DNA of 64,000 nucleotides, taken from Azonexus sp. (GTDB lineage Bacteria > Pseudomonadota > Gammaproteobacteria > Burkholderiales > Rhodocyclaceae). The notes beneath the pieces are model-generated. The model worked only from the letters and a program-made list of their open reading frames with translations, searched no databases and was not told the origin of the DNA. How positions within the stretch are numbered: the first letter of the stretch is position 1; every line of letters begins with the position of its first letter. The stretch is taken from NCBI GenBank assembly GCA_041904995.1, contig JAYRMB010000003.1, forward strand, positions 86,447 through 150,446. The letters are read 5' to 3'. This document shows positions 1-64,000 of this stretch, in pieces. Made by a program: the position numbers and the translations under genes.

Positions 1-163
1 CACCAAGTCGTCGGCGGCGCTGTTGGCCGAGAACCACAGCGAGGTGCCGAGCAGTTGGGCGAGGACGATGGTGACGACGGGCGGCATGGCGAAATCCGAC
101 AGGAGGTCGGCGGATTATCGGAGCGGACAGGGGCGTTTGCCAATGCCCCTCGGGTAATGCCCG

Positions 164-2071
<1,908 letters not shown>

Positions 2072-2291
2072 GAGGCCGCGAATTATAATCCCGGATTGCC
2101 CATTAGACGGCCCGCCGGGCCTTGCACGAGCGCTGGCGGTCGTTCGGCGGCGCCTTGCCGCCGTCGCTTCGCGCCAATGGGAGCCACCATTGGCTTGGCG
2201 CGCCAGCGTCAATTCGCTCGCTAAACGCCGCGCCATCGTCTCGCACCCTAATGAACATCCGGGATAACGGCGGCCTGCTAAAATCCGCCGC

Positions 2292-3497
2292 ATGATCAAG
2301 CAGATTCGCGCCGACCAGCTCAAGCCGGGCATGTATATCCACGACCTGAATTGTGGCTGGATGGATCATCCTTTCATGACCAATGCTTTCCACGTGCGCG
2401 ATCAGTCGACCGTGGAAAAGATCGTCAATCTCGGCATCCGTGAGTTGTACATCGACACGGTCAAAGGGGCGGACGTCTGGGAGGCGCGTACTCAGGGCGA
2501 GGTCAATGCCGAACTCGATGTGCGCATCCGCGAAATCGCCCGCAAGCAGACCGACAAACCAATCGTCACCGAGCTCAAGGAAGAAGCGGTGCGGGCCCAT
2601 CGACTTCATGGCGAAGCCAACAAGATCGTCCGCCACATGATGGAGGATGTCCGCCTCGGCCAGCAAATTCAGGTCGAGCGGGTCGAGCCGCTGGTCGAGG
2701 GCATGGTCGATTCCATCTTCCGCAACCAGGATGCCCTGTTGCCGCTGGCCCGCTTGAAGAACCACGACGACTACACCTTCGAGCATTCGGTCAGCGTCTG
2801 CGCGCTGCTTGTCGCCTTCGGCCGCGGCATGAAGCTCGAGCGCCAGCAGATCAAGGAACTGGCGCTGGGCGGGCTGTTGCACGATGTCGGCAAGGCCAAG
2901 ATACCGGACAGCATCCTGAACAAGCCGGCTAAGCTCTCGGACGAGGAATTCGCCACCATGCAGTCGCACGTGGCGCAAAGCGTGCTGCTGCTGAAGGACG
3001 CGCCGGGCATCAGCCGCATTGCCCTGCAGGTGGCCGGCGAACATCATGAACGTTTCGACGGCACCGGTTATCCGCGCAAGCTGGACGGCGAGCATATCTC
3101 GCTCTATGGCCAGATGGCAGCCATCGTCGACGTTTACGACGCCATCTCTTCGGAGCGCGTCTATCATAAGGGCATGCCGGCCTCGATGGCGTTGAAGAAG
3201 CTGCTCGAATGGAGCGCCCACCACTTCGATCCGCAACTGGTGCAGACTTTCATCCGCGCCATCGGCATCTATCCGACTGGAACGCTGGTGCGTCTGGAAA
3301 GCAATCGCATGGGCGTGGTCGTCGAGCAAAATGAAGGCAATTTGCTCGAACCGGTCGTCCGCGTGTTCTATCATGCGGCCAAACAGCATTATCTGCCGCC
3401 GGAGATCGTCAACCTGGCCAAGACCCAGGACCGCATCGCCAGCTTCGAAAGTTTCGAGAAATGGAAAATCGACCCCTATCAATGGCTCCCCTCCTGA
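2292..3497 (+). CDS. DUF3391/HD-GYP c-di-GMP phosphodiesterase
   Basis: N-term MIKQIRADQLKPGMYI; LLHDVGK and HHERFDGTGYP motifs intact. Confidence 0.92.
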   Translation: MIKQIRADQLKPGMYIHDLNCGWMDHPFMTNAFHVRDQSTVEKIVNLGIRELYIDTVKGADVWEARTQGEVNAELDVRIREIARKQTDKPIVTELKEEAVRAHRLHGEANKIVRHMMEDVRLGQQIQVERVEPLVEGMVDSIFRNQDALLPLARLKNHDDYTFEHSVSVCALLVAFGRGMKLERQQIKELALGGLLHDVGKAKIPDSILNKPAKLSDEEFATMQSHVAQSVLLLKDAPGISRIALQVAGEHHERFDGTGYPRKLDGEHISLYGQMAAIVDVYDAISSERVYHKGMPASMALKKLLEWSAHHFDPQLVQTFIRAIGIYPTGTLVRLESNRMGVVVEQNEGNLLEPVVRVFYHAAKQHYLPPEIVNLAKTQDRIASFESFEKWKIDPYQWLPS

Positions 3498-4063
3498 TTG
3501 CCGCACTGCTGGCCTGGCCGCTGGCTGCAGCAGCGAGCGAGCCGTCGCCGGGCCAGCAGGCCGCGTGGGAGGCTCGTCTCGAGCAGGCCGCCAAATTGCA
3601 GGCCGAAGGCAAGGAAATGCAGGATTCCATCGACAAGACTTTCGACGAGCAGACCAAGGCCTGCTACAAGAAATTCCAGGTCAATTCCTGCTTGAAGGAA
3701 TCCAAGCTCCAGCATTCGAAGTCGTCGCATCAGGCCCAGCGCCTGATTAACGAGGGCAAGGCCATCGAGCGTAGCGTTAAGAAGGAGCAGCTGGCCGACA
3801 AGGATGCCCGTCAGGCGGCCGAAGCGCCGCAACGCGAAGCCGAATTGAAGGCGCGCGAACGCGAGGTCAGCGCCGAGCAGGCCGAGAAGGCCGCGCAAAT
3901 CGAGCAGACCCGCGCCGACAAGGAAAGAAGAGCGGCCGAAGGTGCCAAGCGTAAGGCAGAGCAAGCCGAACGCCAGCGCAAGAAGGTCGAGGAGCACGAA
4001 GCGCGGCTGGCGGCCAAGAAGGCGCAGGCCGAGCGGCGGGCCGCCGAGGCAGAAGCGAAGTAG
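3482..4063 (+). CDS. Exported coiled-coil hypothetical protein
   Basis: Signal peptide MAPLLIAALLAWPLAAAA, C-x8-C pair, long A/E/K/R-rich helical tail; overlaps the upstream stop, operon-like. Confidence 0.7.
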   Translation: MAPLLIAALLAWPLAAAASEPSPGQQAAWEARLEQAAKLQAEGKEMQDSIDKTFDEQTKACYKKFQVNSCLKESKLQHSKSSHQAQRLINEGKAIERSVKKEQLADKDARQAAEAPQREAELKAREREVSAEQAEKAAQIEQTRADKERRAAEGAKRKAEQAERQRKKVEEHEARLAAKKAQAERRAAEAEAK

Positions 4064-4074
4064 CGAGGCCCGGC

Positions 4075-4413
4075 GTGATCCGCAAGATTCCGATCCGCGA
4101 TCTGCAGCCCGGCATGTTTGTCGTCGATCTGCACAAGCACTGGTTGGAACACAATATCTGGCGGAAACGCTTCATGGTGCGCGATGCGGCCCACGTGGCC
4201 CATCTTGTCGACGAAGGCATCCATGAGGTCAGCATCGACACCGAGCGCGGCCTCGACATTCCGCCCTCGCCGATTCAGCGCATCAACGCCGTCGAACAGA
4301 AAATCCGCTCGCTGGCCGACATCAAGGCCGAAATGCCGCGCCTCGTCTCGCTTGGCGAAGAGCGCCGAAGGGCGGCTCGGCTGATCAAGGAAGCCAATGC
4401 GCTGGTCACCGAC
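4075..4413 (+). pseudogene. 5' half (113 codons) of a DUF3391/HD-GYP gene interrupted by the IS21-type element
   Basis: MIRKIPIRDLQPGMFV... is paralogous to 2292-3497; similarity stops at LVTD, exactly at the target duplication. Confidence 0.92.
4409..4413. repeat. Target-site duplication CCGAC (left copy)
   Basis: Identical CCGAC at 28357-28361; removing the element plus one copy restores the reading frame. Confidence 0.92.
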
Positions 4414-4520
4414 TGTGTTTTATCCCCCCGATTGCCCACCCTTACCATTGTCACAGACCACTGTTACCAGAATCGCTGCCCAGTCAGAAGCAACTGACCA
4501 CGTATTACCATTCTGACCAG
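4414..4520 (+). repeat. Left end with tandem transposase-binding-like repeats
   Basis: 19-nt units TTA(T/C)C...G(A/C)CCA at 4420, 4442 and 4464 (22-bp period), plus further GACCA units ending at 4500 and 4519. Confidence 0.75.
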
Positions 4521-4590
4521 TACGTTCCCTGCGCCCAGCAATCTCGCCTGACCACGATCCAGTTGCCCGACCACCTGATCGGCAGTCCAC

Positions 4591-4622
4591 AAAAAACGGA
4601 GGGGGTGTGACGCCCCTCCGTT
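4591..4622 (-). terminator. Intrinsic terminator after istB
   Basis: Minus strand AACGGAGGGG-loop-CCCCTCCGTT followed by a T-run. Confidence 0.7.
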
Positions 4623-4646
4623 GCTATGGTACAGCTCTGCTTGATA

Positions 4647-5405
4647 TCAATTAGTTGTTGCTGGCGTACTCTTGATTCCCCGGCGTTTGCGGATCGATTC
4701 CCCTCGAATTTCAAGACGGTGGGCTGAATGCACGATCCGGTCGAGCAAGGCGTCGGCAACCGTTGGCTCACCGATCCGGTCATGCCATTCGGTTACCGGG
4801 TGCTGGCTCGTCAAGATCAGAGAATTTTTCCCGGCCCGATCATCAACCAGTTCCAGTACCTCGCGAGCCGCGCCGGCATCCAGGGGGGCCATCAACCAAT
4901 CATCCAAAATGATTACCGAGGCTTTCGCCAACTGGGCTCGCAACCTGGACAGCGACCCGTCGCCCTTGGCCACAGTCAGTTCCTCCACCAAACGCGACAA
5001 CCGAAAATATCGAACTGATTTACCTTGCCGGCAAAGCTGGATGCCAAACGCAGATGCCATCCAGGATTTGCCTGCGCCCGTCGCTCCGGTAATGATCACG
5101 TGCTGTCCGGCTTCTACCCAATGCCCTAGCGCAAGCGAATTGATCAATGAGCGGTCCAAACGGCGAGCAGGATCATAGTCGATCCCTTCGATGCAGGCCC
5201 CTGGTTCCTTGAGCTTGGCATCCTTTACTAGCTTTGCCATGCGCTTGGTGTTGCGAGCCGAAACTTCCGCCTCGACCAGCATGCCAATCCGATCCTCGAA
5301 CGGCAGGGACTGAACGTCCGTTTGCCCCAACTGCAATTCCAGCGCACTGACCATCCCTGTAAGTCGCAGCTCGCGCAGCTGGTTGAAAGTTTGTTGAATC
5401 AGCAT
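4647..5405 (-). CDS. istB: IS21-family helper AAA+ ATPase IstB
   Basis: Walker A GATGAGKS, Walker B IILDDW, LILTSQHP, ADALLDRIVH, GESIR. Confidence 0.96.
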   Translation of the reverse strand: MLIQQTFNQLRELRLTGMVSALELQLGQTDVQSLPFEDRIGMLVEAEVSARNTKRMAKLVKDAKLKEPGACIEGIDYDPARRLDRSLINSLALGHWVEAGQHVIITGATGAGKSWMASAFGIQLCRQGKSVRYFRLSRLVEELTVAKGDGSLSRLRAQLAKASVIILDDWLMAPLDAGAAREVLELVDDRAGKNSLILTSQHPVTEWHDRIGEPTVADALLDRIVHSAHRLEIRGESIRKRRGIKSTPATTN

Positions 5406-5414
5406 GAAGACTCC

Positions 5415-6947
5415 TTAATGGTAATACCCGGCACCGCGGATATTGGCGTGCGTCTGAACGAGAGCGGGCTCTGTAGATTCCTGTGGCAAGGCCGCCGGAC
5501 TTTGCTTATCTCGTCCTGTCCGCAGAATCGAGCGAATACTGGATAAAGTCAGTGAGTTGATTTGCAACGCCACACCGGCAGCGGACTCCAGACGTTCCAG
5601 ACCGTGGCGCTTGCCTTCTTCGACTAACGCCACGCATGCCCGAAAACCGGCCTCCGGATGTGGCTTGTTGGCCAACAGGTGCCGAAAGATTTTCTCCGTT
5701 GCTTCGCCTACCGACTGCCCCCAGGCGATCAAGCGTGTCGGCGACCAATCGGAATAATGCTGATGCGATGACGGCATGAAGTCGCGATTGGTCGCCCGCA
5801 AGCCTTCGCCATACAGGCGAACGTGACTCGCAACCCGCCGGTGCTTGAACAGTACCTCCACCGTCTTCGCCGTCGCACGGATATCCACCGACTGATCGAC
5901 CAAACCGTGTGGAACCATATAGAAACAACCGTCGTACTCAACCATGTAATCCAGTCCGACCCGCGTACCCAGTTTCCAGTCGGCGTATTCATAGGGTTCC
6001 GGCGGCAAAGCCTTCAACGCCGGTTGATCAATTTGAGCAAAATGCTCGTTCCTTGAACCTTTCAATTTCTTGAACGGACGAGCGTTGAATTCCTCTAGTA
6101 AGAGCCGGATAGCGGCGTTTGCTTCCTCAATACTAAAAAATACCCGGTTACGCAGCTTGGCCAGAATCCACATTTGCGCGATGCGAACTCCGCCCTCAAC
6201 CTTTGCCTTGTCCTTCGGGTGTTTTGGTCGAGCAGGTATGATCACCGTCCGATAGTGGCGAGCAAAATCGACGAAACGCGGATTGAGCTTGATATTCCCC
6301 TTCCCATTTTTCAGCACCGCCGATTTCAGATTGTCGGGAACGATCATCGACGGCACTCCTCCAAAATAAGTCAGAGCATTGGCATTTGCCAGCAGCCACT
6401 CAGGTTCCTGCTGCGAGCGGCCAGCCTCAACGTAAGCTTTGCTGGAAGCCCCCATCACCGCCACGAAAATTTCCGCCATCGTCACCTCGCCGGTTTCCCG
6501 GTCGGTGATCGGCAGTCGCTTTCCCGAGTAATCGACAAACAGTTTTTCGCCGGCGCGATGGATCTGCCGCATCGTGATGTTGAGCTTGCGCGCCCACCGT
6601 TTATAGAGACGGGAAACGTGGACATAGGAATAGCCGGTTGGGTGATCGGCTCGGTATTCCTGCCAGAGTAGTTCGATTGTTACCCCTCGAATTTTGAGTT
6701 CGCGATGCCACTGCTCAAAATCCGGTAGAGGCCGATCTGCATCGCAAGAGAGGGGACGAGCATTGAAGCTGTTCTCCAATGCTGTATCGTCCATGGCCTC
6801 GATTTGGTCGAGGGTGATGCTTTTCTCGACTCTTAGCCGATCGTAACGACTGACAGTGTTATGACTGATGCCAATAATGCCGCCAATTTCCCGGTAGGTC
6901 ATTCCCCCGGCGAAAAGAACACGCAGTATTTCTCGGATGGTACTCAT
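5415..6947 (-). CDS. istA: IS21-family DDE transposase IstA (IS408-like)
   Basis: N-terminal HTH, GEKLFVDYSG, IVPDNLKS, PKDKAKVEGGV, YMVPH; RBS AAGGAGG before MSTIRE. An ATG at 7079 is an alternative start. Confidence 0.95.
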   Translation of the reverse strand: MSTIREILRVLFAGGMTYREIGGIIGISHNTVSRYDRLRVEKSITLDQIEAMDDTALENSFNARPLSCDADRPLPDFEQWHRELKIRGVTIELLWQEYRADHPTGYSYVHVSRLYKRWARKLNITMRQIHRAGEKLFVDYSGKRLPITDRETGEVTMAEIFVAVMGASSKAYVEAGRSQQEPEWLLANANALTYFGGVPSMIVPDNLKSAVLKNGKGNIKLNPRFVDFARHYRTVIIPARPKHPKDKAKVEGGVRIAQMWILAKLRNRVFFSIEEANAAIRLLLEEFNARPFKKLKGSRNEHFAQIDQPALKALPPEPYEYADWKLGTRVGLDYMVEYDGCFYMVPHGLVDQSVDIRATAKTVEVLFKHRRVASHVRLYGEGLRATNRDFMPSSHQHYSDWSPTRLIAWGQSVGEATEKIFRHLLANKPHPEAGFRACVALVEEGKRHGLERLESAAGVALQINSLTLSSIRSILRTGRDKQSPAALPQESTEPALVQTHANIRGAGYYH

Positions 6948-7219
6948 CCTTGCCTCCTTGAAGCTATTTGGCAAGGGGACGACAAATCGACGTGACGGCC
7001 CCTTGCCATCAAAACGATCCAAGCCCGTCGTCTTGACATGGAATGGAGCAGAAGGCAGAATGAATTCGTAGTGATTCATTAGCGCTTCAGAAAACGGCCG
7101 CGGTTGGCAGACCAAGGCCGTTTTTGCTTTTGTGCTCCCGCTGTTTGATGCAATACGGGTCACTAGATCATTCGACGACCTCCTTTGCGCTACCAAACTT
7201 CGCGAGGAGTATCGACCGA

Positions 7220-7462
7220 TTAGTGCGCGAGAGCGCCATCTTCGATACCTTGCTTGATGCCGAGACGTACGGCAATTCGGTGGGACTGGCCGCGCAAGCA
7301 CTTCTTGCGACCGCCCAGAATGTCGAAGACCAGATTTGCGGAGAAGCCATTCTCCCGAGCCCAGGCGGAGATGCACAAGCCACGAGCAACAAAATCGGCG
7401 CGGACTTCCGCTAGGGTTTTGACGTGCGCTGACCTATCATTACGGTCATTCATGGATCGCAT
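7220..7462 (-). CDS. Ner-like phage DNA-binding protein (BcepMu gp16-type)
   Basis: ISAWARENGFSANLVFDILGGRKKCLRGQSHRIAVRLGIKQG matches the recognisable gp16-family pattern; co-oriented upstream of istA. Confidence 0.8.
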   Translation of the reverse strand: MRSMNDRNDRSAHVKTLAEVRADFVARGLCISAWARENGFSANLVFDILGGRKKCLRGQSHRIAVRLGIKQGIEDGALAH

Positions 7463-7538
7463 CCTTTCCCGAGTGATTGAGAGTTGATGCGAGTGATTTT
7501 CCGCACTTTAGTTACAAACGTCAACACCAAAGAGCGAG

Positions 7539-8012
7539 ATGCGCAAACTCTCCAATACGAACGCCCCGGACGAAGAGGTCGAATCGACCGCCGCCAACCC
7601 CGTGCCAGAAGAAACATTAGCCGATCGTTTGCAGATGATCATCGGCAGCGAGTCCGTCGCCTCGTTTGCGCGACGTAGTGGTGTGGGAGAGAGTTTGCTG
7701 CGCAAGTATCTGAACGGCGCATTACCGAATTCAAACAATCTGGTGCTGCTAGCCGATGCCGCGGGATGCTATGTCGATTGGCTGGCGTGCGGCCGCCCAC
7801 CGATAATGCGCGTAGATCCGGCTGCTGGCACAGAGTGTTCTGACACAGAAGGCGAGTTTCTGCTGCTGAAGCGTTACCGTGCTGCCGATGACGATGAGAA
7901 AGCTGCGGTCCGAGCCTTGCTCGACGCGATAGCGAATCCGGGAGGCGGCGCCTGGTTCCGGGTCGGGCAGGCGATAACCAGCATCGCCAATATCTTTCCG
8001 CGCAAAAAATAG
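7539..8012 (+). CDS. Phage CI-like XRE HTH repressor (no S24 peptidase domain)
   Basis: LADRLQMIIG..SVASFARRSGVGESLLRKYLNG..P...LVLLADAAG..VDWLACGR; divergent from the Ner-like gene. Confidence 0.82.
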   Translation: MRKLSNTNAPDEEVESTAANPVPEETLADRLQMIIGSESVASFARRSGVGESLLRKYLNGALPNSNNLVLLADAAGCYVDWLACGRPPIMRVDPAAGTECSDTEGEFLLLKRYRAADDDEKAAVRALLDAIANPGGGAWFRVGQAITSIANIFPRKK

Positions 8013-8257
8013 CGGCTACTCTAATGAGCAGCACTCCCTGCGAGTCAGGTGTTAGTGCTAATCTGGGAAATCTTGCGCCAGAGACGTCATCTCGAAGGCA
8101 ATATCAGCTCGTGCACCGGCACACGTAGCGCATCCGCCAATTTATCGATATTGTCAATCGGGGTGTTCCGGACACCGCTCTCCACATGCGCAACAAATGT
8201 CCGGTTCAGATTCGCCTCCTGCGCCAGGTCTTCCTGAGACACTATCCATTCAACCCG

Positions 8258-9205
8258 CTAGCTGTGTAAACCCACCAGGTTGTTCAGAGAGGTAATGCGG
8301 GAGACTGGAGGCAGATATTGAAGACTGGCATGAGGGCGATGCCAGTTGTATTGATGCAGCCAGAGGGGGAGATGTTGAGCGCGGTGGTCGGAGGATTCAT
8401 AGGTGCGCGCATAGGCCCATTCCCGCAAGGCAGTCTGGATGAAGCGCTCGGCCTTGCCGTTGGTTTGCGGTGTATAGGGCTTGGTCCGCAGATGGCGCAG
8501 CCCCAGTCGTTGGCAGAGACGGGCGAAGCGCCGGGATTTGTAGCAGGCGCCGTTATCGGTCAGGACCCGCCGGAAGGTGACGCCGAACTGGCGGTAGTAG
8601 CGCAGGGCCGAGAGCAATGCGCGACAAGCGCTCCGGCCGCTCTCGTCGGGCTGGATGTCGGCAAAGGCGACTCTCGAGTTGTCGTCGAGGGCGACATGGA
8701 CGAATTCCCAGCCGGCGCCGGGCGAGGTCTGCGTGTGGTCCGCGGTCACCCGATGCCCCGGGCGGTGGAAGCGCCCGAGCTTCTTGATGTCGAGATGGAG
8801 CATGTCGCCCGGTGCGGGATGCTCATAACGCACGACGGGGGCCGCCGGCTCCAGTGAGGCCAGGCGGTTGAGTCCGGCGCGCTGGAGCCAGCGTGCCACG
8901 GTGCTGTGGCCGACGCCGCATTGCTGACTGATCTGGCGATAGGTCTGGCGGCTACGCCGTTGCTCGATCACCTGAGCCTGGATGGCCGGCGACAAGGCAT
9001 GGGGACAGGTTTGGGGGCGTGATGAGCGATCACTGAGTCCGGCCACGCCTTCGGCGCGGAAACGCTGCAGCCATTTGTAGGCGGTGCGCACACTGACGCC
9101 GCTGGCTTGGGCGGCTTCCTCGGGGCGCAGCCTACCATCGAGCATGCGACGAACCAGAAGGGCTCGACCGTGCGGCGTTAATCGGGCATTTTTATGGATG
9201 TTCAT
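8258..9205 (-). CDS. IS481-family transposase
   Basis: MNIHKNARLT, LHLDIKKLG, VLTDNG, PQTNGKAERFIQT, YNWHRPH; the stop codon comes from the target CTAG. Confidence 0.95.
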   Translation of the reverse strand: MNIHKNARLTPHGRALLVRRMLDGRLRPEEAAQASGVSVRTAYKWLQRFRAEGVAGLSDRSSRPQTCPHALSPAIQAQVIEQRRSRQTYRQISQQCGVGHSTVARWLQRAGLNRLASLEPAAPVVRYEHPAPGDMLHLDIKKLGRFHRPGHRVTADHTQTSPGAGWEFVHVALDDNSRVAFADIQPDESGRSACRALLSALRYYRQFGVTFRRVLTDNGACYKSRRFARLCQRLGLRHLRTKPYTPQTNGKAERFIQTALREWAYARTYESSDHRAQHLPLWLHQYNWHRPHASLQYLPPVSRITSLNNLVGLHS

Positions 9206-9288
9206 TCGGGGCCCCGGCGGCTTGGTTGGTTGGCGCCTCCAATTCTCCGGGGAAACACCCCGAGTGAACAACCTACAGAGAGATCACA
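8263..9288 (-). mobile_element. IS481-family insertion sequence (1026 bp)
   Basis: TGT...ACA ends with imperfect 24-bp IRs (TGTG...AGGTTGTTCA); 6-bp TSD GCTAGC at 8257-8262 and 9289-9294. Confidence 0.93.
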
Positions 9289-9417
9289 GCTAGCGGCGCA
9301 GACCGTTCACCAGCAGTGCACGTGCCGAACAACTAAATTCCACAGTGAAGGTTCCGAAGGCCCGTTCAGACCGTAGGCAGCCGGCGCGGTGGATAACGCG
9401 GATTTCATGCGGCGAGG

Positions 9418-9555
9418 TTTTCCTGCGGCAATCTGGTTCGGATGCACATCGAATTGCTGCGCGAACTCGGCTAGCGTCCTGTCGCCGTTCAAGGCGACGA
9501 TCGCCACCTTGGCCTTGAATTCCGGCGAATGATTCCGCCGCTTTCTTCTTGTCAT
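9418..9555 (-). pseudogene. IS3-family transposase OrfA fragment
   Basis: MTRRKRRNHSPEFKAKVAIVALNGDRTLAEFAQQFDVHPNQI, after which similarity is lost; no OrfB. Confidence 0.75.
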
Positions 9556-10080
9556 GCTCCTGCTCCATTTCTCCGCCACTACGGGGCCTGCGATTGAGCA
9601 AGGCCATTATTTTTCCAACTTTCCGGGGATGGTTATAAGCGGGCGCGTCGTGCAATGCCATTTTTCCGACAGAAGAAGCGCAATTGGGAGCCGAAATCTG
9701 GGACTTAATTTCGACAGTCTGTTAGAGCGAATGAAGTGCATAAAAGATTCTTTCGGCATATGCCGTTAACATTCAGTCATGCTGTTGACATTTTGTGGAA
9801 AATAATAATAATGCCAAGTCAATGCTGACCGGAGTGGCTGAAGGAAGACTAATGATGAAGATGCTTACACAGTTCTTCTACAAAAGAATAGGCATCTCAC
9901 CATCTTGGTTCTGCACCCCACTAAACCAATGATATTTAATAAGAATTAACATCGAGTTGTTCAAAATTTATTAGAAATGTTCTGAACATACACATACATG
10001 CATTCCGCATATCGATCTATGCTCCCGTCCTGTTCATGGGTGCGACGTAGGCATGTGGTGTCACATTTAAGCCAAGAAGA

Positions 10081-10974
10081 ATGATCCAAATAAATTTTAA
10101 GTATTTAATGTTTGTGGCGACGCTATTGCTGGTCGCAATGATGCAGTCAGCATCCTTTGCAGCAGAAGCCCCAAAACAGGAACTTGTGATGGGCTTTGTT
10201 CCCAGTCGCGACGTGAACCAAATCCAGTTTTCTGCGGATCGTATCGCACACTTCCTGTCCGAACAGACCGGCTACAACATCAAGGCTGTTACAGCCCAGA
10301 GTTATGCAGCGGTCGTTGTCGGTATGAGTAACAAGACTATCGATATTGCATTTCTTGGGCCGCTCGATTATGTCGTCGGCCACATCAAGAATGGCGCTTA
10401 TCCAATTACTGCATCAGTCCGTGCAGGCAAGAAGGGATACAACGGCATCGTGATTGTGCGCAAGGACAGCGAGATCACAGATCTGAAAGGTTTGAAAGGC
10501 AAAACGCTTGCCTTGGGTGACCCGCTGTCAGCGTCGTCGAATCTCTATCCAAAATCCGCGATGATCAAAGCCGGTGTCGAGCCGATGAGAGACGTCAGGA
10601 CAATGACGCTAAGCAGCGCCAGCGCGATCGTTATGTCAGTCGCGCAAGGCAAGGTCGATGCAGGCGCGGTATATCTCGATGCGCGCAAAAATCCAGAGGT
10701 AGCTGCGCGCTTCCCGAAAATCATGGATGACACGAGGGTGATTCATTCTACCGAGACGATTCCGGCCGACCCGCAGATTGTGCGAAAGGATCTGAATCCG
10801 GAGCAGGTACAGGCGCTGAAGAGAGCGTTGCTCGTGTTGTCTTCCAACGGCGAAGGCCAGAAATGGCTGAAGGAATTGTTCGGCATCGACCAGTTGGTAG
10901 CAGCGGACGATCGGGACTACGACGGGCTGCGTCACGTAATTCGCGAGGTCAACCCGATGCTGTTGAATCCTTGA
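10081..10974 (+). CDS. phnD: Phosphate/phosphite/phosphonate ABC substrate-binding protein (PhnD-like)
   Basis: Signal peptide, GFVP, DIAFLGPLDY, LKGKTLALGDPLSASSNLYP, IPADP, DRDYD. Substrate not determinable from sequence. Confidence 0.85.
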   Translation: MIQINFKYLMFVATLLLVAMMQSASFAAEAPKQELVMGFVPSRDVNQIQFSADRIAHFLSEQTGYNIKAVTAQSYAAVVVGMSNKTIDIAFLGPLDYVVGHIKNGAYPITASVRAGKKGYNGIVIVRKDSEITDLKGLKGKTLALGDPLSASSNLYPKSAMIKAGVEPMRDVRTMTLSSASAIVMSVAQGKVDAGAVYLDARKNPEVAARFPKIMDDTRVIHSTETIPADPQIVRKDLNPEQVQALKRALLVLSSNGEGQKWLKELFGIDQLVAADDRDYDGLRHVIREVNPMLLNP

Positions 10975-10990
10975 TTGCTCAAGACAGAGC

Positions 10991-11734
10991 ATGGGTGATT
11001 TTCTCAGGACAGCTGGATTGGCGAAGCGTTTCGGTGACGCAGAATTTGCGTTAGCGCCTACGGATCTTGCCTTCGGTCGTGGGCAGTTCGTTGCTGTTAT
11101 CGGCCCATCTGGCGCGGGTAAAACAACGTTCCTGCGCTGCATGAACCGCATGATCGACCCGTCCGAGGGTAAGGTTTTCATCAACGGGCAATGCATCTCA
11201 TCAATGGGAAAGCGTGAGCTGAGGCGGCGCATTGCGATGGTCTTCCAACAACCCAATCTTGTGCAGCGCTTGAGCGCGCTCGATAACGTACTGATCGGAC
11301 GGCTAGGCTTTATGACCGGTATGCGCACATTGCTTCCATGTTTTAGGCGTGAAGACAAGATGAAGGCGCTCTCTGCGCTTGATCGAGTTGGCATGCTCGA
11401 GTACGCCGCTACTAGTTGCGTCAGCCTGTCGGGGGGGCAGCAGCAACGTGTGGCGGTCGCCAGGGCGCTCGCGCAGGAAGCCGATGTACTTCTTGCTGAC
11501 GAGCCCGTGTCCAGCCTGGATCCCGAGAATGCCGCCAAGGTCATGGCGCTCCTGAAGGACATCAATCAACAGGATGGTGTGACTGTGCTTGTAAACTTGC
11601 ATCAGATTGATCTTGCGAGACAGTGCGCCAATACCATCGTGGCATTCAAAGCTGGCCGTGTGGTTTATTTTGGCACTGGCGAGGCTTTCATGGATGAGCA
11701 TTATCAGAAAGTTTTCGTGGCGGCGGCATCGTGA
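10991..11734 (+). CDS. phnC: PhnC-like ABC ATPase
   Basis: GPSGAGKT, VFQQPNLVQRLSALDNVLIGRLG, LSGGQQQRVAVARAL, LADEPVSSLDP, VNLHQ. Confidence 0.88.
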   Translation: MGDFLRTAGLAKRFGDAEFALAPTDLAFGRGQFVAVIGPSGAGKTTFLRCMNRMIDPSEGKVFINGQCISSMGKRELRRRIAMVFQQPNLVQRLSALDNVLIGRLGFMTGMRTLLPCFRREDKMKALSALDRVGMLEYAATSCVSLSGGQQQRVAVARALAQEADVLLADEPVSSLDPENAAKVMALLKDINQQDGVTVLVNLHQIDLARQCANTIVAFKAGRVVYFGTGEAFMDEHYQKVFVAAAS

Positions 11735-12804
11735 AATCCAATCTCTCCGTAGCCCTCAATCTGTTACCCGGTGTTGGATATCTGCATCGCGGCGAATATC
11801 TGCGTGGCGCGCTCGATCTAGCATGCTTCATCATCGTTCTTGGCATCGGGCGGGGACTCCTGTCTGAAGGTGGTGTGTTTCTCTCCCTGCTTGTGATGGT
11901 CAGTTCGGCGTACCGTATGGCCTATGTAGTGCATGTGTCGGCACCGATCGTCCAGCAGGCGGGGCGGACTGCTGGAGGCTCTAAAACCATCGATCCGCTG
12001 GGCATGATTATGATGCTCAAACCGCGCTGGTGGGTGAGTGTGTTCAACTGGCCTTGGCTGTATATCGTAGTGGCTGCCATGTTGGTGGCGTATCTGTCGC
12101 GCGAGACTGAGTTGTCTTGGACGCAGATAGTCATGGGTGCTCCGGGCGCGATGGAGCTGGCGAAGGACTTTTTCTCGCCGGACTGGTCCCTCCTGCCGAA
12201 TGCTTTGGGATATGCGATGCAGACGATTGCGATCGCCGTCCTGGGTACCTTCTACGGCATACTGATCGCCGTACCAATGTCGGTGTTTTGCGCGAAGAAC
12301 CTGATGCGTGCAACGTCATCAACCCACTCGGTGTACTACGTCGCACGTTGGGGGATGGCGGTGATGCGAGCCACACCGACCTTCCTACTTGGATTGATTT
12401 TTGTCGCATGGGTAGGCTTGGGTCCATTTCCTGGCGTGCTGGCTATCACAATCTTTTCCGGCGCCTTAATGACCAAGCTGTTGTCGGAAGCTATCGAGTC
12501 GGTAAACCCGGGGCCAATCGAGGCAGCAACCGCTACGGGCGCTAATCTTTTCCACGTGATTCTCTTCTCGGTTTTTCCACAGCTGCCAACGGTATTTATT
12601 GCAATATCGCTTTACTGCCTCGAGATCAATATCCACAGCGCCACGGTTCTGGGTCTGATCGGTGCACAGGGCATAGGCATGCCCATACATGAATATCTTT
12701 CGTCCCTAGCCTATAGCAGTGCATCGGTCTATATCTTGGTCGTCATTTTCATCACGATCGGGACGGATTATGCGAGTGGTCTGGTTCGCTCGCGCATCAA
12801 ATAG
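11731..12804 (+). CDS. phnE: PhnE-like ABC permease with N-terminal TM extension
   Basis: EAIESVNPGPIEAATATGA, LEINIHSATVLGLIGAQGIG; overlaps the phnC stop. Confidence 0.85.
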   Translation: MKSNLSVALNLLPGVGYLHRGEYLRGALDLACFIIVLGIGRGLLSEGGVFLSLLVMVSSAYRMAYVVHVSAPIVQQAGRTAGGSKTIDPLGMIMMLKPRWWVSVFNWPWLYIVVAAMLVAYLSRETELSWTQIVMGAPGAMELAKDFFSPDWSLLPNALGYAMQTIAIAVLGTFYGILIAVPMSVFCAKNLMRATSSTHSVYYVARWGMAVMRATPTFLLGLIFVAWVGLGPFPGVLAITIFSGALMTKLLSEAIESVNPGPIEAATATGANLFHVILFSVFPQLPTVFIAISLYCLEINIHSATVLGLIGAQGIGMPIHEYLSSLAYSSASVYILVVIFITIGTDYASGLVRSRIK

Positions 12805-12951
12805 CGAATGAAACCACTGTTTGAAAATTGCTATTTTGACTCCGTATCCATTTTCCGGGATGGAACTACACGCACGGTCAGTTACTTGTTGTTTTCAACT
12901 TGGCGAGGATTTATTCATGAATTTGTCCGATTTCTTCATAGGAGAGATAAA

Positions 12952-13473
12952 TTGAAAAATCAGCATTGTCCGTCTACTCAGCGCAAGTCGCTGTTCATCG
13001 TGTCGAGCCCGGATATCGTCGGAGAGAAACTCAACGATAAGCATGTATTCAATGGCTTCGGCTACTCAGGAGGAAATGAGTCGCCAGAACTCAAATGGAG
13101 TGGAGCACCGATTGACACCAAGAGCTTCGCCATCACTCTCTATGACCCGGATGCTCCAACTGGCAGCGGGTGGTGGCATTGGGTCGTATATAACATTCCG
13201 GCAAATGTTACCTCTCTACCTGGGGGGGCCGGAGCGGATGGCGGAAAATCGCTACCCGAAGGGGCGGCAATGGGGCGCAATGATTTTGGTTTGAAGGCCT
13301 ATGGCGGAGCCTGCCCGCCACCTGGCAAGCAGCACCGCTACCTTTTCACAGTGCACGCTTTGATGATCGAGAAGATCGAGGTACCAGAAGACGCATCGCC
13401 CGCCTTAATCGGTTTCAACCTTACTAGTAACTGCATCGACAAGGCGGTGTTGACCACGATCTATGGATCTTAG
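12952..13473 (+). CDS. YbhB/YbcL (PEBP/RKIP-like) protein
   Basis: GGNESPELKW, SFAITLYDPDAPTGSGWWHW, GACPPPG, HRYLFTVHAL; TTG start inferred from RBS AGGAGA. Confidence 0.85.
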   Translation: MKNQHCPSTQRKSLFIVSSPDIVGEKLNDKHVFNGFGYSGGNESPELKWSGAPIDTKSFAITLYDPDAPTGSGWWHWVVYNIPANVTSLPGGAGADGGKSLPEGAAMGRNDFGLKAYGGACPPPGKQHRYLFTVHALMIEKIEVPEDASPALIGFNLTSNCIDKAVLTTIYGS

Positions 13474-13614
13474 ATGAAGGTGTGTAGAGGATGCATTGCA
13501 CCTAAAGACTTGCTAATAGCGAGCCTATATGTGCACATCTTTAAGGCCGCCATGTATCCGCTTTGCTTACCAAAGAGTCAAAGAAAACACTTTTAGAAAA
13601 CGAAAGTTAATCTT

Positions 13615-15357
13615 ATGTCAATAGATAAATTGATCGATGATCTAGTCACCCAGGCTGGAAAAATGCCAGCATCCATTTCGGTTCAACGTGCACTCACGGT
13701 GGATGGGTGTATCCCAGAGGAGGACAAGCTTGCGCCATTAACGTCAGCAGAACGTTACGCAATCGAATGCATCACACGTAAGAATCACAGCTTCGCGAGC
13801 GACGGTCAAATTAGTTTGGCTTTCCGGCCTCACGGGAGATTGCATGTTCTGCCGAGAGAGGATTTTGAAGTTCACTCTGAATTTCTTACATTAATTGGGC
13901 ATGTTGAATTAACAGAAGCTGAGCTAGTAACTTACTTGGCAACAAAGCAGTCTGCACAGTGTGCGTTGGAAGAAGAACGAACTGTCATTCTAAGTTACTT
14001 GTTCAAGCATGGGTTCGAATGCATATGTGGTGAGTTGTCGCGCTTGTCCGAACATATGGCGCCGTTAATTTATTACGTTGGCGAAATCTGTATTTCTAAT
14101 TTCTATGACATTGGAAAGTCTGATTTCAAGTTGGAAAGTACTTTGGAACATGCCTTGAAAGAGGTTCTCGAGCAGCGTGAAAATGCTCCCATAGAGTTTC
14201 TGACCACCATCTATTGTCTGCATCTGCTTTTGCAGTCTGGAAGCTATACGCGCCTCGAAGAATTGAATTCGAGCCAACTGTCTCGATCCGTTCTAGCGGA
14301 TTACTTTGATGCCAAATACGGCGTCTATCAGAAAGCGGGCGGTGTTTACTCTGATGTGGAGAGCTACTCCTTGTTTTCCTCGTCCTCTCTGGAGGATAAA
14401 GCGGTATTGCTCGCGCATATCCGGAGGAGCATAGAAACTACTAGCCGTTTTACTCGCCATATCAATGGCGTGAATCTGCGCAAGAAGGAAAACATTCTTC
14501 CAATTCCTCCTGCCCAAGTAAATGCTTCACTCCCGTCCCTGCATCGCTCTGCGCACACTATGGCCATGCTACAGCGTTGGGTGGGGCCAAACAGATCTGC
14601 TCAACAAACCTTCCTTCCCAGTTCTTTTGGGGATCTGCTCAAAGAAATAGAAATATTGCTTGCACAAAAAGCTTCGTTTCCGTCTCGACTTGAGTCCTTA
14701 ATTGATTATGTGGTCGCAGAGGCAGTGTGCAGCACACGATCTGATTTCGGCATGACTCGCGGTGCACGTGATTTCCTTAAGTTCGCCACGGCCTTGTGCC
14801 AGGGGCAAACTGAAGTTGCCAGTTCGTGGGGACAGGGAGAGTATTTCTGCCACGTAGTGCCAAACGAAGAAATGAAGGCAGCGTATTCACCAAAGACGCT
14901 CTCAATGATTCTCAATGCAATATCCGGACGCATGCGCTACAACTCTTGGCATTACGCGCCAAGCTATTTCGAAATTGCGAGCATTTCTGCTGACCGAGGC
15001 TGGTTCTATGCCCCACGAATGGCCGATATTGCAGACTGGTGCGACCAGCATCACACCGGCCATATACATGCCTCCGTTCGTTACAGCATCAGATCCCCTC
15101 TGCCCATTTGCGTACGAGATTCCGTGTTCCCGGGATTCATTGATTTGAGGTTAATGCGTCAGTCTGGCGATCCGTATAGCCGAGAGGATTTGGTCACAGC
15201 CATTGCCTACACTGAAGCTCTTCAGTTCATCTATCAGAGCTTGATGAATTTTGTATTGAAAGAAAACAAAAGTTTTGTATTTACTTTTGGCGATAAAAAG
15301 TGGATCGAAAAAGTCTGCTTACCACAGACACCAGAGATGGTTGCCGCAATCGCGTAG
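13615..15357 (+). CDS. 580-aa hypothetical protein, probable enzyme
   Basis: Long open frame inside the operon; motif-like blocks RLEELNSSQ, RHINGVNLRKKE, HVVP, RMRYNSWHY, DQHHTGH, DLRLMR; no family recognised. Confidence 0.85.
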   Translation: MSIDKLIDDLVTQAGKMPASISVQRALTVDGCIPEEDKLAPLTSAERYAIECITRKNHSFASDGQISLAFRPHGRLHVLPREDFEVHSEFLTLIGHVELTEAELVTYLATKQSAQCALEEERTVILSYLFKHGFECICGELSRLSEHMAPLIYYVGEICISNFYDIGKSDFKLESTLEHALKEVLEQRENAPIEFLTTIYCLHLLLQSGSYTRLEELNSSQLSRSVLADYFDAKYGVYQKAGGVYSDVESYSLFSSSSLEDKAVLLAHIRRSIETTSRFTRHINGVNLRKKENILPIPPAQVNASLPSLHRSAHTMAMLQRWVGPNRSAQQTFLPSSFGDLLKEIEILLAQKASFPSRLESLIDYVVAEAVCSTRSDFGMTRGARDFLKFATALCQGQTEVASSWGQGEYFCHVVPNEEMKAAYSPKTLSMILNAISGRMRYNSWHYAPSYFEIASISADRGWFYAPRMADIADWCDQHHTGHIHASVRYSIRSPLPICVRDSVFPGFIDLRLMRQSGDPYSREDLVTAIAYTEALQFIYQSLMNFVLKENKSFVFTFGDKKWIEKVCLPQTPEMVAAIA

Positions 15358-15382
15358 CTTGCACAAATAGGAGGAGAGAGAA

Positions 15383-15718
15383 ATGACTTTCGTCGTTACC
15401 GAAAATTGTATTCGCTGCAAATATATGGACTGCGTTGCGCCTTGTCCCGTGGATTGCTTCTATGAAGGTCCGGAGTTTTTGGTTATCAATCCAGATGAAT
15501 GTATCGATTGCAATGTTTGTGCAGTGGAGTGTCCAGTCGATGCAATTTATCAAGATAAAAATCTGCCGGAAAATCAAAAAGAGTTCATCGAGATAAATAA
15601 ACAACTCTCACAAATATGGCCACGTGTGACTGGTGGTACCTCTGCCCCACTGCCAGATGCTGAACATTGGCGAACGGTGAGTAATAAAAAGGGCTTCCTG
15701 GTTCTACCAGAAAACTGA
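15383..15718 (+). CDS. fdxA: 7Fe (3Fe-4S/4Fe-4S) ferredoxin, FdxA type
   Basis: [29 protein letters not shown]...CIDCNVC...CP; RBS AGGAG. Confidence 0.9.
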
Positions 15719-15853
15719 AATCAGTTTGATCGAGTGCGACCGGCTAGCCTTTCTATTTGCAAGCCTACAAAGTAGATCTTAACAACTTAAGGAGTACCCC
15801 CGGCTCTGCCGGAGGATTGTTACCAACAAACCTGTCACGAGGAGTGAGGCAAA

Positions 15854-16756
15854 TTGAGTGATCTGAAGTTGTCAGAAATAGTGCGACGAAAAATTTCGTC
15901 GGTCAAAGGTATCCAGGAGACTTCGATATCCGCAGAGAGCTCCATTAAGGATGATTTGGGAATTTCGTCGATGGAGTTTATTACCATTTTGACCGAAGTT
16001 GCTGAGGTGCTGCGTATTGATCTGATGAAGTTTTCAGAGAAAGAAATTGTCACCGCTCTTACTGTCGGCGACCTGGAGCGAGTAATTGCCTCGAAGCTTC
16101 CCAAGCAAGGAGAAAAAGTGATCAATTTTAGTTCTGACATCGTATTGAAGGGATGGGGGGTTGTACTTAGGCCTTGGATGGAGCAAGACGTTGGGCAGAT
16201 TGTAGAGTCGGCTACAGACCCGCTTGTTTGGAAATATACGACTGAGGCACTTTCGAACAAGGGCGACGTTGTTAAATATGTTGCGCGGGCTATGGCTGAT
16301 CGAGAGGCGGGTAAGCGCTACTCTTTCGCAATTTGTCTGGAAGGTAGCGATGCAATCGTGGGTAGCTCTAGCTTCGGGAATATGTCTGCAAAAGATGGCC
16401 GACTCGAAATCGGTTGGACTTGGTTAGCCCCGGAATATCACGGGCAAGGACTTAACAACGTCGTCAAGTACCTCATGTTGAAATATGGTTTTGAGGAGCT
16501 CGATTCACACCGTATAGAGTTTAAGACGGACAACGCAAACCCTCGATCGTGCGGAGCGCTTGAAAAGATTGGTGCAAAGCGGGATGGCGTTTTGCGTTCG
16601 CACACCTTAATGCATGATGGGCGCTATCGGGATACGGCGTACTACTCGATACTCAACGAAGAATGGGCTCAGGTGAACGCTGCGCTTTGCCATCGGATAG
16701 CGAGCGTGCTTGAGCAAGGGGCTGATTACTCACAAAACGTATCCATTGCTGGATGA
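15854..16756 (+). CDS. Acyl carrier protein fused to a RimJ/RimL-type GNAT acetyltransferase
   Basis: Residues 1-82 ACP-like (DDLGISSMEF, TVGDL); the rest GNAT (EIGWTWL, HRIEFKTDNAN, GVLRSH, RDTAYYSIL). Confidence 0.82.
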   Translation: MSDLKLSEIVRRKISSVKGIQETSISAESSIKDDLGISSMEFITILTEVAEVLRIDLMKFSEKEIVTALTVGDLERVIASKLPKQGEKVINFSSDIVLKGWGVVLRPWMEQDVGQIVESATDPLVWKYTTEALSNKGDVVKYVARAMADREAGKRYSFAICLEGSDAIVGSSSFGNMSAKDGRLEIGWTWLAPEYHGQGLNNVVKYLMLKYGFEELDSHRIEFKTDNANPRSCGALEKIGAKRDGVLRSHTLMHDGRYRDTAYYSILNEEWAQVNAALCHRIASVLEQGADYSQNVSIAG

Positions 16757-16770
16757 TGCAATGAGAGTGA

Positions 16771-16798
16771 GGGGCGCGAGTATGCATACTCGCGCCCC
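16771..16798. repeat. Perfect 28-bp palindrome
   Basis: GGGGCGCGAGTATGCATACTCGCGCCCC equals its own reverse complement; intergenic. Confidence 0.95.
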
Positions 16799-16830
16799 AT
16801 CAGCGATATTCCTCGTGTGAAGGTTCAATA

Positions 16831-17997
16831 ATGCAAATGCCAGAAAATGCTGTGCGGCTATCGGGTGATCCGATAACCCGCGGGGTCCAGCATGGGCGAA
16901 AGCTGGCCCCAGAAATCAAACGCCTTCTTTCTAATGACTGTGCGCGGATTAACTGCCATCTATCACGCCCTGTTCCGGAGGAGCTGATCTACGCTTATGT
17001 GAGGAAATTCGCTTTTGAAATAGAGAGGGAATTACCTTTGATCGCGGCAGAGATTGAAGGGCTCTCCAAGGGCGCGGAGATTTCTTATGAGCAAGCAGTT
17101 CTCCTCCAGGTCCGCCGTGAAATTTTAATGCACCTGCGTAAAGGTGCTAACAGCGACTGCTCTACATTTTCGCTACCGATAAATAAACGGGTTGTTGCTC
17201 AAACTATCGACCTCAATAGTTCCTTTGCAGAATTTGGCACGGTATTCCAAATTGAACCTTGGTGCGGTAGCCCCGAAATCCTGATGTTCTCTTTCGCTGG
17301 TTTGCTGGGGTACATGGGCATGAATTCCAGTGGCCTAGCTATTGCGATCAATATGGTTTCTTCTGATGATTGGCGTCCAGGCGTTCCTCCCTATCTGTTG
17401 GTGCGCCACTTGCTGGAGCTACACACCGTTGAGGAGTGTCTTGAGGCAATAGCAAATATTCGGCGAAGCAGTTCCCGCAGTTTCACTATCTGCGACTCGA
17501 CGCGCAGTGTTACGGTCGAAATGACCGCTACTTCATTCGCCGTTCTGGAAGGGAAGAAGTTGTTGCACACCAATCATTATTTGTCTCCTGATTTGGCCCC
17601 TTACGACACCATCAATTTTCTAGCTCGGCACTCTTCCATGCAGCGGCTTGCGAAGCTTCATACCTTAACGCAAAACCTTCCAGAAACGCCGGCCGTCAGC
17701 GAGCTATTCAATCTCTTCGCTGATCACGAAAACCATCCTGTCGGATTATGTAGTCACGCCGATGGCGATCTGCGCCGGACGGAAACAGTTGCCACGGCAG
17801 TAATGCATCCGGCGACTGGAACGATGTACGTTCGTAAGGGAATGCCGTGCTGCGGCTGTGAAATTGAAAAGTTCACGATGGCCAGCATGGATGTTAAATC
17901 CGACATGCAGGCTATTTCCGCCGCGACTCATCGAGTAAGTGATAGTCGGCCTGACCTGGTGCCGGGCGTTCAATTCGAAAATATCGGGCAGTTATGA
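16831..17997 (+). CDS. C45-family Ntn hydrolase/acyltransferase (isopenicillin-N acyltransferase-like)
   Basis: RGVQHG, EIEGLSKGA, DCST (Cys110 candidate nucleophile), AQTID, GMNSSGLAIAIN, HTNHY. Confidence 0.85.
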   Translation: MQMPENAVRLSGDPITRGVQHGRKLAPEIKRLLSNDCARINCHLSRPVPEELIYAYVRKFAFEIERELPLIAAEIEGLSKGAEISYEQAVLLQVRREILMHLRKGANSDCSTFSLPINKRVVAQTIDLNSSFAEFGTVFQIEPWCGSPEILMFSFAGLLGYMGMNSSGLAIAINMVSSDDWRPGVPPYLLVRHLLELHTVEECLEAIANIRRSSSRSFTICDSTRSVTVEMTATSFAVLEGKKLLHTNHYLSPDLAPYDTINFLARHSSMQRLAKLHTLTQNLPETPAVSELFNLFADHENHPVGLCSHADGDLRRTETVATAVMHPATGTMYVRKGMPCCGCEIEKFTMASMDVKSDMQAISAATHRVSDSRPDLVPGVQFENIGQL

Positions 17998-18839
17998 ATC
18001 ACAGACTCCAATCTTCAAGTTCTGACGCGACAGAACTCTCCCCCAACGCACTGATGGCCACAGCAAAAGAAATTACCGCTTCGGACGGAGAGAAAATTCG
18101 TTGGGTTGAGTTTGGTTGTGGGAGGCCGCTTGTGGTCTCGCCGGCTCTGGGGACCCCCCTTGCATCGTGGCTGCCCGCGTTATTGGTGTTGTCAGCTGAC
18201 TTCAGAATATTTTTTGCCTTAACCCGAGGAGGCTGCGAGGGGGCCACGCCGAAAGGATTGGCTAATTTAACTGTCCAGCGTCGAGGGGAGGATTTGGCCG
18301 AGCTTATCAACTCGTTAGATCACAGAGAGTACTGCATGGTTGCGCACTCGAGCGGCGTTTCTCCCGCAGTTGTTAGCCTGAAGCAACTAAATACGCCGCC
18401 GTCGCACGTCTGTTTAATCTCCGCCAGATACGGTGCGGGCCAGCCTATTGGCGCCGAAGATTTGCTTCAGCGCGCTAGAAAAGACTCTGGATTCATGAAC
18501 GTTGTTCAGTCGATTGTTGTTAATTACTCTCCGCCGTCCGCTGCCGGCGTAATGCGAGAGCTATTGCGTGATTTTGGCCGGCTTGAAGCATTGCTTCGAG
18601 CCTTTGATCTATCACGTACCTTCAGCTACACCGAACCCTTGTGCGCCGGTATCGCGATGACTTTCGTTATGGCCGAGCATGATCCAGACGACGTGCGAAA
18701 GACGACTCGCCAAATAGTCGATGCCCAATTGGGAGAGCCATGGGCATTGGTTGATGTTCCAGATGTAGGTCACTTTTTTGTACAGGACGATGGCGAGGCG
18801 GCGGCAGCACTTATCGCTACACGCCTTTCTTCGCAATAA
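17994..18839 (+). CDS. Alpha/beta hydrolase (thioesterase-like)
   Basis: Nucleophile elbow AHSSG and C-terminal VGHF; ATGA overlap with the C45 gene. Confidence 0.75.
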   Translation: MNHRLQSSSSDATELSPNALMATAKEITASDGEKIRWVEFGCGRPLVVSPALGTPLASWLPALLVLSADFRIFFALTRGGCEGATPKGLANLTVQRRGEDLAELINSLDHREYCMVAHSSGVSPAVVSLKQLNTPPSHVCLISARYGAGQPIGAEDLLQRARKDSGFMNVVQSIVVNYSPPSAAGVMRELLRDFGRLEALLRAFDLSRTFSYTEPLCAGIAMTFVMAEHDPDDVRKTTRQIVDAQLGEPWALVDVPDVGHFFVQDDGEAAAALIATRLSSQ

Positions 18840-18934
18840 GTACGCCAGCAGAATACTTTGCCAAGATGGCTGATTTGCCAGTGCCAAAATCTGCGGGATG
18901 TTGCCGTGATAAATAAAAATGAGGATGAAAACGT

Positions 18935-19588
18935 ATGGCCCACTTTGAGAACGTTGAAACGATAGCCAAAACACAGTGGTACGCCTCTCCGACAGCAGAA
19001 ACAGCGCACAAAGTTGCGCAATGCGTAGATGACGGCGGTGTCGCGATGTTTCCTGCCGATACGGTTTACGGATTTTTCGGCAATGCGCTCGACCCAAAGT
19101 CGTATGAGCGCGTCTACGACATCAAAAGGCGAGAGCGTCGGAAACCCTTTGTTATATACACGGTTGCATCTCGGGTTGAGCAGGTCGCCTACCTCAACCC
19201 AATGGCGCAGCGATTAATTGAGCGCTTCTGGCCGGATGAGGCACTTGCTCTGGTTCTTCCCAAAAAGGACATCATTTCGAACAGTTTTACTGATGGGAAG
19301 GACACGGTTGCAGTGATGTCGGCTAGCGGAGGCTTTATCTCCGAGGTGATGCGTACCTGCAATTCAATCATGTTTGGAACGACTTGCAATATTTCTGGCA
19401 TGCCAGAAATTACTAAGATCGACGATGCACACGAGTTTAATGAGCAAGTAAATATCGCCGTTGGTGGAGACAGCCTTTTGAGACACAGTGTGCCGTCAAC
19501 CATTGTCGACTGTACTGGTGCTGTGCCAAAAATCCTTCGAGAGTCGGCAATTCCGGCTTCAGTTGTATTTGAAGTGTGTCGCGCTTGA
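18935..19588 (+). CDS. Divergent TsaC/YrdC/Sua5-family adenylating enzyme
   Basis: GGVAMFPADTVYG, IKRRERRKP, GTTCNISG, PSTIVD; stand-alone YrdC domain. Confidence 0.85.
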   Translation: MAHFENVETIAKTQWYASPTAETAHKVAQCVDDGGVAMFPADTVYGFFGNALDPKSYERVYDIKRRERRKPFVIYTVASRVEQVAYLNPMAQRLIERFWPDEALALVLPKKDIISNSFTDGKDTVAVMSASGGFISEVMRTCNSIMFGTTCNISGMPEITKIDDAHEFNEQVNIAVGGDSLLRHSVPSTIVDCTGAVPKILRESAIPASVVFEVCRA

Positions 19589-19702
19589 TGTGGTAGCAAA
19601 GAACACATGTTTTCCCGCAAAAATGTGCGTGAAAATTCCGTGCTCATAAGCGCAAATTTTTATTCGCTTACATCTTGAAATCTATATTGTCGACATACTC
19701 CA

Positions 19703-20869
19703 ATGCCTAGACTATTTCTGCTTGTTCTTTTTCTGACGGTAGCAATCAATACTGGTATGGGAATGATTATTCCCGTCATGCCAACCCTTCTCAAAGAGTT
19801 TGGTTTTAGCACGTTAGGACTATCGCTACCCTTCGCCGCCCTGATCATTGCACGGATAGTTTCAAAGCCTTGGGCGGGTGTCGCACTCAATCGTCTGGGT
19901 GGGCGCTACCTTATGTTGATGGTTTTCGCCGTCTACTCACTTGCGTTTTTCTTGTACCCGGTCTGCCATAGCCAATTTGGCTTTATTTTGCTGAGAGTGC
20001 TGGAGGGCTTTGCCGAAGGCGTGGGTGGAGTCGTCATAACGAATTCAGCAATCGTGATGACGACTGGCCTACGAAACCGTGGGGTTCTTATGGGCTACTT
20101 CTCAGCAGCATTCGGCGTGGGCTTCATTGTCGGACCAATAATCGGTTGGCTAGCACTCGAAACCGTGGGTACCACTGGAATGTTCTTTGTAGGTGGATGT
20201 GTCGGCCTGCTCGGATTGGTTGCAAGTGCTATGTTGCCGCGAAGAAATAATGAGTCGTTGCCGCCAAAAACGAGCCTAAGAGAGCTTGCCAATAATTTGG
20301 GATATCTCATTCCATACATCCCCAGCGTACTTCGAAGAGCGTTGTTTTTCTCTTTCATGATTATTGTGCCGTTATTTGCCACGGGTCGATTAGGGGTTTC
20401 TGCAGAAAAGGTCGGCTTACTGTTTACAGCGTCTGGAATAATCTCAACAGTATGTATGTTTTTTACTGGGAAACTCGCGGATTTCTTTGACCCCAAGAAA
20501 TTAGCGGCTTGGTGCCTCGCAGGGATGGGCATTCTGATCGCCATATGCGGATTCACAAATTCGGTTGAGGCATTTTTGGTTTTCTTTCTTGCGGAAACAC
20601 TACTTTTCGCAATTATGTTGCCTGCGGGTACGAAAGTATTTGCAGTCGCGATTGACAATCATCCTTTGCGCGAGCCAATGGTTGGTTCATTCGGTAGCTT
20701 TACCGAAGTATGCACCGTCATTTTGGCCTTTCTGCTTCCGGCTATTTTAGAAATTAGTATCACCGGCGCCTGGGTCTTTATGGGGGGGCTTTGTGTCGTT
20801 GGTGCTGTGCTATTGCTTCAATGGCAGCCCATTTCCGGGGCCAGGCGCGAAGTCGTAAGCACGAGCTGA
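19703..20869 (+). CDS. MFS transporter (probable exporter)
   Basis: About 12 hydrophobic segments, motif-A-like NRLGGR, LRVLEGFAEG, GFIVGPIIG. Confidence 0.88.
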   Translation: MPRLFLLVLFLTVAINTGMGMIIPVMPTLLKEFGFSTLGLSLPFAALIIARIVSKPWAGVALNRLGGRYLMLMVFAVYSLAFFLYPVCHSQFGFILLRVLEGFAEGVGGVVITNSAIVMTTGLRNRGVLMGYFSAAFGVGFIVGPIIGWLALETVGTTGMFFVGGCVGLLGLVASAMLPRRNNESLPPKTSLRELANNLGYLIPYIPSVLRRALFFSFMIIVPLFATGRLGVSAEKVGLLFTASGIISTVCMFFTGKLADFFDPKKLAAWCLAGMGILIAICGFTNSVEAFLVFFLAETLLFAIMLPAGTKVFAVAIDNHPLREPMVGSFGSFTEVCTVILAFLLPAILEISITGAWVFMGGLCVVGAVLLLQWQPISGARREVVSTS

Positions 20870-20969
20870 ACGACAGCATGCCGATGGCTGAGGTCGACCA
20901 TTGATCGACACAAAAGCACGTCGTAGCAACGCTCAATTTGACTGTTAGAAAATGATCTAAGGTGTGCGA

Positions 20970-22121
20970 ATGCAAATATCCAATGGAAGAAAAACCCCAT
21001 TTCACGATGAGCACGTAAAGGCCGGAGGTAGATTGATGTCTATCTCCGGGTGGGTCAGGCCGCTCCACTATGGTTCGCCTGCAATGGAGATTTCTGCTAT
21101 TCGGAATGCGCTTGGACTTTTTGATCTCCACCCCATGAGCAGGCATATTATCGAAGGCCCCGACGCTCTTGCATTTATGCAGCTCGTAGTAACAAGCGAT
21201 GTAAAACGAGCGATATCCAATTCCGCGGCCCAGTACACATGCTTTTGCGATGAACGGGGCGGAATCATTGATGACGTGTTGATCTTCCCGAGGTCTGCCG
21301 ATGAGTTCCTGATCACTTCCAGTGTTGCGGCTGCAGAAACGCTGGGGGGGTGGATGAGGCGGTGGGTCCAGGAGAGTGGTTTGAATGTTCAATTGCGTGA
21401 TATCAGTGCATTCGAAACCCAATTTGCATTACAAGGGCCGCGCAGCCTGGAACTCGTTCGCAAAGAGTTTGGGGCGAAGGTCGCTGCCTTAAAGCACATG
21501 CAATTTGTCGAGACAGCGCTCAACGGCACTCCTGTGTTCTTGGCCCGCACTGGGTATACGGGAGAGTGTGGCTTTGAGTTTCTTGCTGATGCTCATCAAG
21601 CAGCAGATCTATGGCAGTACTTGCTTGAATCTGGCGCGGAATTCGGTATCGCACCGTTCGGAATCATGGCCGCTCAAACGCTACGCATTGAAAAAGGATA
21701 CGTACTGAATGGTGTAGATATGAGTAGCCAAAACAATCCCTATGAGATTGGCCTTGATTGGACGGTTTGTACGGACAAGGAGGGTTTTCTGGGGAAAGAT
21801 GAACTGTTACGCGCGAAGGCTCAAGGCGTTAAGCGACGCTTTCGCAGATTCTATATCGAGGGAACGGACATAGTACCCAGCGGCACAGAGATCTATGCTC
21901 AAGAGAGCGAAGTCGGTCGAGTTACTAGTTGCTGTAATAGCCCCACGTTAGGTCGTGTCATTGGAATGGGCTTGGTTGATACGTCGATTAGCGGAGACTG
22001 TCCATACTACGTGCGAAGAGGTAATCAGCGATGGCAGGTGTCTTTCATCGAAAGGGCGTTTTATGACCCAGAGGGCACCAGGCTAAAAGCGATACTGCCC
22101 GAAGAGAGTTTGTTGGGCTGA
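20970..22121 (+). CDS. GcvT-family folate-binding aminomethyltransferase-like protein
   Basis: RKTPFHDEH, GLFD, GGIIDD, FALQGP, RTGYTGECGFE, LRIEKGY, GRVTS; no gcvH or gcvP nearby. Confidence 0.9.
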   Translation: MQISNGRKTPFHDEHVKAGGRLMSISGWVRPLHYGSPAMEISAIRNALGLFDLHPMSRHIIEGPDALAFMQLVVTSDVKRAISNSAAQYTCFCDERGGIIDDVLIFPRSADEFLITSSVAAAETLGGWMRRWVQESGLNVQLRDISAFETQFALQGPRSLELVRKEFGAKVAALKHMQFVETALNGTPVFLARTGYTGECGFEFLADAHQAADLWQYLLESGAEFGIAPFGIMAAQTLRIEKGYVLNGVDMSSQNNPYEIGLDWTVCTDKEGFLGKDELLRAKAQGVKRRFRRFYIEGTDIVPSGTEIYAQESEVGRVTSCCNSPTLGRVIGMGLVDTSISGDCPYYVRRGNQRWQVSFIERAFYDPEGTRLKAILPEESLLG

Positions 22122-22124
22122 ACG

Positions 22125-22862
22125 ATGTGCGGAGACAATTTTTCTTATTCCGTTAGACACAATATCTGCATAACGACAAGGGCGATCTGTCTACTGATGG
22201 CATGCGTACTGCCATTTGAATCTTTCGCAGCGGAGGATGGATTTTCGATCGCGAACAGCATCACCCGTCTTCAGATACGTAATACGGTCGACACAAATGA
22301 CATTACTAGCGTTACCGCTTCATCTTTTTTGCAAGCAAAAAACAAGACGTACTTCTTGGGAATTGTCGACTATCAAGTGGATCATGAGCGGCACAACATC
22401 AATGGCCGCATCGAGGGAAATCTGGGCGGTCCATTTCCCGGCAGTCCTTTGGGTTGGGTTGCGCGTGGCAGAGTGTATTACCAGCAAAACTCGGTTGCTG
22501 CCGCGGGCGTACAGCTGAGCTTCAATGAGTTGCCCGAATTGGGGCCCGTCCTTAAAAAGTTAGGTATTACAACCTTCGTACAATTGCTCCGCAATACCAA
22601 TGATCCTTATTTCGGCGATTCCGAGGTTCTTCACTACTACAGTGTCGATATTGTCCCTAAACAATTAGCGCTCCGCGGATACAACGTGTTCAACAGCGCG
22701 GGGAAAGATAAGGCTGTTCGCAACTCTTGGGCAGACCTAATTTATTCGTTAAATGACAGGTTCGACGTTTACTACCGGATAAACGATGTGAGCCGGAAAA
22801 ATGGATATCTCGGCCCACCTGGAGCAACGCAATATTTAGGGTTTCGGATCAACTGGTATTAG
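22125..22862 (+). CDS. Putative exported/outer-membrane beta-barrel protein
   Basis: Signal-like ...ACVLPFESFA, alternating beta-strand pattern, aromatic C-terminus YLGFRINWY. Confidence 0.55.
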   Translation: MCGDNFSYSVRHNICITTRAICLLMACVLPFESFAAEDGFSIANSITRLQIRNTVDTNDITSVTASSFLQAKNKTYFLGIVDYQVDHERHNINGRIEGNLGGPFPGSPLGWVARGRVYYQQNSVAAAGVQLSFNELPELGPVLKKLGITTFVQLLRNTNDPYFGDSEVLHYYSVDIVPKQLALRGYNVFNSAGKDKAVRNSWADLIYSLNDRFDVYYRINDVSRKNGYLGPPGATQYLGFRINWY

Positions 22863-22953
22863 TGCCGACCCCGCTTACGCCTTGACGCTAAACAGCGCAT
22901 CTCTAAAGGTTGTCCAATTCATTCCTTTTAACTTTTTATACCAGGCAATTCAG

Positions 22954-24462
22954 ATGCTAGAGCTCCTTAATTCAGTGGTCGCACGCATGCCCCAAAGTAC
23001 CGGGGTTCTGCACACCATCTCGCAGGGTCATAGACGTTGCTATACCTATCCAGAGGTATTTGAGGATGTCCTCCGTGTACGCTCATACCTTGATTGTCTC
23101 GGCCTCAAGTCTGGATGTTCTATAGGTGTTCGTGCGGACAACAGCTACGAGTGGATACTTCTTGACCTGGCATGCCTTTCCTTGGGCGTTGTCCTTGTAC
23201 CTTTCGATCCGAAAGTTCAGGAGTCGCCAGAGATTCTTATCGAACACTACGGACTGAGTGCGCTATTCCATGATCGACCAGAAGGGGTTGCGCATCGCAA
23301 TTCCATCCAAATATGCACCGTCCTCGAACACCCTAAATCCCTCGACGAAAGTGACGCACCCTTCTTCCAATTTGAGGCAGACTCAATCGTATGCATGAAG
23401 TTTACGTCGGGGACAACCAGTCTACCAAAAGGAATTCCGGCTAAGGCCAAAAACATTGCTGATTGCGTACATGTCATTCAAGATGCATTTCACCATACAG
23501 CCGACGACTTGATTCTTTCGTTTCTCCCGCTCTATCTCTTGCAGCAACGGTACTTCATCTACTCGTCCATTTTGTTCGATATTCCTCTTGTCGTTGTACC
23601 GTACATTCAGTCGTTTTCGGCCATCTCAAATCTACATCCAACGGTTGTGATGGCGGTCCCCCATTTTTTAGACACGCTATTTCAGCGCTATCATCAGGCG
23701 AACACTGCGATAGGAGGTGGCCCGGACTTAAACTCGCAAGTGTCCGAGGCTATCTTTGGCAAGCGGTTGCGGTATCTGTGGACAGGTTCTGCTCCAATAT
23801 CAATTGACCTTCTCCGTCGGTATGAAGCACTGGGAATACCCGTCTATCAAGGCTACGGGACTGCGGAAACCGGCATTCTCACTAAGAATGTATCCGGAAA
23901 TAATCGCTACGGCAGCGTCGGCCGAGTGTTGCCGGGACGAGAGATTAAGATTAGCCAATCTGGAGAGATTCAGGCGCGTGTCCATGCTGAGCTCAACACG
24001 CACTACTCTGCAGGAAGCATATCCAAGCTCGGACAGCGCTTTCTTGATGCCGATGGATTCTTCCCGACGGGTGATCTTGGCTATTTCGATGATGATGGCT
24101 TTCTGTACATCACCGGAAGACTAAAGAACATTATCGTTTTATCGAGTGGTCGGAAAATCAATCCGGAGCCAATCGAAACAGCGATTGCATCTGGTGTCGA
24201 CATCGAGGCCTGTGTTCTCTTCGCGTCACGCGCGGGGCGGCTGACAGCCATTGTCGATTCGGCTCTCTCCGAGCAACTTGTCGCTAAGCGATTAGCAGAG
24301 GTAAACAGTACGCTTGCGGCGGAAGATCATATTGCAAAATTCTTGGTTGTTAAACACGCGTTTTCAAACGAGAGTGGGCTGAGAAATGCGCAAGGGAAGA
24401 TTGTCCGCGATCGCGTATACCAAAATTTCAGAGTACGACTCCAAGAATTGGGCGTGGAATAG
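22954..24462 (+). CDS. AMP-dependent acyl-CoA/acyl-ACP ligase (ANL superfamily)
   Basis: FTSGTTSLPKG, YQGYGTAETG, TGDLG, GRLKNIIVLSSGRKINP, terminal Lys motif QGKIVR. The ORF could start at TTG 22882. Confidence 0.92.
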   Translation: MLELLNSVVARMPQSTGVLHTISQGHRRCYTYPEVFEDVLRVRSYLDCLGLKSGCSIGVRADNSYEWILLDLACLSLGVVLVPFDPKVQESPEILIEHYGLSALFHDRPEGVAHRNSIQICTVLEHPKSLDESDAPFFQFEADSIVCMKFTSGTTSLPKGIPAKAKNIADCVHVIQDAFHHTADDLILSFLPLYLLQQRYFIYSSILFDIPLVVVPYIQSFSAISNLHPTVVMAVPHFLDTLFQRYHQANTAIGGGPDLNSQVSEAIFGKRLRYLWTGSAPISIDLLRRYEALGIPVYQGYGTAETGILTKNVSGNNRYGSVGRVLPGREIKISQSGEIQARVHAELNTHYSAGSISKLGQRFLDADGFFPTGDLGYFDDDGFLYITGRLKNIIVLSSGRKINPEPIETAIASGVDIEACVLFASRAGRLTAIVDSALSEQLVAKRLAEVNSTLAAEDHIAKFLVVKHAFSNESGLRNAQGKIVRDRVYQNFRVRLQELGVE

Positions 24463-24470
24463 CAAACTTC

Positions 24471-25310
24471 ATGCTGTTGCATTCTATAAATTGGCCACCG
24501 TTTAATTCGACGGATTCCGTTAGCGCAACCCGGCCTCAAATCGAATCTGCATTACCAGGACTCGAAGGTTCTTGGTCGATGTCCGTTCATAGCACGCAAC
24601 CAGACGAGCCCGTCTTAGAACTCACAGTACATTTCGTTGAGTTCGAGAGTCGGCTCTCTGTGCTGGGCAATGGTAAAACGTTAGCCGGCTCGTCGTGCCC
24701 AACGCAAATAGGGTTCAGCGCATCTTGTCGCAAAGCGGAGTTTTCATCGGGACGACAGGCCGCGCGATGTGCCCTAACGCAACTCTCCCCCGCGCTGGCC
24801 AGCGTGTTAGTACCTATTGGTGGTGATCGAGAGCCACTTTGGCCGCAAGGCGTAGTGGGAAGTATCACGCATGTCTCGGGCTTGGCGGGAGCTGCGGTAG
24901 GTCTGTCAAATTCGTGGCGCTACCTGGGAATTGATCTTGAGCAGACTGCAGGTGGCAAAGCACAGTCGGCGTTACGCGCTTTTGTGCTCGACAGTGCGGA
25001 ACTATCGTTGCTGCAACGACGCTGCGAAGCGATTGGGCAACTTAACCTGGATACTCATGTTACTCACGTCTTCAGCGCGAAGGAGTGCTTGTACAAAGCA
25101 GCCTTCCCGAGTGTGCGCCGCTTCTTCGGTTTTTCCGAAGCCAGGTTGTGCGAATACGATTTTCTTTCTGCCGATCGTGGACCTGAGGTTCGGCTTGCGC
25201 TTGAAATTACGGATGGGCTTGGCGGCGAATTTGTCGCGGGTAGCCGCTGGTGGGTTGAGGTTTGGCGAATAAAAACCCCCTATACATATCTGTCTGTGTT
25301 GGCGTGCTAG
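24471..25310 (+). CDS. 4'-phosphopantetheinyl transferase (EntD/Sfp type)
   Basis: RKAEFSSGRQAAR, PLWPQGVVGSITH, LGIDLE, FSAKECLYKA. Start uncertain. Confidence 0.9.
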   Translation: MLLHSINWPPFNSTDSVSATRPQIESALPGLEGSWSMSVHSTQPDEPVLELTVHFVEFESRLSVLGNGKTLAGSSCPTQIGFSASCRKAEFSSGRQAARCALTQLSPALASVLVPIGGDREPLWPQGVVGSITHVSGLAGAAVGLSNSWRYLGIDLEQTAGGKAQSALRAFVLDSAELSLLQRRCEAIGQLNLDTHVTHVFSAKECLYKAAFPSVRRFFGFSEARLCEYDFLSADRGPEVRLALEITDGLGGEFVAGSRWWVEVWRIKTPYTYLSVLAC

Positions 25311-25377
25311 CGGCGGAGATAAAACACTGACGTACGTTATTAGAAGACTAAATTCAAACTCAAAGAGGAGGGCACGC

Positions 25378-25530
25378 ATGAAAGCGTGGACCTGTATGTG
25401 TATGGCGGTATCTATGACGAAGTGGCGGACATAGGGGAGGGTATCGACCCTAGTGCGCAACAGGGAGAGATATAAAACATTGACAGTGTCTGAGTGGCGC
25501 TTTTACCAAACCTGATTTGGAAATGACAGG
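25378..25530 (+). pseudogene. Decayed rubredoxin-like gene
   Basis: Strong RBS GAGGAGG, then MKAWTC / frameshift / GIYDE..EGIDP / stop / KPDLEM; resembles the rubredoxin consensus with lost Cys residues. Confidence 0.5.
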
Positions 25531-25599
25531 CGTTTTGACGTGGCTGTTGCAAAGCGCAAGTTCCCACAGTTTTATCTTCAATTGCTTTAAAGGCTAGCT

Positions 25600-26412
25600 A
25601 TGACTTATATCGTACCTTCAGAATTTGCCAAGAAAATGGTGGATGCAGGCGAATCAAAAATCTGCATGTCCACTCGAGATACGTTGATCCGTGCGTACAT
25701 GGCTGGCGCGGTCTTGGCACTATCTGCCGCATTTGCCATATTTCTTAGCGTGCAAACTCAACAACCGTTAATAGGAGCATTGTTCTTTCCAGTCGGTTTC
25801 TCGATGCTCTATTTAATGGGGTTTGATTTACTGACTGGCGTGTTCGTCCTAGCCCCGTTGGCATTGATTGATAGACGGCCCGGTGCAACGATAAAAGGTG
25901 TCCTTCGAAATTGGAGTTTGGTCTTTTTCGGCAATTTTGTGGGCGCCCTCACCGTAGCAATGATGATGGCAGTCGTGTTTACTTATGGCTTCTCCACGTC
26001 TCCTGGTCCAGTTGGAGAAAGAATTGCCAGTATCGCTGAAGGACGGACCCTAGGGTATGCACAGTACGGTTTGGCGGGCTGGATTACCATCTTCTTTCGC
26101 GGCGTGCTGTGCAATTGGATGGTCTCGATGGGAGTCGTAGGGGCCATGATCTCAACAACTGTGGGCGGCATGGTCATCGCAATGTGGATGCCAATTATGT
26201 TGTTCTTCGCAATGGGATTCGAACACTCAGTGGTCAACATGTTCTTATTCCCTTCGGCGATGATTATGGGTGGCAATTTTACAATTGCTGACTATTTTAT
26301 TTGGAACGAAATTCCGACCGTTCTCGGCAATATGCTCGGCGGCTTGGTGTTTACAGGCATGGCACTTTATAGCACCCATGTGAGAACGGGTGCAAAACGC
26401 AGCGTTACCTAA
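25600..26412 (+). CDS. Formate/nitrite transporter (FNT) family channel
   Basis: LLTG, FFGNFVG, GVLCNWMV, GFEHSVVNMF, LGNMLGG. Confidence 0.93.
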   Translation: MTYIVPSEFAKKMVDAGESKICMSTRDTLIRAYMAGAVLALSAAFAIFLSVQTQQPLIGALFFPVGFSMLYLMGFDLLTGVFVLAPLALIDRRPGATIKGVLRNWSLVFFGNFVGALTVAMMMAVVFTYGFSTSPGPVGERIASIAEGRTLGYAQYGLAGWITIFFRGVLCNWMVSMGVVGAMISTTVGGMVIAMWMPIMLFFAMGFEHSVVNMFLFPSAMIMGGNFTIADYFIWNEIPTVLGNMLGGLVFTGMALYSTHVRTGAKRSVT

Positions 26413-26768
26413 TCTCAAAGCCATCAAGGCATGGAGCATGGCTCATTTTTAGTAACTATTCACGCACGACAGGTTGATCGAAATCGAGGCCAAGCTACTA
26501 CCTATAGTAGCTCGAAAATGAACCAATCCTCGAAATTTGTCGTATTTAGCACGGCGTCATGGTGGCGCTGAATGCATTGTTCTACAAGTGGTTGTTTTTC
26601 ACGGTTTTCGGAAAAGCCCCGCTGAATGGATACCATTTTTATATCTGCCAGCCCGGCTTGTTATCAAAGCGGCCGTATCTTTCTGGCGCTTCGTTGCACA
26701 TCCGAATCTAAGTAATACATCACTTTTCTTCTTCACTGCCGCACATGGCACAACCCCAAGGAACCCAC

Positions 26769-27989
26769 ATGACTAACCGAATTTACTCCGCGCTCTTCGC
26801 CACAGTGGAAATGGCGCCCCGTGATCCAATTCTTGGTCTGACTGAAGCCTTCAACGCCGATATCCGCAGCAACAAGGTCAACCTCGGCGTCGGCATGTTC
26901 TTTGATGACGATGGCCAAATCACGCTACTCTCTGCGGTCAAGGCAGCCGAAAAGGCGCGCCTCGAAGCCATGCCAGCACGCGCCTACCAGCCAATCGACG
27001 GCCTTGTCGCCTATAACCAGGCCGTACAGGAACTGCTATTCGGCGAGGACTCTGAAGTGGTTGCTGATGGCCGCGTGCTGACCATCGAGGCGCTCGGCGG
27101 CACCGGAGCGCTGAAAGTCGGCGCCGATTACCTCAAGCGCCTTTTGCCCGATACAAGAGTATACGTTAGTGATCCGAGTTGGGAGAACCACCGCGCCTTG
27201 TTCGAATCGGCAGGCTTCCCGGTCGAAACCTACCCATACTACGACCCAGCTACGCACGGGGTGAATTTCTCAGGCCTTAAGAGAAAGCTCGGTGAACTGC
27301 CCGCCGGTTCGGTCGTCGTTATGCATGCCTGCTGCCACAACCCGACCGGAGCCGACCTGAATAAAGCTCAGTGGCGTGAACTCGTTGAGATCTGCGGTAC
27401 ACGTCAACTAGTACCATTCATCGACATGGCCTACCAGGGCTTCGCTGACGGCGTCGAGATGGATGCTTTCGCGCCGCGCCTTTTCGCCAGCTCGGGCATG
27501 TCGTTCTTCGTTTCTAGCTCATTTTCGAAGTCGTTTTCACTATATGGCGAACGCGTCGGCGCGTTATCCATCGTCACCGCCACCAATGATGAGCGCTTTC
27601 GCGTCCTGAGCCAAGTGAAGAGCGTCATTCGCACCAACTACTCGAACCCGCCGACTCACGGTGGCGCAGTCGTTGCATCCGTGCTTTCAAACCCCTCTCT
27701 GCGCGGGTTGTGGCTCGACGAGCTGGCAGGCATGCGTGAGCGCATCCGTGCCATGCGTACCAGCCTTGTCGCCAAGCTCAGCGAACGCGGCGTCAATCAG
27801 GACTTTTCTTTTGTCACTAACCAACGCGGTATGTTCTCCTATACCGGTCTCACTGCTGAGCAGGTCGAGCGCCTGAAGAATGAGTACGCCATCTACGCTG
27901 TCAGCACCGGCCGCATTTGCTTGGCTGCATTGAATTCGCGCAACATTGACTACGTCGCAGACTCGATCGCCGCAGTTCTGACAGACTGA
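26769..27989 (+). CDS. tyrB: Aromatic/aspartate aminotransferase (class I PLP)
   Basis: APRDPILGL, KVNLGVG, LGGTGAL, HACCHNPTG, DMAYQGF, SFSKSFSLYGERVG, QRGMFS. Confidence 0.92.
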   Translation: MTNRIYSALFATVEMAPRDPILGLTEAFNADIRSNKVNLGVGMFFDDDGQITLLSAVKAAEKARLEAMPARAYQPIDGLVAYNQAVQELLFGEDSEVVADGRVLTIEALGGTGALKVGADYLKRLLPDTRVYVSDPSWENHRALFESAGFPVETYPYYDPATHGVNFSGLKRKLGELPAGSVVVMHACCHNPTGADLNKAQWRELVEICGTRQLVPFIDMAYQGFADGVEMDAFAPRLFASSGMSFFVSSSFSKSFSLYGERVGALSIVTATNDERFRVLSQVKSVIRTNYSNPPTHGGAVVASVLSNPSLRGLWLDELAGMRERIRAMRTSLVAKLSERGVNQDFSFVTNQRGMFSYTGLTAEQVERLKNEYAIYAVSTGRICLAALNSRNIDYVADSIAAVLTD

Positions 27990-28249
27990 GTATCGGTAAG
28001 GGATACTAGCCGATGGCGCCTTGGGATTGGCGAAAGGGAAGACGCTAGCACTCTTCTTTGCCTCGATTAGCCTTGAATAGCTCGCCTAATCTTTGAGAAA
28101 GTTCTGATGCTGTTCTGGTGTCATCGGCCCATCGGGGGGGGGGCAGTTCCTGATTATCTAGAGTTCCCAAGCTTGGCGTGGTATCTGCCGGAATTTTCAA
28201 GAGTACGGGCTGCCAGCGGTCAATAGAAATCTGTTGGACAACAGGCAAC

Positions 28250-28356
28250 CGCTGGTCGGCTTGTTGCTTTACTGGTCAGTATGAGAACTCTGGGTACTAT
28301 GAAGTGTGATGGGCTATGCTGTTGAAAGTGTCTGGTCTTCTGAGTGGTAATACGCA
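28250..28356 (-). repeat. Right end of the element with subterminal repeats
   Basis: TGG(T/G)(C/T) cores at 28253, 28273, 28291, 28310 and 28333; terminus rc TGCGTATTACCACTCAGAAGACCA resembles left-end unit CGTATTACCATTCTGACCA (4501-4519). Confidence 0.75.
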
Positions 28357-28361
28357 CCGAC
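28357..28361. repeat. Target-site duplication CCGAC (right copy)
   Basis: Matches 4409-4413. Confidence 0.92.
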
Positions 28362-29234
28362 ATGATGCTGGCGGCGCGTGCCGGGCGTGATGTCGATGCC
28401 GGTCGCCTCGAACCCGTCGTCGCCAAGATGCTCGAATCGGTGACGCGTAACCCGGATGCCCTGGTGCCGCTGGCCTGCTTCAAGCAATCGGCCGATTACA
28501 CGCACGAACACGCGGTGGCCACGGCGGCGCTGATCATTGCCTTTGGCCGCCATCGCGGCATGCCCGAGCCGGAAATCGAGAAGCTCGCCATCGGCACCAT
28601 GCTCAAGGACATCGGCGAGGCCGCCATCGACGCCCGCCTGATCGAAAAGCCCGGCATGCTGTCGCAGGCCGAGTATTCCACGGTACAGAGCCACGTCGAG
28701 GCCGGTCTGTCAGTGCTGCAGGCGACCACGCGCCTGCCCGACACCTCGGTTGCCGTCGTGCTTGAACACCATGAGCGCTACAACGGCTGTGGCTACCCTT
28801 ACCGCATGGCCGGCGACGAAATCACCGAAGCCGGCCGCATGGCCGCCATCGTCGATACCTACGACGCGATGACCTCTGACCGCCCCTACCGCGCTGCCTT
28901 GTCGCCCTCGCATGCGTTACGCCAGGTCTTCGAGCAGGGCGGCAGCCAGTTCGACCCCAATCTGGTTTCCGCCTTCGTGCGTACTGTCGGCATCTATCCG
29001 GTCGGTACGCTGGTCCTGCTACAGAGCGGCCACCTTGCCGTGGTCGAGGAACTGCATGCCGACAACCTGCTCAGCCCCATCGTTCGCGTCATCTTTCACG
29101 CCGGGCGCAAGCAGTATGTGACGCCGGTCGACGTCGACCTGTCGCGCAAGGTCGGCAACCACTATGGCCAGATCGTGCGTGCCGAAACCTTCGAGGCCTG
29201 GGGCCTCAGTCCGGAGCGCTGGCTACCAGCCTGA
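28362..29234 (+). pseudogene. 3' half of the interrupted HD-GYP gene
   Basis: MMLAARAG..LEPVV..PDALVPL..DYTHEH..HHERYNGCGYP continues the 4075 frame and aligns with the paralog at 2292. Confidence 0.92.
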
Positions 29235-30243
29235 GCAGCTTGCGGATCGGTGTCGGCACACCGGCATCGGGCGCGCTGGCCAGATCCACCCATTGCAACC
29301 CCGGCTCACCGAGCACGGCGCCCGGGCTGACCCGGCACAGGATCGGCTGCAGGGTCAGGCGGAAATGCGTGAACGTATGTTTCAGCGGCGGCAGGGCGCG
29401 CATTGTTTCGGCGTGCAGACCAAGTCTGGCGAGCACCGCGGATGCCTCGCCCTCCGGTGGCACCAGCAAGCCACCCCACAACCCGCTGCCGGGTCGGCGT
29501 TCGAGCAGAATGCGCTGGCCGTCAGTGATCAGCGCGTAGTCGGCGCTGCGTTCGGGCAAGGCCGGGCGCGGCCGGGCGGCAGGCAACTCGCCTTGGCGTC
29601 CATCGCGTTTGGCGACGCAATCTTCCGCCATCGGGCATTCGCCGCAGCGCGGCTTGCCGCGGGTGCATAGCGTTGCGCCGAGATCCATGATGCCCTGCGT
29701 GTAGACCTCGATATCGGTGTCCGGCAACAACTCTTCAGCTAACGTCCACAGCCGCTGCTCGACCGGCGCCGAACCGGGAAAGCCGTCGATGCCGAATTGC
29801 CGGCACAGTACGCGTTTGACGTTGCCGTCTAGAATCGCCCCGCGCTGCCCGAAGGCGAAGGCGGCGATGGCCGCTGCGGTCGAGCGGCCGATGCCGGGCA
29901 ACTCGGCGAGCTGCGCCGCGGTTTTTGGGAAATTTCCGCCGTGCACCGCAGCAATGGCCTGAGCGCAGCGATGCAGGTTGCGCGCCCGGGCGTAGTAGCC
30001 CAGCCCGGCCCACAAGGCCAGCACGTCATCGGTCGGCGCCGCAGCGAGGGCGACAACGTCCGGATAAGCCTCGAGGAAACGCAGGTAATAGGGGATCACC
30101 GTCGCCACCTGCGTCTGCTGCAGCATGATCTCCGAGAGCCAGATGCGGTACGGGTCGCGCGTGTTTTGCCAGGGCAGGTCGTGGCGGCCGGAAAGCTTCT
30201 GCCAGCGGATCAAACGGTCGGTGAAAGGGTGTAAAGCGGACAA
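29206..30243 (-). CDS. mutY: A/G-specific adenine glycosylase
   Basis: WLSEIMLQQTQV, GLGYYARARNL, LPGIGRSTA, DGNVKRV, Fe-S motif C-x6-C-x2-C-x5-C. Confidence 0.96.
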   Translation of the reverse strand: MSALHPFTDRLIRWQKLSGRHDLPWQNTRDPYRIWLSEIMLQQTQVATVIPYYLRFLEAYPDVVALAAAPTDDVLALWAGLGYYARARNLHRCAQAIAAVHGGNFPKTAAQLAELPGIGRSTAAAIAAFAFGQRGAILDGNVKRVLCRQFGIDGFPGSAPVEQRLWTLAEELLPDTDIEVYTQGIMDLGATLCTRGKPRCGECPMAEDCVAKRDGRQGELPAARPRPALPERSADYALITDGQRILLERRPGSGLWGGLLVPPEGEASAVLARLGLHAETMRALPPLKHTFTHFRLTLQPILCRVSPGAVLGEPGLQWVDLASAPDAGVPTPIRKLLRLVASAPD

Positions 30244-30307
30244 AACAGCCTCGACGCGGGGGGCGGGAGCACGGATAATACGGCCTTTTGACGCAAATCA
30301 AAGTCCG

Positions 30308-30802
30308 ATGTCCCAAGCCCCGACCGACAGCCGCGCCCTGCGCAATGCCCTTGGCCGTTTCGCCACCGGTGTCGCCATCGTCACGGCGATCGATCCCGAT
30401 GGCCAGCCCATCGGCCTGACCGTCAACTCCTTCAGCGCCGTCTCGCTCGACCCGGCGCTCGTGCTCTGGTGCCTCGACAACGGCTCGCACAGCCTCGAAG
30501 CCTTCCGCCGCGCCAGCCACCACGCCATCAACATCCTGGCGCTCGATCAGGAAGAACTGTCCACCCGTTTCGCCACCTGGCCGGTCGACCGCTTCGCCGG
30601 CCTCGCCTGGCAAGCCGGTGCCGGCGGCGCTCCGGTCTTCCCCGGCTGCTGCGCCCGTTTCGAAGTCGCCAACGAAAGCGCCGTGGCCGGTGGCGACCAC
30701 ACCATTTTCATCGGCCGCGTCGAAAATTTCAGCGATGATGCCAGCAAGGCACCGCTCCTCTTCCACGCCGGCCGCTACGCCAAATTGGCCGCTACCGACT
30801 GA
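30308..30802 (+). CDS. Flavin reductase-like protein
   Basis: LRNALGRFATGVAIVT, NSFSAVSLDP, GGDHTIFIG. Confidence 0.9.
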   Translation: MSQAPTDSRALRNALGRFATGVAIVTAIDPDGQPIGLTVNSFSAVSLDPALVLWCLDNGSHSLEAFRRASHHAINILALDQEELSTRFATWPVDRFAGLAWQAGAGGAPVFPGCCARFEVANESAVAGGDHTIFIGRVENFSDDASKAPLLFHAGRYAKLAATD

Positions 30803-30855
30803 GAACCGTTGAAGCACCGGCCGACAGCGTCTAGAATGCAGCCTCGGCCCACCGA

Positions 30856-30929
30856 GCGGGCGTCGTATAATGGTAATACCTCAGCTTCCCAAGCTGATGC
30901 CGTGGGTTCGATTCCCATCGCCCGCTCCA
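30856..30929 (+). tRNA. tRNA-Gly (CCC)
   Basis: Cloverleaf: GCGGGCG/CGCCCGC acceptor stem, anticodon arm TCAGC-TTCCCAA-GCTGA, GGTTCGATTC, 3' CCA. Confidence 0.97.
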
Positions 30930-30958
30930 CATCGAATTCAGGCAGGTCGTTGATCTGC
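30924..30958 (+). repeat. att-like direct repeat, copy 1 (tRNA 3' end plus trailer)
   Basis: 33/35 identical to 33304-33338. Confidence 0.85.
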
Positions 30959-30964
30959 AAAAGA

Positions 30965-30999
30965 AAAAGCCAACCGATTCTGGTTGGCTTTTTCTTTTT
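30965..30999 (+). terminator. Intrinsic terminator after the tRNA (bidirectional-type)
   Basis: AAAAGCCAACC-loop-GGTTGGCTTTT followed by a T-run. Confidence 0.8.
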
Positions 31000-31043
31000 A
31001 ACCTTTGATCTATTGAATTGCGCAATCGCTATTGCTGACCCAA

Positions 31044-31673
31044 TTAGCTAGCCTGTTGTTCAATTATCGGCGTAAGTTTAGTGACAAATGTCTTTTCAAA
31101 TTCCCTAAAACTGGCCAAAAGACGAAGAGGGGAAAAATCTTCGATGAGTTCTGCAACCCTGTGCCTACGCTGATCTACTCGGAATTTAGTAAGGCGACGG
31201 CCAGATAACTCTGATGCAACTCTAAGCGCATTGAATAACATTTCCTTGGGGTCCGGGATACTTTCAATGCGACTAATTTCAGGAAGATTCAAGGGGCTTT
31301 CCCCATTTGGGTTATCAGCCGCGGTCCGTATAGCTGCTTCACTACATAGCAACCATGATTCGAGCATCCGAACGGGAATCGCTGGTACGATGGGTACGTT
31401 AATTCCGGTGGAGGCATTAGCAATTTCATCTAGACGTCTATTGGGTGCTTCACGCTCTGCGTCACGATGAACAACCATAACATCACACGGGTAGCAATGA
31501 AACGCAACTCCAATTCTTGATCCAAGGCCATCTCGATGAGGTGGTAGATTTTTCGCAAACTCGACTCGAAACGATGCATTTGGGAATCTGATGGACATTA
31601 TCCAGTGAATTAACGGCACTAAACATGCATCAGAAGACCCATCACCAACTAAGGTGAGTTTCAAGAAATTCAT
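31044..31673 (-). CDS. DUF4276-like / TOPRIM-like protein
   Basis: LVGDGSSD, VVHRDAE, PVRMLESWLL, DPKE; directly downstream of the ATPase. Family call is from motif recall. Confidence 0.65.
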   Translation of the reverse strand: MNFLKLTLVGDGSSDACLVPLIHWIMSIRFPNASFRVEFAKNLPPHRDGLGSRIGVAFHCYPCDVMVVHRDAEREAPNRRLDEIANASTGINVPIVPAIPVRMLESWLLCSEAAIRTAADNPNGESPLNLPEISRIESIPDPKEMLFNALRVASELSGRRLTKFRVDQRRHRVAELIEDFSPLRLLASFREFEKTFVTKLTPIIEQQAS

Positions 31674-31681
31674 TTACTCGG

Positions 31682-33091
31682 TCACTCACTAAATAGCGAC
31701 AGTTGGCCACGAACAAAGTCATGAACAGTTGTTTTTTCCGGGTTTGATACCAGAAAACTATCTTTTTTGTCGTCGTCACTTAAATAGCTAAGTAGCGTAC
31801 CCAACGGTACGGTAGGAATTTTGGCTCCCTCAGAAACACGCCACGTAGCCTCAATTGGAGCGAATATAGTAGTTGATACGCCGCCTGTCTTGATTGGCAG
31901 CGAGACCAATAAATCGTCTTTGCAAAGTTTTTGAACTACAAGTGGGGAGTGGGTGTTTATTATTATCTGGCGCAGCGGATTATCTGGCCCGACGGCTAAG
32001 TCGGGATTAGACGCGATATCTCCAAGGAGTTCCATCATCGCTCTAACGCGGGATGGATGGATTCCGTTCTCTGGTTCCTCTAGGCAGATGAGGCCCCCGG
32101 ATGAAGCATCGGCACTTATAATTGCTAGAGCAAGAAAGCGTAGCGTCCCATCCGATAAACTTCTTGCTGTGTGACTGCTGCCGTCCCGCTGCGTTACAAC
32201 CAATGTCTTTAATCTGCGACCCTCATCAATATCAACTTCTACCGTACGTACTTCGGGAAGTAGATCACTGAGTCTATTTGCAACCTCCGAGTATTTAGCC
32301 AAACGTGCCAAGGTCGCTGGCATATGCGCACCTTCAGATGACACCCTGCTCTCATCTGAAAAATCATCGGGCAAACGCAATTTAGATGGTTCTAGCTGGA
32401 GTAGCCTCCAGGACTGCATTTCGCGGCGAGCAGCAAGCGCTGTTGGCTTGTCATCTGTGTTAATTGTGCTGAGTATCGTTCTAGGAGAGTTGGGGGCTGG
32501 TATATCTAAAGGGCGTCCCTGATGGCCATCCTGTCTTAAACGAATAACTGGTACTCCACCATTTATTTCTGTAGAAATGAAATCTGCTCTGCGGGCACCA
32601 CCAATTACTGAGTTCCAAAACTCAGTGCTAGTTTTAAAACCAAGACGCTTCCGAGATTCAGTTTTTAGGACATAAGTAAGCGATTCATGAATGAGTTCGA
32701 TGCGTTCAGGAGTTTGTCCTAAAGATCGAACGTATCTAAGCGTGACCTTATACCTAAGATGGGTCGCGGAAGGTTGAGCTTCTCTACCAAAGTCATCTAG
32801 TACTACCTTTTGAACTAGAAACTCTGCCTCTAGGTCAATGTCGTGAATGTCGCCATTAGGAAGAGCCGTGAATAGAGATTTCAAATCTGTGGCTCTTCGG
32901 CCAGAGTTATCGCGCACGCGAGATGCGGCCTCGACGATTGAATAATCAGCCAAGTCCCGCAAAAACATAATTGCATCAAATAGATTCGATTTTCCAGATG
33001 CATTTGTACCAGCAACACAGGTAAATGGGCCGAACGCGATCTCGCAATCGAATAAATTCTTGAAACCCTTGATTTTTAGTCTAGTAAGCAT
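31682..33091 (-). CDS. ABC-type AAA_21/AAA_15 ATPase
   Basis: MLTRLKIKGFKN, GTNASGKSNLFDA, LSDGTLRFLAL, LEEPENGIHP, NTHSP; no TM segments. Confidence 0.9.
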   Translation of the reverse strand: MLTRLKIKGFKNLFDCEIAFGPFTCVAGTNASGKSNLFDAIMFLRDLADYSIVEAASRVRDNSGRRATDLKSLFTALPNGDIHDIDLEAEFLVQKVVLDDFGREAQPSATHLRYKVTLRYVRSLGQTPERIELIHESLTYVLKTESRKRLGFKTSTEFWNSVIGGARRADFISTEINGGVPVIRLRQDGHQGRPLDIPAPNSPRTILSTINTDDKPTALAARREMQSWRLLQLEPSKLRLPDDFSDESRVSSEGAHMPATLARLAKYSEVANRLSDLLPEVRTVEVDIDEGRRLKTLVVTQRDGSSHTARSLSDGTLRFLALAIISADASSGGLICLEEPENGIHPSRVRAMMELLGDIASNPDLAVGPDNPLRQIIINTHSPLVVQKLCKDDLLVSLPIKTGGVSTTIFAPIEATWRVSEGAKIPTVPLGTLLSYLSDDDKKDSFLVSNPEKTTVHDFVRGQLSLFSE

Positions 33092-33303
33092 TGGCCGAAT
33101 TTTCCCAAGGTATCAGCTGTATTTGATCAAGTTCGCCCGCAATGATCCCGAAAAATGCTAAGCGAATTTTCTCACAATACGACGGATCAAAGTTGCTACT
33201 CTCGTATGAACAAGTTCTTAGGCAATCATATCCGGCACTATTCGCAGACGTTAGCGACAAACTATATTTCTTATAGATGGTGAAGAGTATTGAGTGCAGC
33301 GCT

Positions 33304-33338
33304 GCTCCAAATCGAATTAAGGCAGGTCGTTGATCTGC
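33304..33338 (+). repeat. att-like direct repeat, copy 2
   Basis: GCTCCAAATCGAATTAAGGCAGGTCGTTGATCTGC. Confidence 0.85.
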
Positions 33339-33344
33339 CGCGCC

Positions 33345-33373
33345 AAAGCCAACTGAACCCGGTTGGCTTTTTT
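33345..33373 (+). terminator. Terminator hairpin related to the one at 30965
   Basis: AAAGCCAAC-loop-GTTGGCTTT followed by T residues. Confidence 0.7.
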
Positions 33374-33421
33374 GTTGTCTGCTCGGTAGTGTTCACTTGT
33401 CTGTCGTCCAGCCGAGCCATC

Positions 33422-34039
33422 ATGTTTGCCATCCATAGTCTTTCCGGTTTCAGTCTGCGTGCGCCCTTGGAGCAGTTGGCGAAGAGTGCCGAGGTGCGCG
33501 CCATTCGACGGGATGGCGTGGAGTACGAACCGACGCTGGTTGGTGGGGATGATGGGGTCGCGCCGTCGCCGACGGCGGCGCAGGCTTATCGGGCCATTCT
33601 GCCCAAGGCGCTGGAGCGCGGGCCGGTGAAGCATGCCTGGCAGGTGATGAACAAGCAGGTGATCAGGGTACGGCTGGAGGATTCGGTCGAGCTGGCTTGG
33701 CGGGTGCTGGTCAAGTCGCGGGTGCGTCAGGCGGTGGTGGTCAACGATGAGGGCACCATCGTTGGCCTGGTCTCGGAGCGGGATCTGCTCACTTCGGTGA
33801 ATCTGGAGGATGGGGTTCTGCGCGATGTGCTGGGGCGGCGGGTGGCGGATGTGATGCAGACGCCCATCGTCAGTGCCGACCCGGTGACCGATATCCGGCG
33901 CATTGCGCAGGCCATGGTGGAATACGGCCTGTCCGGGGTGCCCATCGTCGAGGAGAGCGGGCGGGCCGTCGGCTTCGTGTCGCGTGGCGACATTCTGCGC
34001 TCGGTGGTCAATGACCCGCCCTTGAGCCTTTGGGTCTGA
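33422..34039 (+). CDS. CBS-domain pair protein
   Basis: Two CBS repeats (VGLVSERDLL; GFVSRGDIL); start set at MFAIHS. Confidence 0.85.
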   Translation: MFAIHSLSGFSLRAPLEQLAKSAEVRAIRRDGVEYEPTLVGGDDGVAPSPTAAQAYRAILPKALERGPVKHAWQVMNKQVIRVRLEDSVELAWRVLVKSRVRQAVVVNDEGTIVGLVSERDLLTSVNLEDGVLRDVLGRRVADVMQTPIVSADPVTDIRRIAQAMVEYGLSGVPIVEESGRAVGFVSRGDILRSVVNDPPLSLWV

Positions 34040-34084
34040 GCCGGGCAGGTCTGCTCAGACTCCGGTCGCGAGTCGGACGCCACG

Positions 34085-34118
34085 GTTTTTGCCCAAAATG
34101 GGCAGTGCACCGCAGCAG
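34085..34118 (+). repeat. Dispersed repeat with core GTGCACCGCAGCAG (first of six copies)
   Basis: Cores at 34105, 38337, 42978, 43400 (minus), 54245 and 59932 (13/14), most preceded by TTTTTGCC-N-GGC. Confidence 0.75.
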
Positions 34119-34142
34119 TGAGCTGAAGCCGGCCTGCCGGCC

Positions 34143-36959
34143 TCAATCGTTGGTTCGATGCGTCGCTTCGAAGTCGGCGAGGGGGATGGGGCGGCCGAAC
34201 AGGTAGCCTTGGTAGTAGGTGCAGCCGTTGCGGCGGAGGAATTCGAGTTGTTCCTCGGTTTCGACGCCTTCGGCAATGGCTTCCAGCCCTAGGTTTTCCG
34301 CCATGCCGAGAATGGTCTGGACGATGACCTCGTCGGCCCCGGTGACGCCGATGTTGCGCACGAAGGATTGGTCGATCTTGACCTGATCGAGCGGCAGGCG
34401 CGATAGGTAGGCGAGCGAAGAGTAGCCGGTGCCGAAGTCGTCGAGCGAGAAACTGACGCCGGCGGCCTTGAGTGCCTGCATCTTGCCGATGGTGTCGTCG
34501 ACGTTGTCGAGCACCAGGCTTTCGGTCAGCTCGAGCTTGAGCAGGCTGGGGTCGATGCCGCTTCGTTCGACGACGGCAAGTACCTTTTCGACGAAATCAT
34601 CCTGGCGGAACTGATGGGCGCTGACGTTGACGGCGAGCGACCAGTAGCGGGAAACGGGGTCGTTCTCCCAGGCTTTGAGTTGTCGGCAGGCGGTTTCGAG
34701 TACCCATTGGCCGATAGGTACGATCAGCCCGGTATCTTCGGCCAAGGAAATGAAGGTGAGCGGCGAGACCATGCCCTGCTTGGGGTGTTGCCAGCGGAGA
34801 AGGGCTTCGGCGCCCTGAACGCGGCCGCTGCCTTCGATTTGCGGTTGGAAGTAGAGCAGCAACTGGTCTTCGGGCAGGGCGCGGCGCAGGTCGGTGTCGA
34901 GCGCGATGCGCGCTTCCATGGCGGCGTGGGTGGCCGGATCGAAGAAGCGGATGGTGTTGCGGCCCGAGCGCTTGGCTTGGTACATGGCGGTGTCGGCCCG
35001 TTTGAGCAGCTCGTCGATGCTGATTTCCTGGTTGCCGAAGAGGCAGATGCCGATGCTGGGCGAGGTGTGGTACTCGCTGCTTTGCAGATTGAACGAGCGG
35101 TTGATCGCCGAGCGCATCTTTTCGGCGATGACTTCGGCTTGCGCGGCGGCCTGGCGCGGGTTGGGGCCGAGGTCGACGAGGATGACGACGAATTCGTCGC
35201 CGCCCAGGCGGGCGACGGTGTCGTCGGCACGGACGCATTCCTGCAGGCGGTTGGCGACTTCGATCAGCAGCAGGTCGCCGATGTTGTGGCCCTTGGTGTC
35301 GTTCAGTTCCTTGAAGCGGTCGAGGTCGAGGATCAGCACGGCGCCGTGGCGCTTGTTGCGGGCGCTGCTGGCCATGGTGTGCTCGAGGCGGTCGAGCAGC
35401 AGGCGGCGGTTGGGCAGCGCGGTCAGCGGGTCGTAGAAGGCGAGGGTGTGGATTTCGGCTTCGGCCTTCTTGTGCAGCGAAATATCGGAGAAGGCGGCGA
35501 CGTAGTTGCAGATGCGCCCGGCGGGATCGGTCACCGCCGTGATGTTCAGCCATTCCGGGTAGATGTCGCCATTCTTGCGGCGGTTCCAGACTTCGCCCTG
35601 CCAGTGCTTTTCGTAGGTCAGGGCACGCCACATTTCGGCGTAGAACATCGGGTCGTGCCGTCCGGACTTGAGCAGTTGCCCCGGCGTCTTGCCCAGGGCT
35701 TCCTCGGCGCTGTAGCCGGTGATGCGGCAGAACGAGCGGTTGACCTTGATGATGCGCTCTTCGGCGTCGGTGATGGCGATGGCCTCGAGCGATTCGAAGG
35801 CGATGGCGGCGATGCGCAGCTCGACTTCGGCGCGGATGATGTCGGTGATGTCGCGACCGAAGGCCAGGGCGCCGACGACGCCCGATTCGTCGCGCTCGGC
35901 GGCCATGCGGACGTGGTGGATACGGTGTTCGCCTAGGCGGTCGCGTACCTGGATTTCGATTTCCTGCGCTTCGCCGGTGGCGATGACCTGCTTGAGCGCC
36001 GCTTCGTAGTGCAGCAGGTCGTTGGCTCCCTCGAACGAGCTGCCGGTCGGTGTGCGGCCGAGCAGCATTTGCGGCTCGAGGTTGGTGCTCTCGGCCAGCA
36101 TGCGATTGACGTAAACGGCCCGGCAATCGCTGTCGTAACGGATGATGTTGTCCGGCGAGCTCTCGACCAGCGAGCGGAAAGCCAGTTCGCTCTGCTTGAG
36201 TTGATGTTCGGCGGCGCGCCGTTGCGTGATGTCGGTGAAGGTGAAGACGCGGCCGATGATGCGCTCTTCGAGGTATTGCGGCTGCGAGCGTTGTTCCAGC
36301 ACCTGGCCGCTGTCGAGTTCGAGCGTGTCGAGGGTGTGTTCCTCATGCAGGCGGATGATATCGGCGAAGCGTGCCAGGTAGCCTTCGGCATCGTCCTGGC
36401 GGCCGGCCATGAAGGCGATCACCTCGCCATCGTCGCCGCGGGCCAGGATGTCTTCCGGCAGCTGCCAGAGCGCGGCGAAGCGCTGGTTCATGTTGACCAG
36501 ATGGCCGCGCTCGTCGCAGACCAGGATGCCGTCGGCGGTCGATTCCAGCGTGGCGCGCAGCAGCGAGGTCAGGCTTTCGAGGTGGGCTTTCTCGTCGCGT
36601 TGATGCGTGATGTCGTGCGCCCGGATCAGCAACCAGTGGCGCTTGTCGTGCTCGACACGTGAGATGCGTTCGTCGACCGGAAACAGGCTGCCGTCGGCAC
36701 AGCGATAGAGCCCTTCGGAGGATTCGACCTCCTGGATGTTGCCGGCGGCGACTTCCTCCCAGTAGAAGATGTCGGCCAGCGAGCGGCCGATGTCGGTGAT
36801 CGGGCGCTCGAGCAGTTGTTCATGCTCGTAGCCCAGGCGCGTGCAGGTGGCGCGGTTGGCGGCGCAGATGCGCTGTGTTTGCGGATCGACCAGCAGCAAC
36901 AGATCGTCGGCGTGCTCAAGGAGCAGGGAGTCGAATGAGGTCGGGGACGTCGAGTTCAT
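34143..36959 (-). CDS. Multi-PAS GGDEF-EAL protein
   Basis: Several PAS repeats; RADD I-site, RLGGDEF, AEALLRW, DDFGTGYSSL, EGVET. Confidence 0.95.
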   Translation of the reverse strand: MNSTSPTSFDSLLLEHADDLLLLVDPQTQRICAANRATCTRLGYEHEQLLERPITDIGRSLADIFYWEEVAAGNIQEVESSEGLYRCADGSLFPVDERISRVEHDKRHWLLIRAHDITHQRDEKAHLESLTSLLRATLESTADGILVCDERGHLVNMNQRFAALWQLPEDILARGDDGEVIAFMAGRQDDAEGYLARFADIIRLHEEHTLDTLELDSGQVLEQRSQPQYLEERIIGRVFTFTDITQRRAAEHQLKQSELAFRSLVESSPDNIIRYDSDCRAVYVNRMLAESTNLEPQMLLGRTPTGSSFEGANDLLHYEAALKQVIATGEAQEIEIQVRDRLGEHRIHHVRMAAERDESGVVGALAFGRDITDIIRAEVELRIAAIAFESLEAIAITDAEERIIKVNRSFCRITGYSAEEALGKTPGQLLKSGRHDPMFYAEMWRALTYEKHWQGEVWNRRKNGDIYPEWLNITAVTDPAGRICNYVAAFSDISLHKKAEAEIHTLAFYDPLTALPNRRLLLDRLEHTMASSARNKRHGAVLILDLDRFKELNDTKGHNIGDLLLIEVANRLQECVRADDTVARLGGDEFVVILVDLGPNPRQAAAQAEVIAEKMRSAINRSFNLQSSEYHTSPSIGICLFGNQEISIDELLKRADTAMYQAKRSGRNTIRFFDPATHAAMEARIALDTDLRRALPEDQLLLYFQPQIEGSGRVQGAEALLRWQHPKQGMVSPLTFISLAEDTGLIVPIGQWVLETACRQLKAWENDPVSRYWSLAVNVSAHQFRQDDFVEKVLAVVERSGIDPSLLKLELTESLVLDNVDDTIGKMQALKAAGVSFSLDDFGTGYSSLAYLSRLPLDQVKIDQSFVRNIGVTGADEVIVQTILGMAENLGLEAIAEGVETEEQLEFLRRNGCTYYQGYLFGRPIPLADFEATHRTND

Positions 36960-38212
36960 GCGTTGCCTGGGCTGCCTTCGCCGAAATAGTAGGAAACATG
37001 CTTGCGCATGCAAAGGTAGTCGTAAATGCTGCGCGGCAACTGGTTCGGATTCAGTGCGTGGGCGATCTGGACATCGGGTTCCTGGTCGAGGTCGATGATG
37101 ATGGCCTCGTCGCGCGGCACGCTGGGTTCGTACACGATGAGCACCGGTTTCAACGGGCGGGTCGGGTTGACCGAGGTGACCAGCGCGGTGGCGCCATTGG
37201 ACAGGTGCACCAGCGTGCCGGGCGGATAGACGCCGAGACTGCGGATCAGCTGGCGCATCATCTGCGGGTCGTGCTTGCTCGCCTGCTGGGCGAACATGTA
37301 GGACAAGGCCTCATGCGGCGTTTTGGCCTTGCTCGGCGTGGTCGGGTTGCACAGGCTGTCGTAGCGGTTGGCCACTTCGACCAGACGGGCCAGCAGCGCG
37401 ATCTGCTCGCCGCGCAATTGCTGCGGATAGCCGCTGCCGTCCATCAGTTCGTGGTGCTGGGCGATGATGTCGAGCACGCCTTGTGGGAAGCCGAGCTTCC
37501 TGCCGAGTTCGACGCCTTGTTCGCAGTGCGTCTGGCGCAGCTTGACCTCTCCGGCCGTCAGCGGATCGACCTTGCGCAGCAGCGTGCTCGGGATGGCGTG
37601 CAGGCCGATGTCGTGGAAGAGTGCGCCGAGGCCGAGGGTGCGAATCTGCTCGGTCGGCAGGTCCAGGCCGCGAGCCATGATCAGCGACAGCACGGTGACG
37701 TTGAGCCCGTGGTGGTAGAGCGAATCCTGATGCCCCTTGTCGCCCATGGCATGGATGAGGGCATCGGGGTGGCCGAAGTAGTCGCCGGCAATGTCGTCGA
37801 CCAGTCGGGTGGCATCGTCGAGGGCGCTTTGCGGGTCGGTCGTGCACCGTCCGATGATGCGCCGTACTTCCTGCACGGCTTGGTGCAATGCCTGTTCGGC
37901 CTGGGCCACCGAGGTGCGGTAGTTGGCCAGATGGGCGCCGCGCGCCTGCTTGGCCAGCAACAACGGGTCATCCGGCGGCAGGAGGGGCGGCGGCGGGTGG
38001 GCATCGCCGGTTTCCTGCAAGGGGAGCGGCAGCGTCGAGCTGCGCCGAGGATCGTAGCGGACCTTGTCGAGGCCGAGCTGGCGCAACTGGCGGATCTGCT
38101 CGTCGCTCTTGATCTTGAAGCTGCTGAAACTGAACGGGTGCTTCATCCATGGCAAATCGAGCTCGACATAGAGCCCGACCCGCAACTGATCGATGAAGAC
38201 GAACGAAGACAT
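36956..38212 (-). CDS. DUF3391/HD-GYP phosphodiesterase
   Basis: IDQLRVGLYV, LFHDIG, HHELMDGSGYP. Confidence 0.92.
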   Translation of the reverse strand: MSSFVFIDQLRVGLYVELDLPWMKHPFSFSSFKIKSDEQIRQLRQLGLDKVRYDPRRSSTLPLPLQETGDAHPPPPLLPPDDPLLLAKQARGAHLANYRTSVAQAEQALHQAVQEVRRIIGRCTTDPQSALDDATRLVDDIAGDYFGHPDALIHAMGDKGHQDSLYHHGLNVTVLSLIMARGLDLPTEQIRTLGLGALFHDIGLHAIPSTLLRKVDPLTAGEVKLRQTHCEQGVELGRKLGFPQGVLDIIAQHHELMDGSGYPQQLRGEQIALLARLVEVANRYDSLCNPTTPSKAKTPHEALSYMFAQQASKHDPQMMRQLIRSLGVYPPGTLVHLSNGATALVTSVNPTRPLKPVLIVYEPSVPRDEAIIIDLDQEPDVQIAHALNPNQLPRSIYDYLCMRKHVSYYFGEGSPGNA

Positions 38213-38367
38213 CCCGGCAGACCCCCTGATTCTTTTGGATTAATTATTTTTGGCTATTCTAAACAGCCTGTTAGCGGAGGCGTTGATGAAATTGTCAAAT
38301 TTCCGGTGCCGCGATGAAAAATTGCCGAAATGGGCAGTGCACCGCAGCAGTCCGGAGTCGGATGAGG

Positions 38368-39000
38368 CTAGCCGAGCAATTTGCGCTGATCGAGGAATTT
38401 TTCCAGGATTTCGAGGCGGGCGATCGGGTCTTCCAGTTCGAGCAGCTTCTGCTTGGCCAGGTTCTGGATGGGCAGCACCTCGGTGATGCGGTAGCCGACC
38501 CAGGCCGCATCGTCATAGCGATGCGGCTCGGGAATGCGGGCGCTGCCGAGATCGGCGACGATGCGCTGGAGCAGCGGGAGCAGCCGTTCGCGTTCCTGCG
38601 GCAGCGGCTCCGTGTCGCCCTCGCTGAGCAGTTCGACGTGGCCGCGCAGCAGGTTGCCGGGGCCGACCTCGCTGTCGATGATGCGGAAACGCCGGCCACC
38701 CAGGGCGGTGATCTGCAGGATGCCGAGCTGCTCCATCTCCCAGTCGCCGATGCGGGCCAGGGTGCCGACCGGATGCGGCTGGGCCGCAGCACCGACTTCC
38801 GAACCGCTGTCGATCAGGCAGATGCCGAAAGGTGTTTCGTCCTTCATGCAGGCGGCGGCCATGTCGAGGTAGCGTTGCTCGAAAATCTTCAGCGGCTGCA
38901 CGCCGCCGGGGAAGAGCACGGTATTGAGCGGAAAGAGCGGAATTTCCAGCGTTTCGACGCTGCGCCCGCTCGGCGAACGGATGAAGTCGAACCAGCCCAT
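38368..39000 (-). CDS. Lon substrate-binding-domain protein
   Basis: IPLFPLNTVLFPGG..LKIFEQRYLDM; no protease domain. Confidence 0.9.
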   Translation of the reverse strand: MGWFDFIRSPSGRSVETLEIPLFPLNTVLFPGGVQPLKIFEQRYLDMAAACMKDETPFGICLIDSGSEVGAAAQPHPVGTLARIGDWEMEQLGILQITALGGRRFRIIDSEVGPGNLLRGHVELLSEGDTEPLPQERERLLPLLQRIVADLGSARIPEPHRYDDAAWVGYRITEVLPIQNLAKQKLLELEDPIARLEILEKFLDQRKLLG

Positions 39001-39605
39001 CAGTTCCCCCAGCGCTGCATCAGCGTATGCGTCACGCCGACCTGGTCCATGACGCGGGCGACGACAAAATCGACGATGTCCTGCACGCTTTCCGGATGGT
39101 GATAGAAGCCGGGCGAGGGCGGCAGGATGACGGCGCCGGCCCGGCTCAAACGCAACATGTTTTCCAGATGGATGGCCGAGAACGGCGTCTCGCGCGGCAC
39201 CAGCACCAGCTTGCGGCCTTCCTTGAGCACCACGTCGGCGGCGCGTTCGATCAGGTTATCGGCCAGGCCCTGGGCAATGGCGGCCAGCGTGCCCATCGAG
39301 CACGGGCAGACGACCATGGCGTCGGGCGGGTTGGAGCCGGAGGCGACCGGAGCGAACCATTCCTCGCGGCCATAGACGGCGAGCAGCTCGGGATCGACGC
39401 CGGGGTGGCGCTCGAGCAGCGCGGCGCGGGCATCGGCCGGGCGCGAGGGCAGCTCGAAATTCATTTCCTGGCGGGCGACGACCTGGGCGGCCTGCGAGTA
39501 AAGCAGCTGTACCTTGCAGCCGGCCGCCAGCAGGCAATCGAGCAGGCGCAGCCCGTAGGGCATGCCGGAGGCACCGGTCAGGGCGAGGCAGATGGTCTTA
39601 GGCAT
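39000..39605 (-). CDS. ubiX: Flavin prenyltransferase
   Basis: [33 protein letters not shown]. Confidence 0.95.
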
Positions 39606-40134
39606 CGGAAGGTTCCGGGGCGGACGATTCAGCCAGCAGTTTAGCCGCGATCAGGCCGTTGATGGTGCCGAATACCAGCGCGGCCCCGGCGAAGACCGGC
39701 GTCAGCAGGAAAACGCCGTCGTGCGGAATGAGCCAGGCGCGGGCGAGCAGAAGTTGCCCGCCGATGTGGGCAAAGGCGGCGAAGATGGACAGGCTGACCG
39801 GGCCGAACCAGCGTTGTGGCAGGCGATGGGCCAGGCCAAGGGTGAGCAGGCTGAGCGTGGTGCCGGTCAGCGACAGGAAGAAACCGGGGGCGAGGAAATA
39901 GCCGAGCAGCAGGCTGCCGGCCAGCACGCGCAGGCCGCTGACCCAGACCGCCGTGGCCCAGCCGTAGCGCAGCAGCACGACCAGGGTGACGATGTTGGCC
40001 AGCCCCGGCTTGACGCCGGGCAGCGGGGACGGAATGGCCGCATCGACCAGCGACAGGGCGACGGCAGCGGTGGCCAGCCAGGCGACCCGGCGGTCTTCCT
40101 CGGTGACCTGGAGTTCAATAACTGATCGAGTCAT
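39598..40134 (-). CDS. Gx transporter / heptaprenyl-PP synthase component I family membrane protein
   Basis: [25 protein letters not shown]; paired with a NusG domain II gene. Confidence 0.85.
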
Positions 40135-40492
40135 AGACCTTGGTCCGGCCGGTAATTTGCAGGCTGACGCGGTTGGGGGCGCAGATGGCGATTTCGCCGG
40201 GGCGCATCAGCCAGCCCTGCTTGACGCAATACTGGCGCGGCCCGGGATCGGCCACGACGCGGGCCCGGCCGGGCTCAACAGCAATCACCGTGGTGCCCAG
40301 CGGCCCCGGCACTTCGAGTTGGCGCTTGGCTTTCAGGTCCACTTCGGCGAAGACCTTGCCCTCTTGGCGCACGATGGCGCGGTCAGCCAGTCCACCCTGC
40401 CAAAATAAGGGCACGCTGCCGGCGACCAGGGCGGCACCGAGCAGGACGACCAGCCAGTCGCCCGGCCGGATCAGGGAAAGCCACGGCTTCAA
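40115..40492 (-). CDS. NusG domain II-containing protein
   Basis: N-terminal TM, CVKQGW, ICAPNRV; TTG start overlapping the rapZ stop. Confidence 0.82.
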
Positions 40493-41334
40493 TTGCCGGC
40501 CAGCGAACGGTGCCGGACGAGGACGCGGGCGTCGCCGTTGAATTGCTTGGCCAGCCATTCCGCCATGCATACCGAGCGATGCTGGCCGCCGGTGCAGCCG
40601 ATGGCCACCGTCAGGTAATTGCGGTTATCGCGGATGTAGGACGGCAGCCAGGTGGCGACGAAATTGCGGATGTCCTCGCGCATGCGGCGGAATTCGGCTT
40701 CCTTTTCCAGGAAGTCGATGACCGGCTGGTCGCGCCCGGTCAGCGGGCGCAGCGCCGGGTCGTAGTGCGGGTTGGGCAGGCAGCGCACGTCGAAAACGAG
40801 GTCGGCGTCGAGTGGGATGCCGTGCTTGAAGCCGAAGGATTCGAACATCAGGGTCAGGCCCTGGCCAGGTTCGGCTTCGATGAACTGGCGCACCCATTCG
40901 CGCAGGGCGTTGGCCTTCAGGTCGCTGGTGTCGATGCGGTTGCCCAACTGGCTGATCGGCTCCATCAGCACGCGTTCGGCGCGGATCGCCTCTTCCAGCG
41001 TCTGGCCGGCGGTGGCCAGCGGGTGGCGGCGGCGCGATTCCGAGTAGCGCTTGAGCAGGGTTTCCTCGTCGGCCTGCAGAAACAGGAAGTTGTGGCGTAC
41101 GCCTTCCTTGGACAAATTCTCCAGTTTGTCGGGCAGCAACTCGATGCCGCCGCCGGAGCGGGCATCGACCGCCACGGCGATCTTGCGGATGCCTTCTTCC
41201 TTCAGCATGCGGACGAGCACGGTCAGCATCACGACCGGCAGGTTGTCGACGCAGTAATAACCGGAGTCTTCCAGCAGATTGAGAGCGACCGACTTGCCCG
41301 AGCCGGACAGGCCGCTGATGAGAACGAGTTCCAT
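40489..41334 (-). CDS. rapZ: RNase adapter RapZ
   Basis: [42 protein letters not shown]. Confidence 0.95.
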
Positions 41335-41449
41335 GCGGTGCACAATAATCAAGCCGGCACGTCGCCGCAAGGCGCGGCATAATATTCGTCTGTGGCGGCG
41401 AGCCGGTCGGCTGTCGGCCGCCGCAGGCAAAGACAAGAAGGAGACGATC

Positions 41450-42622
41450 ATGGCCCCGACGATTCCCCAACTCCAGCTGCCTTTCCTGGCCGAACTGACG
41501 GCACTGCGCCGCGACATCCACGCTCATCCCGAACTGGCTTTCAACGAGACACGCACGTCCGACATCGTCGCCCGCGAATTGCAGCGCTATGGCTTGGAAG
41601 TCCATCGCGGCATCGCCAAGACCGGTGTGGTCGGCGTGCTGCGCGCTGGCACCTCGCAGCGCATGATCGGCCTGCGCGCCGACATGGATGCGCTGCCGCT
41701 GTGCGAAATGAACGAATTTCCGCATCACTCCAGATACCAAGGGAAGATGCACGCCTGCGGCCACGACGGACATACCGCCATGCTGCTCGGTGCCGCCCGC
41801 TACCTGGCCGAGAACCCCGATTTCGACGGCATCGCCGTCTTCATCTTCCAGCCGGCCGAGGAATCGGAAGGCGGCGCCGCGGTGATGATCGAGGACGGAT
41901 TGTTCGAGCGTTTCCCGGTCGAGGCCGTGTTCGGCCTGCACAACTGGCCCGGCATCCCGGTCGGCCAGATGATGGCCATGCCCGGCCCGGTCATGGCTGG
42001 CACCTGCGCCTTCGAGATCAGCGTGCGCGGCCACGGCTGCCACGCCGCCATGCCGCACCAGGGCGTCGATTCCATCGTTACCGGCGCGCAACTGGTGCAG
42101 GCCCTGCAGACCGTGGTCAGTCGCACGCTGCACCCTTGCGAATCGGCCGTGGTCAGCGTCACCCAGTTCCACGGCGGCGAAGCCTGGAACATCATCCCGG
42201 AAGAAGTGATCCTGCGCGGCACCATCCGCACCTTCAAGCCGGAAATCCAGGAAACCGTCGAGCGTGCCATCGAACGCCTGTGCAGTGGCATCGCCGCGGC
42301 CAACGGGGCGCAGATCAACGTCAATTTCGACCACCGCTACCCGCCGACCGTGAACAGCGTCGCCGAAGCCCGCTTCTGCCAGGAAGTGGCCAAGGAAGTC
42401 TTCGGCGAGGAACACGTGCTGACCGACATCCTGCCGTCGATGGGAGCGGAGGACTTCGCCTACATGCTCAACGAAAAGCCCGGCTGCTACGTCTGGCTCG
42501 GCAACGGCCCGGGCACGGGCGGCTGCACGCTGCACAACCCGCACTACGACTTCAATGACGAGTTGCTCACCCTGGGGGCGAGTTATTGGGTGCATTTGGT
42601 GCGGAGGTGGTTGGGGTCGTAG
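41450..42622 (+). CDS. M20D amidohydrolase (hippurate hydrolase-like)
   Basis: [44 protein letters not shown]. Confidence 0.93.
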
Positions 42623-42679
42623 GGGTTTTAGGCGCCGAGCGCGAGTTTTTTTTGCTCTGGCGCCTGCTTCAACTGCTGT

Positions 42680-42922
42680 GTTCCGCCTTTACGGCGGGCG
42701 TACTTTCTTCTTGCTTCGCCAAGAAGAAAGTAGCCAAAGAAGAAGGCGACCCGGGGTCGGCGCCCGCTGCGCGGGTACCCTGCGCTACTCGACGGTCGGG
42801 GCACCCCAAGAGTACTTCTTCGCGATGCTCAGGGCGCGGCTGGCTAAACTCGCCTTCGGCTCAAACAACGCCAGCCGACGGCTCCCCGCCCGCCTGCGTT
42901 GCTCGGCGCCTCCCACGGGGGT
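42680..42922 (+). repeat. ~240-bp intergenic repeat element, copy 1
   Basis: Blocks TTCCGCC..GGCGGGC.TACTTT..CTTGCTT.GCCAAGAA..AAGTAGCCAAA and GGCTGGCTAAACTCGCC..ACAACGCCAGCCGAC recur inverted at 43121-43333. Confidence 0.8.
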
Positions 42923-43005
42923 TGAAAACCGAACGTATGCTGACAGGAGGGCGTTTGGTTTTTTGCCTTTTTAGGCAGTGCACCGCAGCAGTCACTATTT
43001 CTAAG

Positions 43006-43087
43006 GTCATTCCCGCGTAGGCGGGAATCCAGAAATGACGCCAAAGCCTTTCACTCAGCACTGGATTCCCGCCTACGCGGGAATGAC
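43006..43087. repeat. REP/dRS3-like inverted pair
   Basis: GTCATTCCCGCGTAGGCGGGAATCCAG and its exact reverse complement, 28 bp apart; ATTCCC-N8-GGGAAT core. Confidence 0.9.
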
Positions 43088-43120
43088 GCAGAAGGCGCAT
43101 CAGCAGCATGCGGTTTTCTG

Positions 43121-43333
43121 GGCCCCTTGAGAGGCGCTGAGCAACGCAGGTTGGCCGGGGGCAGTCGGCTGGCGTTGTCTGAGCCGCGCAGCGGCGAGTT
43201 TAGCCAGCCGCCCGGCCGGCCGAGTAGCGGAAGGGATTGGGCGTAGCCCAACGCCGACCCAGGGGTGGCCTTCTTTTTGGCTACTTTTTCTTGGCCAAGC
43301 AAGAAAAAGTAAGCCCGCCGTCAGGGCGGAAAG
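43121..43333 (-). repeat. Intergenic repeat element, copy 2 (inverted)
   Basis: Diverged inverted copy of 42680-42922. Confidence 0.8.
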
Positions 43334-43434
43334 CAGAGGTCGATCTTTTTAAAAAGTCCCCAACAGTTGGTAAAGCGACCTTTAATCAGCCCGAAGCCAC
43401 TGCTGCGGTGCACAGCCAAAAAAGGCAAAAAACC

Positions 43435-43746
43435 TCAGGCCGCCGGCCGTCCCACCACCGCCAATGCCGGCTTATCCGCCACGCCCTTGCGCAAGGTCAG
43501 ATAACGCAAACAACTCACCCGCAAAAACGACGCGAAGTTGTCGATCTCCCCGCGATATTCGAGCAGCTCGTCGTACAGCTTGGCGATCAACTGATTGGTT
43601 GTATAGCCGTCACTCGCGGCGATTTCCGCGAGGATGTCCCAGAAGTGGTTTTCCAGCCGTATCTTGGTGACGCACCCGTGTATGCGCAGCGAACGCGAGC
43701 GCGATTCGTAGAGCATGGGGTCGGCCTTGACGTAGATTTCGCACAT
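43435..43746 (-). CDS. Ribbon-helix-helix domain protein
   Basis: SRSLRIHGCVTKIRLENHFWDILAEIA, NFASFLRVSCL. Confidence 0.88.
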   Translation of the reverse strand: MCEIYVKADPMLYESRSRSLRIHGCVTKIRLENHFWDILAEIAASDGYTTNQLIAKLYDELLEYRGEIDNFASFLRVSCLRYLTLRKGVADKPALAVVGRPAA

Positions 43747-43769
43747 GGGACACCTCGCGGGTGGATGGA

Positions 43770-44351
43770 TCAGGCTTCGATGCGGCTACCGAGAACCTGC
43801 AGGAACTTGGCCAGCCAGTCCGGGTGGGCCGGCCAGGCGGGGGCGGTGACCAGATTGCCGTCGACGATGGCCTGGTCGACCGGAATGGTGGCGTATTTGC
43901 CGCCGGCTGCCGTGACTTCCGGGCCGCAGGCCGGGTAGGCGCTGCACGAACGGCCGCTCAGCACGCCGGCAGCGGTGAGCAGCTGGGCGCCGTGGCAGAT
44001 GGCGGCGATCGGCTTGCCGGCATCGGCGAAGTGCTTCACGGCGGCGAGCACTTCCGGGTTCAGGCGCAGGTATTCCGGGGCGCGGCCACCGGGAATGACC
44101 AAAGCATCGTAATCAGCCGCCTTGACGTCAGCGAAGCTGGCGTTGAGGGTGAAGTTGTGGCCGGGCTTCTCGCTGTAGGTCTGATCGCCCTCGAAGTCGT
44201 GCACGGCGGTCTTGACCTGCTCGCCGGCCTGCTTGCCGGGGCAGACCGCATGCACGGTGTGGCCGACCATCAGCAGGGCCTGGAAAGGCACCATGGTTTC
44301 GTAGTCTTCGGTGAAATCACCGGTGATCATCAGGATTTTCTTGGCTGCCAT
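43770..44351 (-). CDS. DJ-1/PfpI family protein
   Basis: [31 protein letters not shown]. Confidence 0.93.
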
Positions 44352-44432
44352 CGTTGTCTCCTCTAGGTGTAGTTGGCGAAACGATTGTGCGCGCCTTCCA
44401 TGTCAGGCGGGTAGCAATCCCATGCTACAAGA

Positions 44433-45350
44433 CTACGTATTGGCGATCAGGTTCCCGTCTTCGAGTTGCAGCGCGCCGACCAGCAGCAATTCGCGCTCGA
44501 TGCGCTCGATCAGCCGGTCTTCGGCCAGGCCGAGGATGCGTTGATTGACGTCGGCGGCGAAGGGCAGGCCGAGGATGAAGGCGGCGAAATCCTTCTGGGG
44601 AATGCTGCGCCGCTCCAGCATGGCGAAGGAGACGATGACCTTGATGCCGTGCCAGGCCAGTTTGTCGAGCTGCTGCTCGAACATCTCCAGGCGGCGGAAG
44701 GCGCGGTCGAGCGCCACGTCGACTTCGCCGAAAGGGCGGCCGTGGCCGGGAATAACGGTGTCGATGGCGAGCCGGCCGAGCATTTCCAGCGTCGCCCGTG
44801 TGCAGGCGATGCCGTCGCCCTCGCCGAGCAGCTCGGGAAAGATGACGCCGAAGCCGTTTTCCCACAGGGCATCGCCCGAGATTAGCAGGCGCTGTTCCGG
44901 GTTGTAGTAGGCCAGCGCTTCCATGTCGTGGCCGGGCACGGCCAGCGCCTGCCAGTTGAGGCCGCCGAGTTCGAGTTCGTCGCCGGCCATGATCACACCA
45001 TCGTGCTGGAAGCGGGCGCCCTGCTGGCCGAGTGGTGAAAGGAGCAGGGCGTTTTCGTCCCAGTCGGCGATGGTCGCGTGCAGGCCAGCCGGCACCAGGA
45101 TGTCGCAGGCGAAGGCGGCCTTCAGCGCCGCGTTGCCGCCGATGTGGTCGGAGTGCGAGTGAGTGTTGATCAGGCGCGTGAGTTGTCGGCCTGCCAAGGC
45201 GTGCCGGACCAGCTCGACCGTTTGTGCGGCGTGCGTGACGTAGCCGCTGTCGATCAGCGTGGCCCGCTCGCCTTCGAGAAACAGGATGTTGTTGGCCGAC
45301 AGCCAGCCGCGCTCAAGGACGCGCAGTGTGTCGGGCAGCGCCGGACTCAT
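44433..45350 (-). CDS. Metallo-beta-lactamase-fold hydrolase
   Basis: THSHSDHIGG, PGHD, SGDAL, PGHG. Confidence 0.9.
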   Translation of the reverse strand: MSPALPDTLRVLERGWLSANNILFLEGERATLIDSGYVTHAAQTVELVRHALAGRQLTRLINTHSHSDHIGGNAALKAAFACDILVPAGLHATIADWDENALLLSPLGQQGARFQHDGVIMAGDELELGGLNWQALAVPGHDMEALAYYNPEQRLLISGDALWENGFGVIFPELLGEGDGIACTRATLEMLGRLAIDTVIPGHGRPFGEVDVALDRAFRRLEMFEQQLDKLAWHGIKVIVSFAMLERRSIPQKDFAAFILGLPFAADVNQRILGLAEDRLIERIERELLLVGALQLEDGNLIANT

Positions 45351-45520
45351 TCGGCCTCGTCGTTGCTGGCTTGGGTCTTGGCCGGAGCCGGTGGAGCGAC
45401 CTCGATGGCAACTTCCGGCGAGCCTAGCGGCGGACGGCCGCAGCCCATGCAAACGCCGGTTTCCGGGTCGGACATGCAGACGCCGACGCAGGGGTAGAGG
45501 TCTTCGTTGTCGTCGCTCAT
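45347..45520 (-). CDS. Small Cys-rich DUF1289-like protein
   Basis: PCVGVC..DPETGVCMGCGR. Confidence 0.7.
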   Translation of the reverse strand: MSDDNEDLYPCVGVCMSDPETGVCMGCGRPPLGSPEVAIEVAPPAPAKTQASNDEAE

Positions 45521-45708
45521 GCGTGGGCTTTCGCGGGGCTGGCCGGAGCGCTTTGGCGGCGCTCGGCGATCTTGTCGAGGATGAGCTGGCGCGCCGTGTC
45601 GTCGAGGCGGGACCAGGCGCTGATTTCGTCGATGGTGCGGTGGCAGCCGAGGCAAAGCCCGCTGTGGCTGTCCATCTTGCAGATGTTGATGCAGGGGGAG
45701 GGAATCAT
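45517..45708 (-). CDS. DUF1289 family protein
   Basis: SPCINICKMD..GLCLGCHRTIDEISAW. Confidence 0.85.
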   Translation of the reverse strand: MIPSPCINICKMDSHSGLCLGCHRTIDEISAWSRLDDTARQLILDKIAERRQSAPASPAKAHA

Positions 45709-45876
45709 GGAGCGTCAGAGCCGGTGAATTTTTCGGGCGCGCCCGAGGAACGCGTTCAAGTGCGCCCGATCAAGGCGCAAAGCGGAGTCATAGCTCGGGC
45801 TATGGCGAGCATTTGCAACGCGGAGCGGGTGCGCTTGGGCAGGGGCAGCGGGGGCGAACGAGAATTTCACAGGCTC

Positions 45877-46866
45877 TCAGATAATCATGAAGCGGTGTTG
45901 CTCGTCGCGCACCATTTCGACGGCCTCGAGGGCTTCGTCGCGGCTGATGCGGGCGAGCATGGCCAGATGAAGACGCCGGTCGCGGGCAGTTAGTTCCGGA
46001 AAAGTGATGGTATGCACGCTGGCATCGTCGGCCGGCACACTCTGGATGACACCGAGGCGATCCACGGTCAGGCTGACCGGCGTCAGGCGCAGGGCCGGTT
46101 CCGGACTCATCAGGTAGTCGGCCAGCGTATCGATCAGGTGCTCCGGCATCAGCGATTCGGCCTTGGCACGCAACTGGGCGTCGAGTTCGGCCAGATGGCG
46201 GGTCGCGCAATCGTAAGCCTGCTTGCTGCTGTGACCGTTCAGGACGGTGATGTGATTGCGCTCTTCGGTGACGTCGGCGCGCAGTCCGTCGCGCTCGCCG
46301 CGCAGCGCTTCGACGTGCGAACGGAAGGTGTGCAGCAGGCTTTCGAAGGTCTTGCAGCGTAGTCCGTGCAGCGTGGCTTCGAGCTGGCAGTTGGGCTCGA
46401 TCAGGGTCTGACCGGAGAAATAGAGCACCGTCTGCGGCACGTCGTTGCGGATGACGTCGCCCTGCTGTGCCATGCCGAGCTGTTTCTTTTCCTGGCGGCG
46501 GGCAGCGAGCATGGCGTAGAAATAATCGTCTTCCCACGAGCAGGGTTCGGCCAGATAGTCGCGGATGGCCTGGCTGCGGCCGAGCATCTGGTCGATGTCG
46601 GTGGCGGTAGCGAACAGCGAATGGATCAGCGGGTCGTTGGAGAACGCCGGGCGACTGATCTCGACCGGGCCGGGCAGGCTGGCGACCAGGCCGTCGCAAT
46701 AACCCAGGGCATAGTGCACCGGGCCGCTCAGTTTCTTTTCGAAACTGCCGACCGTGCGCAACAGGGGATCGACCAGCTCGCACACGCGGTCGAGCGCGCG
46801 CCGCACGTTTTCGTCCGGCGCTGGGGCGGGGTGCAGTAGTTCGGAAACGGCGGAGAAGAAGCTCAC
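45877..46866 (-). CDS. Hypothetical protein
   Basis: Long ORF with backbone codon style; GTG start overlaps the HMG-CoA lyase stop. Confidence 0.75.
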
Positions 46867-47795
46867 TCGGTGCTGGCGCAAATGGCCCGGCCGGCCTTGG
46901 CGCCGTTCGGGCGGTTGATGGCACTGGAAATCCAGTTGCCGACAACCGCCAGTTTAGCCAGATCGATGCCGGTTTCAATGCCCAGGCCGTGCAGCAGATA
47001 AACCACGTCTTCCGTCGCCACGTTGCCGGAGGCCCCCTTGGCGTACGGGCAGCCGCCCAGGCCGGCAACCGAGGCGTCGAAGGTGGCCATGCCCATCTGC
47101 AGCGAGGCGTAGATGTTGGCGATGGCCATGCCGTAGGTGTCATGGTAGTGGCCGGCCAGCTTGGCGATGGGCACGACGCGGGCGCAAGCCTCGATCATGC
47201 GCTGGATGCTGGCCGGGTTGCCGACGCCGACCGTGTCGCCCAGCGACACCTCGTAGCAGCCCATGTCGTACAGCGTCTTGGCCACTTCGGCGGCCTTCTC
47301 CGGTGCGACGGCACCCTCGTAGGGGCAGCCGACGACACACGAGACATAGCCGCGGACCTTGATTTCCAGCGCCGAGGCGGCCGAGACGACCGGCTCGAAG
47401 CGCTTCAGGCTTTCGGCGATGGAGCAGTTGATGTTCTTCTTGGAGAAGGCTTCGGAAGCGGCGCCGAAAATGGCTACTTCCGTTGCGCCGGCCTGCACGG
47501 CTGAATCGAAGCCCTGCAAATTTGGCGTTAACACGGGGTACACCGCGCCCCGCAGGAAGTCACCTTGGGTGGCAGCAGGGTGCTTTTTGATGCCCTGCAT
47601 GACCGCGCTGTTGTCGCCCATCTGCGGCACCCACTTCGGCGAGACGAAGGAGGTGGCCTCGATGACGCGCAGCCCGGCCTCGGCCAGGCGCTCGATCAAT
47701 TCGATCTTGGTCTCGGTCGGGACGACCTGTTTCTCATTCTGCAGCCCGTCGCGCGGGCCGACTTCGACGATTTTGACGCGGGTGGGGAGGGGCAT
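46863..47795 (-). CDS. liuE: Hydroxymethylglutaryl-CoA lyase
   Basis: [40 protein letters not shown]. Confidence 0.95.
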
Positions 47796-47811
47796 GGTGA
47801 ATGCTCTGAGA

Positions 47812-48459
47812 CTAATGGTGGGAAGAGGCGGCAACGCCGACCATGACGATAAGCAGCAAGGGGATCGCCGCAATAATCAGCACGCCATCCGCGGCCAGGG
47901 TTATCGGGGTCAGCAAGACCTTCCCAGCCGTTGATGCCGCTTTGGCTCCGGCAGATTTTTCGACCGAAACGCTGATCGTGTATTCCTTACGCAGCTTTTG
48001 CGAGGCGGCGGTGGCTTCGATCCCATTGGCCGCATAGCGCGTGCCGGCGAGCGTGCCATTGAGGCTCAGATCGCCACTGGGGTTGGCTTTGAAGCCGGCC
48101 GCGAGCGCCTTGTCCTTTTGGCCCGGACTGGCGTTCTTGCCAATGCGCAATACGTATCCGCCGGCAATGCGCTGGTTCGCATCGACCTTGAAGGTGAAGA
48201 AACTGACCTCGACGACTTCGCGGAGTTCCGGCTGCAAGACGGTCTTGATCGCTTCGGGGGCGTCGAACAGGTAATGAAACTCCTTGCCGATAACTGCCAG
48301 TGTCTTTCCGTCGGCGGAAATCAGCACAGACCCAACCTTTTCAGTGTAGGTGTCGTAATTGCTGCCACCTCCGACGACGGCCGAGGTGATACATCCCATC
48401 GACATGGGAATGGCCGCCATGCCGCCGACGAAGAGCAGTTTTCTGCGCAGTGAGTTCAT
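47812..48459 (-). CDS. Putative lipoprotein
   Basis: MNSLRRK plus hydrophobic stretch and lipobox SMG-C23; hydrophobic C-terminal tail. Confidence 0.7.
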
Positions 48460-48492
48460 ACCGGGCAAACGATCAGGTGAATGATCGAGTCA

Positions 48493-50493
48493 TTATGCCT
48501 CGTTCTCGAACTCGACCAGCGCCGCGCCGTCGCTGACCTGCTCGCCGGCCGCATAGCAGAAGGCTTTCAGCGTGCCGGCGGCGGGGGCGGTGATGGTGTG
48601 CTCCATCTTCATGGCTTCGAGGATCAGCAGCGGCGTGCCTTTCTCCACCTTCTGGCCGGGCTGGGCGAGCAGGGCGACGACCTTGCCGGGCATCGGCGCG
48701 GTCAGGCCGCCGCCGTGGCTGTCGCCGGCATCGACGCGGTGCAGCGGATCGTCGCGCAGCAGCGTGTAGGTGCTGCCCTGCAGGAAGATGCTGCGCTTGT
48801 CGTCCACCGCCACCACCGAGGCGATTAGCCGGCGGTCGTCGAGTTCGACGGCAAAGCGGTCGCCGTCGAGCTTCTTTCCGCGTGCTGCGGTGCACTCGCC
48901 ATTCAGGGTGATTTTCCAACTGTCGCGGCCGTAGCGGACCTGCACGTCGACCAGCGTTTCGCCATCCTTGAAGCTGATGGTGCGCGCGGCTGACAGGTTC
49001 ATGCGCCAGCCGTCGCGGGCGTGCCAGGGCGAGAATGGATCGCCGCTCGCCTTGGCGGCCTGCTTGGCTTCATGTTGTTCCCACAGCAGTTCGCCGACCG
49101 TGGCGACGAGCAGCGCATCGCGCGGCACGGGCTGGGCGGCGGGGAAGAGGAAATCCTTCTGCCGTTCGATCAGGCCGGTGTCGAGATCGGCGCCGGCGAA
49201 GGCCGGGCAGGCGACGAGGCGGGACAGGAAGTCGATATTGGTCGTCAGACCGGCTACCTGATAGTCGGCCAGTGCCTTGCGCATGCGGGCCAGCGCGCCG
49301 TCGCGCGTTTCGTCCCAGACGATCAGCTTGGCGATCATCGGATCGTAGTAAGGCGTGATCTCATCGCCCTCCTCGACGCCCGTATCGACGCGCACGTTGA
49401 TCGATTCGGCCGGCGGCAGCAGGCGGATGAGCTGGCCGGTGGCGGGCAGGAAGCCCTTGTTGGCATCTTCGGCGTAGATGCGCGCTTCCAGCGCATGGCC
49501 GCGGATTTCCAGTTGTTCCTGCTTGAGCGGCAGCGGCTGGCCGGCGGCCACACGCAACTGCCATTCGACCAGATCCTGGCCGGTGATCATCTCGGTGACC
49601 GGATGCTCGACCTGCAGGCGGGTGTTCATCTCCATGAAGTAGAAGGTGCCGTCCTGGTTGGCGATGAACTCGACCGTGCCGGCGCCGACGTATCCGACCG
49701 CCTTGGCCGCGGCGACGGCCGCTTCGCCCATCTGGCGGCGGCGCTCCTCGCTCATGCCGGGGGCCGGCGCCTCTTCCAGCACCTTCTGGTGGCGGCGCTG
49801 CACCGAGCAGTCGCGCTCGAACAGGTAAACGCAGTTGCCGAGCTTGTCGGCGAACACCTGGATTTCGATGTGGCGCGGCTTGGTGATGTATTTCTCGATC
49901 AGCACGTGGTCGTCGCCGAAGCTGGACAGCGCCTCGCGCTTGCAGGAAGCCAGGGCGTCCGGGAAGTCCTCGGAACGCTCGACCAGGCGCATGCCCTTGC
50001 CGCCACCCCCAGCCGCTGCCTTGATCAGCACCGGGTAGCCGATCTTCTCGGCTTCATCATGAAGCAACGTCGGGCGCTGGTCGTCGCCGTGGTAGCCCGG
50101 CGTCAGCGGCACATTGGCCGTGCCCATCAGCTTCTTGGCTTCCGACTTCGAGCCCATGGCGCGGATGGCCGAAGCCGGCGGGCCGATGAAGACGAGGCCG
50201 GCCTGGGCCAGGGCTTCGGCGAATTCCTCGTTTTCCGAGAGGAAACCGTAGCCCGGATGCACCGCCTGCGCGCCGGTGCGCTTGCAGGCTTCGATGATCT
50301 TGTCGGCGACCAGATAGGACTCGCGCGCCGCGGCTGGGCCGAGCAGCACGGCCTCGTCGGCCAGGCGAACGTGACGGGCGTTGGCGTCGGCTTCGGAATA
50401 GACGGCGACGGTGCGAATGCCCATGCGGCGGGCCGTTTTGATGACGCGGCAGGCGATTTCTCCGCGGTTGGCGATCAGAATCTTGGTGAACAT
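48493..50493 (-). CDS. liuD: 3-methylcrotonyl-CoA carboxylase alpha (biotin) subunit
   Basis: LIANRGEIA, HPGYGFLSEN, EMNTRLQVEHP, EAMKME. Confidence 0.93.
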   Translation of the reverse strand: MFTKILIANRGEIACRVIKTARRMGIRTVAVYSEADANARHVRLADEAVLLGPAAARESYLVADKIIEACKRTGAQAVHPGYGFLSENEEFAEALAQAGLVFIGPPASAIRAMGSKSEAKKLMGTANVPLTPGYHGDDQRPTLLHDEAEKIGYPVLIKAAAGGGGKGMRLVERSEDFPDALASCKREALSSFGDDHVLIEKYITKPRHIEIQVFADKLGNCVYLFERDCSVQRRHQKVLEEAPAPGMSEERRRQMGEAAVAAAKAVGYVGAGTVEFIANQDGTFYFMEMNTRLQVEHPVTEMITGQDLVEWQLRVAAGQPLPLKQEQLEIRGHALEARIYAEDANKGFLPATGQLIRLLPPAESINVRVDTGVEEGDEITPYYDPMIAKLIVWDETRDGALARMRKALADYQVAGLTTNIDFLSRLVACPAFAGADLDTGLIERQKDFLFPAAQPVPRDALLVATVGELLWEQHEAKQAAKASGDPFSPWHARDGWRMNLSAARTISFKDGETLVDVQVRYGRDSWKITLNGECTAARGKKLDGDRFAVELDDRRLIASVVAVDDKRSIFLQGSTYTLLRDDPLHRVDAGDSHGGGLTAPMPGKVVALLAQPGQKVEKGTPLLILEAMKMEHTITAPAAGTLKAFCYAAGEQVSDGAALVEFENEA

Positions 50494-50497
50494 GTAT

Positions 50498-51283
50498 TTA
50501 TTCCCCCATCCAGCTGGGCTGTCGTTTGTCGAGGAAAGCGCCAATGCCTTCGCGGGCTTCCGGTGTCGCGCGCAGGTGGGCGATGCGGTGAGCGGTCTCT
50601 TCCACCAGGGTGTCGTTGACCTGCTGGCCGTCCACTGCGCGGATCAGGTCCTTGGCGGCGGCTTGGGCGCAGGGGCCGCCTTGTAGCAGGGCGGTGACGA
50701 TTTCCTGAACCTTGGCGTCGAGTTGTTCGGGTTCGACCGTTTCATGTACCAGCCCGATTTCGCGGGCGCGGGCGGCGTCGATGCGCTCGGCGCTCTGGAA
50801 ATAGCGGGTGGCCTGACGCGCGCCGATGGCGCGCAGCACGTAGGGCGAGATAGCCGAGGGAATGATGCCGAACTTGACCTCGGAGGTTGCGAACACTGCC
50901 TTGGTCGAGGCGACGGCGACGTCGCAGGCCGAAGCTAGGCCCATGCCGCCGCCGAGGGCGGCACCTTGCACGCGGGCGATGGTCGGTTTCTTCATTTCGG
51001 CCAGGGTGCGCAGCATGCGGGCCAGGGCGCGGGCATCGTTGAGGTTGTCGTCGATGCCGTTGTTGGCGGCGCGCTTCATCCAGTTGAGGTCGGCGCCAGC
51101 GGAGAAGCTCTTGCCGCGTCCGGCAAGGACAACGACGCGCACATCCGGGTCGTCGTCGAGCGCGACGCAGGCAGCGGTCAGTTCGGCGATCAGTGTTTCG
51201 TCGAAGGCATTGTGCAGGTCCGGGCGGTTCATCCAGATCGTCGCGACCGGGCCGTTCAGTTCAATTTCGAGGGCGGTAAACAT
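50498..51283 (-). CDS. liuC: Methylglutaconyl-CoA hydratase (crotonase)
   Basis: FSAGADL, ALGGGMGL, SEVKFGIIP; operon context. Confidence 0.88.
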   Translation of the reverse strand: MFTALEIELNGPVATIWMNRPDLHNAFDETLIAELTAACVALDDDPDVRVVVLAGRGKSFSAGADLNWMKRAANNGIDDNLNDARALARMLRTLAEMKKPTIARVQGAALGGGMGLASACDVAVASTKAVFATSEVKFGIIPSAISPYVLRAIGARQATRYFQSAERIDAARAREIGLVHETVEPEQLDAKVQEIVTALLQGGPCAQAAAKDLIRAVDGQQVNDTLVEETAHRIAHLRATPEAREGIGAFLDKRQPSWMGE

Positions 51284-51293
51284 GGTCTGCTCC

Positions 51294-52901
51294 TTACATC
51301 CGGAAGACGCCGAATTTGGTTTCTTCGGCCGGGGCGTTCATCGCGGCCGACAGGCCGAGGCCGAGTACCCTCCGGGTATCAGCCGGGTCGATGATGCCGT
51401 CGTCCCAGAGGCGGGCCGAGGCGTAGTAGGGGTGGCCCTGGTTTTCGTACTGCTCGCGGATTGGCGCCTTGAAGGCGGCCTCTTCCTCGGCCGACCAGGT
51501 CTTGCCGGCGGCTTCGATGCCATCGCGCTTGACCGTGGCCAGCACGCCGGCGGCCTGCTCGCCGCCCATCACCGAGATACGCGAGTTCGGCCACATCCAC
51601 AGGAAGCGGGGCGAATAGGCGCGGCCGCACATGCCGTAGTTACCGGCGCCGAAGCTGCCACCGATGACGACGGTGAATTTCGGCACCTTGGCGGTAGCCA
51701 CGGCGGTGACCATCTTGGCCCCATCGCGGGCGATGCCGCCGTTTTCGTATTTCTTGCCGACCATGAAGCCGGTGATGTTCTGCAGGAAAACGAGCGGGAT
51801 GCCGCGCTGGGCGCAGAGTTCGATGAAATGGGCGCCTTTCTGGGCGGACTCCGAGAACAAGATACCGTTATTGGCGACGATGCCCACCGGATAGCCGTAG
51901 ATACGGGCGAAGCCGCAGACCAGCGTGTTGCCGTAGCGAGCCTTGAATTCGTCGAAATCGGAACCATCGACCAGGCGGGCGATGATTTCGCGCACGTCGA
52001 AGGGCTTCTTCGAGTCGGTCGGGATCACGCCGTAGAGTTCTTCGGCGGCGTAGAGCGGCTCGGCCGGCGCGGCGAGGCTGACCGGCGGCTGCTTCTGCCA
52101 GTTCAGGTCCTTGACGATGCGGCGGGCGATGGCCAGCGCGTGCGCGTCGTTCTCGGCCAGATGGTCGGCGACGCCGGAAATGCGGGTATGCACGTCGGCC
52201 CCGCCGAGGTCTTCGGCCGAAACGACTTCACCGGTCGCCGCCTTCACCAGCGGCGGGCCGCCAAGGAAGATGGTGCCCTGGTTCTTGACGATGATCGACT
52301 CGTCGCACATGGCCGGTACATAGGCGCCGCCCGCCGTGCACGAGCCCATCACCGCCGCAATCTGCGGGATGCCCCTGGCCGACAGGTTGGCCTGGTTGAA
52401 GAAAATGCGGCCGAAATGTTCCTTGTCCGGGAAAACCTCGTCCTGCATGGGCAGGAAGGCACCGCCGGAATCGACCAGATAGACGCAGGGCAGGCGGTTT
52501 TCCAGGGCGATTTCCTGGGCGCGCAGGTGCTTCTTGACGGTCAGCGGGTAGTAGGTGCCGCCTTTGACCGTCGCATCGTTGGCCACCACCATGCATTCGA
52601 CACCATGGACGCGGCCGATGCCGGCGATCACCGAGGCGGCCGGCACGTCGCCGCCATACATGCCGTAGGCGGCGAACTGGCCGATTTCGAGGAAGGGCGT
52701 GCCGGGGTCGAGCAGGCCGTTGACCCGCTCGCGCGGCAGCAACTTGCCGCGGGCCAGGTGTTTCTGGCGCGCCGCTTCCGGGCCGCCGAGGGCGATCTTG
52801 TCGACCTTCTCGTGCAGGTCGTCGACCAGCGTGCGCATGGCCGATGCGTTGGCCTGGAAGTCCGCGCCGCGCGGGTTGAGTTGGGATTTCAGGATGGTCA
52901 T
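51294..52901 (-). CDS. liuB: 3-methylcrotonyl-CoA carboxylase beta subunit
   Basis: [33 protein letters not shown]. Confidence 0.94.
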
Positions 52902-52957
52902 GTCTCCTCGCTTCTTTTCTGTGTGCGTTGCCTGAAAAATCGGGTGAATAAATACCG

Positions 52958-53557
52958 CTACAACTGTTTTTCCTCTTTCAGCCACTTGCTGACCGGCTCG
53001 GCCCGATAGGCCTCCATCTGCGCCAGCAGGCTTTCGATTTCGGTGTCGGCCAGGGCCATTGCCCGGTTCTGCGCGCGCAGGAAGCCGTCCGCCACGGCGC
53101 GGTCGAACATGGCCAGCAGCGGGTCGTAGAAACCATTGACGTTGAGCAGGCCCATCGGCTTCTGGTGAAAGCCGAGTTGCCCCCAGGTCAGGATTTCGCA
53201 GAACTCCTCGAAGGTGCCGAAGCCGCCGGGCAGGGCAATAAAGCCGTCGGACAGCTCGGCCATGCGCGCCTTGCGCGTGTGCATCGAATCGACCACCTCG
53301 ATGCGGGTCAGCGCCCGGTGATCGACGGCGCGGCCGGCCACTTCCTTGCCCATCAGCGCTTCCGGGATGACGCCGATGACGGTGCCGCCGGCTTCCAGGC
53401 AGGCATCGGCCACCGCGCCCATCAGCCCGATGTTGCCGGCGCCGTAGACCAGTTCGATGCCGCGTTCGGCGAGCAGGCGGCCGACTCGCTCGGCCGCTTC
53501 CCGGTAGATCGGATTGGTTCCGGCATTCGAGCCGCAGAAGACGCAGATTCGTTTCAT
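52958..53557 (-). CDS. LOG family nucleotide phosphoribohydrolase
   Basis: [24 protein letters not shown]. Confidence 0.92.
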
Positions 53558-53576
53558 GGTGTGTTGGAACAATCGC

Positions 53577-54188
53577 TCAAAAGCCGCCGGTTTCCAGCCA
53601 GCGCTCGATTTGCGGCAGGCGGTCGGCGCCGAAGAAGGGCTGGCCGTCGATAACTACATAGGGGGCGCCGAAGACGCCGAGGCTTAACGCGGTATCGACT
53701 TCCTGCTTCAGGCGGTCCTTCATTTCCTGGCTTTGCAGGCCGGTTTCGAGTTCGGCGCGGTCAACGCCGAGGCCGGCGGCCAGTTCGAGCACGGTTTCCG
53801 GGGCCGACACGTCGCGGTTATCGACGAACAACGCGCGGAAGACGGCGCGGGCAAAGCGGCGGGCCAGTGCGCAGTCGCGGCCGTGCAGCCAGTAGTAGGC
53901 GCGGGCGGCGCTCTGCGTGGCGAGCGGGAACTTGTCCGGGTGGCGGTAAGGCAGGCCCATGAAGCGGGCCGAGCGGGCGAAGTCGAGGGTCGAGTATTCG
54001 GCCTTGGGCGGGAATTGCAGGGTCAGCGGCGCGCTGCCGGTGGCCTTGAAGACGATGCCGAGCAGGATCGGATGCCAGCGCACCTTGCGTCCGTGACGGG
54101 CGGCGAGTTCGTCGATCTTCTCGCTCAGCAGGTAGCTGTACGGGCTGGAAAAATCGAACCAGAAGTCGATGGGTGCGGCGTCGGTCAT
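53577..54188 (-). CDS. 2-hydroxychromene-2-carboxylate isomerase / DsbA-like protein
   Basis: FWFDFSSPYSYL, GVFGAP, FFGADRL. Confidence 0.9.
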   Translation of the reverse strand: MTDAAPIDFWFDFSSPYSYLLSEKIDELAARHGRKVRWHPILLGIVFKATGSAPLTLQFPPKAEYSTLDFARSARFMGLPYRHPDKFPLATQSAARAYYWLHGRDCALARRFARAVFRALFVDNRDVSAPETVLELAAGLGVDRAELETGLQSQEMKDRLKQEVDTALSLGVFGAPYVVIDGQPFFGADRLPQIERWLETGGF

Positions 54189-54320
54189 GGTTTGTCTCCT
54201 CGTTATCGTCTGCGGGGCCGGTCGGTTTTTTGCCTTTTTTGCCGGTGCACCGCAGCAGTCGTCATTCGTTGGCGTTGGCGGGCTGCGCAGCGCGGATGGT
54301 CATGAATTTTTGGCTCAGGA

Positions 54321-55232
54321 TCATTTCCGCATCTCCACAGAAGGTTTTTGCAGCGTGGTCAGCCACACGCCGGCGATGACCAGCAGGCCGCCAAAGAGCA
54401 CCGGCAGGCCAAGGCGTTCGTCGAGCAGGACGGCGGCCTGCAGCACGGCGAAGACCGGCACCAAGTTGATGAATACGGAGGCGTGCCCGGCGCCGAGCTT
54501 GTGTACCGCGTCGGTGAACCAGGTGTAGGCGATGGCCGTGCCGAACAGGGCGAGGAAGAGCATGCTGGCCCAGACGCGCCACGACCAGGCGGTCGGGTCG
54601 ATGCCGCCCTGAATGAAGGCGGCGATGCCGAGCAGCAGCGCGCCGGCCAGGCTGGCGTGCAGGGTCGTGGCCAGCGGCGAGAGCAGTTGCGTCGCCCGCC
54701 GGCCGATGAAGGTGTAGGCCGTCCACGTAATCACGCAGCCGACGATCAGCCATTCGCCGAGGCCGACAGTGCCGTGCAGCAGGGCGAAAGGGTCGCCGTT
54801 GCCGATCACGGTCAGGCAGCCGGCCAGCGCAATGGTGCTGCCGATGGCCTTGCGCGGATTCATCCGTTCCTGGCCGAGCAGCCAGGCGGCGATGACGATC
54901 ACCACCGGGTTGAGCGCGACGACCAGCGCGCCGCGCCCGGCCGGGATGCGTTGCAGGCCGAAGAAGAAACACAGGCCATAGAGAAAGATGCCGAAGAAGC
55001 CCAAGCCCCAGATCGCCGCCCAGGCGCGGCCGGAAGGCGGCATCGGGATGGCGCCCTCGGTGAGGAGCGCGACCATGGCCAGCGCCAGTCCGGCGACGAC
55101 AAAGCGAATCGAGGCGATGGCCAGCGGCGCGCTGAGCTCCTGCGCGATGATGCGCCCGGCGATCCAGGTGCCTCCCCACATGGCCATGGCTGCGACGAGT
55201 TTGCCGTAAGTGAGCGAACGGGCTTCGGACAA
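54321..55232 (-). CDS. EamA/DMT transporter
   Basis: Ten TM segments in two EamA repeats (WGGTW; INLVPV). Confidence 0.92.
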   Translation of the reverse strand: MSEARSLTYGKLVAAMAMWGGTWIAGRIIAQELSAPLAIASIRFVVAGLALAMVALLTEGAIPMPPSGRAWAAIWGLGFFGIFLYGLCFFFGLQRIPAGRGALVVALNPVVIVIAAWLLGQERMNPRKAIGSTIALAGCLTVIGNGDPFALLHGTVGLGEWLIVGCVITWTAYTFIGRRATQLLSPLATTLHASLAGALLLGIAAFIQGGIDPTAWSWRVWASMLFLALFGTAIAYTWFTDAVHKLGAGHASVFINLVPVFAVLQAAVLLDERLGLPVLFGGLLVIAGVWLTTLQKPSVEMRK

Positions 55233-55400
55233 TTACGGCCGTTCCGCAGCGAGGAGGGCGGCTGCGCAGTGAGCGATGGGGGCGGAGACCGTCAGCAAGG
55301 AGAACCCGTTTGGGAGCGACCCGGCAGCAGTGCCGGTGGCGGAAACGATAAGGGTCGGGGCGGACATGAGGGTTCTCCTGTTCGGTTACTGGTCAGGCAT

Positions 55401-56558
55401 TCAGCAATCCCGACACTCCAGCGCCTTGAGGGCGGCGTCGTAGCGGGTGGTCAAGTCTTCCGGGCAGTCCACGGTGATGCCGAGGTCGTGCACCAGGCCA
55501 TCCTTGAGGCCGTAGACCCAGCCGTGGATGGTCAGCTTCTGGCCGCGTTTCCAGGCGTCCTTGACGACCGGGGTATGGCACAGGTTGGTCACCTGTTCGA
55601 GCACATTCAGCTCGCACAGGCGGTCATGGCGTTCGGATTCGGGCAGGTTGTCGACCATGGCCGCATGCTTGGTGTGCACTTCCTGCACGTTGTGCAGCCA
55701 GAAATCGACGATGCCGACCCGTGTCTTGTGCAGCGCGGCCTGCACACCGCCGCAGCCGTAGTGGCCGACGACCATGATGTGCTTCACCTTGAGCACATCG
55801 ACGGCGTACTGGATGACCGACAAGCAGTTCATGTCGGTGTGCAGTACGAGGTTGGCGACGTTGCGATGGACGAAGACCTCGCCCGGCAGCAGGCCGACGA
55901 TCTGGTTGGCCGGCACGCGTGAGTCGGAGCAGCCGATCCACAGGAATTCCGGCGTTTGCAGCTTGGCCAGGCGGTCGAAGTAGGTCGGGTCGACCTCCTG
56001 CATCTGGCGCGCCCAGGCGCGGTTGAAGTCGAAGAGGTGCGACAGGTTTTCGTTGCGCACTTCCTCTTCCGACCAGTTGTCGAGGTCGAGCGCCATGAAC
56101 ATGGTGCCTTCGACCGGCGTCTGGTAGTAGTTCGGCGCCTCGGTGAAGCCCAGTTCGCGGTAGAGCTTCACCGCCATGCGCATGTTGGGCAGCGTGTCGA
56201 GCATCAGCTTGCGGTAGCCGATTTCCTTGGCGGCCTTGATTGCCGCCAGGGCCAGGGTGGCACCGACACCGTGGCCACGTTCTTCCGGCGTCACATAGAG
56301 ACGTTTCATTTCACAGACGCCGTCGCTGTCCGGCAGGGGGCGCACGCCGACGCAGCCGGCCGGGCGCCCATCAACCTCGGCGAAGAACAGCCGGCCTTGA
56401 GGCGTCGCGTAGGCGCCGGGCAGGGAGGCCATTTCCTGGTCGAAGTTCTGGTACGACAGGTCGACGCCGAGCCAGCCCGCGTAATTGCGGAAGTACTGGC
56501 GGACCTGCTCCAGGGCTTCGGTGTCGGCGGAGGTGAGGGTGCGTAGCGTGACGTTCAT
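55401..56558 (-). CDS. GNAT acetyltransferase fused to beta-carbonic anhydrase
   Basis: N-term CEMKRLYV..RGHGVG; C-term WIGCSDSR, FVHRNVAN, GHYGCGGV; one uninterrupted frame. Confidence 0.9.
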   Translation of the reverse strand: MNVTLRTLTSADTEALEQVRQYFRNYAGWLGVDLSYQNFDQEMASLPGAYATPQGRLFFAEVDGRPAGCVGVRPLPDSDGVCEMKRLYVTPEERGHGVGATLALAAIKAAKEIGYRKLMLDTLPNMRMAVKLYRELGFTEAPNYYQTPVEGTMFMALDLDNWSEEEVRNENLSHLFDFNRAWARQMQEVDPTYFDRLAKLQTPEFLWIGCSDSRVPANQIVGLLPGEVFVHRNVANLVLHTDMNCLSVIQYAVDVLKVKHIMVVGHYGCGGVQAALHKTRVGIVDFWLHNVQEVHTKHAAMVDNLPESERHDRLCELNVLEQVTNLCHTPVVKDAWKRGQKLTIHGWVYGLKDGLVHDLGITVDCPEDLTTRYDAALKALECRDC

Positions 56559-56673
56559 GCTGTGAAACTCCTTGGCGGTACTCCTGTCCGGAGTACCGGC
56601 AGGAGCGTTCTATTCGGGAGCCGTATCGAGAAGACGGCAGACCGTCATTTTACCCATGCTGCGGCGCATCATC

Positions 56674-57846
56674 TCAGCGCGTCTCCGCCATCAGTTCGCG
56701 ACCGATCAGCATGCGGCGGATTTCGCTGGTGCCGGCGCCGATCTCGTACAGCTTGGCATCGCGCCACAGGCGGCCGGTCGGGTATTCGTTGGTATAGCCA
56801 ACGCCGCCCAGCGTCTGGATTGCCTCGCCGGCCATCCAGGTCGCCTTCTCGGCGGAGTAGAGGATGGCGCCAGCGGCGTCCTTGCGCAGGGTGCGCGCAT
56901 GGTCGGCGCTATCGCAGGCGCGGCCGACGGCATAGACGTAGGCGCGGGTGGCCTGCCAGGTTGAATACATGTCGGCGACCTTGCCCTGCATCAGTTGGAA
57001 GTCGCCGATCGCCTGGCCAAACTGCTTGCGCTCGTGCAGATAGGGCACGACCACGTCCATGCACGCCGCCATGATGCCGAGCGGGCCGCCGCAGAGCACG
57101 GCGCGTTCGTAATCGAGGCCGGACATCAGTACCTTGGTGCCGTTGCCGACGCCGCCCAGCACGTTTTCTTCCGGAATTTCGCAGTCGTCGAAGAACAGCG
57201 GGAAGGTGTTGGAGCCGCGCATGCCCAGCTTGTCGAGGTGGGTGCCGTGCGTGAAGCCCTTGAAGCCCTTTTCGACGATGAAGGCGGTCATGCCCTTGGC
57301 GCCGGCTTCCATGTCGGTCTTGGCATAGACGACCAGCGTATCGGCATCGCCGCCGTTGGTGATCCACATCTTCGAACCGTTCAGCACGTAGCGGTCGCCC
57401 TTCTTGTCGGCGCGCAGCTTCATCGAGACGACGTCGGAACCGGCGTTCGGCTCGGACATGGCCAGCGCCCCGACGTGTTCGCCGGAAATCAGCTTGGGCA
57501 GGTACTTCTGCTTCTGTGCCTCGGTGCCGTTGCGGCGGATCTGGTTTACGCACAAATTCGAGTGTGCACCGTAGGACAGGCCGACCGAGGCCGAGGCGCG
57601 CGAGATTTCCTCCAGCGCGACGATGTGGGCGAGGTAGCCCATGTTGGTGCCGCCGTATTCCTCGCCGGCGGTCATGCCGAGCAGGCCCATGTCGCCGAAT
57701 TTCTTCCACAGGTCGGCCGGGAATTCATTGACGCGGTCGATCTCGGCGGCGCGCGGGGCGATTTCGGCGTCGGCAAAAGCCTTCACCGCGTCGCGCAGCA
57801 TGTTGATGTCTTCGCCGAGGCCAAAGTCGAGGCTGGGAATGTTCAT
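56674..57846 (-). CDS. liuA: Isovaleryl-CoA dehydrogenase
   Basis: [40 protein letters not shown]. Confidence 0.95.
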
Positions 57847-57901
57847 GGGTTTGTCTCCGTGTTTTTAATTGAGGGTTCTCTGTTCGGGTCGGGGTACGCC
57901 C

Positions 57902-58345
57902 TTATTTTTCTTCCTTGCCGTGCATCACCATGATCGTCTGCTGCATCAGGGCGCACAGCGTTTCCTTGCCGTTCTTGACGGCGAAGACTTCGCCTTGGGT
58001 AACGATCAAGGTACGGCCTGGCCGGACCACCTTGCCGCGGGCGATTAACATCTCGCCATCGGCCGGGGCAACCAGGTTCATCTTGTATTCGACGGTCAGC
58101 ACCGAGGCGCTGGCCGGCACCATGGTCATCGCCGCATAGCCGGCTGCCGAATCGGCAATCATGCCGACCACGCCGCCATGCACGAAGCCGTGCTGCTGCT
58201 CGACACCAGACCAATGCGGCAGATGGATTTCGGTCCGGCCATGCTCGACGACGGGCAGCGTGGCGCGAATCAAATCCATGGCCTGCTGCTTGGCGAAGCT
58301 GGCACGGACGCGTTCGGCGAAGTGGGGGTCGGAAATGCGATTCAT
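57902..58345 (-). CDS. PaaI-family hotdog thioesterase
   Basis: QQHGFVHGG..ADSAAGYA, TVEYKMN. Confidence 0.9.
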   Translation of the reverse strand: MNRISDPHFAERVRASFAKQQAMDLIRATLPVVEHGRTEIHLPHWSGVEQQHGFVHGGVVGMIADSAAGYAAMTMVPASASVLTVEYKMNLVAPADGEMLIARGKVVRPGRTLIVTQGEVFAVKNGKETLCALMQQTIMVMHGKEEK

Positions 58346-58359
58346 GAAACGTGATTGTA

Positions 58360-58381
58360 TTGACGTTTACGTTAACGTCAA
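58360..58381. promoter_or_regulatory. Probable LiuR operator
   Basis: TTGACGTT-TACGTT-AACGTCAA dyad just upstream of the paaI-liuA operon, with a MerR-type liuR nearby. Confidence 0.75.
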
Positions 58382-58497
58382 CATGTGGCAGCCGAGAGTT
58401 TTCTGGCATCGCTTGTCAATTTATGGTCAGGCTTCTGGAATAGACTGCGCTGGCGGTGTCCTGCCGCACTTCTTCAACGCCTTAGGGGAGAAATAAA

Positions 58498-58524
58498 ATG
58501 GCCAAGCGCAAGAAAAAGAAGTAA
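58498..58524 (+). CDS. Candidate micro-ORF MAKRKKKK
   Basis: RBS GGGGAG, ATG, seven codons, TAA, then a terminator; translation unproven. Confidence 0.4.
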   Translation: MAKRKKKK

Positions 58525-58545
58525 TCATCAACCCAACCGAATACG

Positions 58546-58573
58546 AAAAAAGCAGGCGTGAGTCTGCTTTTTT
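58546..58573 (+). terminator. Intrinsic terminator between the micro-ORF and the ABC gene
   Basis: AGCAGGC-GTGA-GTCTGCT stem-loop with A-run before and T-run after. Confidence 0.75.
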
Positions 58574-58588
58574 ATTTTGTTCTTCCTC

Positions 58589-60073
58589 ATGAGCCAAGCA
58601 GCCTTTACGCGTAGGGATTTCCTGCGCTTCCTCGTCGGTGCCGCCTTCCTGGCCATGCTCGGCCTCGTCGTGCTGCAGGAGTTGTTCGCTGCTGCCACGA
58701 CCTGGCTGGTCATCCACTTGGCCCGCGACATTACCGGCGGACAAGTCGCGGCGAGCGATTTTGTCTGGATCGTCGTCACTCAGACCCTGTCCTACGTCGC
58801 CGGTGCGGTGAGCTGGATCTACGCCGAGCGGGCCGGCTTTGCCGCCTTCGGCAAATACCTGCTGAACTTCGCTCGCCTCAATCGTTTTGAAACGGGCTTG
58901 CTGGCCGACAGCGAAGCCCGCGAGCGGACCGAGCCTTTCCTGACCAATGAGACGTTCCGGGTCTGCTTCGATCTGATGTACGACCTGCAGTTCTATTCGC
59001 GGCTGTTCTTCAATCTGGTGTTCAACGCCCTCGTGTTCGGGCTGGAAATCGATGCCGGTCTGCCGCTGGCCTACGCATTCGCCTTCGCGTTGCTGGTCGG
59101 TCTGCAGTGGGGCTTGCGCAAGCCGCTGGCGGCCGCCTACATGCACAACCAGCGCATGACCAACCGGATGATGGCGCGGATCTACAACGCCTGGGACAAC
59201 ATTTTCGCCGGCAATCGCTACAACTTCGGCCTGTGGCATGCCGATTTCCGCCAGCGCCTGGGCACGGCGCTGACTGCCCAGGTACGGGCCATCATGGCGC
59301 GCGAAGGCTGGAGCGCCTTGAGCGGCATCATCGCCCTGGTCATCGTACTCGCTGCTACCGCCTGGGTCGCGGTACAGGGTGCGGGCGATACCGCCTTGCT
59401 GATCGCCCTGGCCGCGACGATGCCCCGCCAGATCGAAATGACCCTCGACATGCATCAACTGACGGCCGGCATGACTGACCTGTTAGCCATCTGGACGAGG
59501 ATCAAGGGCGTTTGCGAGCACATGCGGCCCGAGCCAAGCGGGCAGCCGGAGGAACGGGTCGGCTTCGGTCGCCTGAGTCTGCGCAGCGAGGCGGTGGCCG
59601 TCGTCTGTGCCTCATTGGCCGATGCCGTGCAGGCCGTGTTGGCGCAATCGACAGGCATCGTCGCCGTGCGCGGCGACAACGGCGCAGGGAAATCCAGTTT
59701 GCTGACGGCGCTCAAATGCCAGTTCCGCGGACAGGCGTACTACCTGCCGGCTCATGACCGAATGAACTACCGTTTCAATACCGATCTCGGGCCAACTGAG
59801 CAGGACGACGTCGAGGATCCGGACGAAGAGGCGGAAGAGCCCGAGGAAATCAGCGCCGAAGAAGCGGCACGGGAGAAATCCGGTTACTCGTCAGGCGAGC
59901 GCCAGTTGGCGATTTTGGCCGAAATTGCCCGGTGCACCGCAGCACCGATCTATTTGCTCGACGAATGGGATGCCAACCTCGATCCGGCCAACCGACTGCG
60001 GGCCATGGCACTGGTCGAGCAGATCGCCGAGCGGGCACGGGTGGTGGAAATCTCCCACCGGGACCAGAATTAA
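58589..60073 (+). CDS. ABC exporter-like TMD-NBD fusion with a reduced NBD
   Basis: About 6 TM segments; GDNGAGKS, YSSGERQ, IYLLDEWDANLD, EISH; acidic insert between Walker A and the signature. Confidence 0.75.
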   Translation: MSQAAFTRRDFLRFLVGAAFLAMLGLVVLQELFAAATTWLVIHLARDITGGQVAASDFVWIVVTQTLSYVAGAVSWIYAERAGFAAFGKYLLNFARLNRFETGLLADSEARERTEPFLTNETFRVCFDLMYDLQFYSRLFFNLVFNALVFGLEIDAGLPLAYAFAFALLVGLQWGLRKPLAAAYMHNQRMTNRMMARIYNAWDNIFAGNRYNFGLWHADFRQRLGTALTAQVRAIMAREGWSALSGIIALVIVLAATAWVAVQGAGDTALLIALAATMPRQIEMTLDMHQLTAGMTDLLAIWTRIKGVCEHMRPEPSGQPEERVGFGRLSLRSEAVAVVCASLADAVQAVLAQSTGIVAVRGDNGAGKSSLLTALKCQFRGQAYYLPAHDRMNYRFNTDLGPTEQDDVEDPDEEAEEPEEISAEEAAREKSGYSSGERQLAILAEIARCTAAPIYLLDEWDANLDPANRLRAMALVEQIAERARVVEISHRDQN

Positions 60074-60087
60074 CGTTGGAGAAAGAC

Positions 60088-60480
60088 TCAGGCGGCGCCG
60101 CGGCGGGCCAGTTCCTGCTGGCAGAGCGCCTGGAATTGCGCGATTTCAGCCAGCATGGTCTCGATATCCTCGCGCTGCTGCTGCAGGGCGGTGCGCCGTT
60201 TTTCCATGACGCGCAGACATTCGAGCAACTGCGGCGTTTCGTCCTCGGTCGAGCTGTACATGCCGATCAGGTCCTTGATCTCGGCCAGGCTCAAACCGAG
60301 CCGCTTGCCGCGCAGGGCCATCTTCAGCCGGGCGCGGTCGCGCCGGGTGAATATCCGCTTGGTCCCCTCGCGCTGCGGCGCCACGATGCCCTGGTCTTCC
60401 CAGAAGCGGATGGTGCGCGGGGTGATGCCGAATTCGCGGGCGAGATCGGATATGGCGAAGGTGGCAGCCGTCTGGCTCAA
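60088..60480 (-). CDS. liuR: MerR-family regulator LiuR
   Basis: FAISDLAREFGITPRTIRFWED.G, LRGKRLGLSLAEI; next to the liu genes and operator. Confidence 0.85.
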   Translation of the reverse strand: MSQTAATFAISDLAREFGITPRTIRFWEDQGIVAPQREGTKRIFTRRDRARLKMALRGKRLGLSLAEIKDLIGMYSSTEDETPQLLECLRVMEKRRTALQQQREDIETMLAEIAQFQALCQQELARRGAA

Positions 60481-60580
60481 TGTCGTCTCCTCAAAGTGCG
60501 GCGAAGTTAAGCAGATGCGGGGGGTTTTTTCAATCCGTCGCCGTATGGTAAGTTGCAAACTTAGAAAAGTGATAATCAAC

Positions 60581-61606
60581 ATGTCCCTGCATTACCCCTT
60601 TCCCCAACATCCCGCGCCCGGCGAGCTAAACGAGGTTGCGCCCGGCATTTTCTGGCTGCGCATGCCGCTGCCGTTTCAGCTCGACCATATCAATCTCTGG
60701 TTGCTGCGCGACGGGCCGGGCTGGTGCATTGTCGACACCGGCTTCCCCGATGACGGCGTGCGCGAGCTCTGGTCGCAGATTATCGATCGGCTCGATGCCC
60801 CGGTAACTCGCCTGATCGTGACCCACTTCCATCCCGATCACCTCGGGCTGGCGACCTGGCTGATGGAAAAGACTGGTGCACCGCTGTGGATGACCACCGG
60901 CGAATTCCTGACGGCTCACGTGGTTTGGAACGAGGTCGGCGGCCATGGCGCACGTTTCATGGTCGAGCAGTTCCGCCAGCATGGCCTGGATGCCGAACAT
61001 CTGGCCAAGTTCGAGAAGCGTGGGTCCGGCTATCGCAAGGCGGTTCCTGCATTGCCTGAGCATTACCAACGGGTGAAGGCGGGCGATGCACTAAGCATCG
61101 ATGGGCATTCTTGGCAGGTCATGATCGGTCATGGTCATGCACCGGAGCATATGGCGCTTTACTGTGCAGAAGCCGGCGTGTTAATTTCCGGAGACATGCT
61201 TTTACCGAGAATTTCCACCAATATCAGCGTTTTTGCTGCGACCCCCGAGGCCGATGCTCTGCGCTGGTATCTCGACTCGCTCGACGAGCTGGCGGCGGAC
61301 ATTCCGGAAAAGACCCTGGTACTGCCGTCGCACGGTTTGCCCTTCATCGGGGTACAGCCGCGCGTCGCAGATTTGCATGCGCACCACGAAGAACGATTGC
61401 ATGCATTGGAGAAGAGCTGTGAACAAGCGCCACAGAGCGCAGCCGAGTTGCTCGATGTCCTGTTCAACCGGCAACTGGATACGCACCAAACCATGTTCGC
61501 GATGGGGGAGGCGATTGCCCATCTGAACTACCTTGAACAAGCTGGTCGGTTGTCACGCAGCATCGGCACCGACGGGGTGATTCGTTTTTCGCGGTTGCAG
61601 CACTGA
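60581..61606 (+). CDS. MBL-fold metallo-hydrolase
   Basis: LDHINLWL, THFHPDHLG, GHGHAPEH, LPSHG. Confidence 0.92.
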   Translation: MSLHYPFPQHPAPGELNEVAPGIFWLRMPLPFQLDHINLWLLRDGPGWCIVDTGFPDDGVRELWSQIIDRLDAPVTRLIVTHFHPDHLGLATWLMEKTGAPLWMTTGEFLTAHVVWNEVGGHGARFMVEQFRQHGLDAEHLAKFEKRGSGYRKAVPALPEHYQRVKAGDALSIDGHSWQVMIGHGHAPEHMALYCAEAGVLISGDMLLPRISTNISVFAATPEADALRWYLDSLDELAADIPEKTLVLPSHGLPFIGVQPRVADLHAHHEERLHALEKSCEQAPQSAAELLDVLFNRQLDTHQTMFAMGEAIAHLNYLEQAGRLSRSIGTDGVIRFSRLQH

Positions 61607-61637
61607 CCCGCCGCGCACTGACAGAGGGAGTTTGAGT

Positions 61638-63470
61638 ATGTCGCAGCAAACCGAAGACCAGGGCGTTAACCTGCCCAACCCGGCCGAAATGGCCAAGACC
61701 TATGCCGAGGTTGCACAGCGCGCCTCGCGCATCATCACCCAGTTCATGGAAAAGAAGGCCAAGGAAGGGGTCGAGGCACCGAGCGATGAAATGGGCGTGG
61801 CCCGTGCCTTCATGGATCTGTCGGCCCGCCTGATGGCCAATCCGTACAAGCTGGCCCAGGCCCAGATGAACATGATGTGGGACTACTTCTCGCTGTGGCA
61901 GGGTTCCATGATGAAGATGATGGGCATGCCGGGCGCTGCACCGGTCGCCGCGCCGCAGAAGGGTGACAAGCGCTTCAAGGACGAGGACTGGGAGCAGCAC
62001 TTCCTGTTTGACTTCGTCAAGCAGTCCTATCTGATCGCCGCCCGCCATATTCACGACACCGTGGCCGGTACCGAAGGCCTGGACGATTCGACCCAGCAGA
62101 AGGTCAATTTCTTTACCCGCCAGTACATCGACGCCCTGTCGCCGTCTAACTTCGCCCTGACCAACCCGGAAGTCTTCCGTGAAACGGTCAAGAGCCACGG
62201 CCAGAACCTGATCAAGGGTCTGAACAATTTACTCAACGACATGACCGACGACGGTCAACTGCGCATCCGCATGACCGACACCTCTGCCTTCGAGATGGGC
62301 AAGAACGTCGCGACTACGCCGGGCAAGGTGGTCTACCAGAACGAACTGTTCCAGTTGATCCAGTACAACCCGGGTACGACCGATCAGTACAAGAAGCCCT
62401 TCCTGATCGTGCCGCCGTGGATCAACAAGTACTACATCCTTGATCTGCGTGACAAGAATTCGCTGGTCAAGTGGGCGACCGACCAAGGCCACACCACCTT
62501 CATCATTTCCTGGGTCAACCCGGACGAGAAGATGGCCGAAGTCAGCTTCGAAGACTACATGCTGAAGGGCACGCTCGAAGCCATCACCCAGGTTTGCGAG
62601 CAAACCGGCGAGGATTCGGTCAATCTGGCGGCTTACTGCATCGGCGGCACGCTGACCATGTCGACGCTGGCCTACATGGCTGCCAAGAAGGACAAGCGCG
62701 CCAATTCTGCGACCTTCTTCACCACCATGCTCGACTTCTCCGAGCCGGGCGAACTCTCCGTCTTCCTGGATGAAGGCACCATCGAGGGCCTCGAGAAGAA
62801 GATGGAAAAGCGCGGCTTCCTGGAAGGCTCGGAAATGGCCGGCACTTTCAACATGTTGCGCGCCAACGACCTGATCTGGTCCTTCGTGGTGAACAACTAC
62901 CTGATGGGCAAGGATCCGTTCCCGTTCGACCTGCTCTACTGGAACTCCGACTCGACGCGCATGCCGAAGGCCATGCACAGCTTCTACCTGCGCAACATGT
63001 ATCTCGGCAACAAGCTGAAAGATCCGGGCGGCATCACGCTGGGCGGCGTCAAGATCGATATCCGCAAGGTCAAGACGCCGTGCTACTTCATCTCGACCAT
63101 CGAAGACCACATCGCACCGTGGAAGAGCACCTACATGGGCGCCCGCCTGCCGTCCGGCCCGACCAAGTTCGTGCTTGGCGGTTCCGGTCACATCGCCGGC
63201 ATCGTCAATCCGCCGGCCGCCAACAAGTACGGCTACTGGACCAACGATGCGACTGACGGCAATCTGCCGGAAAGCCCGGAAGACTTCCTGGCCGGCGCTA
63301 CTCAGAACGCCGGTTCGTGGTGGACGCATTGGCACGAGTGGGTGACCAGCCTGCCCGGCGGTTCCGCCAAGGTCAAGGCACGCAATCCTGCAGCCGGCAA
63401 GCTGAAGGCGCTGGAGGATGCACCGGGCAGCTACGTCAAGTTCCGTCTGGATGCCCAGAAGCAGGGCTAA
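61638..63470 (+). CDS. phaC: Class I polyhydroxyalkanoate synthase
   Basis: VPPWINKYYILDL, lipase-box variant AYCIGG, EDHIAPW, SGHIAG. Confidence 0.96.
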   Translation: MSQQTEDQGVNLPNPAEMAKTYAEVAQRASRIITQFMEKKAKEGVEAPSDEMGVARAFMDLSARLMANPYKLAQAQMNMMWDYFSLWQGSMMKMMGMPGAAPVAAPQKGDKRFKDEDWEQHFLFDFVKQSYLIAARHIHDTVAGTEGLDDSTQQKVNFFTRQYIDALSPSNFALTNPEVFRETVKSHGQNLIKGLNNLLNDMTDDGQLRIRMTDTSAFEMGKNVATTPGKVVYQNELFQLIQYNPGTTDQYKKPFLIVPPWINKYYILDLRDKNSLVKWATDQGHTTFIISWVNPDEKMAEVSFEDYMLKGTLEAITQVCEQTGEDSVNLAAYCIGGTLTMSTLAYMAAKKDKRANSATFFTTMLDFSEPGELSVFLDEGTIEGLEKKMEKRGFLEGSEMAGTFNMLRANDLIWSFVVNNYLMGKDPFPFDLLYWNSDSTRMPKAMHSFYLRNMYLGNKLKDPGGITLGGVKIDIRKVKTPCYFISTIEDHIAPWKSTYMGARLPSGPTKFVLGGSGHIAGIVNPPAANKYGYWTNDATDGNLPESPEDFLAGATQNAGSWWTHWHEWVTSLPGGSAKVKARNPAAGKLKALEDAPGSYVKFRLDAQKQG

Positions 63471-63495
63471 TCCACGCGATTTCTGAAAGTTTGGC

Positions 63496-63523
63496 AACGG
63501 GAGACTTCGGTCTCCCGTTTTTT
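63496..63523 (+). terminator. Intrinsic terminator after phaC
   Basis: AACGGGAGAC-TTCG-GTCTCCCGTT followed by T residues. Confidence 0.9.
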
Positions 63524-63678
63524 ATTGTCTTTCGCTTCCAGTGATGACCCCAAATCCGGACGGTCTCGACGACCTTTCCATGAATAATGGCGCAAAATGT
63601 TATTTACGCCATTATTGGCGTCCATGGCGATTCGGGTATTATGCGTAAAAACTAATATGCATACGAAGGGGGAGGGAG

Positions 63679-64000
63679 ATGACGGATGAGGCCGTAGACA
63701 AGATTCGGTTGGCTCTGGAAGCGCCGGAGCAGCATCTGTCTTTTGCCATTACCTTGATGGAGCACCTGGTGGTACCCACCTTCGTGCTCGATGCGGATCA
63801 CAAGGTGCTGATCTGGAATCGCGCCTGCGAACGTCTGACCCACGTTCCAGCGGCAGAAATCATCGGCACGCGCGACCACTGGAAAGCTTTCTACGAATCC
63901 GAGCGTCCCTGTCTGGCCGATCTGGTGGCGAACGGTCACTACGAAGAGATCGCCGATCTCTACTCGGTTCATGACGAACCCGATCAGCCGACTTTTGGCG
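63679..64000 (+). CDS. PAS-domain signalling protein, runs off the window end
   Basis: RBS GGAGG; MTDEAVD..PTFVLDADHKVLIWNRACERLT; frame open to 64000. Not in the supplied ORF track. Confidence 0.75.
   Translation, partial: MTDEAVDKIRLALEAPEQHLSFAITLMEHLVVPTFVLDADHKVLIWNRACERLTHVPAAEIIGTRDHWKAFYESERPCLADLVANGHYEEIADLYSVHDEPDQPTFG

Follow-up and report, generated by a model that had tools for sequence, protein, structure and literature searches.

The locus described here raises the question of whether a single pair of IS21-family genes can move some 24 kb of DNA as one unit. We analyzed a 64,000-nt window of Azonexus sp. contig JAYRMB010000003.1 (GCA_041904995.1), and all coordinates are positions in that window. 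The segment in question extends from TG at 4414 to CA at 28356 (23,943 bp) and is flanked by an exact duplication of CCGAC (4409–4413 and 28357–28361). It interrupts a plus-strand gene for a DUF3391/HD-GYP protein, whose 5′ part occupies 4075–4413, with the left CCGAC copy as its last 5 nt, and whose 3′ part, together with the right copy, occupies 28357–29234. Joining 4075–4413 to 28362–29234 yields a 403-codon open reading frame, in which the Pfam DUF3391 match (residues 3–126) spans the junction at residue 113 and is followed by HD_5. The duplication, the TG...CA termini, and the rejoined HD-GYP gene had all been proposed in a preliminary description of this DNA, and the sequence check of both ends and the domain match across the junction confirm them.

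The length of about 24 kb given in that description holds for the element as it is today, but it includes an IS481-family element of 1026 bp (8263–9288, minus strand; NF033577, 310 bits) with inverted repeats and a 6-bp duplication, GCTAGC, at 8257–8262 and 9289–9294. The IS481 copy is missing from contigs L110 and L113; an IS481-free form therefore exists. Since the IS481-family element is a later internal insertion, the ancestral element measures 22,911 bp. An IS3-family orfA remnant (9307–9579, minus strand; weak match to PF01527) is also present in L110. We conclude that 4414–28356 is very probably a non-composite, or unit, transposon of the IS21 family, which measured 22.9 kb ancestrally and reached 23.9 kb with the internal IS481 insertion.

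The first line of evidence comes from public sequencing runs. Activated-sludge and wastewater contigs (runs X1–X4 and X6–X8) contain a precise empty site with a single CCGAC, in which position 4413 joins directly to ATGATGCTGGCGG...; in run X1, the depth was 433 for the occupied junction and 147 for the empty allele. The same two termini were found at three other sites with their own 5-bp duplications, which makes four sites with CCGAC, although at these three (sites 2, 3, and 5) the left and right flanks derive from short metagenome unitigs and are paired only by the 5-bp match. Specifically, the GCCAT site occurs in runs X3 and X4, the CATGA site in run X29, and the CCTGG site in a catA-like gene beside benABCD (right flank in loci L118–L121 and L124 and in runs X21, X22, and X35; left flank in X21 and X29). 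The left-end variant at the three sites is common to a sister element with other cargo. The sequences at these insertion sites appear unrelated and reveal no evident preference for a particular target.

The individual tips recur more widely. The 4414-type tip is found in more than 12 different flanks, and contigs break exactly at it in runs X2, X3, X22, and X29 and in loci L110 and L113. The 28356 tip abuts at least six flanking contexts, one of which is the element's own left end, and contig L122 contains one imperfect right-end/left-end junction. Two left flanks, CATTG... in X21 and GCAGT... in X35, had no right-end partner in the runs, and an exact 25-mer of the right end had no match in JGI metagenomes. 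Junctions elsewhere thus match 4414 and 28356, as the proposed boundaries predicted. Altogether, the empty site and the four paired insertion sites indicate that one pair of ends encloses one transposition module with its cargo, and that the whole moves together.

That module adjoins the 4414 end. The istA gene (5415–6947, minus strand) encodes a 510-aa DDE transposase with a full-length match to NF033546 (263 bits) and a PF22483 beta-barrel. Directly downstream on the same strand, after a 9-nt gap, istB (4647–5405) encodes a 252-aa AAA+ helper ATPase (PF01695, 1e-65; NF038214, 238 bits) with intact Walker A (GATGAGKS) and Walker B (IILDDW) motifs. Both scores exceed the NCBIfam cut-offs for IS21 equivalogs (160 bits for NF033546, IstA; 200 bits for NF038214, IstB). 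An intrinsic-terminator-like hairpin follows istB (4595–4622, minus strand). No other IstA or IstB gene occurs in the element, so that the pair is indeed confined to the left end, and we infer that these two proteins drive the transposition of the element.

In several respects, the element resembles the IS21 family (IS21, IS5376, and the ISPsy14 group): the IstA transposase gene precedes that of the IstB helper on one strand, the tips are TG...CA, each end has several direct repeats about 22–23 bp apart, and the target duplication is 5 bp. The differences lie in scale and layout. Ordinary IS21 elements are compact (about 2–2.6 kb), lack passenger genes, and have their istA-side end about 100 bp ahead of istA, whereas this element spans 22.9–23.9 kb, has its istA-side end 21 kb away, places a structured leader of 270 nt and a repressor/Ner-like pair before istA, and carries about 17 passenger genes.

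The regulator pair is divergently arranged. A ner-like gene (7220–7462, minus strand) is the first in a ner-istA-istB transcription unit and encodes an 80-aa small DNA-binding protein of the BcepMu gp16 family (TIGR04111, 1e-23); its positional equivalents in relatives match Pfam HTH_35, the Ner family. Opposite to it, a 157-aa cI/XRE-type repressor with an HTH_3 domain is encoded at 7539–8012 (plus strand), and the gap between the two genes (7463–7538) forms a divergent promoter region, with a sigma-70-like site at 7524–7496 (minus strand), and the presumed operator. The structured leader that separates istA from the ner-like gene (6948–7219, minus strand; fold z-score −3.8) has a terminator-like hairpin at about 7090–7127 and predicted pairing over the istA ribosome-binding site; DNA similarity with relatives whose IstA is 81% identical reaches 7186. 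A search of the whole element against Rfam gave no family match. The pair presumably controls IstA and IstB.

This arrangement recalls the early region of phage Mu (c, ner, A, B) and BcepMu-like phages, which likewise have a divergent repressor/Ner-type pair ahead of the genes for a DDE transposase and an AAA+ partner, multiple repeats in each end (in Mu, transposase sites), and 5-bp duplications. Together with the BcepMu gp16 kinship of the Ner-like protein, it could suggest a decayed Mu-like transposable prophage that kept its repressor, ner, transposase, and ATPase genes and had its phage genes replaced. We consider such an origin most unlikely. No morphogenesis or lysis genes lie between the ends, neither the element nor any relative has phage structural genes, and IMG/VR yielded no relative. 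Both the transposase and the ATPase are of the IS21 type, not MuA/MuB, and their genes read towards the adjacent end, whereas those of Mu read away from it. A tblastn search of IstA against phage genomes gave matches of 40–43% identity in AcaML1, Burkholderia vB_E174, and PhiR12, and no c/ner-like pair is annotated beside istA in these three regions; the matches therefore look like ordinary IS21 insertions.

The IS21-type unit transposon that we favor is not an isolated case. The element's IstA is 40–48% identical to the bulk of the IS21 family and falls in a separate clade, throughout which (62–100% identity) a cI-type repressor/Ner-like pair is found upstream of istA. In relatives sharing 94–96% of the module, divergence sets in only at the stop codon of the repressor gene (8011/8012): BLAST similarity to relatives with other cargo ends at 8011, and no end-like sequence is present there. 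The "regulators" of the preliminary description are thus conserved across the clade and form part of the transposition module. The cargo of other members includes cus/P-type ATPase metal efflux genes, a GTPase conflict system, a restriction-like system, and RHS toxins, and members are inserted at many different sites. For example, L010, L045, L048, and L050 have in common 12.5 kb including cusCBA at 95–99.9% identity, with differing flanks, and L001, L035, and L043 have a common GTPase conflict system in three different flanks. Consequently, the view of a single IS21 vehicle is upheld as to the vehicle and amended as to the number, the element belonging to a clade of such transposons rather than being a one-off.

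We found no stand-alone 2.5-kb copy in the clade, in keeping with the earlier proposal; every member at 62% IstA identity or above has the regulator pair. Contigs of 3.6–3.9 kb do occur, breaking on one side at the IstB-side tip and on the other at an internal IS481 or within the repressor gene, not at a terminus. No clade member has a second end near istA within the 1.3 to 10 kb of upstream sequence available. Likewise, a search for distal ends of relatives by duplication plus TG and by weight-matrix scans (about 20 loci, 1.3 to 10 kb upstream) recovered none, an upstream walk from L010 by P-type ATPase homologue search reached at best 76% identity, and distant blastn against PLSDB plasmids matched short istA segments only. 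Because no relative's distal end was recovered, the consensus for the istA-distal end rests on this one element.

The two ends were compared within the element. The IstB-proximal terminal inverted repeat (4414–4530, tip TGTG), equivalent to the right end of IS21, contains repeats at 4420–4438, 4442–4461, and 4464–4483, about 22 bp apart, and a further one at 4505–4520. The IstA-distal terminal inverted repeat (28260–28356, tip ...ACGCA), equivalent to the IS21 left end, has repeats at 28332–28350, at 28310–28327, and around 28290, also about 22 bp apart. Counted inward from its tip, each end shows TTAYCN at nt 7–12 and KRCCMR at nt 20–25, and an inverted 10-mer, CTGACCAGTA, lies about 100 nt inside each tip (4513–4522 and, as the reverse complement, 28260–28269). 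The related repeats proposed for the two ends are thus confirmed, in the same register. The ends also conform to the rules described for IS5376, by which each end has two or more direct repeats at 23-bp spacing, the terminus is CA, and the duplications are of 5 bp (PMC10122671).

To score the ends, we used a 49-nt weight matrix built solely from the IstB-side ends of 10 relatives and applied it to 127,904 window positions. The 4414 end (plus strand) ranked first with 50.1 bits, and the 28356 end (minus strand) ranked second with 12.7 bits, a weak resemblance; the third-ranked position scored 12.5 bits, and the margin is therefore small. Between istA and the cargo (6948–10080), the model detected no end-like sequence, the best candidate in the right orientation ranking 117th at −5 bits, which agrees with the claimed absence of a cryptic IS end upstream of istA. 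The end model, together with the empty site, the paired insertions, and the single istAB pair, supports a non-composite IS21 vehicle with its second end 21 kb away.

The low score of the 28356 end, far below that of 4414 and just above background, leaves room for another origin. An IS21-like element that had lost its istA-side end could have mobilized neighboring DNA via a chance surrogate end at 28356, with the cargo accidental, in one-ended or "transposition unit" capture as with ISEcp1. In line with this, BLAST of one end against the other gave no match, their likeness being visible only as in-register repeats. Yet the same 28356 tip is used at at least four sites, the register of its three repeats is exactly that of the repeats at the 4414 end, and all clade members are without a near end and have carried cargo to several sites. 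We therefore regard capture by a surrogate end as improbable; it may account for the element's origin, but 28356 now acts as a fixed end.

The IS481 and IS3 fragments inside the element could also point to a genomic island placed by other means (a composite transposon, a site-specific integrase, or a Tn7/Tn5053-type machine), with the IS21 genes as passengers. A composite transposon was rejected: there is a single istAB pair, and the IS481 copy is single, internal, and missing from L110. Among the scanned ORFs (the major ones of at least 100 aa, plus small ORFs at the left end), we found no second istAB, tyrosine or serine recombinase, TnsA, TniQ, or TnsC. In addition, the IS481 copy is absent from sister copy L110, the element has entered sites of unrelated sequence, with 5-bp duplications, and the tips match those of IS21-clade relatives. 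Placement as an island is thus very improbable.

For the unit transposon, a mechanism can be proposed from these features. IstA would bind the repeats spaced by about 22 bp at both tips (4414 and 28356), pair the tips, cut at the terminal CA, and join the ends with a 5-bp stagger to target DNA readied by the IstB ATPase. Throughout the clade, the sequence separating istA from the distal end would comprise the repressor/Ner-like pair, the structured leader, and the cargo. A Mu-like repressor/Ner switch, and not the junction promoter of IS21, therefore probably governs the expression of the transposase.

Tn7-like and Tn5053/Tn402 unit transposons, to which the element can be likened, carry large variable cargo, often including defence systems (PMC8649781). 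They too combine a DDE transposase with an AAA+ regulator, asymmetric multi-repeat ends, and 5-bp duplications. The element differs in that its ATPase is IstB (PF01695), not TnsC/TniB, and its insertion sites appear unrelated; the scanned ORFs include no TnsA, TniQ/TnsD selector, or TnsC/TniB ATPase, and IS21 is described as having no known target selector (PMC10293859). Transporter IS (tIS), IS derivatives with passenger genes, generally bear just one such gene or a small number of them. By concept (PMC9330008), a tIS holds a single transposition module and passenger genes within one pair of ends, as the element does. We found no IS21-family example with 10–20 kb of cargo in the literature.

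A broader reading is plausible but tentative. The element may be the first to be recognized from a still unnamed clade of unit transposons derived from IS21, in which junction-promoter control has been replaced by a phage-Mu-type repressor/Ner switch, and which ferry payloads of 10–20 kb (metabolic operons, metal efflux, anti-phage conflict systems, and RHS toxins) between wastewater and sediment bacteria. Full-text literature searches gave no description of IS21 transposons with cargo or c/ner regulators. If true, the clade would be a living intermediate between simple IS21 elements and Mu/Tn7-type machines, and its shared regulatory layout would link IS21 to both Mu and Tn7. IS21, which is regarded as a small IS, serves as a structural model for AAA+ ATPase-regulated transposases. 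The known limits of IS21 cargo would be extended by a clade in which the same two proteins move more than 20 kb, and the element would supply natural asymmetric ends for structural and biochemical work. Such a clade would also be a vehicle spreading metal resistance, defence systems, and a metabolic operon through wastewater communities, and the boundaries of its cargo would altogether escape an annotation pipeline that calls istAB an "IS21 family IS."

The cargo itself (10081–27989, plus strand) consists of about 17 co-oriented metabolic and transport genes and has a GC content of 50%, against 63% in the flanks. It may, but need not, represent the entire pathway proposed earlier. The genes encode a PhnD/C/E-type ABC importer, a PEBP, a 580-aa protein, an FdxA ferredoxin, a GNAT acetyltransferase, a C45 acyltransferase, an alpha/beta hydrolase, a YrdC-like protein, an MFS transporter, a GcvT-like aminomethyltransferase, a 245-aa protein, an adenylating enzyme, an Sfp-type phosphopantetheinyl transferase, an FNT channel, and an aromatic aminotransferase. 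The 580-aa and 245-aa proteins have no sequence matches in the PDB. The cargo block is about 99% identical in many wastewater contigs, and the interior of the element is contiguous in contigs of 18.9–19.1 kb and 21.6 kb.

Sequence checking found CCGAC duplicated on either side of the element (4409-4413 and 28357-28361), whose termini read TG at 4414 and CA at 28356; these are the exact 5-bp target-site duplication and TG...CA ends given in the preliminary description. Rejoining 4075-4413 to 28362-29234 yields the 403-codon HD-GYP gene proposed there: a Pfam DUF3391 match (residues 3-126) spans the junction at residue 113, and an HD_5 domain (HD-GYP type; Pfam) lies C-terminal to it. The GC content is 52% in the element and 63% in each flank.

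The left junction of the window is also present in public activated-sludge sequencing runs (X-numbers). In contigs from X1-X4 and X6-X8, position 4413 is joined directly to ATGATGCTGGCGGCGCGTGCCGG, the sequence from 28362 on; these contigs represent the unoccupied site and hold a single CCGAC. Depth in X1 is 433 for the occupied junction and 147 for the empty allele. Since both alleles are covered, this sample is a mixture of occupied and empty sites.

Further insertions use the same tips. At a second site, ...GCGCCTGGCCAT precedes the left tip in X3 and GCCATGACCTGCC... follows the right tip in X3 and X4, with GCCAT duplicated; in X4 this right flank is continuous with 2.6 kb of element interior. 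At a third site, whose contigs were reached via the FNT protein of the cargo, the right tip abuts CCTGGACGATCG... within a catA-like gene adjoining benABCD. This right flank was found in five samples plus X21, X22 and X35, and the matching left flank, ...GGAACGATTCCTGG, in X21 and X29. In X29, CATGA lies on both sides of the element, and X22 holds one additional right flank, ATTAGGCC.... Altogether, there are four paired insertion events, each with a 5-bp duplication. The flanks of sites 2, 3 and 5 lie on short unitigs and are paired only through their matching 5 bp, and a sister element also has the left-end variant of sites 3 and 5. For two further left flanks, which read CATTGGTAACGCC... 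and GCAGTACCTACGG... in the outward direction (X21, X35), there is no matching right-end flank; they probably represent sister elements with the same left-end variant. The catA-like insertion is the most widespread, occurring in runs from wastewater, sludge and seawater (L118-L121 12714-19431), and the interrupted dioxygenase gene heads a benABCD-benE-pcaIJ cluster in these loci.

Read from the tip inward, the left end is TGTGTT TTATCC CCCCGAT TGCCCA ... and the right end TGCGTA TTACCA CTCAGAA GACCAG .... Both ends hold more repeat copies at ~22-bp spacing in one register, so that the related repeats claimed earlier are found as arrays in register at 4414 and 28356, and an inverted CTGACCAGTA lies ~100 nt inside either tip (4513-4522, 28260-28269). 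IS21/IS5376 ends are reported to have this layout, with two or more direct repeats at 23-bp spacing, CA at the terminus and duplications of 5 bp (PMC10122671). We scored 127,904 window positions with a 49-nt weight matrix whose input was the IstB-side tip of each of ten relatives, the window sequence being excluded. This end model ranks 4414(+) first at 50.1 bits and 28356(-) second at 12.7 bits; because the third-ranked position reaches 12.5 bits, the distal end is clearly the weaker match. Within 6948-10080, the best candidate for a cryptic istA-side end in the needed orientation ranks 117th at -5 bits, in agreement with the observation that no IS end is visible between istA and the regulators. 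A 10-G run in the right-end non-coding region (28124-28145) is 4 bases shorter in the X21, X22 and X29 copies.

On the minus strand, the transposition module comprises a predicted terminator-like hairpin (4595-4622), istB (4647-5405; 238 bits with NF038214, threshold 200; both Walker motifs, A and B, intact), istA (5415-6947; 263 bits with NF033546, threshold 160), a leader of 270 nt (6948-7219) and a gene for an 80-aa BcepMu gp16/Ner-like protein (7220-7462; TIGR04111, 1e-23). A 157-aa HTH_3 repressor is encoded divergently on the plus strand (7539-8012). The leader, which had no Rfam match, folds with z = -3.8, beating all but one of 200 shuffles; in the predicted fold, AAAACGGCC...GGCCGUUUU forms a terminator-like hairpin and the ribosome-binding site of istA is covered by pairing. 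The leader hairpin and DNA similarity are conserved in relatives at 81% IstA identity. Among the scanned ORFs of the element (those of at least 100 aa and the small ones at the left end), there is no second istAB, integrase, TnsA or TniQ, and istA-istB thus stand at the left end only, as first described.

The element shows every IS21 trait that can be tested in sequence except two: it is not compact, and its istA-side end is not in the usual place. Assignment to the composite, Tn7/Tn5053-type and Mu-phage classes was rejected in each case, and the earlier reading as a non-composite IS21 vehicle is supported. In reviews, IS21 consists of istA and istB alone, and according to one of them (PMC10293859) it has no known target selector. 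Our search of full-text literature returned no IS21-family unit transposon with large cargo or a c/ner module; an earlier naming of such elements, for example in ISfinder or TnCentral, is conceivable.

The element has two fixed tips, 5-bp staggered insertion and in-register repeat arrays at both ends, together with intact IstA and IstB and a conserved regulator pair. By analogy with IS21 biochemistry (PMC10122671), an IstA tetramer would pair both ends via their repeats, and IstB would assemble on the target, bend it and activate strand transfer. The gene layout suggests that, as in Mu, the repressor would silence the promoter of ner-istA-istB and would be counteracted by the Ner-like protein; the leader hairpins may supply termination or translational control. 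In the Logan contig L122 of SRR22388203 (12740-12790), the hexamer GCTTAC separates the right tip, ...GGTAATACGCA, from the left end of the element itself, which is present from its fifth base on (TTTTATCCTCCCGATTGCCCGTCCTTACCA). As the four outermost left-end bases are replaced by six unrelated ones, the join does not qualify as a clean reactive junction of the IS21 type; it could be an irregular junction between the two ends, from a circle or a tandem.

Between repressor and cargo lie an XRE fragment, an IS481-family element and an IS3 orfA remnant. The IS481 copy (8263-9288, 1026 bp) has a 6-bp duplication, GCTAGC (whole site 8257-9294); its target is CTAG, just 5' of a small XRE gene or inside its start. 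Two other loci, L110 and L113, carry the transposon without this copy, otherwise 99% identical, and read CAACCAGCTAGCGGCG where the window reads CAACCCGCTAGC, the IS and GCTAGCGGCG. The IS481 copy is therefore a secondary insertion, and the ancestral element measures 22,911 bp.

The cargo (10081-27989) consists of ~17 co-oriented genes, listed as a PhnD/C/E-type ABC importer, PEBP, a 580-aa protein without assigned function, FdxA ferredoxin, GNAT acetyltransferase, C45 acyltransferase, alpha/beta hydrolase, YrdC-like protein, MFS transporter, GcvT-like aminomethyltransferase, a 245-aa protein without assigned function, an adenylating enzyme, Sfp-type phosphopantetheinyl transferase, FNT channel and aromatic aminotransferase. 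Since these genes gave no pathway assignment, the proposal of an entire pathway stays a guess. L110 matches the window at 98.9% identity in the cargo (9287-25356) and at only 94.3% in the module (4414-8278), and the module was therefore exchanged or diverged separately. In addition, similarity to relatives with other cargo ends precisely at the stop codon of the repressor gene (8011/8012). Together, these patterns suggest that modules and cargos are swapped by recombination at this point.

IstA homologues split by identity into a close group at 58-100% and the rest of the family, most of it, at 44-48%; the latter includes ISPsy14-named proteins and lies mostly on 2-3.5 kb contigs. All close-group members examined encode, upstream of istA, a divergent repressor of HTH_3/cI type and a small protein that is Ner-like or unclassified, with the same kind of tip ~230 bp beyond istB. 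Their cargos include a P-type ATPase with a cusCBA operon (Zoogloea type; L010 1-7773), a GAP1 (GAP1-N1)/DO-GTPase (DO-GTPase1/2)/GASH/GAAD conflict system (L001, L035 1-6643 and L043, with three different flanks), an SNF2/DUF4391/N6_N4 methylase/ResIII-endonuclease system (L037 1-8310), RHS/YD toxin cassettes (L036 3647-8843), and WYL and other genes (L040). On these comparisons, the element belongs to a clade and is not a single case. L010, L045, L048 and L050 are 95-99.9% identical over 12.5 kb ending at the tip, beyond which flanks differ. In L009, cusA is reduced to its last 70 bp, which shows that cargo and module were already linked when those copies separated. No second end was found within the 1.3 to 10 kb of upstream sequence scanned in relatives.

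L040 and L041 have identical IstA and flank and different repressor-side genes upstream of the ner-like gene, a 168-aa HTH protein and a WYL protein in one, 113-aa and 301-aa proteins in the other. The Zoogloea-type copies L048 and L050 are 99.97% identical with the same flank, and L050 has 503 extra bases adjoining the IstB-side tip (12548-13050, against 10672 in L048), a difference that could have arisen by deletion next to the tip or by insertion of a small segment.

Follow-up and report, generated by a model that had tools for sequence, protein, structure and literature searches.

For transposases that need an AAA+ partner, IS21 serves as a model in structural and biochemical terms. Members of its family are regarded as bare two-gene insertion sequences, expressed through promoter formation at tandem junctions; the classical members measure about 2–2.7 kb, and target duplications in the family range from 4 to 8 bp. 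IS21 biochemistry includes a 5-bp duplication, a 3′ CA and multi-repeat ends, the target duplication of IS5376 is also 5 bp, and IstA/IstB and MuA/MuB are structural relatives (PMC10122671).

Phage Mu has an early region (c, ner, A, B) in which a small DNA-binding gene stands at the head of an operon for a DDE transposase and its AAA+ partner, and the repressor gene is transcribed in the opposite direction, away from it. The repressor of Mu carries a winged-helix domain like that of MuA. In BcepMu, gp17 (cro/cI type) is divergent from gp16, and gp16 stands first in an operon extending to the genes for the transposase (gp9) and the transposition ATPase (gp8); a related Pseudomonas phage is annotated with a 'CI-like repressor' divergent from a 'Ner-like antirepressor' that precedes the transposase. 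Some Tn7-like elements carry Xre- or MerR-type regulators of their transposition genes. Tn7-like transposons, CRISPR-associated ones among them, pair a DDE transposase with an AAA+ regulator; their multi-repeat ends are asymmetric, and their cargo is large and rich in defence systems (PMC8649781).

Here, a locus that joins features of these systems is described. Positions 4647–8012 of the window (the whole 64-kb stretch of DNA that was analysed) probably form the transposition-and-control core of an IS21-family cargo transposon with a phage-type switch. No description of this layout was found in the literature searched on IS21 with Ner, repressor or cargo.

Results

Transposition genes

The four genes claimed by the initial annotation were all found at the coordinates given there (Table 1). 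istB lies directly downstream of istA, at a distance of 9 nt. By alignment to IS5376 IstA (PDB 8q4d/8b4h) the catalytic residues are D140, D206 and E252, and the DDE triad is intact. As in IS21 and IS5376, the transposase combines this triad with a Mu-transposase-like C-terminal barrel and is followed by IstB. The Pfam rve model did not reach E ≤ 0.01 on this IstA, and an exact-protein look-up returned no match. Plasmids gave no match by megablast with the core as query, and by protein none in PLSDB exceeded 46% IstA identity.

Comparison with the related locus L029 indicates that all four core genes (istB, istA, ner-like and cI-like) are under purifying selection: pN/pS was 0.06 for istB, 0.05 for istA and 0.12 for the cI-like gene, and the ner-like protein is identical in L029 although pS = 0.12.

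Table 1. Coordinates of the element and of its predicted control features in the window
Feature	Position	Strand	Description	Basis
Target-site duplication, left copy	4409–4413		CCGAC; identical 5 bp at 28357–28361	
End A, istB-proximal terminal inverted repeat	4414–4530	+	starts TGTGTTTTATCC	contig breaks, relatives' termini
Intrinsic terminator downstream of istB	4595–4622	−	10-bp stem, then TTTTTGT	
istB	4647–5405	−	AAA+ helper ATPase, 252 aa	NF038214 238 bits (cut-off 200); PF01695 222 bits
istA	5415–6950	−	DDE transposase, 511 aa	NF033546 263 bits (cut-off 160)
Conserved structured leader upstream of istA	6951–7143	−	hairpin 1 7094–7121; block CATTCTGCCTTCTGCTCC; hairpin 2 7008–7037; hairpin 3 6970–7007; Shine–Dalgarno AAGGAGG	alignment of 7 lineages; consensus fold
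Predicted antisense small RNA unit	7033–7131	+		promoter scan, alignment, fold
Predicted antisense promoter	7033–7038, 7056–7061	+	TTGACA, 17-bp spacer, CAGAAT; start near 7068	
Predicted antisense 3′ part	7094–7121, 7121–7131	+	hairpin, T-run TTTTTGCTTTT	
ner-like gene	7220–7462	−	BcepMu gp16 family	TIGR04111 83 bits (cut-off 34); phrog_925
Divergent control region	7463–7538	.	76 bp; ner-facing promoter and three 10-bp-spaced repeats	
GAGTGAT-type repeats	7471–7478, 7481–7488, 7491–7498		GAGTGATT, GAGTTGAT, GAGTGATT	repeat search and alignment
Candidate cI-facing promoter	7484–7489, 7507–7512		TTGATG, 17 bp, TTTAGT	eye reading of alignment, not tool call
Predicted ner-facing promoter	−35 7519–7524, −10 7496–7501	−	TTGACG-17-GAAAAT	promoter scan
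cI-like repressor candidate	7539–8012	+	157 aa	PF01381 HTH_3; phrog_3037, phrog_2328 'transcriptional repressor'
Cargo	8013–27989		about 20 kb, low G+C 0.45–0.56	
XRE gene fragment	8087–8242		cut by IS481-family element 8255–9296	
End B, distal terminal inverted repeat	28240–28356	−	inward reading TGCGTATTACCACTCAGAAGACCAG...	contig breaks in X1, X3, X7
Target-site duplication, right copy	28357–28361		CCGAC; interrupted HD-GYP gene resumes here	

Element boundaries and mobility

The core genes lie at one end of a transposon of 23,943 bp (4414–28356), which matches IS21 biochemistry in its 5-bp target duplication and in its TG...CA termini with ends of several direct repeats. The ends begin TGYGTWTTAYC, and this motif had only two matches in the 64 kb, in inverted orientation. 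End A holds a subterminal array of TTACCA...GACCA(G/C) repeats about 24 bp apart, and a CTGACCAGTA repeat is common to both ends. Since only about 11 nt are common to End A and End B, they were missed by a search for long inverted repeats. The End A terminus is kept in L029, L031, L032, L002, L035 and L038–40, with a different flank each time. DNA similarity to L001–3 stops near 7186, and a left end of the core at this point was considered and dropped, as L001–3 carry their own repressor/Ner pair upstream; the true distal end at 28356 also overruled it.

The element splits an HD-GYP gene, whose N-terminal part runs from 4075 and is intact to the insertion at 4413. Against a paralogue, the part from 4075 corresponds to residues 1–122 and the part at 28362–29231 to residues 116–401. 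The empty site, with a single CCGAC, was found in contigs of the source metagenomes (runs X1, X2, X3 and X7). Contigs break exactly at 4414, and at 28356 they break in X1, X3 and X7, X2 having the occupied junction only; site occupancy differs between samples. A second flank at End B (GCCATGACC...) was present in X3 and X7, and at this second insertion the 5 bp GCCAT stand beside both ends. The empty site and the second insertion with its own 5-bp duplication indicate that the element moves. Both insertions carry 5-bp duplications and lie in ordinary coding sequence. It is strongly supported that the element has entered at least two sites in the community sampled, and equally so that IstA and IstB act on the two ends.

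Cargo

A length of 23,943 bp, about 20 kb of it cargo, and two regulator genes make the element a transposon built on IS21 machinery rather than an insertion sequence. Besides the genes in Table 1, the cargo includes an IS3 orfA remnant, a phosphonate-type ABC transporter and a small-molecule biosynthesis-like cluster; ten cargo proteins scanned against Pfam were transport or metabolic proteins, one being without a match. Phage structural genes were absent from the scanned cargo proteins and from the fetched flanks of 13 related contexts (2–10 kb per locus, left end not reached), and six IstA peptide patterns found no relative in a viral contig collection. The proposal of a phage–IS chimera, in the sense of a prophage, was discarded on these grounds.

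Conservation of the gene order

At least 13 IstA lineages of 48–96% identity, with unrelated cargo, have the order repressor, divergent ner-like gene, istA and istB (loci L001–3, L029, L030, L031, L032–34, L035, L036–40, L171, L172, L173–4, L175–7 and L178–9). This order was found in every examined relative with IstA identity of at least 48%, and its recurrence is far above chance; the objection foreseen in the initial annotation, an arrangement kept in no other genome, did not hold. The ner-like gene is always directly upstream of istA and co-oriented with it, with the conserved leader between them. The gene order was absent from those more distant IS21 relatives that had enough upstream sequence to judge.

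DNA similarity to L029 ends exactly at the stop codon of the cI-like gene, which places the regulator pair in the core and not in the cargo. The cargo of the relatives comprises defence systems, RHS toxins and metabolic genes. A position-weight scan found no left ends in the relatives, so cargo carriage there is read from gene content only. The block common to L002 and L003 starts at 3706, inside truncated host genes, and has no target duplication.

Regulator genes

The ner slot is filled by genes of a gp16-family type, of a true Ner type (PF13693 HTH_35) and of a third type. True Ner occupies the slot in four lineages (L002, L035, L175–9), and the proteins of L002 and L035 pass the HTH_35 model at about 32 bits (cut-off 25). 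A conserved membrane-protein gene comes after the repressor in the Ner-type lineages, as with phage exclusion genes. Recombinants between regulator types seen in contigs are not claimed, as they may be assembly-graph branch artefacts.

The likely start of the ner-like gene in the window is the second ATG, at 7453, which gives 77 aa as in its homologues (80 aa from 7462). The protein is 56% identical to BcepMu gp16, and blastn against phages gave only short matches, which point to the gp16 family. Genes of this family are otherwise known from Mu-like and P2-like phages. The structure model is a four-helix Cro/cI-like HTH, for which Foldseek returned weak matches to generic Cro/cI HTH domains (best E-value 0.2), and the solved Mu Ner was not among the top 50. 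Pfam gave nothing at E ≤ 1, and the protein therefore does not fall into the Ner family PF13693 HTH_35. It belongs instead to the BcepMu gp16 family, by its TIGR04111 match and its position opposite a cI-type repressor.

In the cI-like protein HTH_3 covers residues 41–82 and is followed by a C-terminal domain of unknown family. HTH_3 was the sole domain match and no S24 peptidase domain was detected, in agreement with the earlier prediction of a repressor without one. In L036, L171, L172, L173 and L032 this slot is filled by homologues of 41–52% identity; no relationship to BcepMu gp17 was detectable.

Divergent control region

The gap between the divergent genes measured 76 bp, the length first reported for it. 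Its ner-facing promoter and triple repeat are kept in relatives whose IstA is only 58–76% identical. The sequence CGAGTGATT occurs twice (7470–7478 and 7490–7498) and belongs to the GAGTGAT/GAGTTGAT units at 7471, 7481 and 7491, which the candidate cI-facing promoter overlaps. A dyad TGCG..CGCA had been put forward as the operator. It is literally there (TGCG 7488–7491, CGCA 7502–7505) but is not above chance, since its arms are just 4 bp, it was not reported by the repeat finder and it is loosely kept in the relatives. The three GAGTGAT-type repeats, which overlap the ner-facing promoter, are better operator candidates.

Leader and predicted antisense RNA

The leader fold had an MFE z-score of −3.9, with 0 of 200 shuffles as stable, and covariation in hairpin 1 was 0.258 versus 0.084 (0/500 shuffles). 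Rfam contained no match to the leader. Hairpin 1 could isolate istA from the upstream ner-facing promoter. On the opposite strand an antisense RNA of about 65 nt is predicted. Its −35 hexamer and 17-bp spacing are invariant in all seven aligned lineages, the promoter being readable by eye in L172 as well, and its T-run is present on the (+) strand in nine lineages, whereas a sense-strand T-run is not conserved.

Between the ner-like gene and istA the scan gave no promoter on the sense strand. Because a conserved hairpin and the predicted antisense RNA lie between them, simple co-transcription of the two genes is not assured. Metatranscriptome contigs that span the ner stop codon and the leader are strandless and may include DNA carry-over; the raw reads of one RNA run contributed just two reads. 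A degenerate 18-mer derived from the leader gave mostly chance matches in metagenome and viral contigs, the four real ones all being of the L002 type and none viral.

Discussion

Classical IS21 elements consist of istA and istB only and lack the long structured leader and the predicted antisense RNA of the 23.9-kb element described here, which adds about 20 kb of cargo and a repressor/Ner-like pair. This element has the repressor/ner-like/transposase/ATPase order of Mu-like phages, with none of their structural genes among the scanned cargo proteins and a transposase that is of neither MuA nor Tn552 type. It differs from Mu itself in that the transposase is IstA and not MuA, the repressor has an HTH of cI/Cro type, and the scanned cargo has no genes for morphogenesis, lysis or packaging. 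BcepMu-like phages likewise have gp16 in the ner position opposite a cro/cI-type repressor, but the transposase of BcepMu is of Tn552/IS1604 type, its ATPase is ExeA-like and several genes separate gp16 from the transposase. Of the Mu-style logic proposed in the initial annotation, the gene layout of transposable phage early regions was retained; no prophage was found, and the dyad operator was not significant. With Tn7-like elements the element and its relatives share a DDE and AAA+ pair, asymmetric multi-repeat ends and large cargo. The window element, however, shows no evident TnsA, TniQ or attachment-site targeting, and a divergent phage-type pair takes the place of the single repressor.

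We infer that the pair regulates transposition. In the proposed mechanism, the module upstream of istA would have been copied from transposable phages, with a cI-like gene divergent from a gp16/Ner-like gene that would head the istA–istB transcription unit. In an established copy the repressor would shut the ner-facing promoter, the counterpart of the Mu early promoter Pe, and keep the transposon silent. The promoter would fire on entry into a repressor-free cell, or when the repressor is inactivated by a route other than RecA-type self-cleavage. Acting at the three 10-bp-spaced repeats, which overlap both the repressor promoter and the promoter of its own gene, the Ner-like protein would then lower the activity of the two, so that a short pulse of IstA and IstB results. 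The structured leader and the antisense RNA of about 65 nt may damp transposase output further. Related IstAB cores would bear one of at least three interchangeable types of the regulatory pair, which resemble the immunity regions of heteroimmune phages in this respect.

The HTH pair might instead serve the host or the cargo, for example as an immunity cassette against BcepMu-like phages or as a cargo regulator, with istAB expressed independently. The defence genes in which the relatives' cargo is rich, the conserved hairpin between the ner-like gene and istA, and the membrane protein that follows Ner-type repressors like phage exclusion genes would all suit such a role. We consider it unlikely, as the pair is constant while the cargo changes fully and similarity breaks at the cI stop codon, the ner-like gene always lies directly upstream of istA in the same orientation with a conserved leader, and no sense-strand promoter is predicted between the two.

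It is quite improbable that the module is a sensor, in which phage infection or another stress would inactivate the repressor, as in phage-inducible islands, and the defence-laden transposon would be expressed or moved on attack and not when it enters a naive cell. Defence and toxin cargo, and a repressor that lacks an S24 domain and has a conserved C-terminal domain without known function, are consistent with a sensor, but the cargo of the window's own element is metabolic; the same architecture underlies it, so that it is a variant of the main model.

A chance juxtaposition of an ordinary IS21-type element and the immunity region of a decayed Mu-like prophage, suggested by the phages from which gp16-family genes otherwise come, is highly improbable, given that the inverted repeats and target duplications enclose the pair, that at least 13 lineages show the same order with different flanks and cargo, which exclude a single clonal locus, and that the scanned cargo has no phage structural genes and the peptide patterns found no IstA relative in the viral contigs.

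In the reading as a cargo transposon core with a phage-type switch, IS21 machinery moves about 24 kb here and, judging by gene content, defence systems and polymorphic toxins in relatives, which adds a class of defence-island vehicles beside Tn7-like elements. The members found so far come from sludge, groundwater, wastewater and other environmental bacteria. Tentatively, IS21-derived cargo transposons with a phage-type bistable immunity switch, exchangeable modules and an antisense RNA could form a widespread and as yet undescribed family, of which this element would be the first to be recognised. Such a family might display zygotic induction when an element enters a naive cell and heteroimmunity between types of element, and it might be a living link from insertion sequences to transposable phages. 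Provided that the switch works as proposed, it would represent a natural lysogeny-like control of a non-viral transposon and clearly exemplify how phages and transposons exchange modules, with a bearing on the origin of Mu-like phages, and it would offer a compact repressor-controlled tool for large-cargo transposition.

Transposon boundaries and movement

A DUF3391/HD-GYP gene with its start at 4075 is interrupted at 4413, and its remainder was matched at 28362-29231. Across the 64-kb window the motif TGYGTWTTAYC matched just twice, as an inverted pair at 4414 (End A, the istB-proximal terminus) and 28356 (End B, the distal terminus), each adjoined by the pentamer CCGAC; the motif was derived partly from End B, and the contig evidence from sludge runs is independent of it and weightier. 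In activated-sludge runs containing window sequence, contigs broke exactly at 4414 and 28356, and other contigs represented the empty site, running from ...GGTCACCGAC straight into ATGATGCTGG... with one CCGAC only. Site occupancy differed among samples, the depth of element vs flank being ~21-23 vs 50 in run X1, 7 vs >100 in X3 and 486 vs 525 in X2. A second insertion had its own 5-bp duplication (GCCAT), with ...GCGCCTGGCCAT adjoining End A in run X7 and GCCATGACCTGCCC... adjoining End B in runs X3 and X7. The contig breaks, empty site, varying occupancy and second insertion therefore identify 4414-28356 (23,943 bp) as a transposon with at least two past moves. Each end has an array of subterminal repeats related to those of the other, and some units, such as CTGACCAGTA and CGTATTACCA, are common to End A and End B. 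The 5-bp duplication, 3' CA and multi-repeat ends agree with IS21-type transposition as described for IS5376 (PMC10122671), and the element is an IS21-type cargo transposon, recently mobile.

The disrupted gene is the middle one of three HD-GYP paralogues in the window, and its empty and disrupted alleles coexist within the same samples.

Positions of features in the window and, where a locus is named, in relatives
Feature	Position	Strand	Remarks
DUF3391/HD-GYP paralogue	2292-3497
DUF3391/HD-GYP paralogue, disrupted	4075-4413 + 28357-29234
istB	4647-5405	-	NF038214, 238 bits
istA	5415-6950	-	NF033546, 263 bits
Leader	6951-7143		upstream of istA
Opposite-strand promoter	7033-7061
Predicted antisense RNA	7068-7131
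Hairpin 1	7094-7121
ner-like gene	7220-7462	-	TIGR04111 'BcepMu gp16 family', 83 bits
7-nt inverted repeat	7457-7463 + 7486-7492		TCGCATC / GATGCGA
Triple repeats	7471-7498
cI-like gene	7539-8012	+	HTH_3 domain; best PHROG matches are phage transcriptional repressors
XRE-family gene fragment (N-terminal part)	8087-8242	-	severed by IS481-family element
IS481-family element	8255-9296		32-nt imperfect inverted repeats; transposase 8258-9271, NF033577 310 bits
IS3-family orfA remnant	9307-9579
Second low-G+C stretch	30964-33372		
Terminator-like palindromes	30964-30991 + 33345-33372		82% complementary
DUF3391/HD-GYP paralogue	37130-38191	-
165-200-aa neighbour protein	L002 3856-4428; L175 2112-2720; L178 170-727; L035 8359-8853

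Core genes and regulator pair

The ORF list and HMM scans agreed on the four-gene arrangement described in the initial annotation, and the scans found no S24 peptidase in the cI-like gene product, as it had also stated. By Pfam, a Mu-transposase-like C-terminal barrel was the sole part of istA detected; D140, D206 and E252 are retained in an alignment to the solved IS5376 IstA. Between the window and L029, the relative with the most similar IstA, pN/pS was 0.12 (cI), 0.00 (ner-like gene), 0.05 (istA) and 0.06 (istB); on this comparison purifying selection acts on all four.

The proposed Mu-phage-style layout has counterparts in phages. The cro/cI-type gp17 of BcepMu is transcribed away from gp16, which heads a leftward operon reaching transposase gp9 and transposition ATPase gp8; a related Pseudomonas phage is annotated with a 'CI-like repressor' divergent from a 'Ner-like antirepressor' that is followed by the transposase. 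The window ner-like protein gave no match to the Pfam Ner model. Its AlphaFold model is a four-helix HTH (pLDDT 74), for which the best, non-significant, fold matches were 434 repressor and Cro, DdrO, HipB and HigA, with the Ner-family EnrR ranking 11th. Given its position as in BcepMu-type phages and the lack of a Pfam Ner match, the protein is Ner-like by context and gp16, not Ner, by family.

In Ner-type lineages a conserved 165-200-aa protein (27-36% identity) follows the repressor on the same strand. It has hydrophobic C-terminal stretches, membrane-helix-like by eye; BcepMu, too, has a membrane protein, gp18, after gp17. The L002 repressor and this neighbour share the motif IQIN..QRNxxRDYxEY, in the C-terminal tail of the former and at the N-terminus of the latter. 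The neighbour could be a partner or an exclusion protein.

Conservation across relatives

Relatives of the window IstA were drawn from genome and metagenome collections. An HTH repressor-type gene, divergent from a small gene co-oriented with istA and followed by istA and istB, was present in every lineage examined at 48-96% IstA identity, so the synteny check bore out conservation in other genomes. The pair was not found in more distant IS21 relatives (31-47% identity), judged where upstream sequence sufficed; several of those contigs had <500 bp upstream of istA. The repressors of gp16-type elements are homologous to each other (41-52% identity). The window and L029 are similar in DNA sequence (88.6%) from End A exactly through the cI-like stop codon and no further; the pair is therefore part of the conserved core, with the cargo starting right after it.

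Relatives carrying related IstA, by type of the small gene co-oriented with istA. The gp16 assignment covers the window, L029, L030, L032, L036, L171, L172 and L173; the Ner (HTH_35) assignment relies on PF13693, above cut-off in L002 and L035 and from precomputed hits in L176 (marked weak) and L178; the third type is unclassified
Locus	IstA identity	Type	Context	Cargo beside core
L029	96%	gp16	GAP1 / DO-GTPase / GASH / GAAD conflict system	1-6643
L001-3	81%	Ner (HTH_35)	Thiobacillus, Zoogloea
L031	77%	third type	uncharacterised
L032-34	76%	gp16	WYL/WCX
L030	73%	gp16	RHS/YD toxins	3647-8843
L173-4	68%	gp16	RHS	L173 590-5320
L035	62%	Ner (HTH_35)	SNF2 / DUF4391 / methylase / ResIII	1-8310
L036-40	58%	gp16	DUF499 / DUF3780 / DUF1156 / PLD-helicase	L036 1-9032
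L172	51%	gp16	bacHORMA + AAA_15/21 genes	1-4309
L171	50%	gp16	uncharacterised genes
L178-9	50%	Ner (HTH_35)	compact
L175-7	48%	Ner (HTH_35)	compact

Conflict systems dominate the cargo beside the core where positions are tabulated, including RHS/YD-shell toxins and a bacHORMA set with AAA_15/21 and an HTH-M78 peptidase pair.

Divergent control region

The gap between the two regulator genes was aligned in the reading direction of the ner-like gene. In all gp16-type lineages it contains a sigma-70 promoter, TTGAC(A/G)-17-GA(T/A)AAT, facing that gene, directly followed by three repeats (AATCACTC / ATCAACTC / AATCACTC) at 10-bp spacing, the exact pattern also being present in L029 and L030. As read from the alignment, the middle repeat overlaps a plausible -35 of a promoter towards the cI-like gene. 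Phased repeats lying over two overlapping divergent promoters, as predicted here, would meet the needs of a two-repressor switch. The dyad previously singled out in this gap (TGCG 7488-7491 / CGCA 7502-7505) is literally there, but arms of just 4 bp would arise by chance, and the dyad is absent from the repeat finder output. A perfect 7-nt inverted repeat, present in L029 and not in L030, would pair the predicted ner transcript 5' end with the region of the ner ribosome-binding site and first ATG.

Leader and predicted antisense RNA

The 269-bp spacer between the ner-like gene and istA is kept across lineages, even those with a different regulator pair. The sense strand of the leader has a multi-hairpin fold (z = -3.9). 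Hairpin 1 showed covariation of 0.258 vs 0.084 in shuffles (0/500 as high), and the signal was lost once the pairing partner was slid. On the opposite strand an invariant promoter, TTGACA-17-CA(G/T/A)A(A/T)T, is aimed at hairpin 1, and the T-run after the hairpin is conserved on the antisense and not on the sense strand; we therefore predict a ~65-nt antisense RNA terminating at hairpin 1. Rfam gave no match for the leader or this RNA, and a promoter scan of the spacer predicted no sense-strand promoter.

Low-depth metatranscriptome contigs, strandless and with DNA carry-over possible, cover 7156-7340, across the ner stop codon, and 6985-7143, in the leader. In run X27, labelled metatranscriptomic, contigs at 4417-7503 cover the stretch from End A through istB, istA and the leader to the ner-like gene and end beside the predicted -10 of the ner-facing promoter, with zero coverage of the cI-like gene. 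A transcript from that promoter would give this pattern; so, just as readily, would carried-over DNA or a variant whose repressor gene differs.

Cargo

G+C is low across the interior (8013 to ~27990), at 0.45-0.56 over 10081-27989 vs 0.60-0.67 in the flanks. The first cargo gene past the cI-like gene is the XRE-family fragment; in the same place L029 has a different, intact XRE gene (91-aa). Further in are transport genes (phosphonate-type ABC transporter, MFS transporter, formate/nitrite-type channel), enzymes (AAT/C45 acyltransferase, alpha/beta hydrolase, Sua5/YrdC-like, GcvT-like aminomethyltransferase, AMP-ligase, phosphopantetheinyl transferase, aminotransferase), a PEBP-like protein, a ferredoxin and a GNAT protein. 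By gene content, 10081-27989 resembles a cluster for the biosynthesis or uptake of a small molecule. The N-terminal extension of the GNAT protein is carrier-protein-like by eye, its Pfam match being the GNAT domain only. The second low-G+C stretch (0.45-0.47 at 31-33 kb), flanked by similar palindromes, may be another inserted segment.

Proposed control of transposition

A phage-type regulator pair is conserved at the head of istAB and, at the sequence level, so are the promoter, repeats, leader and predicted antisense unit. The pair probably controls transposition; less likely, it serves phage immunity or cargo control, not transposition, or acts as a sensor of phage attack. The transposon boundaries and the recurrence in many lineages rule out a prophage remnant that came to lie there by chance. 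The element combines IS21 machinery, a transposable-phage control module and large cargo. This combination is undescribed in the literature searched: a full-text search, with most subscription journals and ISfinder outside it, found no paper joining IstA/IstB or IS21 to Ner, a cI-type repressor or cargo carriage, nor one with IstA, IstB and Ner together, an earlier mention being possible.

In the favoured reading, control of transposition by the pair, the repressor of resident copies would silence the ner-facing promoter. Entry into a repressor-free cell, or repressor inactivation other than by RecA-type cleavage, would then let that promoter produce IstA, IstB and the Ner-like protein in a pulse, after which the Ner-like protein would damp both promoters, and the leader and predicted antisense RNA would restrict transposase further. 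The three regulator types would serve as distinct immunity specificities.

Follow-up and report, generated by a model that had tools for sequence, protein, structure and literature searches.

A mobile carrier-protein gene cluster in Azonexus sp. with predicted nitrogen-nitrogen bond chemistry

What might be made by a gene cluster that holds a carrier protein and its own phosphopantetheinyl transferase (PPTase), with neither an NRPS nor a PKS? The question is raised by positions 13615-25310 of a 64,000-nucleotide stretch of Azonexus sp. DNA (GCA_041904995.1, JAYRMB010000003.1:86447-150446; host genome source, activated sludge), which we call the window and from whose first letter positions are counted. 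A sequence-only reading had described eleven co-oriented genes here, and had proposed a ureido, carbamate or nucleotide-mimic product arising from TsaC chemistry. The eleven + strand ORFs and their domains were confirmed (ORFs, Pfam, NCBIfam); the acyl carrier protein (ACP), listed then as a separate gene, is instead a domain fused to a GNAT acyltransferase (15854-16756). The C45 and α/β hydrolase genes share 4 nt (17994-17997). The full cluster is larger, with 17 genes (10081-27989), because a PhnCDE-like transporter plus a PEBP gene (10081-13473), a formate/nitrite transporter (FNT) and an aminotransferase travel with it in other lineages. Pfam and NCBIfam profiles detected no NRPS or PKS in the cluster, and no description of the gene set turned up among the papers of the library that was searched.

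A recurrent gene set in a mobile island

The cluster is real and mobile, and lies in a low-GC island flanked by insertion sequences. The mobile-element flank (4647-9271) comprises, according to Pfam, an IS21 IstB (4647-5405, - strand), an IstA-like transposase (5415-7376, -), an HTH protein (7539-8012, +) and an IS481 transposase (8258-9271, -). GC content is 0.44-0.58 over most of 4.4-28.4 kb, apart from one 600-bp bin at 0.67, compared with about 0.65 in the host. Conserved synteny was found elsewhere: with 57-87% amino-acid identity, the same genes were detected in Sideroxyarcus, in Marinobacter sp. LM1 and on metagenome contigs. The earlier reading of a carrier-protein-based cluster is borne out; the cluster is conserved and self-contained. 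The set is rare and appears in four different block orders; since the same genes are found at these identities in all four, their co-occurrence is not due to chance. For several cluster genes, sludge metatranscriptome runs hold fragments with an identity of 99% or more, which is weak evidence of expression.

A predicted hydrazine-forming heme enzyme

The 580-aa protein encoded at 13615-15357 (+) has no family match in Pfam or NCBIfam and had been taken for an orphan enzyme; residues, fold matches and context now place it in the KinJ/FzmP/NegJ heme family. These enzymes, first described in 2025, make hydrazines from nitrite and an amino acid: KinIJ and FsnU2/V convert aspartate and nitrite to hydrazinosuccinate, and NegJ converts glycine and nitrite to hydrazinoacetate (bioRxiv 10.1101/2025.05.27.656397; PMC12408219). 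In the case of negamycin, a KinJ-type pathway can run on exogenous nitrite. In tblastn (E 1e-35 to 1e-52), the window protein shares 25-31% identity with actinomycete proteins encoded within a GS/amidase/GNAT/adenylosuccinate-lyase hydrazino cassette. In 20-31 of 41 actinomycete loci the homolog lies within an fzmNOPQR/kinJKLMN-type cassette (Lyase_1/ADSL, GNAT, amidase or C45, glutamine-synthetase-like), and another is found in such a cassette on an annotated Streptomyces plasmid. Of 31 sequences, no fewer than 30 keep C412, R439, M440, R441, N443, W445, H446, H483, R493 and R512, whose spacing matches that of KinJ R497/M498/N501/H504/H541/R551/R570. The comparison with the family used cassette-embedded homologs and the published KinJ residue numbering, rather than the named KinJ, FzmP or NegJ sequences. 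The best Foldseek matches of its AF2 model (pLDDT 85) are weak ones to the heme GAF domains of DosS/DosT, the same GAF heme sensors that were published as fold matches of KinJ. We therefore predict a nitrite-dependent hydrazine synthase of the KinJ/FzmP/NegJ type. Nitrite would be bound at the heme, undergo four-electron reduction and react with an amino acid at its α-amine; by analogy, the reaction would be nitrite + α-amino acid + 4 e- -> α-hydrazino acid.

The predicted electron donor is the adjacent 7Fe (3Fe-4S + 4Fe-4S) FdxA-type ferredoxin (15383-15718, +; Fer4 + DUF3470), which scores 151.8 bits against the NCBIfam FdxA_Protbact equivalog (cut-off 135). It is of the partner type that the family requires, and the same type is reported for Burkholderia KinJ clusters. 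A ferredoxin gene adjoins the KinJ-like gene in loci L002-L006, L008, L009, L057, L061 and L066, and lies a few genes away in L058 and L059. This pair is the ancestral and most widely shared module. In L066 its only companion, regulators and unassigned ORFs aside, is an MFS transporter, and in L058 and L059 it belongs to four-gene modules (KinJ-like, ferredoxin, GcvT, MFS); none of the three has YrdC or carrier-protein genes.

The carrier-protein cassette

In the triacsin, azaserine and dob (diazo-oxobutanoate) pathways, a cassette acylates, loads and deprotects hydrazinoacetic acid (bioRxiv 10.1101/2021.05.12.443849; PMC13061610). The window GNAT, ANL ligase, ACP and C45 are homologs of this cassette, with 29-50% identity. 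Together with the KinJ-type pair, they contradict the view that the gene set resembles no characterized pathway.

The fused protein (15854-16756, +) consists of a carrier part (approximately residues 1-85, phosphopantetheine site Ser39) and a GNAT part (approximately residues 100-280; Acetyltransf_3 E 1e-23). Its N-terminal PP-binding-like region does not reach the threshold (E 0.009). This region can be aligned to the stand-alone carrier proteins that related clusters encode, with which it shares an alignable DLG(I/V/F)xS motif and the DLGxxS serine, Ser39, and its identity to the PP-binding protein of L064 is 29% (E 3e-6); in L061, ACP and GNAT are two separate genes. The GNAT is 40-41% identical to the cassette GNATs of L063 and L064 and 39% to that of L067, and is predicted to acylate the reactive distal nitrogen of the hydrazine, as Tri31/DobB do with succinyl-CoA. 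The carrier domain would be made holo by the Sfp/EntD-type 4'-phosphopantetheinyl transferase (24471-25310, +; 4PPT_N + ACPS), whose top NCBIfam matches (PptT, Npt, EntD) are each under cut-off. The ANL (acyl-AMP-forming) ligase (22882-24462, likely start 22954, +; AMP-binding + AMP-binding_C_3) has the domain architecture of the L063 and L064 cassette ligases, with full-length identity of 33-35%, and would adenylate the N-acyl-hydrazino acid and load it onto the carrier, like Tri29/DobC. Finally, the C45 self-processing Ntn acyltransferase/hydrolase (16831-17997, +; C45/AAT NF040521, 223 bits) would deprotect the carrier-bound intermediate by removal of its N-acyl group, like DobA. Its nucleophile Cys110 is invariant; in the alignment, isopenicillin-N acyltransferase (PDB 2X1D) has Cys103 at this position. 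It is 50% identical to a C45 of Ferruginibacter and 40% to one of S. yokosukanensis, both within canonical hydrazinoacetate cassettes.

The loci of C45 relatives P0279 and P0198 contain Lys N-oxygenase, DAO, cupin-MetRS, ANL, Acetyltransf_3 GNAT, ACP and C45, in agreement with the published gene list of the dob, aza and tri pathways; L063 additionally carries an ACAD. A GNAT and C45 pair also occurs with a KinJ-like gene and ferredoxin on the Streptomyces plasmid. Whereas every characterized hydrazinoacetate cassette has an FAD-dependent oxidase, the usual FAD acyl-ACP dehydrogenase was not found in the 10081-27989 cluster. The pathway is thus not a simple copy of the hydrazinoacetate cassette, and its product is probably no more oxidized than a hydrazine or hydrazide, instead of reaching a hydrazone or diazo group.

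The seventeen genes could also be two or three independent modules joined by mobile elements: PhnCDE/PEBP uptake, a KinJ-ferredoxin-FNT module for a hydrazino acid, and a carrier-protein module with an unrelated substrate. The blocks SBP-ABC-perm(-PEBP), KinJ-Fdx(-FNT) and ACP-GNAT...PPT are indeed reordered between lineages, many genomes have the KinJ-like gene and ferredoxin without the other blocks, and Stenoxybacter and a spirochaete carry relatives of the cluster GNAT, 64-75% identical, among unrelated neighboring genes. However, the blocks are adjacent in four of four lineages despite the reshuffling, as expected from selection on the whole set, and the carrier module is specifically homologous to cassettes for hydrazino acids, that is, the predicted output of its neighbor. 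We consider such independent modules unlikely.

A proposed pathway and its additional genes

We think it fairly probable that 10081-27989 makes a small metabolite through the hydrazino-acid pathway outlined above, so that the product would probably be a small molecule with a nitrogen-nitrogen bond. The heme-enzyme, GNAT, ANL/PPTase and C45 steps are assigned by homology to characterized enzymes; all other steps, which follow, we infer.

Nitrite may come from the environment; no CreD/CreE nitrite-generating genes are present in the cluster. Its proposed entry is the FNT family channel (25600-26412, +; Form_Nir_trans E 1e-63), encoded directly after the KinJ-like and ferredoxin genes in Marinobacter and L061 and after the PPTase in L070; its FocA score exceeds its NirC score, both under the NCBIfam cut-off. 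We counted this ranking against the pathway, as well as the low identity of the heme enzyme. The amino acid would be supplied by an AspC/TyrB-type class I aminotransferase (26745-27989, +; PRK09257 569.7 bits, cut-off 377), with orthologs that are 80% identical in L061, where they adjoin the PPTase, and 93% in L070. A folate-binding GcvT-family aminomethyltransferase paralog (20964-22121, +; GCV_T 243 bits), whose start is elsewhere called at 21036 and which falls slightly under the PRK00389 cut-off (288.5 versus 300 bits), might catalyze a folate-dependent C1 step or support glycine and folate metabolism. Pointers to the substrate diverge: GcvT and the hydrazinoacetate-type ANL/ACP indicate glycine, and the AspC-type aminotransferase aspartate. 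As a rough estimate, we lean slightly toward glycine (giving hydrazinoacetic acid), with aspartate a less probable substrate and any other amino acid a doubtful one. The product may be off-loaded by the α/β-fold hydrolase (17994-18839, +; HSSG nucleophile elbow, Abhydrolase_6 E 5e-9), a predicted thioesterase or acyltransferase conserved at 69-80% in L061 and L065.

The stand-alone YrdC/TsaC-family paralog (18935-19588, +; Sua5/YciO/YrdC Pfam E 5e-33) has no Kae1 or Sua5 C-terminal domain, and its 110 bits against TIGR00057 are under the cut-off of 123. Aligned to P. abyssi Sua5 (6F87), it retains the TVYG, K-x-R, (S/T)xN-x-SG and ST(V/I)(I/V)D motifs. It is conserved at 75-80% in L061, L065 and L069. 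We propose that it performs N-carboxy-adenylation with bicarbonate and ATP. If this reaction organized the whole cluster, an N-carboxy-adenylated amino acid would lead to an acylated ureido, carbamate or aminoacyl-nucleotide mimic with no N-N bond, and the 580-aa protein and ferredoxin would be accessory redox proteins. The intact nucleotide and substrate motifs and the presence of the paralog in every full cluster version seen agree with this, some Acetyltransf_3 GNATs acetylate aminoacyl-nucleotides, and the TobZ/NodU-type carbamoyltransferase of the S. yokosukanensis hydrazinoacetate cluster indicates that carbamoylation can co-occur with hydrazinoacetate chemistry. Yet the supposed accessory protein shows the complete active-site signature of KinJ and comes with the ferredoxin obligatory for it, the GNAT, ANL, ACP and C45 alike match the hydrazinoacetate cassette, and no Kae1-type transferase is present to use a carbamoyl-adenylate. 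Moreover, the KinJ-like gene and ferredoxin occur without YrdC in L066, L058 and L059, whereas the paralog is limited to this cluster type. A YrdC-centered pathway seems to us very improbable. Because of the KinJ-type enzyme with its ferredoxin and the hydrazinoacetate cassette homologs, N-N bond formation from nitrite, and not the TsaC chemistry first proposed, would be central. Within the hydrazino-acid pathway the paralog could act on the hydrazine or amine nitrogen to give a carbazate, a semicarbazide or ring closure, a possible ureido or carbazate tailoring rather than the organizing logic of the cluster.

Export is ascribed to a probable MFS exporter (19703-20869, +; MFS_1 E 1e-36), whose top NCBIfam matches are drug-efflux families, every one under cut-off, together with a 245-aa envelope protein (22125-22862, +). 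The latter belongs to a conserved group of 221-245 aa (60-73% across four lineages), has no Pfam or NCBIfam match and only 3 relatives among 241 M metagenome records. The features behind its earlier label as a putative outer-membrane protein are a hydrophobic, signal-peptide-like N-terminus and a C-terminal NWY, which would fit a possible β-barrel; the single-sequence AF2 model has a pLDDT of only 32.

At the other end of the cluster, the importer comprises a PhnD-family periplasmic substrate-binding protein of phosphonate/phosphite/oxyanion type (10081-10974, +; Pfam Phosphonate-bd E 7e-58; TIGR01098 170 bits, cut-off 112; under the NCBIfam PhnD equivalog cut-off), a PhnC-type ABC ATPase (10991-11734, +; ABC_phnC 287.9 bits, cut-off 266) and a PhnE-type permease (11731-12804, +; PhnE 233.9 bits, cut-off 216.7), the latter two overlapping by 4 nt. 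Orthologs of the binding protein adjoin the cluster in Sideroxyarcus (84%), L061 (78%) and Marinobacter (76%), and the ATPase gene is conserved with it. The importer might take up an oxyanion precursor; its annotation suggests phosphonate or phosphite, neither of which the pathway uses, and this too was counted against it. The PEBP / YbhB-YbcL family protein (12808-13473, +; Pfam PBP E 3e-38; TIGR00481) probably starts later than its ORF; in Marinobacter and L061 its orthologs, of 176-180 aa, immediately precede the KinJ-like gene.

These genes could also belong to a catabolic or protective island, for instance for nitrite detoxification or N/P scavenging, selected in nitrite-rich wastewater and combining PhnCDE import, nitrite consumption and C1 channeling by GcvT. 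Consistent with this, the PhnC and PhnE components exceed their equivalog cut-offs, GcvT and the AspC-type aminotransferase belong to families of primary metabolism, many catabolic islands have similar IS flanks, and the cluster comes almost exclusively from sludge, wastewater, groundwater and marine metagenomes. However, a PPTase of its own, a carrier protein, an ANL ligase and a GNAT/C45 pair for protection and deprotection characterize pathways that build molecules, not those that degrade them, and a drug-efflux-type MFS and an envelope protein are co-conserved. No enzyme that consumes phosphonate or phosphite, such as C-P lyase, PhnY/Z or PtxD, is encoded in the island, and the LuxR solo and HDO+cupin pair that adjoin the Sideroxyarcus version are typical of secondary metabolism. 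We regard a catabolic role as quite improbable.

The YrdC, GcvT, α/β hydrolase, aminotransferase, FNT, PhnCDE-type importer, PEBP and outer-membrane candidate are unexplained additions to the known cassette. Judged from its sequence, the gene set appears to be a biosynthetic cluster for N-N bond chemistry, and a variant of known chemistry.

Extent and mobility of the cluster

The eleven open reading frames between 13615 and 25310 all lie on the + strand and are spaced by short gaps or 4-nt overlaps. The sequence-only reading had taken them for a biosynthetic cluster with a particular set of domains, and both the reality of the cluster and its biosynthetic character are borne out here. Pfam and NCBIfam confirm an FdxA-type ferredoxin, an Acetyltransf_3 GNAT, a C45/AAT protein, an α/β hydrolase, a YrdC protein, an MFS transporter, a GcvT protein, an AMP-binding (ANL) ligase and an Sfp-type PPTase. 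Neither resource assigns a family to the 580-aa protein (13615-15357) or to the 245-aa protein (22125-22862); the latter gave a single-sequence model with a pLDDT of 32, and its outer-membrane label is putative. The acyl carrier protein (ACP) proposed earlier is correct as a region but not as a separate gene, since it forms the N-terminal ~85 residues of the GNAT open reading frame.

Synteny is conserved elsewhere, the same gene set being kept in four block orders: in a Sideroxyarcus MAG, in Marinobacter, in the metagenome contig L061 and in the metagenome fragments L068-L070. Amino acid identity to the cluster proteins is 73-87% in the Sideroxyarcus MAG, 57-77% in Marinobacter sp. LM1 and 59-80% in L061. 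A PhnCDE-type ABC importer remains attached in every lineage with sufficient sequence, as do the PEBP, the FNT channel and the AspC/TyrB aminotransferase wherever the sequence extends to them. Because these genes travel with the cluster, we define the unit as 17 genes, at 10081-27989.

The cluster is rare. A genome scan with the family of the 580-aa protein found it complete in one of 185,579 species-representative genomes, and no PLSDB plasmid gave a nucleotide match to the cluster DNA. An identical copy is present in one activated-sludge run, and many metagenomes from wastewater, sludge and groundwater contain close copies (~71% of sampled 31-mers in common). For the 245-aa protein, the three short contigs that match among 241 M metagenome records support the local gene order, not a wider distribution. 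Contigs of 150-275 nt, at least 99% identical to cluster genes (heme-enzyme, ferredoxin, GNAT, hydrolase, YrdC, GcvT/245-aa, ligase and aminotransferase), were found in three sludge metatranscriptome runs, a weak signal for which DNA carry-over is possible. The gene set is not described in the literature searched.

The unit lies in a low-GC stretch of ~4.4 to 28.4 kb (most bins 0.44-0.58) within a genome of ~65% GC. The left end of this island carries an IS21 element (IstB and an IstA-like transposase) and an IS481 transposase (4647-9271). The right edge abuts an HD-GYP gene (28344-29234), which starts exactly where GC rises from 0.53 to 0.65. It is 42% identical to the HD-GYP (HD_5) paralog at 2292-3497 but lacks the DUF3391 N-terminal domain, and may have been truncated by insertion of the island. 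The cluster of Marinobacter sp. LM1 is succeeded by transposases and a merB-containing mer operon. Beyond the island of the window, a second low-GC islet comes after a tRNA-Gly(CCC) gene (30856-30929) and carries two genes on the - strand: HEC-01A (AAA_21/AAA_15 ATPase; 31682-33091; PADLOC E 6e-100) and HEC-01B (31044-31673; E 2e-15), together a candidate two-gene anti-phage system.

A predicted heme enzyme of the KinJ family

Profile searches of the 580-aa protein against Pfam, NCBIfam and PDB sequences gave nothing useful, and it was identified through gene neighborhoods and the literature. A large protein collection holds 61 relatives, all unnamed. With tblastn, ~40 actinomycete loci match it at 26-31% identity (E 1e-35 to 1e-52), and a genome scan with the family alignment found relatives paired with a ferredoxin in Trinickia, Limnobacter, Ramlibacter and other Proteobacteria. 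The conserved actinomycete neighbors are Lyase_1/ADSL_C, GNAT, amidase, Gln-synt_C, MFS and SARP genes; the annotated plasmid of Streptomyces sp. NBC_01244 carries a ferredoxin, a hypothetical protein, a glutamine synthetase, an adenylosuccinate lyase, a GNAT and a C45 protein, with CreD/CreE-like genes near. In fosfazinomycin and kinamycin biosynthesis, this neighborhood is known as the hydrazino cassette (fzmNOPQR/kinJKLMN).

KinJ, FzmP and FsnU2 have been described as new heme b enzymes, and KinJ and FsnU2, with a dedicated ferredoxin, carry out a four-electron reduction of nitrite and join it to L-aspartate to form hydrazinosuccinate (Kenney et al., bioRxiv 10.1101/2025.05.27.656397; Shi et al., PMC12408219). 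NegJ carries out the same reaction with glycine, giving hydrazinoacetate. Hydrazine synthases of this heme enzyme and ferredoxin kind are also treated by Wang, Wei & Ryan (Nat Chem Biol 2025, as cited in PMC13274452).

The key residues reported for KinJ are C468, R497, M498, N501, H504, the axial ligand H541, R551 and R570 (bioRxiv 10.1101/2025.05.27.656397). The window protein has C412, R439/M440/R441, N443, H446, H483, R493 and R512 at matching positions with identical spacing, as mapped through the published KinJ numbering rather than a direct alignment to KinJ (the offset being 58, shifted by 2 residues at the Cys). An alignment of the window protein with 30 actinomycete relatives has each of these positions conserved in at least 30 of its 31 sequences, and they are invariant or nearly so in 17 proteobacterial members. 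The AlphaFold (AF2) model of the protein has a pLDDT of 85; its best Foldseek matches in the PDB are the GAF-A domains of DosS/DosT, followed by bacteriophytochrome and PixJ GAF domains, all weak (E 0.04-0.4). A likewise weak, distant structural similarity to DosT/PixJ-like GAF domains has been published for KinJ itself (bioRxiv 10.1101/2025.05.27.656397).

The gene for the FdxA 7Fe ferredoxin (15383-15718) begins 25 nt downstream of the heme-enzyme gene. This adjacency is kept in L002-L006, L008, L009, L057, L061 and L066, and in L058 and L059 the ferredoxin is encoded a few genes away. The 7Fe type is that reported for Burkholderia KinJ clusters (bioRxiv 10.1101/2025.05.27.656397).

On residues, model and gene context, we file the 580-aa protein in the KinJ/FzmP/NegJ family and predict it to be a heme enzyme. 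It resembles KinJ/KinI, FzmP, FsnU2/FsnV and NegJ in its length (~580 aa, with no Pfam domain), in the series Cys, R-M-R-x-N-x-W-H, His, Arg, Arg at the published spacing, in a GAF-like C-terminal fold resembling DosT and in the adjoining low-potential 7Fe-type ferredoxin seen in the Burkholderia clusters; like most family members, it comes without CreDE genes. It differs in being just 25-31% identical to the actinomycete members and in residing in a Gram-negative sludge bacterium, on an IS-flanked island. Moreover, the glutamine-synthetase-like, adenylosuccinate-lyase-like and amidase genes of the kinJ/fzm cassettes are absent, and therefore the hydrazine is probably not handed on via glutamylhydrazine.

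The KinJ-like/ferredoxin pair also occurs in other, cryptic contexts, in Trinickia, Limnobacter, Ramlibacter and uncultured Proteobacteria (L003-L006, L009 and L057). Its partners in some of these bacteria are an HDO-cupin fusion of SznF-like architecture, a small Acetyltransf_10 GNAT and a ~630-aa NAD_binding_9 flavoprotein; in Limnobacter they are a B12-radical-SAM enzyme and an FMO. Because the partners vary in this way across Proteobacteria, the pair is a mobile, modular unit, predicted to form N-N bonds. Minimal modules exist as well. On a plasmid-like contig with ParA/ParB-KorB/KorA (L066, 8725-12076), MFS, KinJ-like and ferredoxin genes stand beside a LytTR two-component system and unassigned open reading frames, the MFS protein being the sole assignable partner, and L058 (6922-11680) has a four-gene module of ferredoxin, GcvT, MFS and KinJ-like genes. 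Such modules suggest that the plain hydrazino acid may be exported as a product in its own right. In the Sideroxyarcus MAG (L065, 3443-5914), the genes of a heme-oxygenase-like diiron oxidase (HDO, 258 aa), of a 155-aa Cupin_2 protein and of a LuxR solo run divergently from the KinJ-like gene; the HDO and cupin could oxidize the hydrazine further in that organism.

Carrier-protein genes and the hydrazinoacetate cassette

The remaining core of the cluster resembles a second known system. Close relatives of the C45 protein, about 15 in number and 59-99% identical, belong to the same cluster type; a next tier (36-50%) comes from Bacteroidota, Firmicutes and actinomycetes. The two members of that tier whose loci were inspected both belong to canonical hydrazinoacetate (HAA) clusters. 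The Streptomyces yokosukanensis locus (L063) encodes a PPTase, an ACAD, an ACP, a Lys N-oxygenase, a DAO, a cupin-MetRS, an ANL ligase, an Acetyltransf_3 GNAT and a C45 protein, a gene list that matches those of the triacsin (Tri26-31, Tri22), azaserine and dob pathways; the Ferruginibacter locus (L064) encodes an NRPS, an ANL ligase, an ACP, a GNAT, a Lys N-oxygenase, a C45 protein, a MetRS-like protein, a cupin and a DAO. In the dob pathway, the GNAT DobB succinylates HAA, the adenylase DobC loads it on DobQ, the FAD enzyme DobM oxidizes it and the C45 peptidase DobA takes off the succinyl group (bioRxiv 10.1101/2021.05.12.443849; PMC13061610; PMC13274452).

The window has counterparts for most of these steps. 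The Acetyltransf_3 domain of its GNAT is 40-41% identical to the GNATs of L063 and L064, and its ANL ligase is 33-35% identical to the cassette ligases over the full length, with the same AMP-binding plus AMP-binding_C_3 architecture. The C45 protein is 40-50% identical to those of the cassettes, and its nucleophile, the invariant Cys110, corresponds in alignment to Cys103 of isopenicillin-N acyltransferase. The ACP region scores below threshold with Pfam PP-binding (E 0.009); it shares 29% identity (E 3e-6) with the carrier protein of L064, and related clusters have free-standing carrier proteins with which it can be aligned, the DLGxxS phosphopantetheine site at Ser39 among the matching positions. 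The carrier protein is a separate 99-aa gene in L061, and a PPTase gene is present in the cluster. By homology, the GNAT is predicted to acylate the distal hydrazine nitrogen and the C45 protein to strip the acyl group on the carrier protein. CreM-type diazotization by the ANL ligase was considered and rejected, the ligase being homologous over its full length to the cassette loading ligases and accompanied by a carrier protein and a PPTase.

Set against the HAA cassettes (Tri29/30/31; AzaB/C/Q; that of N-nitroglycine; DobB/C/Q/M/A), the window shares the GNAT, ANL ligase, carrier protein and C45 protein at 29-50% identity, together with a dedicated PPTase and an MFS exporter, and an α/β hydrolase is common to it and the nng pathway. 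However, its carrier protein is fused to the GNAT, it has no NRPS or PKS to accept the unit, and the YrdC, GcvT, PhnCDE, PEBP and FNT genes are additional. The sources of HAA also differ: in place of lysine N-oxygenase, cupin-MetRS and oxidase, the window would use nitrite via its KinJ-type enzyme. The L063 queries for the lysine N6-oxygenase, the cupin-MetRS hydrazine synthetase and the FAD oxidase gave no tblastn match in the window, and the lysine-based supply has presumably been replaced by the KinJ-like/ferredoxin pair. Such an exchange was anticipated by Kenney et al. (bioRxiv 10.1101/2025.05.27.656397), whose "Cluster E" combines a KinJ homolog with Tri31/AzaB/NngQ-like and Tri29/AzaC/NngO-like genes. 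The window likewise has a KinJ-type enzyme in place of AzaEFG-type machinery feeding a carrier-protein cassette, although the genes of "Cluster E" are given there as >55% identical to Tri/Aza/Nng, compared with 33-41% for the window proteins and their cassette homologs. Burkholderia is the sole Proteobacterial genus named in that paper, and the terms "aminomethyltransferase" and "Marinobacter" are absent from its main text as far as this was searched.

Besides the lysine-based supply, a second defining part of the cassette is missing. No ACAD-type gene (the FAD acyl-ACP dehydrogenase Tri22/DobM, which turns hydrazine into hydrazone) lies within 4-34 kb, and the sole tblastn match of the L063 ACAD in the window, at 56.7-57.5 kb, is to a host gene with 27% identity. 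This dehydrogenase has no replacement; the HDO and cupin pair of Sideroxyarcus, considered as a substitute oxidase, has no counterpart in the window.

The sequence-only reading had recognized the gene set from no characterized pathway. That no longer holds, as the heme enzyme matches the KinJ family and the carrier genes match the HAA cassette. What is new is the combination, Gram-negative and IS-borne, of two recently characterized modules, a KinJ-type hydrazine synthase and an HAA-type carrier cassette without the oxidase.

Two observations concern the GNATs in other settings. On the Streptomyces sp. NBC_01244 plasmid (L067, 13755-15403), a C45 protein stands beside the GNAT in place of the usual FzmO-type amidase, which suggests that protecting and deprotecting hydrazines is a general task of the GNAT and C45 pair. 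GNATs 64-75% identical to the cluster GNAT domain, unexpectedly high for a different role, stand alone in unrelated housekeeping contexts in Stenoxybacter acetivorans and a Spirochaetales MAG (L060, 10001-10606; L062, 10001-10594).

A proposed route from nitrite and its implications

From homology, we propose that the heme enzyme and its ferredoxin would convert nitrite and an amino acid into a hydrazino acid, that the GNAT would N-acylate it, that the ANL ligase would load the acylated product on the PPTase-activated carrier domain and that the C45 protein would then deacylate it there. The nitrite would be imported from the environment, since CreDE genes are lacking, the FNT channel directly follows the KinJ-ferredoxin pair in two lineages, and exogenous nitrite is able to feed negamycin synthesis; the FNT protein itself scores higher with formate than with nitrite models. 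The aminotransferase may provide the amino acid, the α/β hydrolase may free the product, and the MFS transporter with the 245-aa protein may export it. Glycine and aspartate specificity are inseparable by sequence, the actinomycete homologs being all equally distant. Glycine is favored by the HAA-type ligase and carrier, by the recurrent GcvT and by a similarity slightly higher to the HAA cassettes than to the Asp-type plasmid cassette; the aminotransferase, being AspC-type, favors aspartate.

The importer raises the question of phosphonates, as PhnC and PhnE score above phosphonate-transporter cut-offs. No phosphonate-using enzyme is present in the cluster. A phosphonate natural product was rejected for lack of a PEP mutase, and phosphonate catabolism for lack of C-P lyase and PhnY/Z; the HD-domain open reading frame at 28344 was rejected as a PhnZ, being a truncated host HD-GYP gene.

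The YrdC and GcvT paralogs are without precedent in this chemistry. The YrdC protein scores 110.3 bits with TIGR00057 (cut-off 123.2) and 47 bits with PRK10634 (cut-off 175), and is best classed, from its sequence, as a family paralog rather than the housekeeping TsaC/Sua5 enzyme. Like TsaC/Sua5 and the YrdC-like domain of TobZ/HypF, it retains the YrdC fold and the conserved TsaC/Sua5 nucleotide and substrate motifs, and thus it is expected to form an adenylate from ATP and a carboxy or carbamoyl species. Unlike TsaC, this second copy is island-borne and lies within a secondary-metabolite operon, and the island has no gene for a Kae1-type partner. We propose that it would N-carboxy-adenylate a hydrazine or amine nitrogen. 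In L063, a TobZ/NodU-type carbamoyltransferase (Carbam_trans_N/C; 1-154) adjoins the PPTase, ACAD and ACP genes on the same strand, a possible parallel to the window YrdC paralog. The GcvT protein falls just below the cut-offs of PRK00389 (288.5 bits versus 300) and TIGR00528 (226.5 versus 235.85), and the island has neither gcvH nor gcvP. Its recurrence with KinJ-like, ferredoxin and MFS genes in four-gene modules ties it to the hydrazine-forming step, not to the carrier cassette.

The YrdC protein had earlier been taken as a sign of a ureido or nucleotide-mimic product. As the primary chemistry this is not supported, a KinJ-type hydrazine synthase with an HAA-type carrier cassette being found instead. 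A more far-reaching reading, which we put forward tentatively and hold to be rather unlikely, is that the cluster makes a new class of hydrazine-derived metabolite from environmental nitrite, with YrdC forming a carbazoyl-adenylate from the hydrazine nitrogen, bicarbonate and ATP and GcvT adding or removing a folate-borne C1 unit. The product would then be a carbazate, a semicarbazide or a small N-N heterocycle. If true, a free YrdC-family enzyme and a T-protein paralog would each be given a part in natural-product biosynthesis for the first time.

N-N bonds are rarely formed by enzymes, and azaserine, negamycin, kinamycin, triacsin and fosfazinomycin, all products of such chemistry, are potent antibiotics, antitumor agents or enzyme inhibitors. 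The KinJ family was recognized only in 2025, and its Gram-negative members are uncharacterized. The cluster studied here is tractable, being compact (~18 kb) and without NRPS and PKS genes, and it unites a nitrite-dependent hydrazine synthase with a carrier cassette normally fed by an entirely different hydrazine-forming route. Solving it would add a new member to the N-N natural products and test whether hydrazine sources of the KinJ type and those dependent on lysine can replace each other. It would also tell what a stand-alone YrdC paralog does and whether inorganic nitrite is diverted into organic hydrazines by the bacteria of nitrite-rich wastewater. As an IS-borne element that spreads among sludge, groundwater and marine Proteobacteria, the island would moreover, if the tentative reading is true, be a biological sink, so far unrecognized, through which nitrite passes into organic N-N compounds in nitrogen-cycling systems both engineered and natural.

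Follow-up and report, generated by a model that had tools for sequence, protein, structure and literature searches.

Encoded on the forward strand at positions 13615..15357 of the window (the whole stretch of DNA analyzed, 64,000 nucleotides in length) is a protein of 580 amino acid residues, the function of which is the question addressed here. An initial annotation had treated it as an orphan, and as a ferredoxin-dependent metallo- or heme enzyme. Sequence conservation, homology to the proteins of known cassettes, residue mapping, a structural model, the adjacency of a ferredoxin gene, and the homology of the neighboring module indicate that it is very probably a heme-b hydrazine synthase belonging to the KinJ/FzmP/FsnU2/NegJ family, and that the 7Fe ferredoxin encoded downstream is its dedicated redox partner.

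Members of this family, which was first described in 2025, bind heme b and, with a tightly bound ferredoxin such as KinI or FsnV, carry out the four-electron reduction of nitrite and the formation of an N-N bond to an amino acid (Kenney et al. 2025, bioRxiv 10.1101/2025.05.27.656397; Shi et al. 2025, PMC12408219). The products are hydrazinosuccinate from aspartate or hydrazinoacetate from glycine. KinJ (kinamycin), FzmP (fosfazinomycin), FsnU2/FlsU2 (fluostatin), and Lom29 (lomaiviticin) are L-hydrazinosuccinate synthases, and the characterized cassette members all use L-aspartate with the exception of NegJ (10.1101/2025.05.27.656397; PMC12408219). NegJ, from the negamycin pathway of Kitasatospora purpeofusca, is reported to convert glycine to hydrazinoacetic acid and to function with a 7Fe ferredoxin.

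Sequence relatives, active-site residues, and predicted fold

The reading frame begins with ATG and is exactly as described in the initial annotation, and the five motifs picked out there are all present, namely HVVP (residues 413-416), RMRYNSWHY (439-447), RGWFYAPRMADIA (461-473), DQHHTGH (477-483), and DLRLMR (510-515). They are strongly conserved among homologs. An alignment of 52 full-length homologs contains 66 invariant columns, among them R439, M440, R441, N443, W445, H446, and Y447 as well as H479, H480, H483, R493, R512, and R515. The C-terminus had also been described as rich in histidine, tryptophan, and tyrosine, which holds for tryptophan (2.8% versus 0.2%) and tyrosine (5.6% versus 3.5%), but histidine is raised only locally (4.8% in residues 405-530 versus 3.2%).

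No Pfam-A or NCBIfam match of any kind was observed for the enzyme, and sequence searches of the PDB returned chance matches only, either with the single sequence (frataxin, E 1.2) or with a 52-sequence profile (E 0.32). With respect to these resources, the earlier statement that no family could be recognized is correct. The protein is not an orphan, however, given that the 90%-identity clusters contain 61 homologs and that a search of 1.84 billion proteins yields 262 representatives at E ≤ 0.001. Nor is the family unrecognized, for it was characterized in 2025 and is merely absent from Pfam and NCBIfam; as a consequence of that absence, genome annotation names every member "hypothetical". The orphan status thus falls in light of a confident match to a characterized family.

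That match is provided by full-length relatives, 27-31% identical in sequence, which are encoded within the "hydrazino cassette" of Streptomyces (lyase-GNAT-X-amidase-GS, equivalent to fzmR-Q-P-O-N). BLASTP comparisons with proteins of actinobacterial hydrazino cassettes gave 28% identity over 576 columns (E 2e-44) and, for a second comparator, 27% over 580 columns (E 3e-43); these comparators are cassette-encoded homologs rather than purified proteins, and one of them matches the KinJ residue numbering at 9/9 positions. When an HMM of the proteobacterial clade was run against the 1.84 billion sequences, representatives 62% identical to the cassette proteins were retrieved with E values of 2e-63 and 1e-70, and tblastn with the enzyme gave matches in 40 or more actinomycete loci. 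By Pfam, the neighbors of the actinobacterial relatives are Lyase_1/ADSL, GNAT, X, Amidase, and Gln-synt_C, again the fzmR-Q-P-O-N order, often accompanied by a CreE-like NAD_binding_9 flavoprotein. Natural fusions of the KinJ domain with an AMP-binding domain also exist. Counted against membership in the family is the low identity, 27-28%, to the characterized clade.

The active-site residues of KinJ could be mapped onto the 580-residue enzyme. Specifically, K356, C468, R497, M498, and N501 of KinJ correspond to K290, C412, R439, M440, and N443, whereas H504, H541, R551, and R570 correspond to H446, H483, R493, and R512. Each of these nine residues is kept in at least 175 of the 193 family sequences, and all of the residues singled out by the two 2025 papers are conserved in the enzyme. 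The predicted axial heme ligand, H483, lies within the DQHHTGH motif and is a histidine in 192 of the 193 sequences; for its equivalents, KinJ H541 and FsnU2 H532, mutagenesis data have been published (10.1101/2025.05.27.656397; PMC12408219). R439, R493, and R512, kept in 193, 191, and 193 of the 193 sequences, respectively, are predicted to form an anion-binding triad by analogy to R497/R551/R570 of KinJ and R488/R542/R561 of FsnU2. The Arg-His-Arg-Arg spacing of 44/10/19 is common to all three proteins. The motifs that had been picked out as enzyme-like do, then, contain the published axial histidine, the arginine triad, and heme-pocket residues. Heme binding, which is not readable from a sequence, is predicted for the 580-residue protein by homology, as is its role as a ferredoxin-dependent enzyme; the earlier suggestion of a metallo- or heme enzyme agrees with a family found experimentally to contain heme b and to need a bound ferredoxin. 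An iron-sulfur enzyme built on C159, C201, and C412 was considered and dropped, given that C412 maps to the heme-pocket cysteine of KinJ. Of the three cysteines, C412 alone is invariant in the 52 full-length homologs, and C159 and C201 are more than 90% conserved.

The AF2 model of the enzyme has a pLDDT of 89.6 and a pTM of 0.89. A Foldseek search with the model against the PDB revealed no significant full-length match and nothing at E ≤ 0.001. The best partial matches were to the heme-GAF domains of DosS/DosT and the bilin-GAF domain of PixJ/cyanobacteriochrome, with a Foldseek probability of up to 0.98, TM scores of 0.55-0.60 relative to the target, and E values of 0.1-0.9. The overall architecture is thus that of a two-domain protein, with a predicted GAF-like C-terminal heme domain and an N-terminal domain without structural precedent. 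The same weak matches to the GAF domains of DosT and PixJ have been published for KinJ (Kenney et al. 2025, bioRxiv 10.1101/2025.05.27.656397).

The probable partner ferredoxin and the surrounding gene cluster

All of the genes given below with coordinates are located on the forward strand. The ferredoxin gene (15383..15718, 111 residues), preceded by an AGGAGG ribosome-binding site, starts 25 bp past the stop codon of the enzyme, just as the initial annotation had it. The protein is of the 7Fe ([3Fe-4S][4Fe-4S]) FdxA type; it scores 151.8 bits against the NCBIfam model FdxA_Protbact (cut-off 135), includes DUF3470, and has as its best PDB match the 7Fe ferredoxin I from Azotobacter vinelandii (5e-41). 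Ferredoxins of the 7Fe type have been noted in Burkholderia-type clusters (Kenney et al. 2025, 10.1101/2025.05.27.656397). The supplement of that paper mentions neither the content of Burkholderia clusters nor an aminomethyltransferase. In every complete proteobacterial locus, and in five different contexts, the ferredoxin adjoins the enzyme homolog, and aminotransferases flank the homolog in two other contexts.

Among the Proteobacteria the pair is found in five or more unrelated gene neighborhoods, and further ones are seen in the Actinobacteria. Accordingly, the enzyme, which had been put forward as the best marker gene for the cluster family, marks N-N bond-forming clusters in general. The most cluster-type-specific gene is instead that for a small outer-membrane β-barrel channel (22125..22862). 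The barrel contains a signal peptide, 12 strands, and a C-terminal ...RINWY sequence, and is a new sequence family, with no family match found. Only 11 homologs were identified; the two with organism names come from Sideroxyarcus and Marinobacter, in the very genomes in which the same cluster occurs. Its model (pLDDT 84, 12 strands) is matched structurally by PcoB (2.9e-5), OmpG, and NanC (TM 0.57/0.66).

Upstream of the enzyme is an ABC importer of the phosphonate/phosphite type (10081..12804), consisting of a binding protein (10081-10974), an ATPase (10991-11734), and a permease (11731-12804). It is syntenic in Marinobacter, and the nearest solved relatives of its binding protein, PtxB (1.4e-27), ArrX, HtxB, and AioX, bind small oxyanions. 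A PEBP/YbhB-YbcL family protein (12808..13473) lies directly upstream of the enzyme and occupies the same position in Marinobacter. Downstream of the ferredoxin is a fusion of an acyl carrier protein with a PF13302 GNAT (15854..16756), homologous to the N-succinyltransferases of the DobB/AzaB/Tri31 type and to the DobQ-type carrier. Compared with its counterparts in two canonical hydrazinoacetate (Haa) cassettes, the fusion shows 40-41% identity in its GNAT domain (1e-41 to 1e-46) and 29% in its ACP domain (3e-6). The next gene encodes a C45 (AAT-family, PF03417) autoproteolytic acyltransferase/hydrolase (16831..17997), a DobA/AzaA homolog that is 40-50% identical to the C45 proteins of lysine-hydroxylase/MetRS-cupin/DAO hydrazine cassettes. 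The AMP-forming ligase (PF00501; 22882..24462) is a homolog of the DobC/AzaC/Tri29-type adenylases, and a full-length comparison with the ligases encoded in two Haa cassettes gives 33% identity (1e-73 to 1e-86); its nearest solved relatives are oxalyl-CoA synthetase, malonyl-CoA synthetase, and MenE, all of which act on small dicarboxylates. An Sfp/EntD-type phosphopantetheinyl transferase (24471..25310) would prime the carrier protein. In vitro reconstitution has established the roles of the GNAT, ligase, ACP, and C45 components of the hydrazinoacetate module (Nature 2026, PMC13061610). By analogy, the GNAT would be a hydrazinoacetate N-succinyltransferase, the ligase would load succinyl-hydrazinoacetate onto the carrier protein, and the C45 enzyme would remove the succinyl group from the carrier-bound intermediate (PMC13061610).

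Between the C45 gene and the barrel are found an α/β hydrolase (17994..18839) that is conserved in the Sideroxyarcus cluster and presumably functions in thioester release or transfer, a Sua5/YrdC/YciO-family protein (18935..19588) of a type associated with ATP-dependent carboxyl/carbamoyl-adenylate chemistry, an MFS transporter (19703..20869), and a folate-dependent GcvT-family aminomethyltransferase (20964..22121) that accompanies the enzyme in two kinds of gene neighborhood. The MFS transporter, presumed to be the product exporter, also adjoins the enzyme homolog in the minimal module of another locus. A formate/nitrite transporter (FNT) channel (25600..26412) is a plausible candidate for nitrite supply; it reaches neither the FocA nor the NirC cut-off, and in Marinobacter, too, its gene comes after that of the ferredoxin. 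The right end of the island is marked by an AspC/TyrB-type aminotransferase (26745..27989; PRK09257, 570 bits). Its membership in the cluster is uncertain: its GC content is intermediate and differs from that of the cluster, and it is not adjacent to the Marinobacter cluster within the sequence examined there.

The cluster is positioned on a low-GC island in a host background of 65% GC, and the left flank of the island carries an IS21-type istA/istB pair and an IS481-family transposase. It is a mobile gene cluster of Gram-negative bacteria, and Marinobacter sp. LM1 possesses the same set of genes. The possibilities of a phaseolotoxin-type or isonitrile-type cluster, or of a Tn7-like element, were considered and found to be unsupported. 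A scan for promoters and terminators over the cluster was not above chance overall; its best promoter-like site (9785-9812) falls in the AT-rich gap upstream of the ABC importer.

Proposed chemistry and the amine acceptor

In the proposed mechanism, the enzyme and the ferredoxin would form a heterodimer, as predicted from the homologous pairs. Nitrite would bind to the heme iron, held by H483 in the GAF-like C-terminal domain, and the ferredoxin would supply four low-potential electrons. The cluster lacks the nitrite-generating genes CreD/CreE, and for this reason nitrite is probably taken up from outside, via the FNT channel and possibly via the PtxB-like ABC importer and the outer-membrane barrel. 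With modest confidence, the acceptor is taken to be glycine and the product hydrazinoacetate, given that the neighbors of the enzyme (ACP-GNAT, C45, AMP-ligase, and phosphopantetheinyl transferase) have their homologs in the module that processes hydrazinoacetate. Clusters in which KinJ is found together with homologs of Tri31/Tri29 have been described, and glycine was inferred there as the substrate (Kenney et al. 2025, 10.1101/2025.05.27.656397). The PF13302 GNAT would then acylate hydrazinoacetate on nitrogen, the AMP-ligase would adenylate the acylated product and attach it to the fused carrier, for the priming of which the cluster has its own phosphopantetheinyl transferase, and the C45 enzyme would take the acyl group off again. 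Release or tailoring might be accomplished by the α/β hydrolase, the Sua5/YrdC-like protein, and GcvT, and export by the MFS transporter. The FAD oxidoreductase of the hydrazone module (PF02770) is absent between 10 and 28 kb, and thus the downstream chemistry must differ from that of the triacsin, azaserine, and dob pathways.

The same family and mechanism could also serve L-aspartate, giving L-hydrazinosuccinate, with this dicarboxylate, or an acyl derivative of it, loaded onto the carrier protein by the ligase. The characterized members other than NegJ use L-aspartate, related proteobacterial homologs adjoin an ADSL-like lyase or a GNAT together with a CreE-like flavoprotein, and an AspC/TyrB-type aminotransferase is situated at the end of the island. 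That aminotransferase, however, differs in GC content and was not found beside the Marinobacter cluster in the sequence examined. The preference of the ligase's solved relatives for small dicarboxylates, which might also be cited in favor of aspartate, does not discriminate between the two, for succinyl-hydrazinoacetate is itself dicarboxylate-like. Moreover, the window contains no FzmQ/R/N/O-type genes for processing hydrazinosuccinate, whereas clear homologs of all four hydrazinoacetate-handling proteins are present in the cluster, and L-aspartate is thus regarded as unlikely. Less probable still is that, in the proteobacterial clade, the amine joined to reduced nitrite is something other than glycine or aspartate, such as an imported aminophosphonate, another amino acid produced by the neighboring aminotransferase, or an amine attached to the carrier, so that a new hydrazine building block would result. 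Members with known specificity share only 27-31% identity with the clade, the range of substrates accepted by the family has been stressed as unknown (Kenney et al. 2025, 10.1101/2025.05.27.656397), the phosphonate/phosphite-type importer and the PEBP gene are syntenic with the enzyme in two genomes, and the GcvT and Sua5/YrdC-like genes are without counterpart in known hydrazine pathways. Yet neither the arginine triad nor the pocket residues have changed, the module downstream has its homolog in one acting on hydrazinoacetate, and nothing speaks positively for any other amine.

It is highly improbable that no N-N bond is formed at all, the protein serving instead to detoxify or assimilate nitrite as a ferredoxin-dependent heme reductase, or regulating the cluster as a heme-GAF sensor that responds to NO or nitrite. 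The structural matches are solely to GAF sensor domains, the family does reduce nitrite at its heme, and the cluster includes an FNT channel. Against this, every residue that KinJ and FsnU2 require for making a hydrazine is conserved, the enzyme has no output or DNA-binding domain, and across lineages the gene resides in biosynthetic rather than regulatory clusters and also occurs fused to adenylation domains. The GAF sensor was set aside because the catalytic residues are conserved and the gene contexts are biosynthetic; the 580-residue protein is taken to be an enzyme. A siroheme nitrite reductase, suggested by the size of the protein, the ferredoxin, and the FNT channel, has no supporting domain, with neither NIR_SIR/NIR_SIR_ferr nor any other nitrite-reductase family detected in the enzyme by Pfam or NCBIfam.

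A broader reading of the whole cluster, built around the hydrazine synthase, is offered tentatively. The cluster might make an undescribed N-N metabolite through the heme/7Fe-ferredoxin synthase and a carrier module without the hydrazone oxidoreductase. As parts of this tentative reading, GcvT and the Sua5/YrdC-like protein might modify the hydrazine, with one-carbon or carbamoyl chemistry at its nitrogen as an example; environmental nitrite might enter by a dedicated route comprising the barrel, the PtxB-like importer, and the FNT channel; and IS-rich islands might carry the unit between Gram-negative bacteria of freshwater and marine habitats. The enzyme may, within the same reading, accept an amine other than glycine or aspartate.

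Relationship to known systems

The locus adds to the 2025 family a well-conserved proteobacterial branch, the 7Fe partner of which is always encoded alongside. A heme enzyme is here combined with a carrier-protein module that is otherwise fed by the lysine-dependent hydrazine machinery, and the cluster thereby lends direct genomic support to the proposal, already in print, that either route to hydrazinoacetate can stand in for the other. It also suggests nitrite import as a source in producers without CreD/E, and its product could be a new hydrazine-derived metabolite. The Gram-negative gene pair (13615-15718) is compact and may lend itself better to expression and study than the actinomycete enzymes, the activity of which is poor.

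With KinJ, FzmP, FsnU2, and Lom29 the enzyme shares full-length homology, a two-domain size of about 560-630 residues, the GAF-like C-terminal domain, an identical axial histidine, the arginine triad and its spacing, the Cys/Met/His/Asn/Lys pocket, and an adjacent ferredoxin gene. It differs in that the partner is of the 7Fe FdxA type and is encoded downstream, whereas theirs is of the 8Fe KinI type and is encoded upstream, and in that its substrate is probably not aspartate. The FzmN/O/Q/R glutamyl-hydrazine cassette, that is, the GS-like FzmN, the amidase FzmO, the GNAT FzmQ, and the ADSL-like lyase FzmR, is missing from the window cluster, which is therefore not of the fosfazinomycin/kinamycin type. 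There is likewise no CreD/E or NOS source of nitrogen oxides. With NegJ the enzyme has in common a probable glycine substrate, a probable hydrazinoacetate product, and the use of a 7Fe ferredoxin. The ferredoxin of NegJ is reported to be encoded outside its cluster; the negamycin cluster, as described, contains lysine-modifying, N-methylation, and ATP-grasp genes and no carrier-protein module.

The C-terminal domain has its best structural matches in DosS/DosT from M. tuberculosis and in PixJ, but there is no sequence similarity to these proteins, no kinase or other output domain, and no precedent for the N-terminal domain. With the triacsin (Tri29-31), azaserine (AzaA/B/C/Q), and dob (DobA/B/C/Q/M) systems the cluster shares the PF13302 GNAT, the AMP-ligase, the ACP, and the C45 enzyme, 29-50% identical, and it has its own phosphopantetheinyl transferase. 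In contrast to those systems, the ACP is fused to the GNAT, and GcvT, Sua5/YrdC-like, transporter, and outer-membrane genes are additionally present. Without PF02770, the hydrazone step is either missing or accomplished by something else. The lysine N6-hydroxylase (PF13434), the MetRS/cupin protein, and the DAO oxidase (PF01266) of those systems are absent at 10-28 kb, and in place of this lysine-hydroxylase trio the heme enzyme and its ferredoxin would take over formation of the N-N bond.

The gene pair and its genomic island

The protein of interest is encoded by an open reading frame at 13615..15357 (+), which begins with ATG and specifies 580 residues. The five motifs singled out in the initial annotation lie at residues 413-416 (HVVP), 439-447 (RMRYNSWHY), 461-473, 477-483 (DQHHTGH), and 510-515 (DLRLMR). 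As that annotation also stated, a ferredoxin reading frame (15383..15718) starts 25 bp past the stop codon; it is preceded by an AGGAGG ribosome-binding site. The ferredoxin is of the proteobacterial FdxA, 7Fe type (NCBIfam NF045490, 151.8 bits; cut-off 135), contains DUF3470, and has as its best solved relative the Azotobacter vinelandii 7Fe ferredoxin I (5e-41). The 580-residue protein itself matched nothing in Pfam-A, NCBIfam, or PDB sequence searches, and the earlier remark that no family could be recognized is true for these collections. One public copy (P0216) is annotated as 564 residues in length, from Met 17, which corresponds to a start at 13663 rather than 13615. The longer form is favored because an MSIxK N-terminus is conserved among the homologs.

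The gene is located within a block of ~50% GC (about 9.7-26.6 kb) in a background of ~65% GC. The left flank of this island (4647-9271) contains an IS21-type istB (4647-5405, -) and istA (5415-7376, -), an HTH gene (7539-8012), and an IS481-family transposase (8258-9271, -). A Marinobacter copy of the cluster is bordered by IS3, IS66, and Mu-type transposases and a mer operon. That IS elements flank both copies suggests horizontal spread, and the cluster is apparently a cryptic, mobile one of Gram-negative bacteria. Genes of the HD-GYP type (HD_5) are positioned on both sides of the island at 2292-3497 (+) and 28344-29234 (+). The two are 42% identical, but the N-terminal DUF3391 domain is missing from the right-hand copy, which the insertion may thus have truncated. 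A second, smaller islet of low GC (0.43-0.50; 31044-33091, -) lies beside tRNA-Gly(CCC) (30856-30929). Its 468-residue AAA ATPase and 208-residue protein resemble PADLOC HEC-01A (1e-98) and HEC-01B (1e-14), respectively, and constitute a candidate anti-phage system.

Membership in the KinJ/FzmP family

The protein had been described as an orphan, a term that is now out of date. Among 5.8 billion proteins it has 61 homologs, all nameless or "hypothetical" and none with a Pfam domain; their sources are Sideroxyarcus, Marinobacter, Aquabacterium, Ramlibacter, and metagenomes. With a profile, 262 relatives were recovered at E<=0.001 among 1.84 billion representatives, 186 of them at E<=1e-30. Alignment of the 52 full-length homologs revealed 66 invariant columns, and the annotated motifs rank with the best-conserved parts of the sequence. 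Scanning of one genome per species yielded 53 loci, most with full-length relatives (27-31% identity) in Streptomyces, Nocardia, Kitasatospora, Umezawaea, Micromonospora, and others. Clustering of the neighboring reading frames around the actinobacterial relatives revealed a recurrent arrangement, by Pfam Lyase_1/ADSL_C, small GNAT, the homolog, Amidase, and Gln-synt_C, to which an NAD_binding_9 flavoprotein and a second lyase are often added. The literature knows this arrangement as the fzmR-Q-P-O-N / kinJ-N hydrazino cassette, accompanied by nitrite generation of the CreE/CreD type. When the window protein was compared directly by BLASTP with two homologs encoded in such cassettes, the E values were 2e-44 and 3e-43 over ~575 columns.

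The family was characterized in two 2025 reports, by Kenney, Wang, Ng, van der Donk, and Balskus (bioRxiv 10.1101/2025.05.27.656397) and by Shi et al. (Synth Syst Biotechnol, PMC12408219). According to these reports, KinJ, FzmP, and FsnU2, formerly without any protein family, bind a low-potential heme b and pair tightly with a ferredoxin (KinI or FsnV) as a heterodimer. This partner and anaerobic conditions are both required for the conversion of nitrite and L-aspartate to L-hydrazinosuccinate, a net four-electron reduction. NegJ of the negamycin pathway converts glycine to hydrazinoacetate. The Burkholderia-type clusters use 7Fe ferredoxins akin to the A. vinelandii protein (bioRxiv 10.1101/2025.05.27.656397).

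Published KinJ numbering was transferred through the homolog at locus L052, whose ferredoxin gene is immediately upstream, the same order as in kinI-kinJ. After trimming of its over-long start, this proxy matched the published residue identities at nine of nine numbered positions. In a 193-sequence alignment, the heme-pocket residues Cys 468, Met 498, and His 504 of KinJ correspond to Cys 412, Met 440, and His 446 of the window protein, the pocket residues Lys 356 and Asn 501 to Lys 290 and Asn 443, the axial heme ligand His 541 to His 483, and the anion-binding Arg 497, Arg 551, and Arg 570 to Arg 439, Arg 493, and Arg 512. Conservation of these nine residues ranges from 175 sequences to all 193. 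The essential Arg 488, His 532, Arg 542, and Arg 561 of FsnU2 show the same 44/10/19 spacing as Arg 439, His 483, Arg 493, and Arg 512. On the basis of this mapping, four of the annotated motifs would be active-site elements: HVVP the heme-pocket Cys-His, RMRYNSWHY the Arg-Met-Asn-His block, DQHHTGH the axial-His motif, and DLRLMR the third arginine.

An AlphaFold2 model built from a 52-sequence alignment (pLDDT 89.6, pTM 0.89) returned nothing from the PDB at E<=0.001 with Foldseek, one of the checks that had been proposed. Ranked highest were GAF domains, namely those that bind heme in DosS/DosT and those that bind bilin in cyanobacteriochromes and PixJ, the same outcome as that given for KinJ by Kenney et al. 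(bioRxiv 10.1101/2025.05.27.656397). In light of the sequence, residues, fold, and partner, the window protein is very probably a new member of this heme hydrazine synthase family, with the same general mechanism, and the original proposal of a ferredoxin-dependent metallo- or heme enzyme is in all likelihood correct.

Gene contexts of the enzyme and its ferredoxin

Five distinct proteobacterial contexts were examined, and in four the ferredoxin gene is immediately downstream of the homolog. Marinobacter carries the window's gene set, cyclically permuted, with the ferredoxin directly downstream. Two others read MocR regulator, aminotransferase, enzyme, ferredoxin, ADSL-like lyase, ATP-grasp, EamA, and GGT, and MocR, MFS, aminotransferase, enzyme, ferredoxin, and radical-SAM enzyme; another comprises enzyme, ferredoxin, GNAT, and CreE-like flavoprotein. 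In the remaining one (loci L003/L004 and probably L014), the ferredoxin, of the 7Fe type, belongs to the same four-gene minimal module, Fdx-GcvT-MFS-enzyme, with no other biosynthetic genes nearby. Adjacency was also observed in Sideroxyarcus, Trinickia, Limnobacter, Ramlibacter, and alphaproteobacterial genomes. The enzyme had been put forward as the best marker for this cluster family, which is too narrow a view given that the two-gene module is so widely shared.

In Aquabacterium (L005/L006), the pair lies beside an ADSL-like lyase, an ATP-grasp protein, and a gamma-glutamyl transpeptidase, and in an uncultured proteobacterium (L007) beside a small GNAT and a CreE-like flavoprotein. These surroundings look like Gram-negative counterparts to parts of the glutamyl-hydrazine logic. 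GcvT, a folate-dependent aminomethyltransferase, is common to the minimal module of L003/L004 and the window cluster. The supplement of Kenney et al. makes no mention of an aminomethyltransferase.

Proposed nitrite supply and acceptor, and comparison with known pathways

All genes from 10081 to 26412 lie on the + strand. They encode, in order, a PtxB/PhnD-like binding protein with ABC ATPase and permease, a PEBP/YbhB protein, the heme enzyme homolog, the 7Fe ferredoxin, an ACP-GNAT (PF13302), a C45/AAT protein, an alpha/beta hydrolase, a Sua5/YrdC-like protein, an MFS transporter, GcvT, a 245-residue protein (22125-22862), an AMP-ligase, a PPTase, and an FNT channel, after which follows an AspC/TyrB-type aminotransferase (26745-27989). 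FzmN/O/Q/R and CreD/E are absent from the cluster, as is any NOS gene. Family scores do not separate the formate from the nitrite type for the FNT channel, and the importer's binding protein is closest to the small-oxyanion binders PtxB, ArrX, HtxB, and AioX. The 245-residue protein has a signal peptide; sequence searches of Pfam, NCBIfam, and the PDB found nothing for it. Its AlphaFold2 model (12 beta strands, pLDDT 84) matches PcoB, OmpG, and NanC by Foldseek, and it is predicted to be a small outer-membrane beta-barrel channel. Only 11 homologs were found among 5.8 billion proteins, and the two with organism names come from Sideroxyarcus and Marinobacter genomes with the same cluster. The protein represents a new small porin family and is the most specific marker for this cluster type. 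With CreD/E and NOS genes missing, and an FNT protein, an oxyanion-type importer, and a predicted outer-membrane channel encoded in the cluster, uptake of nitrite from outside is plausible.

In the carrier-protein module that serves the triacsin, azaserine, and dob pathways, as defined in 2026 (PMC13061610), hydrazinoacetate is succinylated by a PF13302 GNAT and attached to the carrier protein by a PF00501 adenylase; oxidation to the hydrazone falls to a PF02770 FAD enzyme, and removal of the succinyl group to a PF03417 C45 enzyme. The window C45 protein has homologs at 40-50% identity within such cassettes of Streptomyces yokosukanensis and a Ferruginibacter genome. Against the corresponding genes of these two cassettes, the GNAT domain shows 40-41% identity (1e-41 to 1e-46) and the AMP-ligase 33% over its full length (1e-73 to 1e-86); the ACP domain shows 29% (3e-6). 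These four matches argue that the window cluster carries a hydrazinoacetate-handling module. In five representative homologs (P0075, P0132, P0162, P0166, and P0170; 822-1137 residues), the KinJ-family domain is fused to a C-terminal AMP-binding adenylation domain, which would independently tie the enzyme's product to adenylation. No mention of this fusion was found in the available portions of the two 2025 reports.

With such a module at hand, glycine, the substrate of NegJ, is the acceptor that we favor, albeit with reservation. Aspartate is the acceptor in the KinJ reaction, and its use here is considered unlikely; that of another amine is less likely again. In contrast to the triacsin, azaserine, and dob clusters, that of the window lacks the PF02770 oxidoreductase, and thus its later chemistry differs from that of the known pathways. 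Those three pathways obtain hydrazinoacetate by a lysine N6-hydroxylase (PF13434), a MetRS/cupin enzyme, and a PF01266 oxidase (PMC13061610). In place of this lysine-dependent N-N machinery, the window cluster has the heme enzyme homolog and its ferredoxin, a replacement that Kenney et al. foresaw in their "cluster E" with glycine as the implied substrate (10.1101/2025.05.27.656397).
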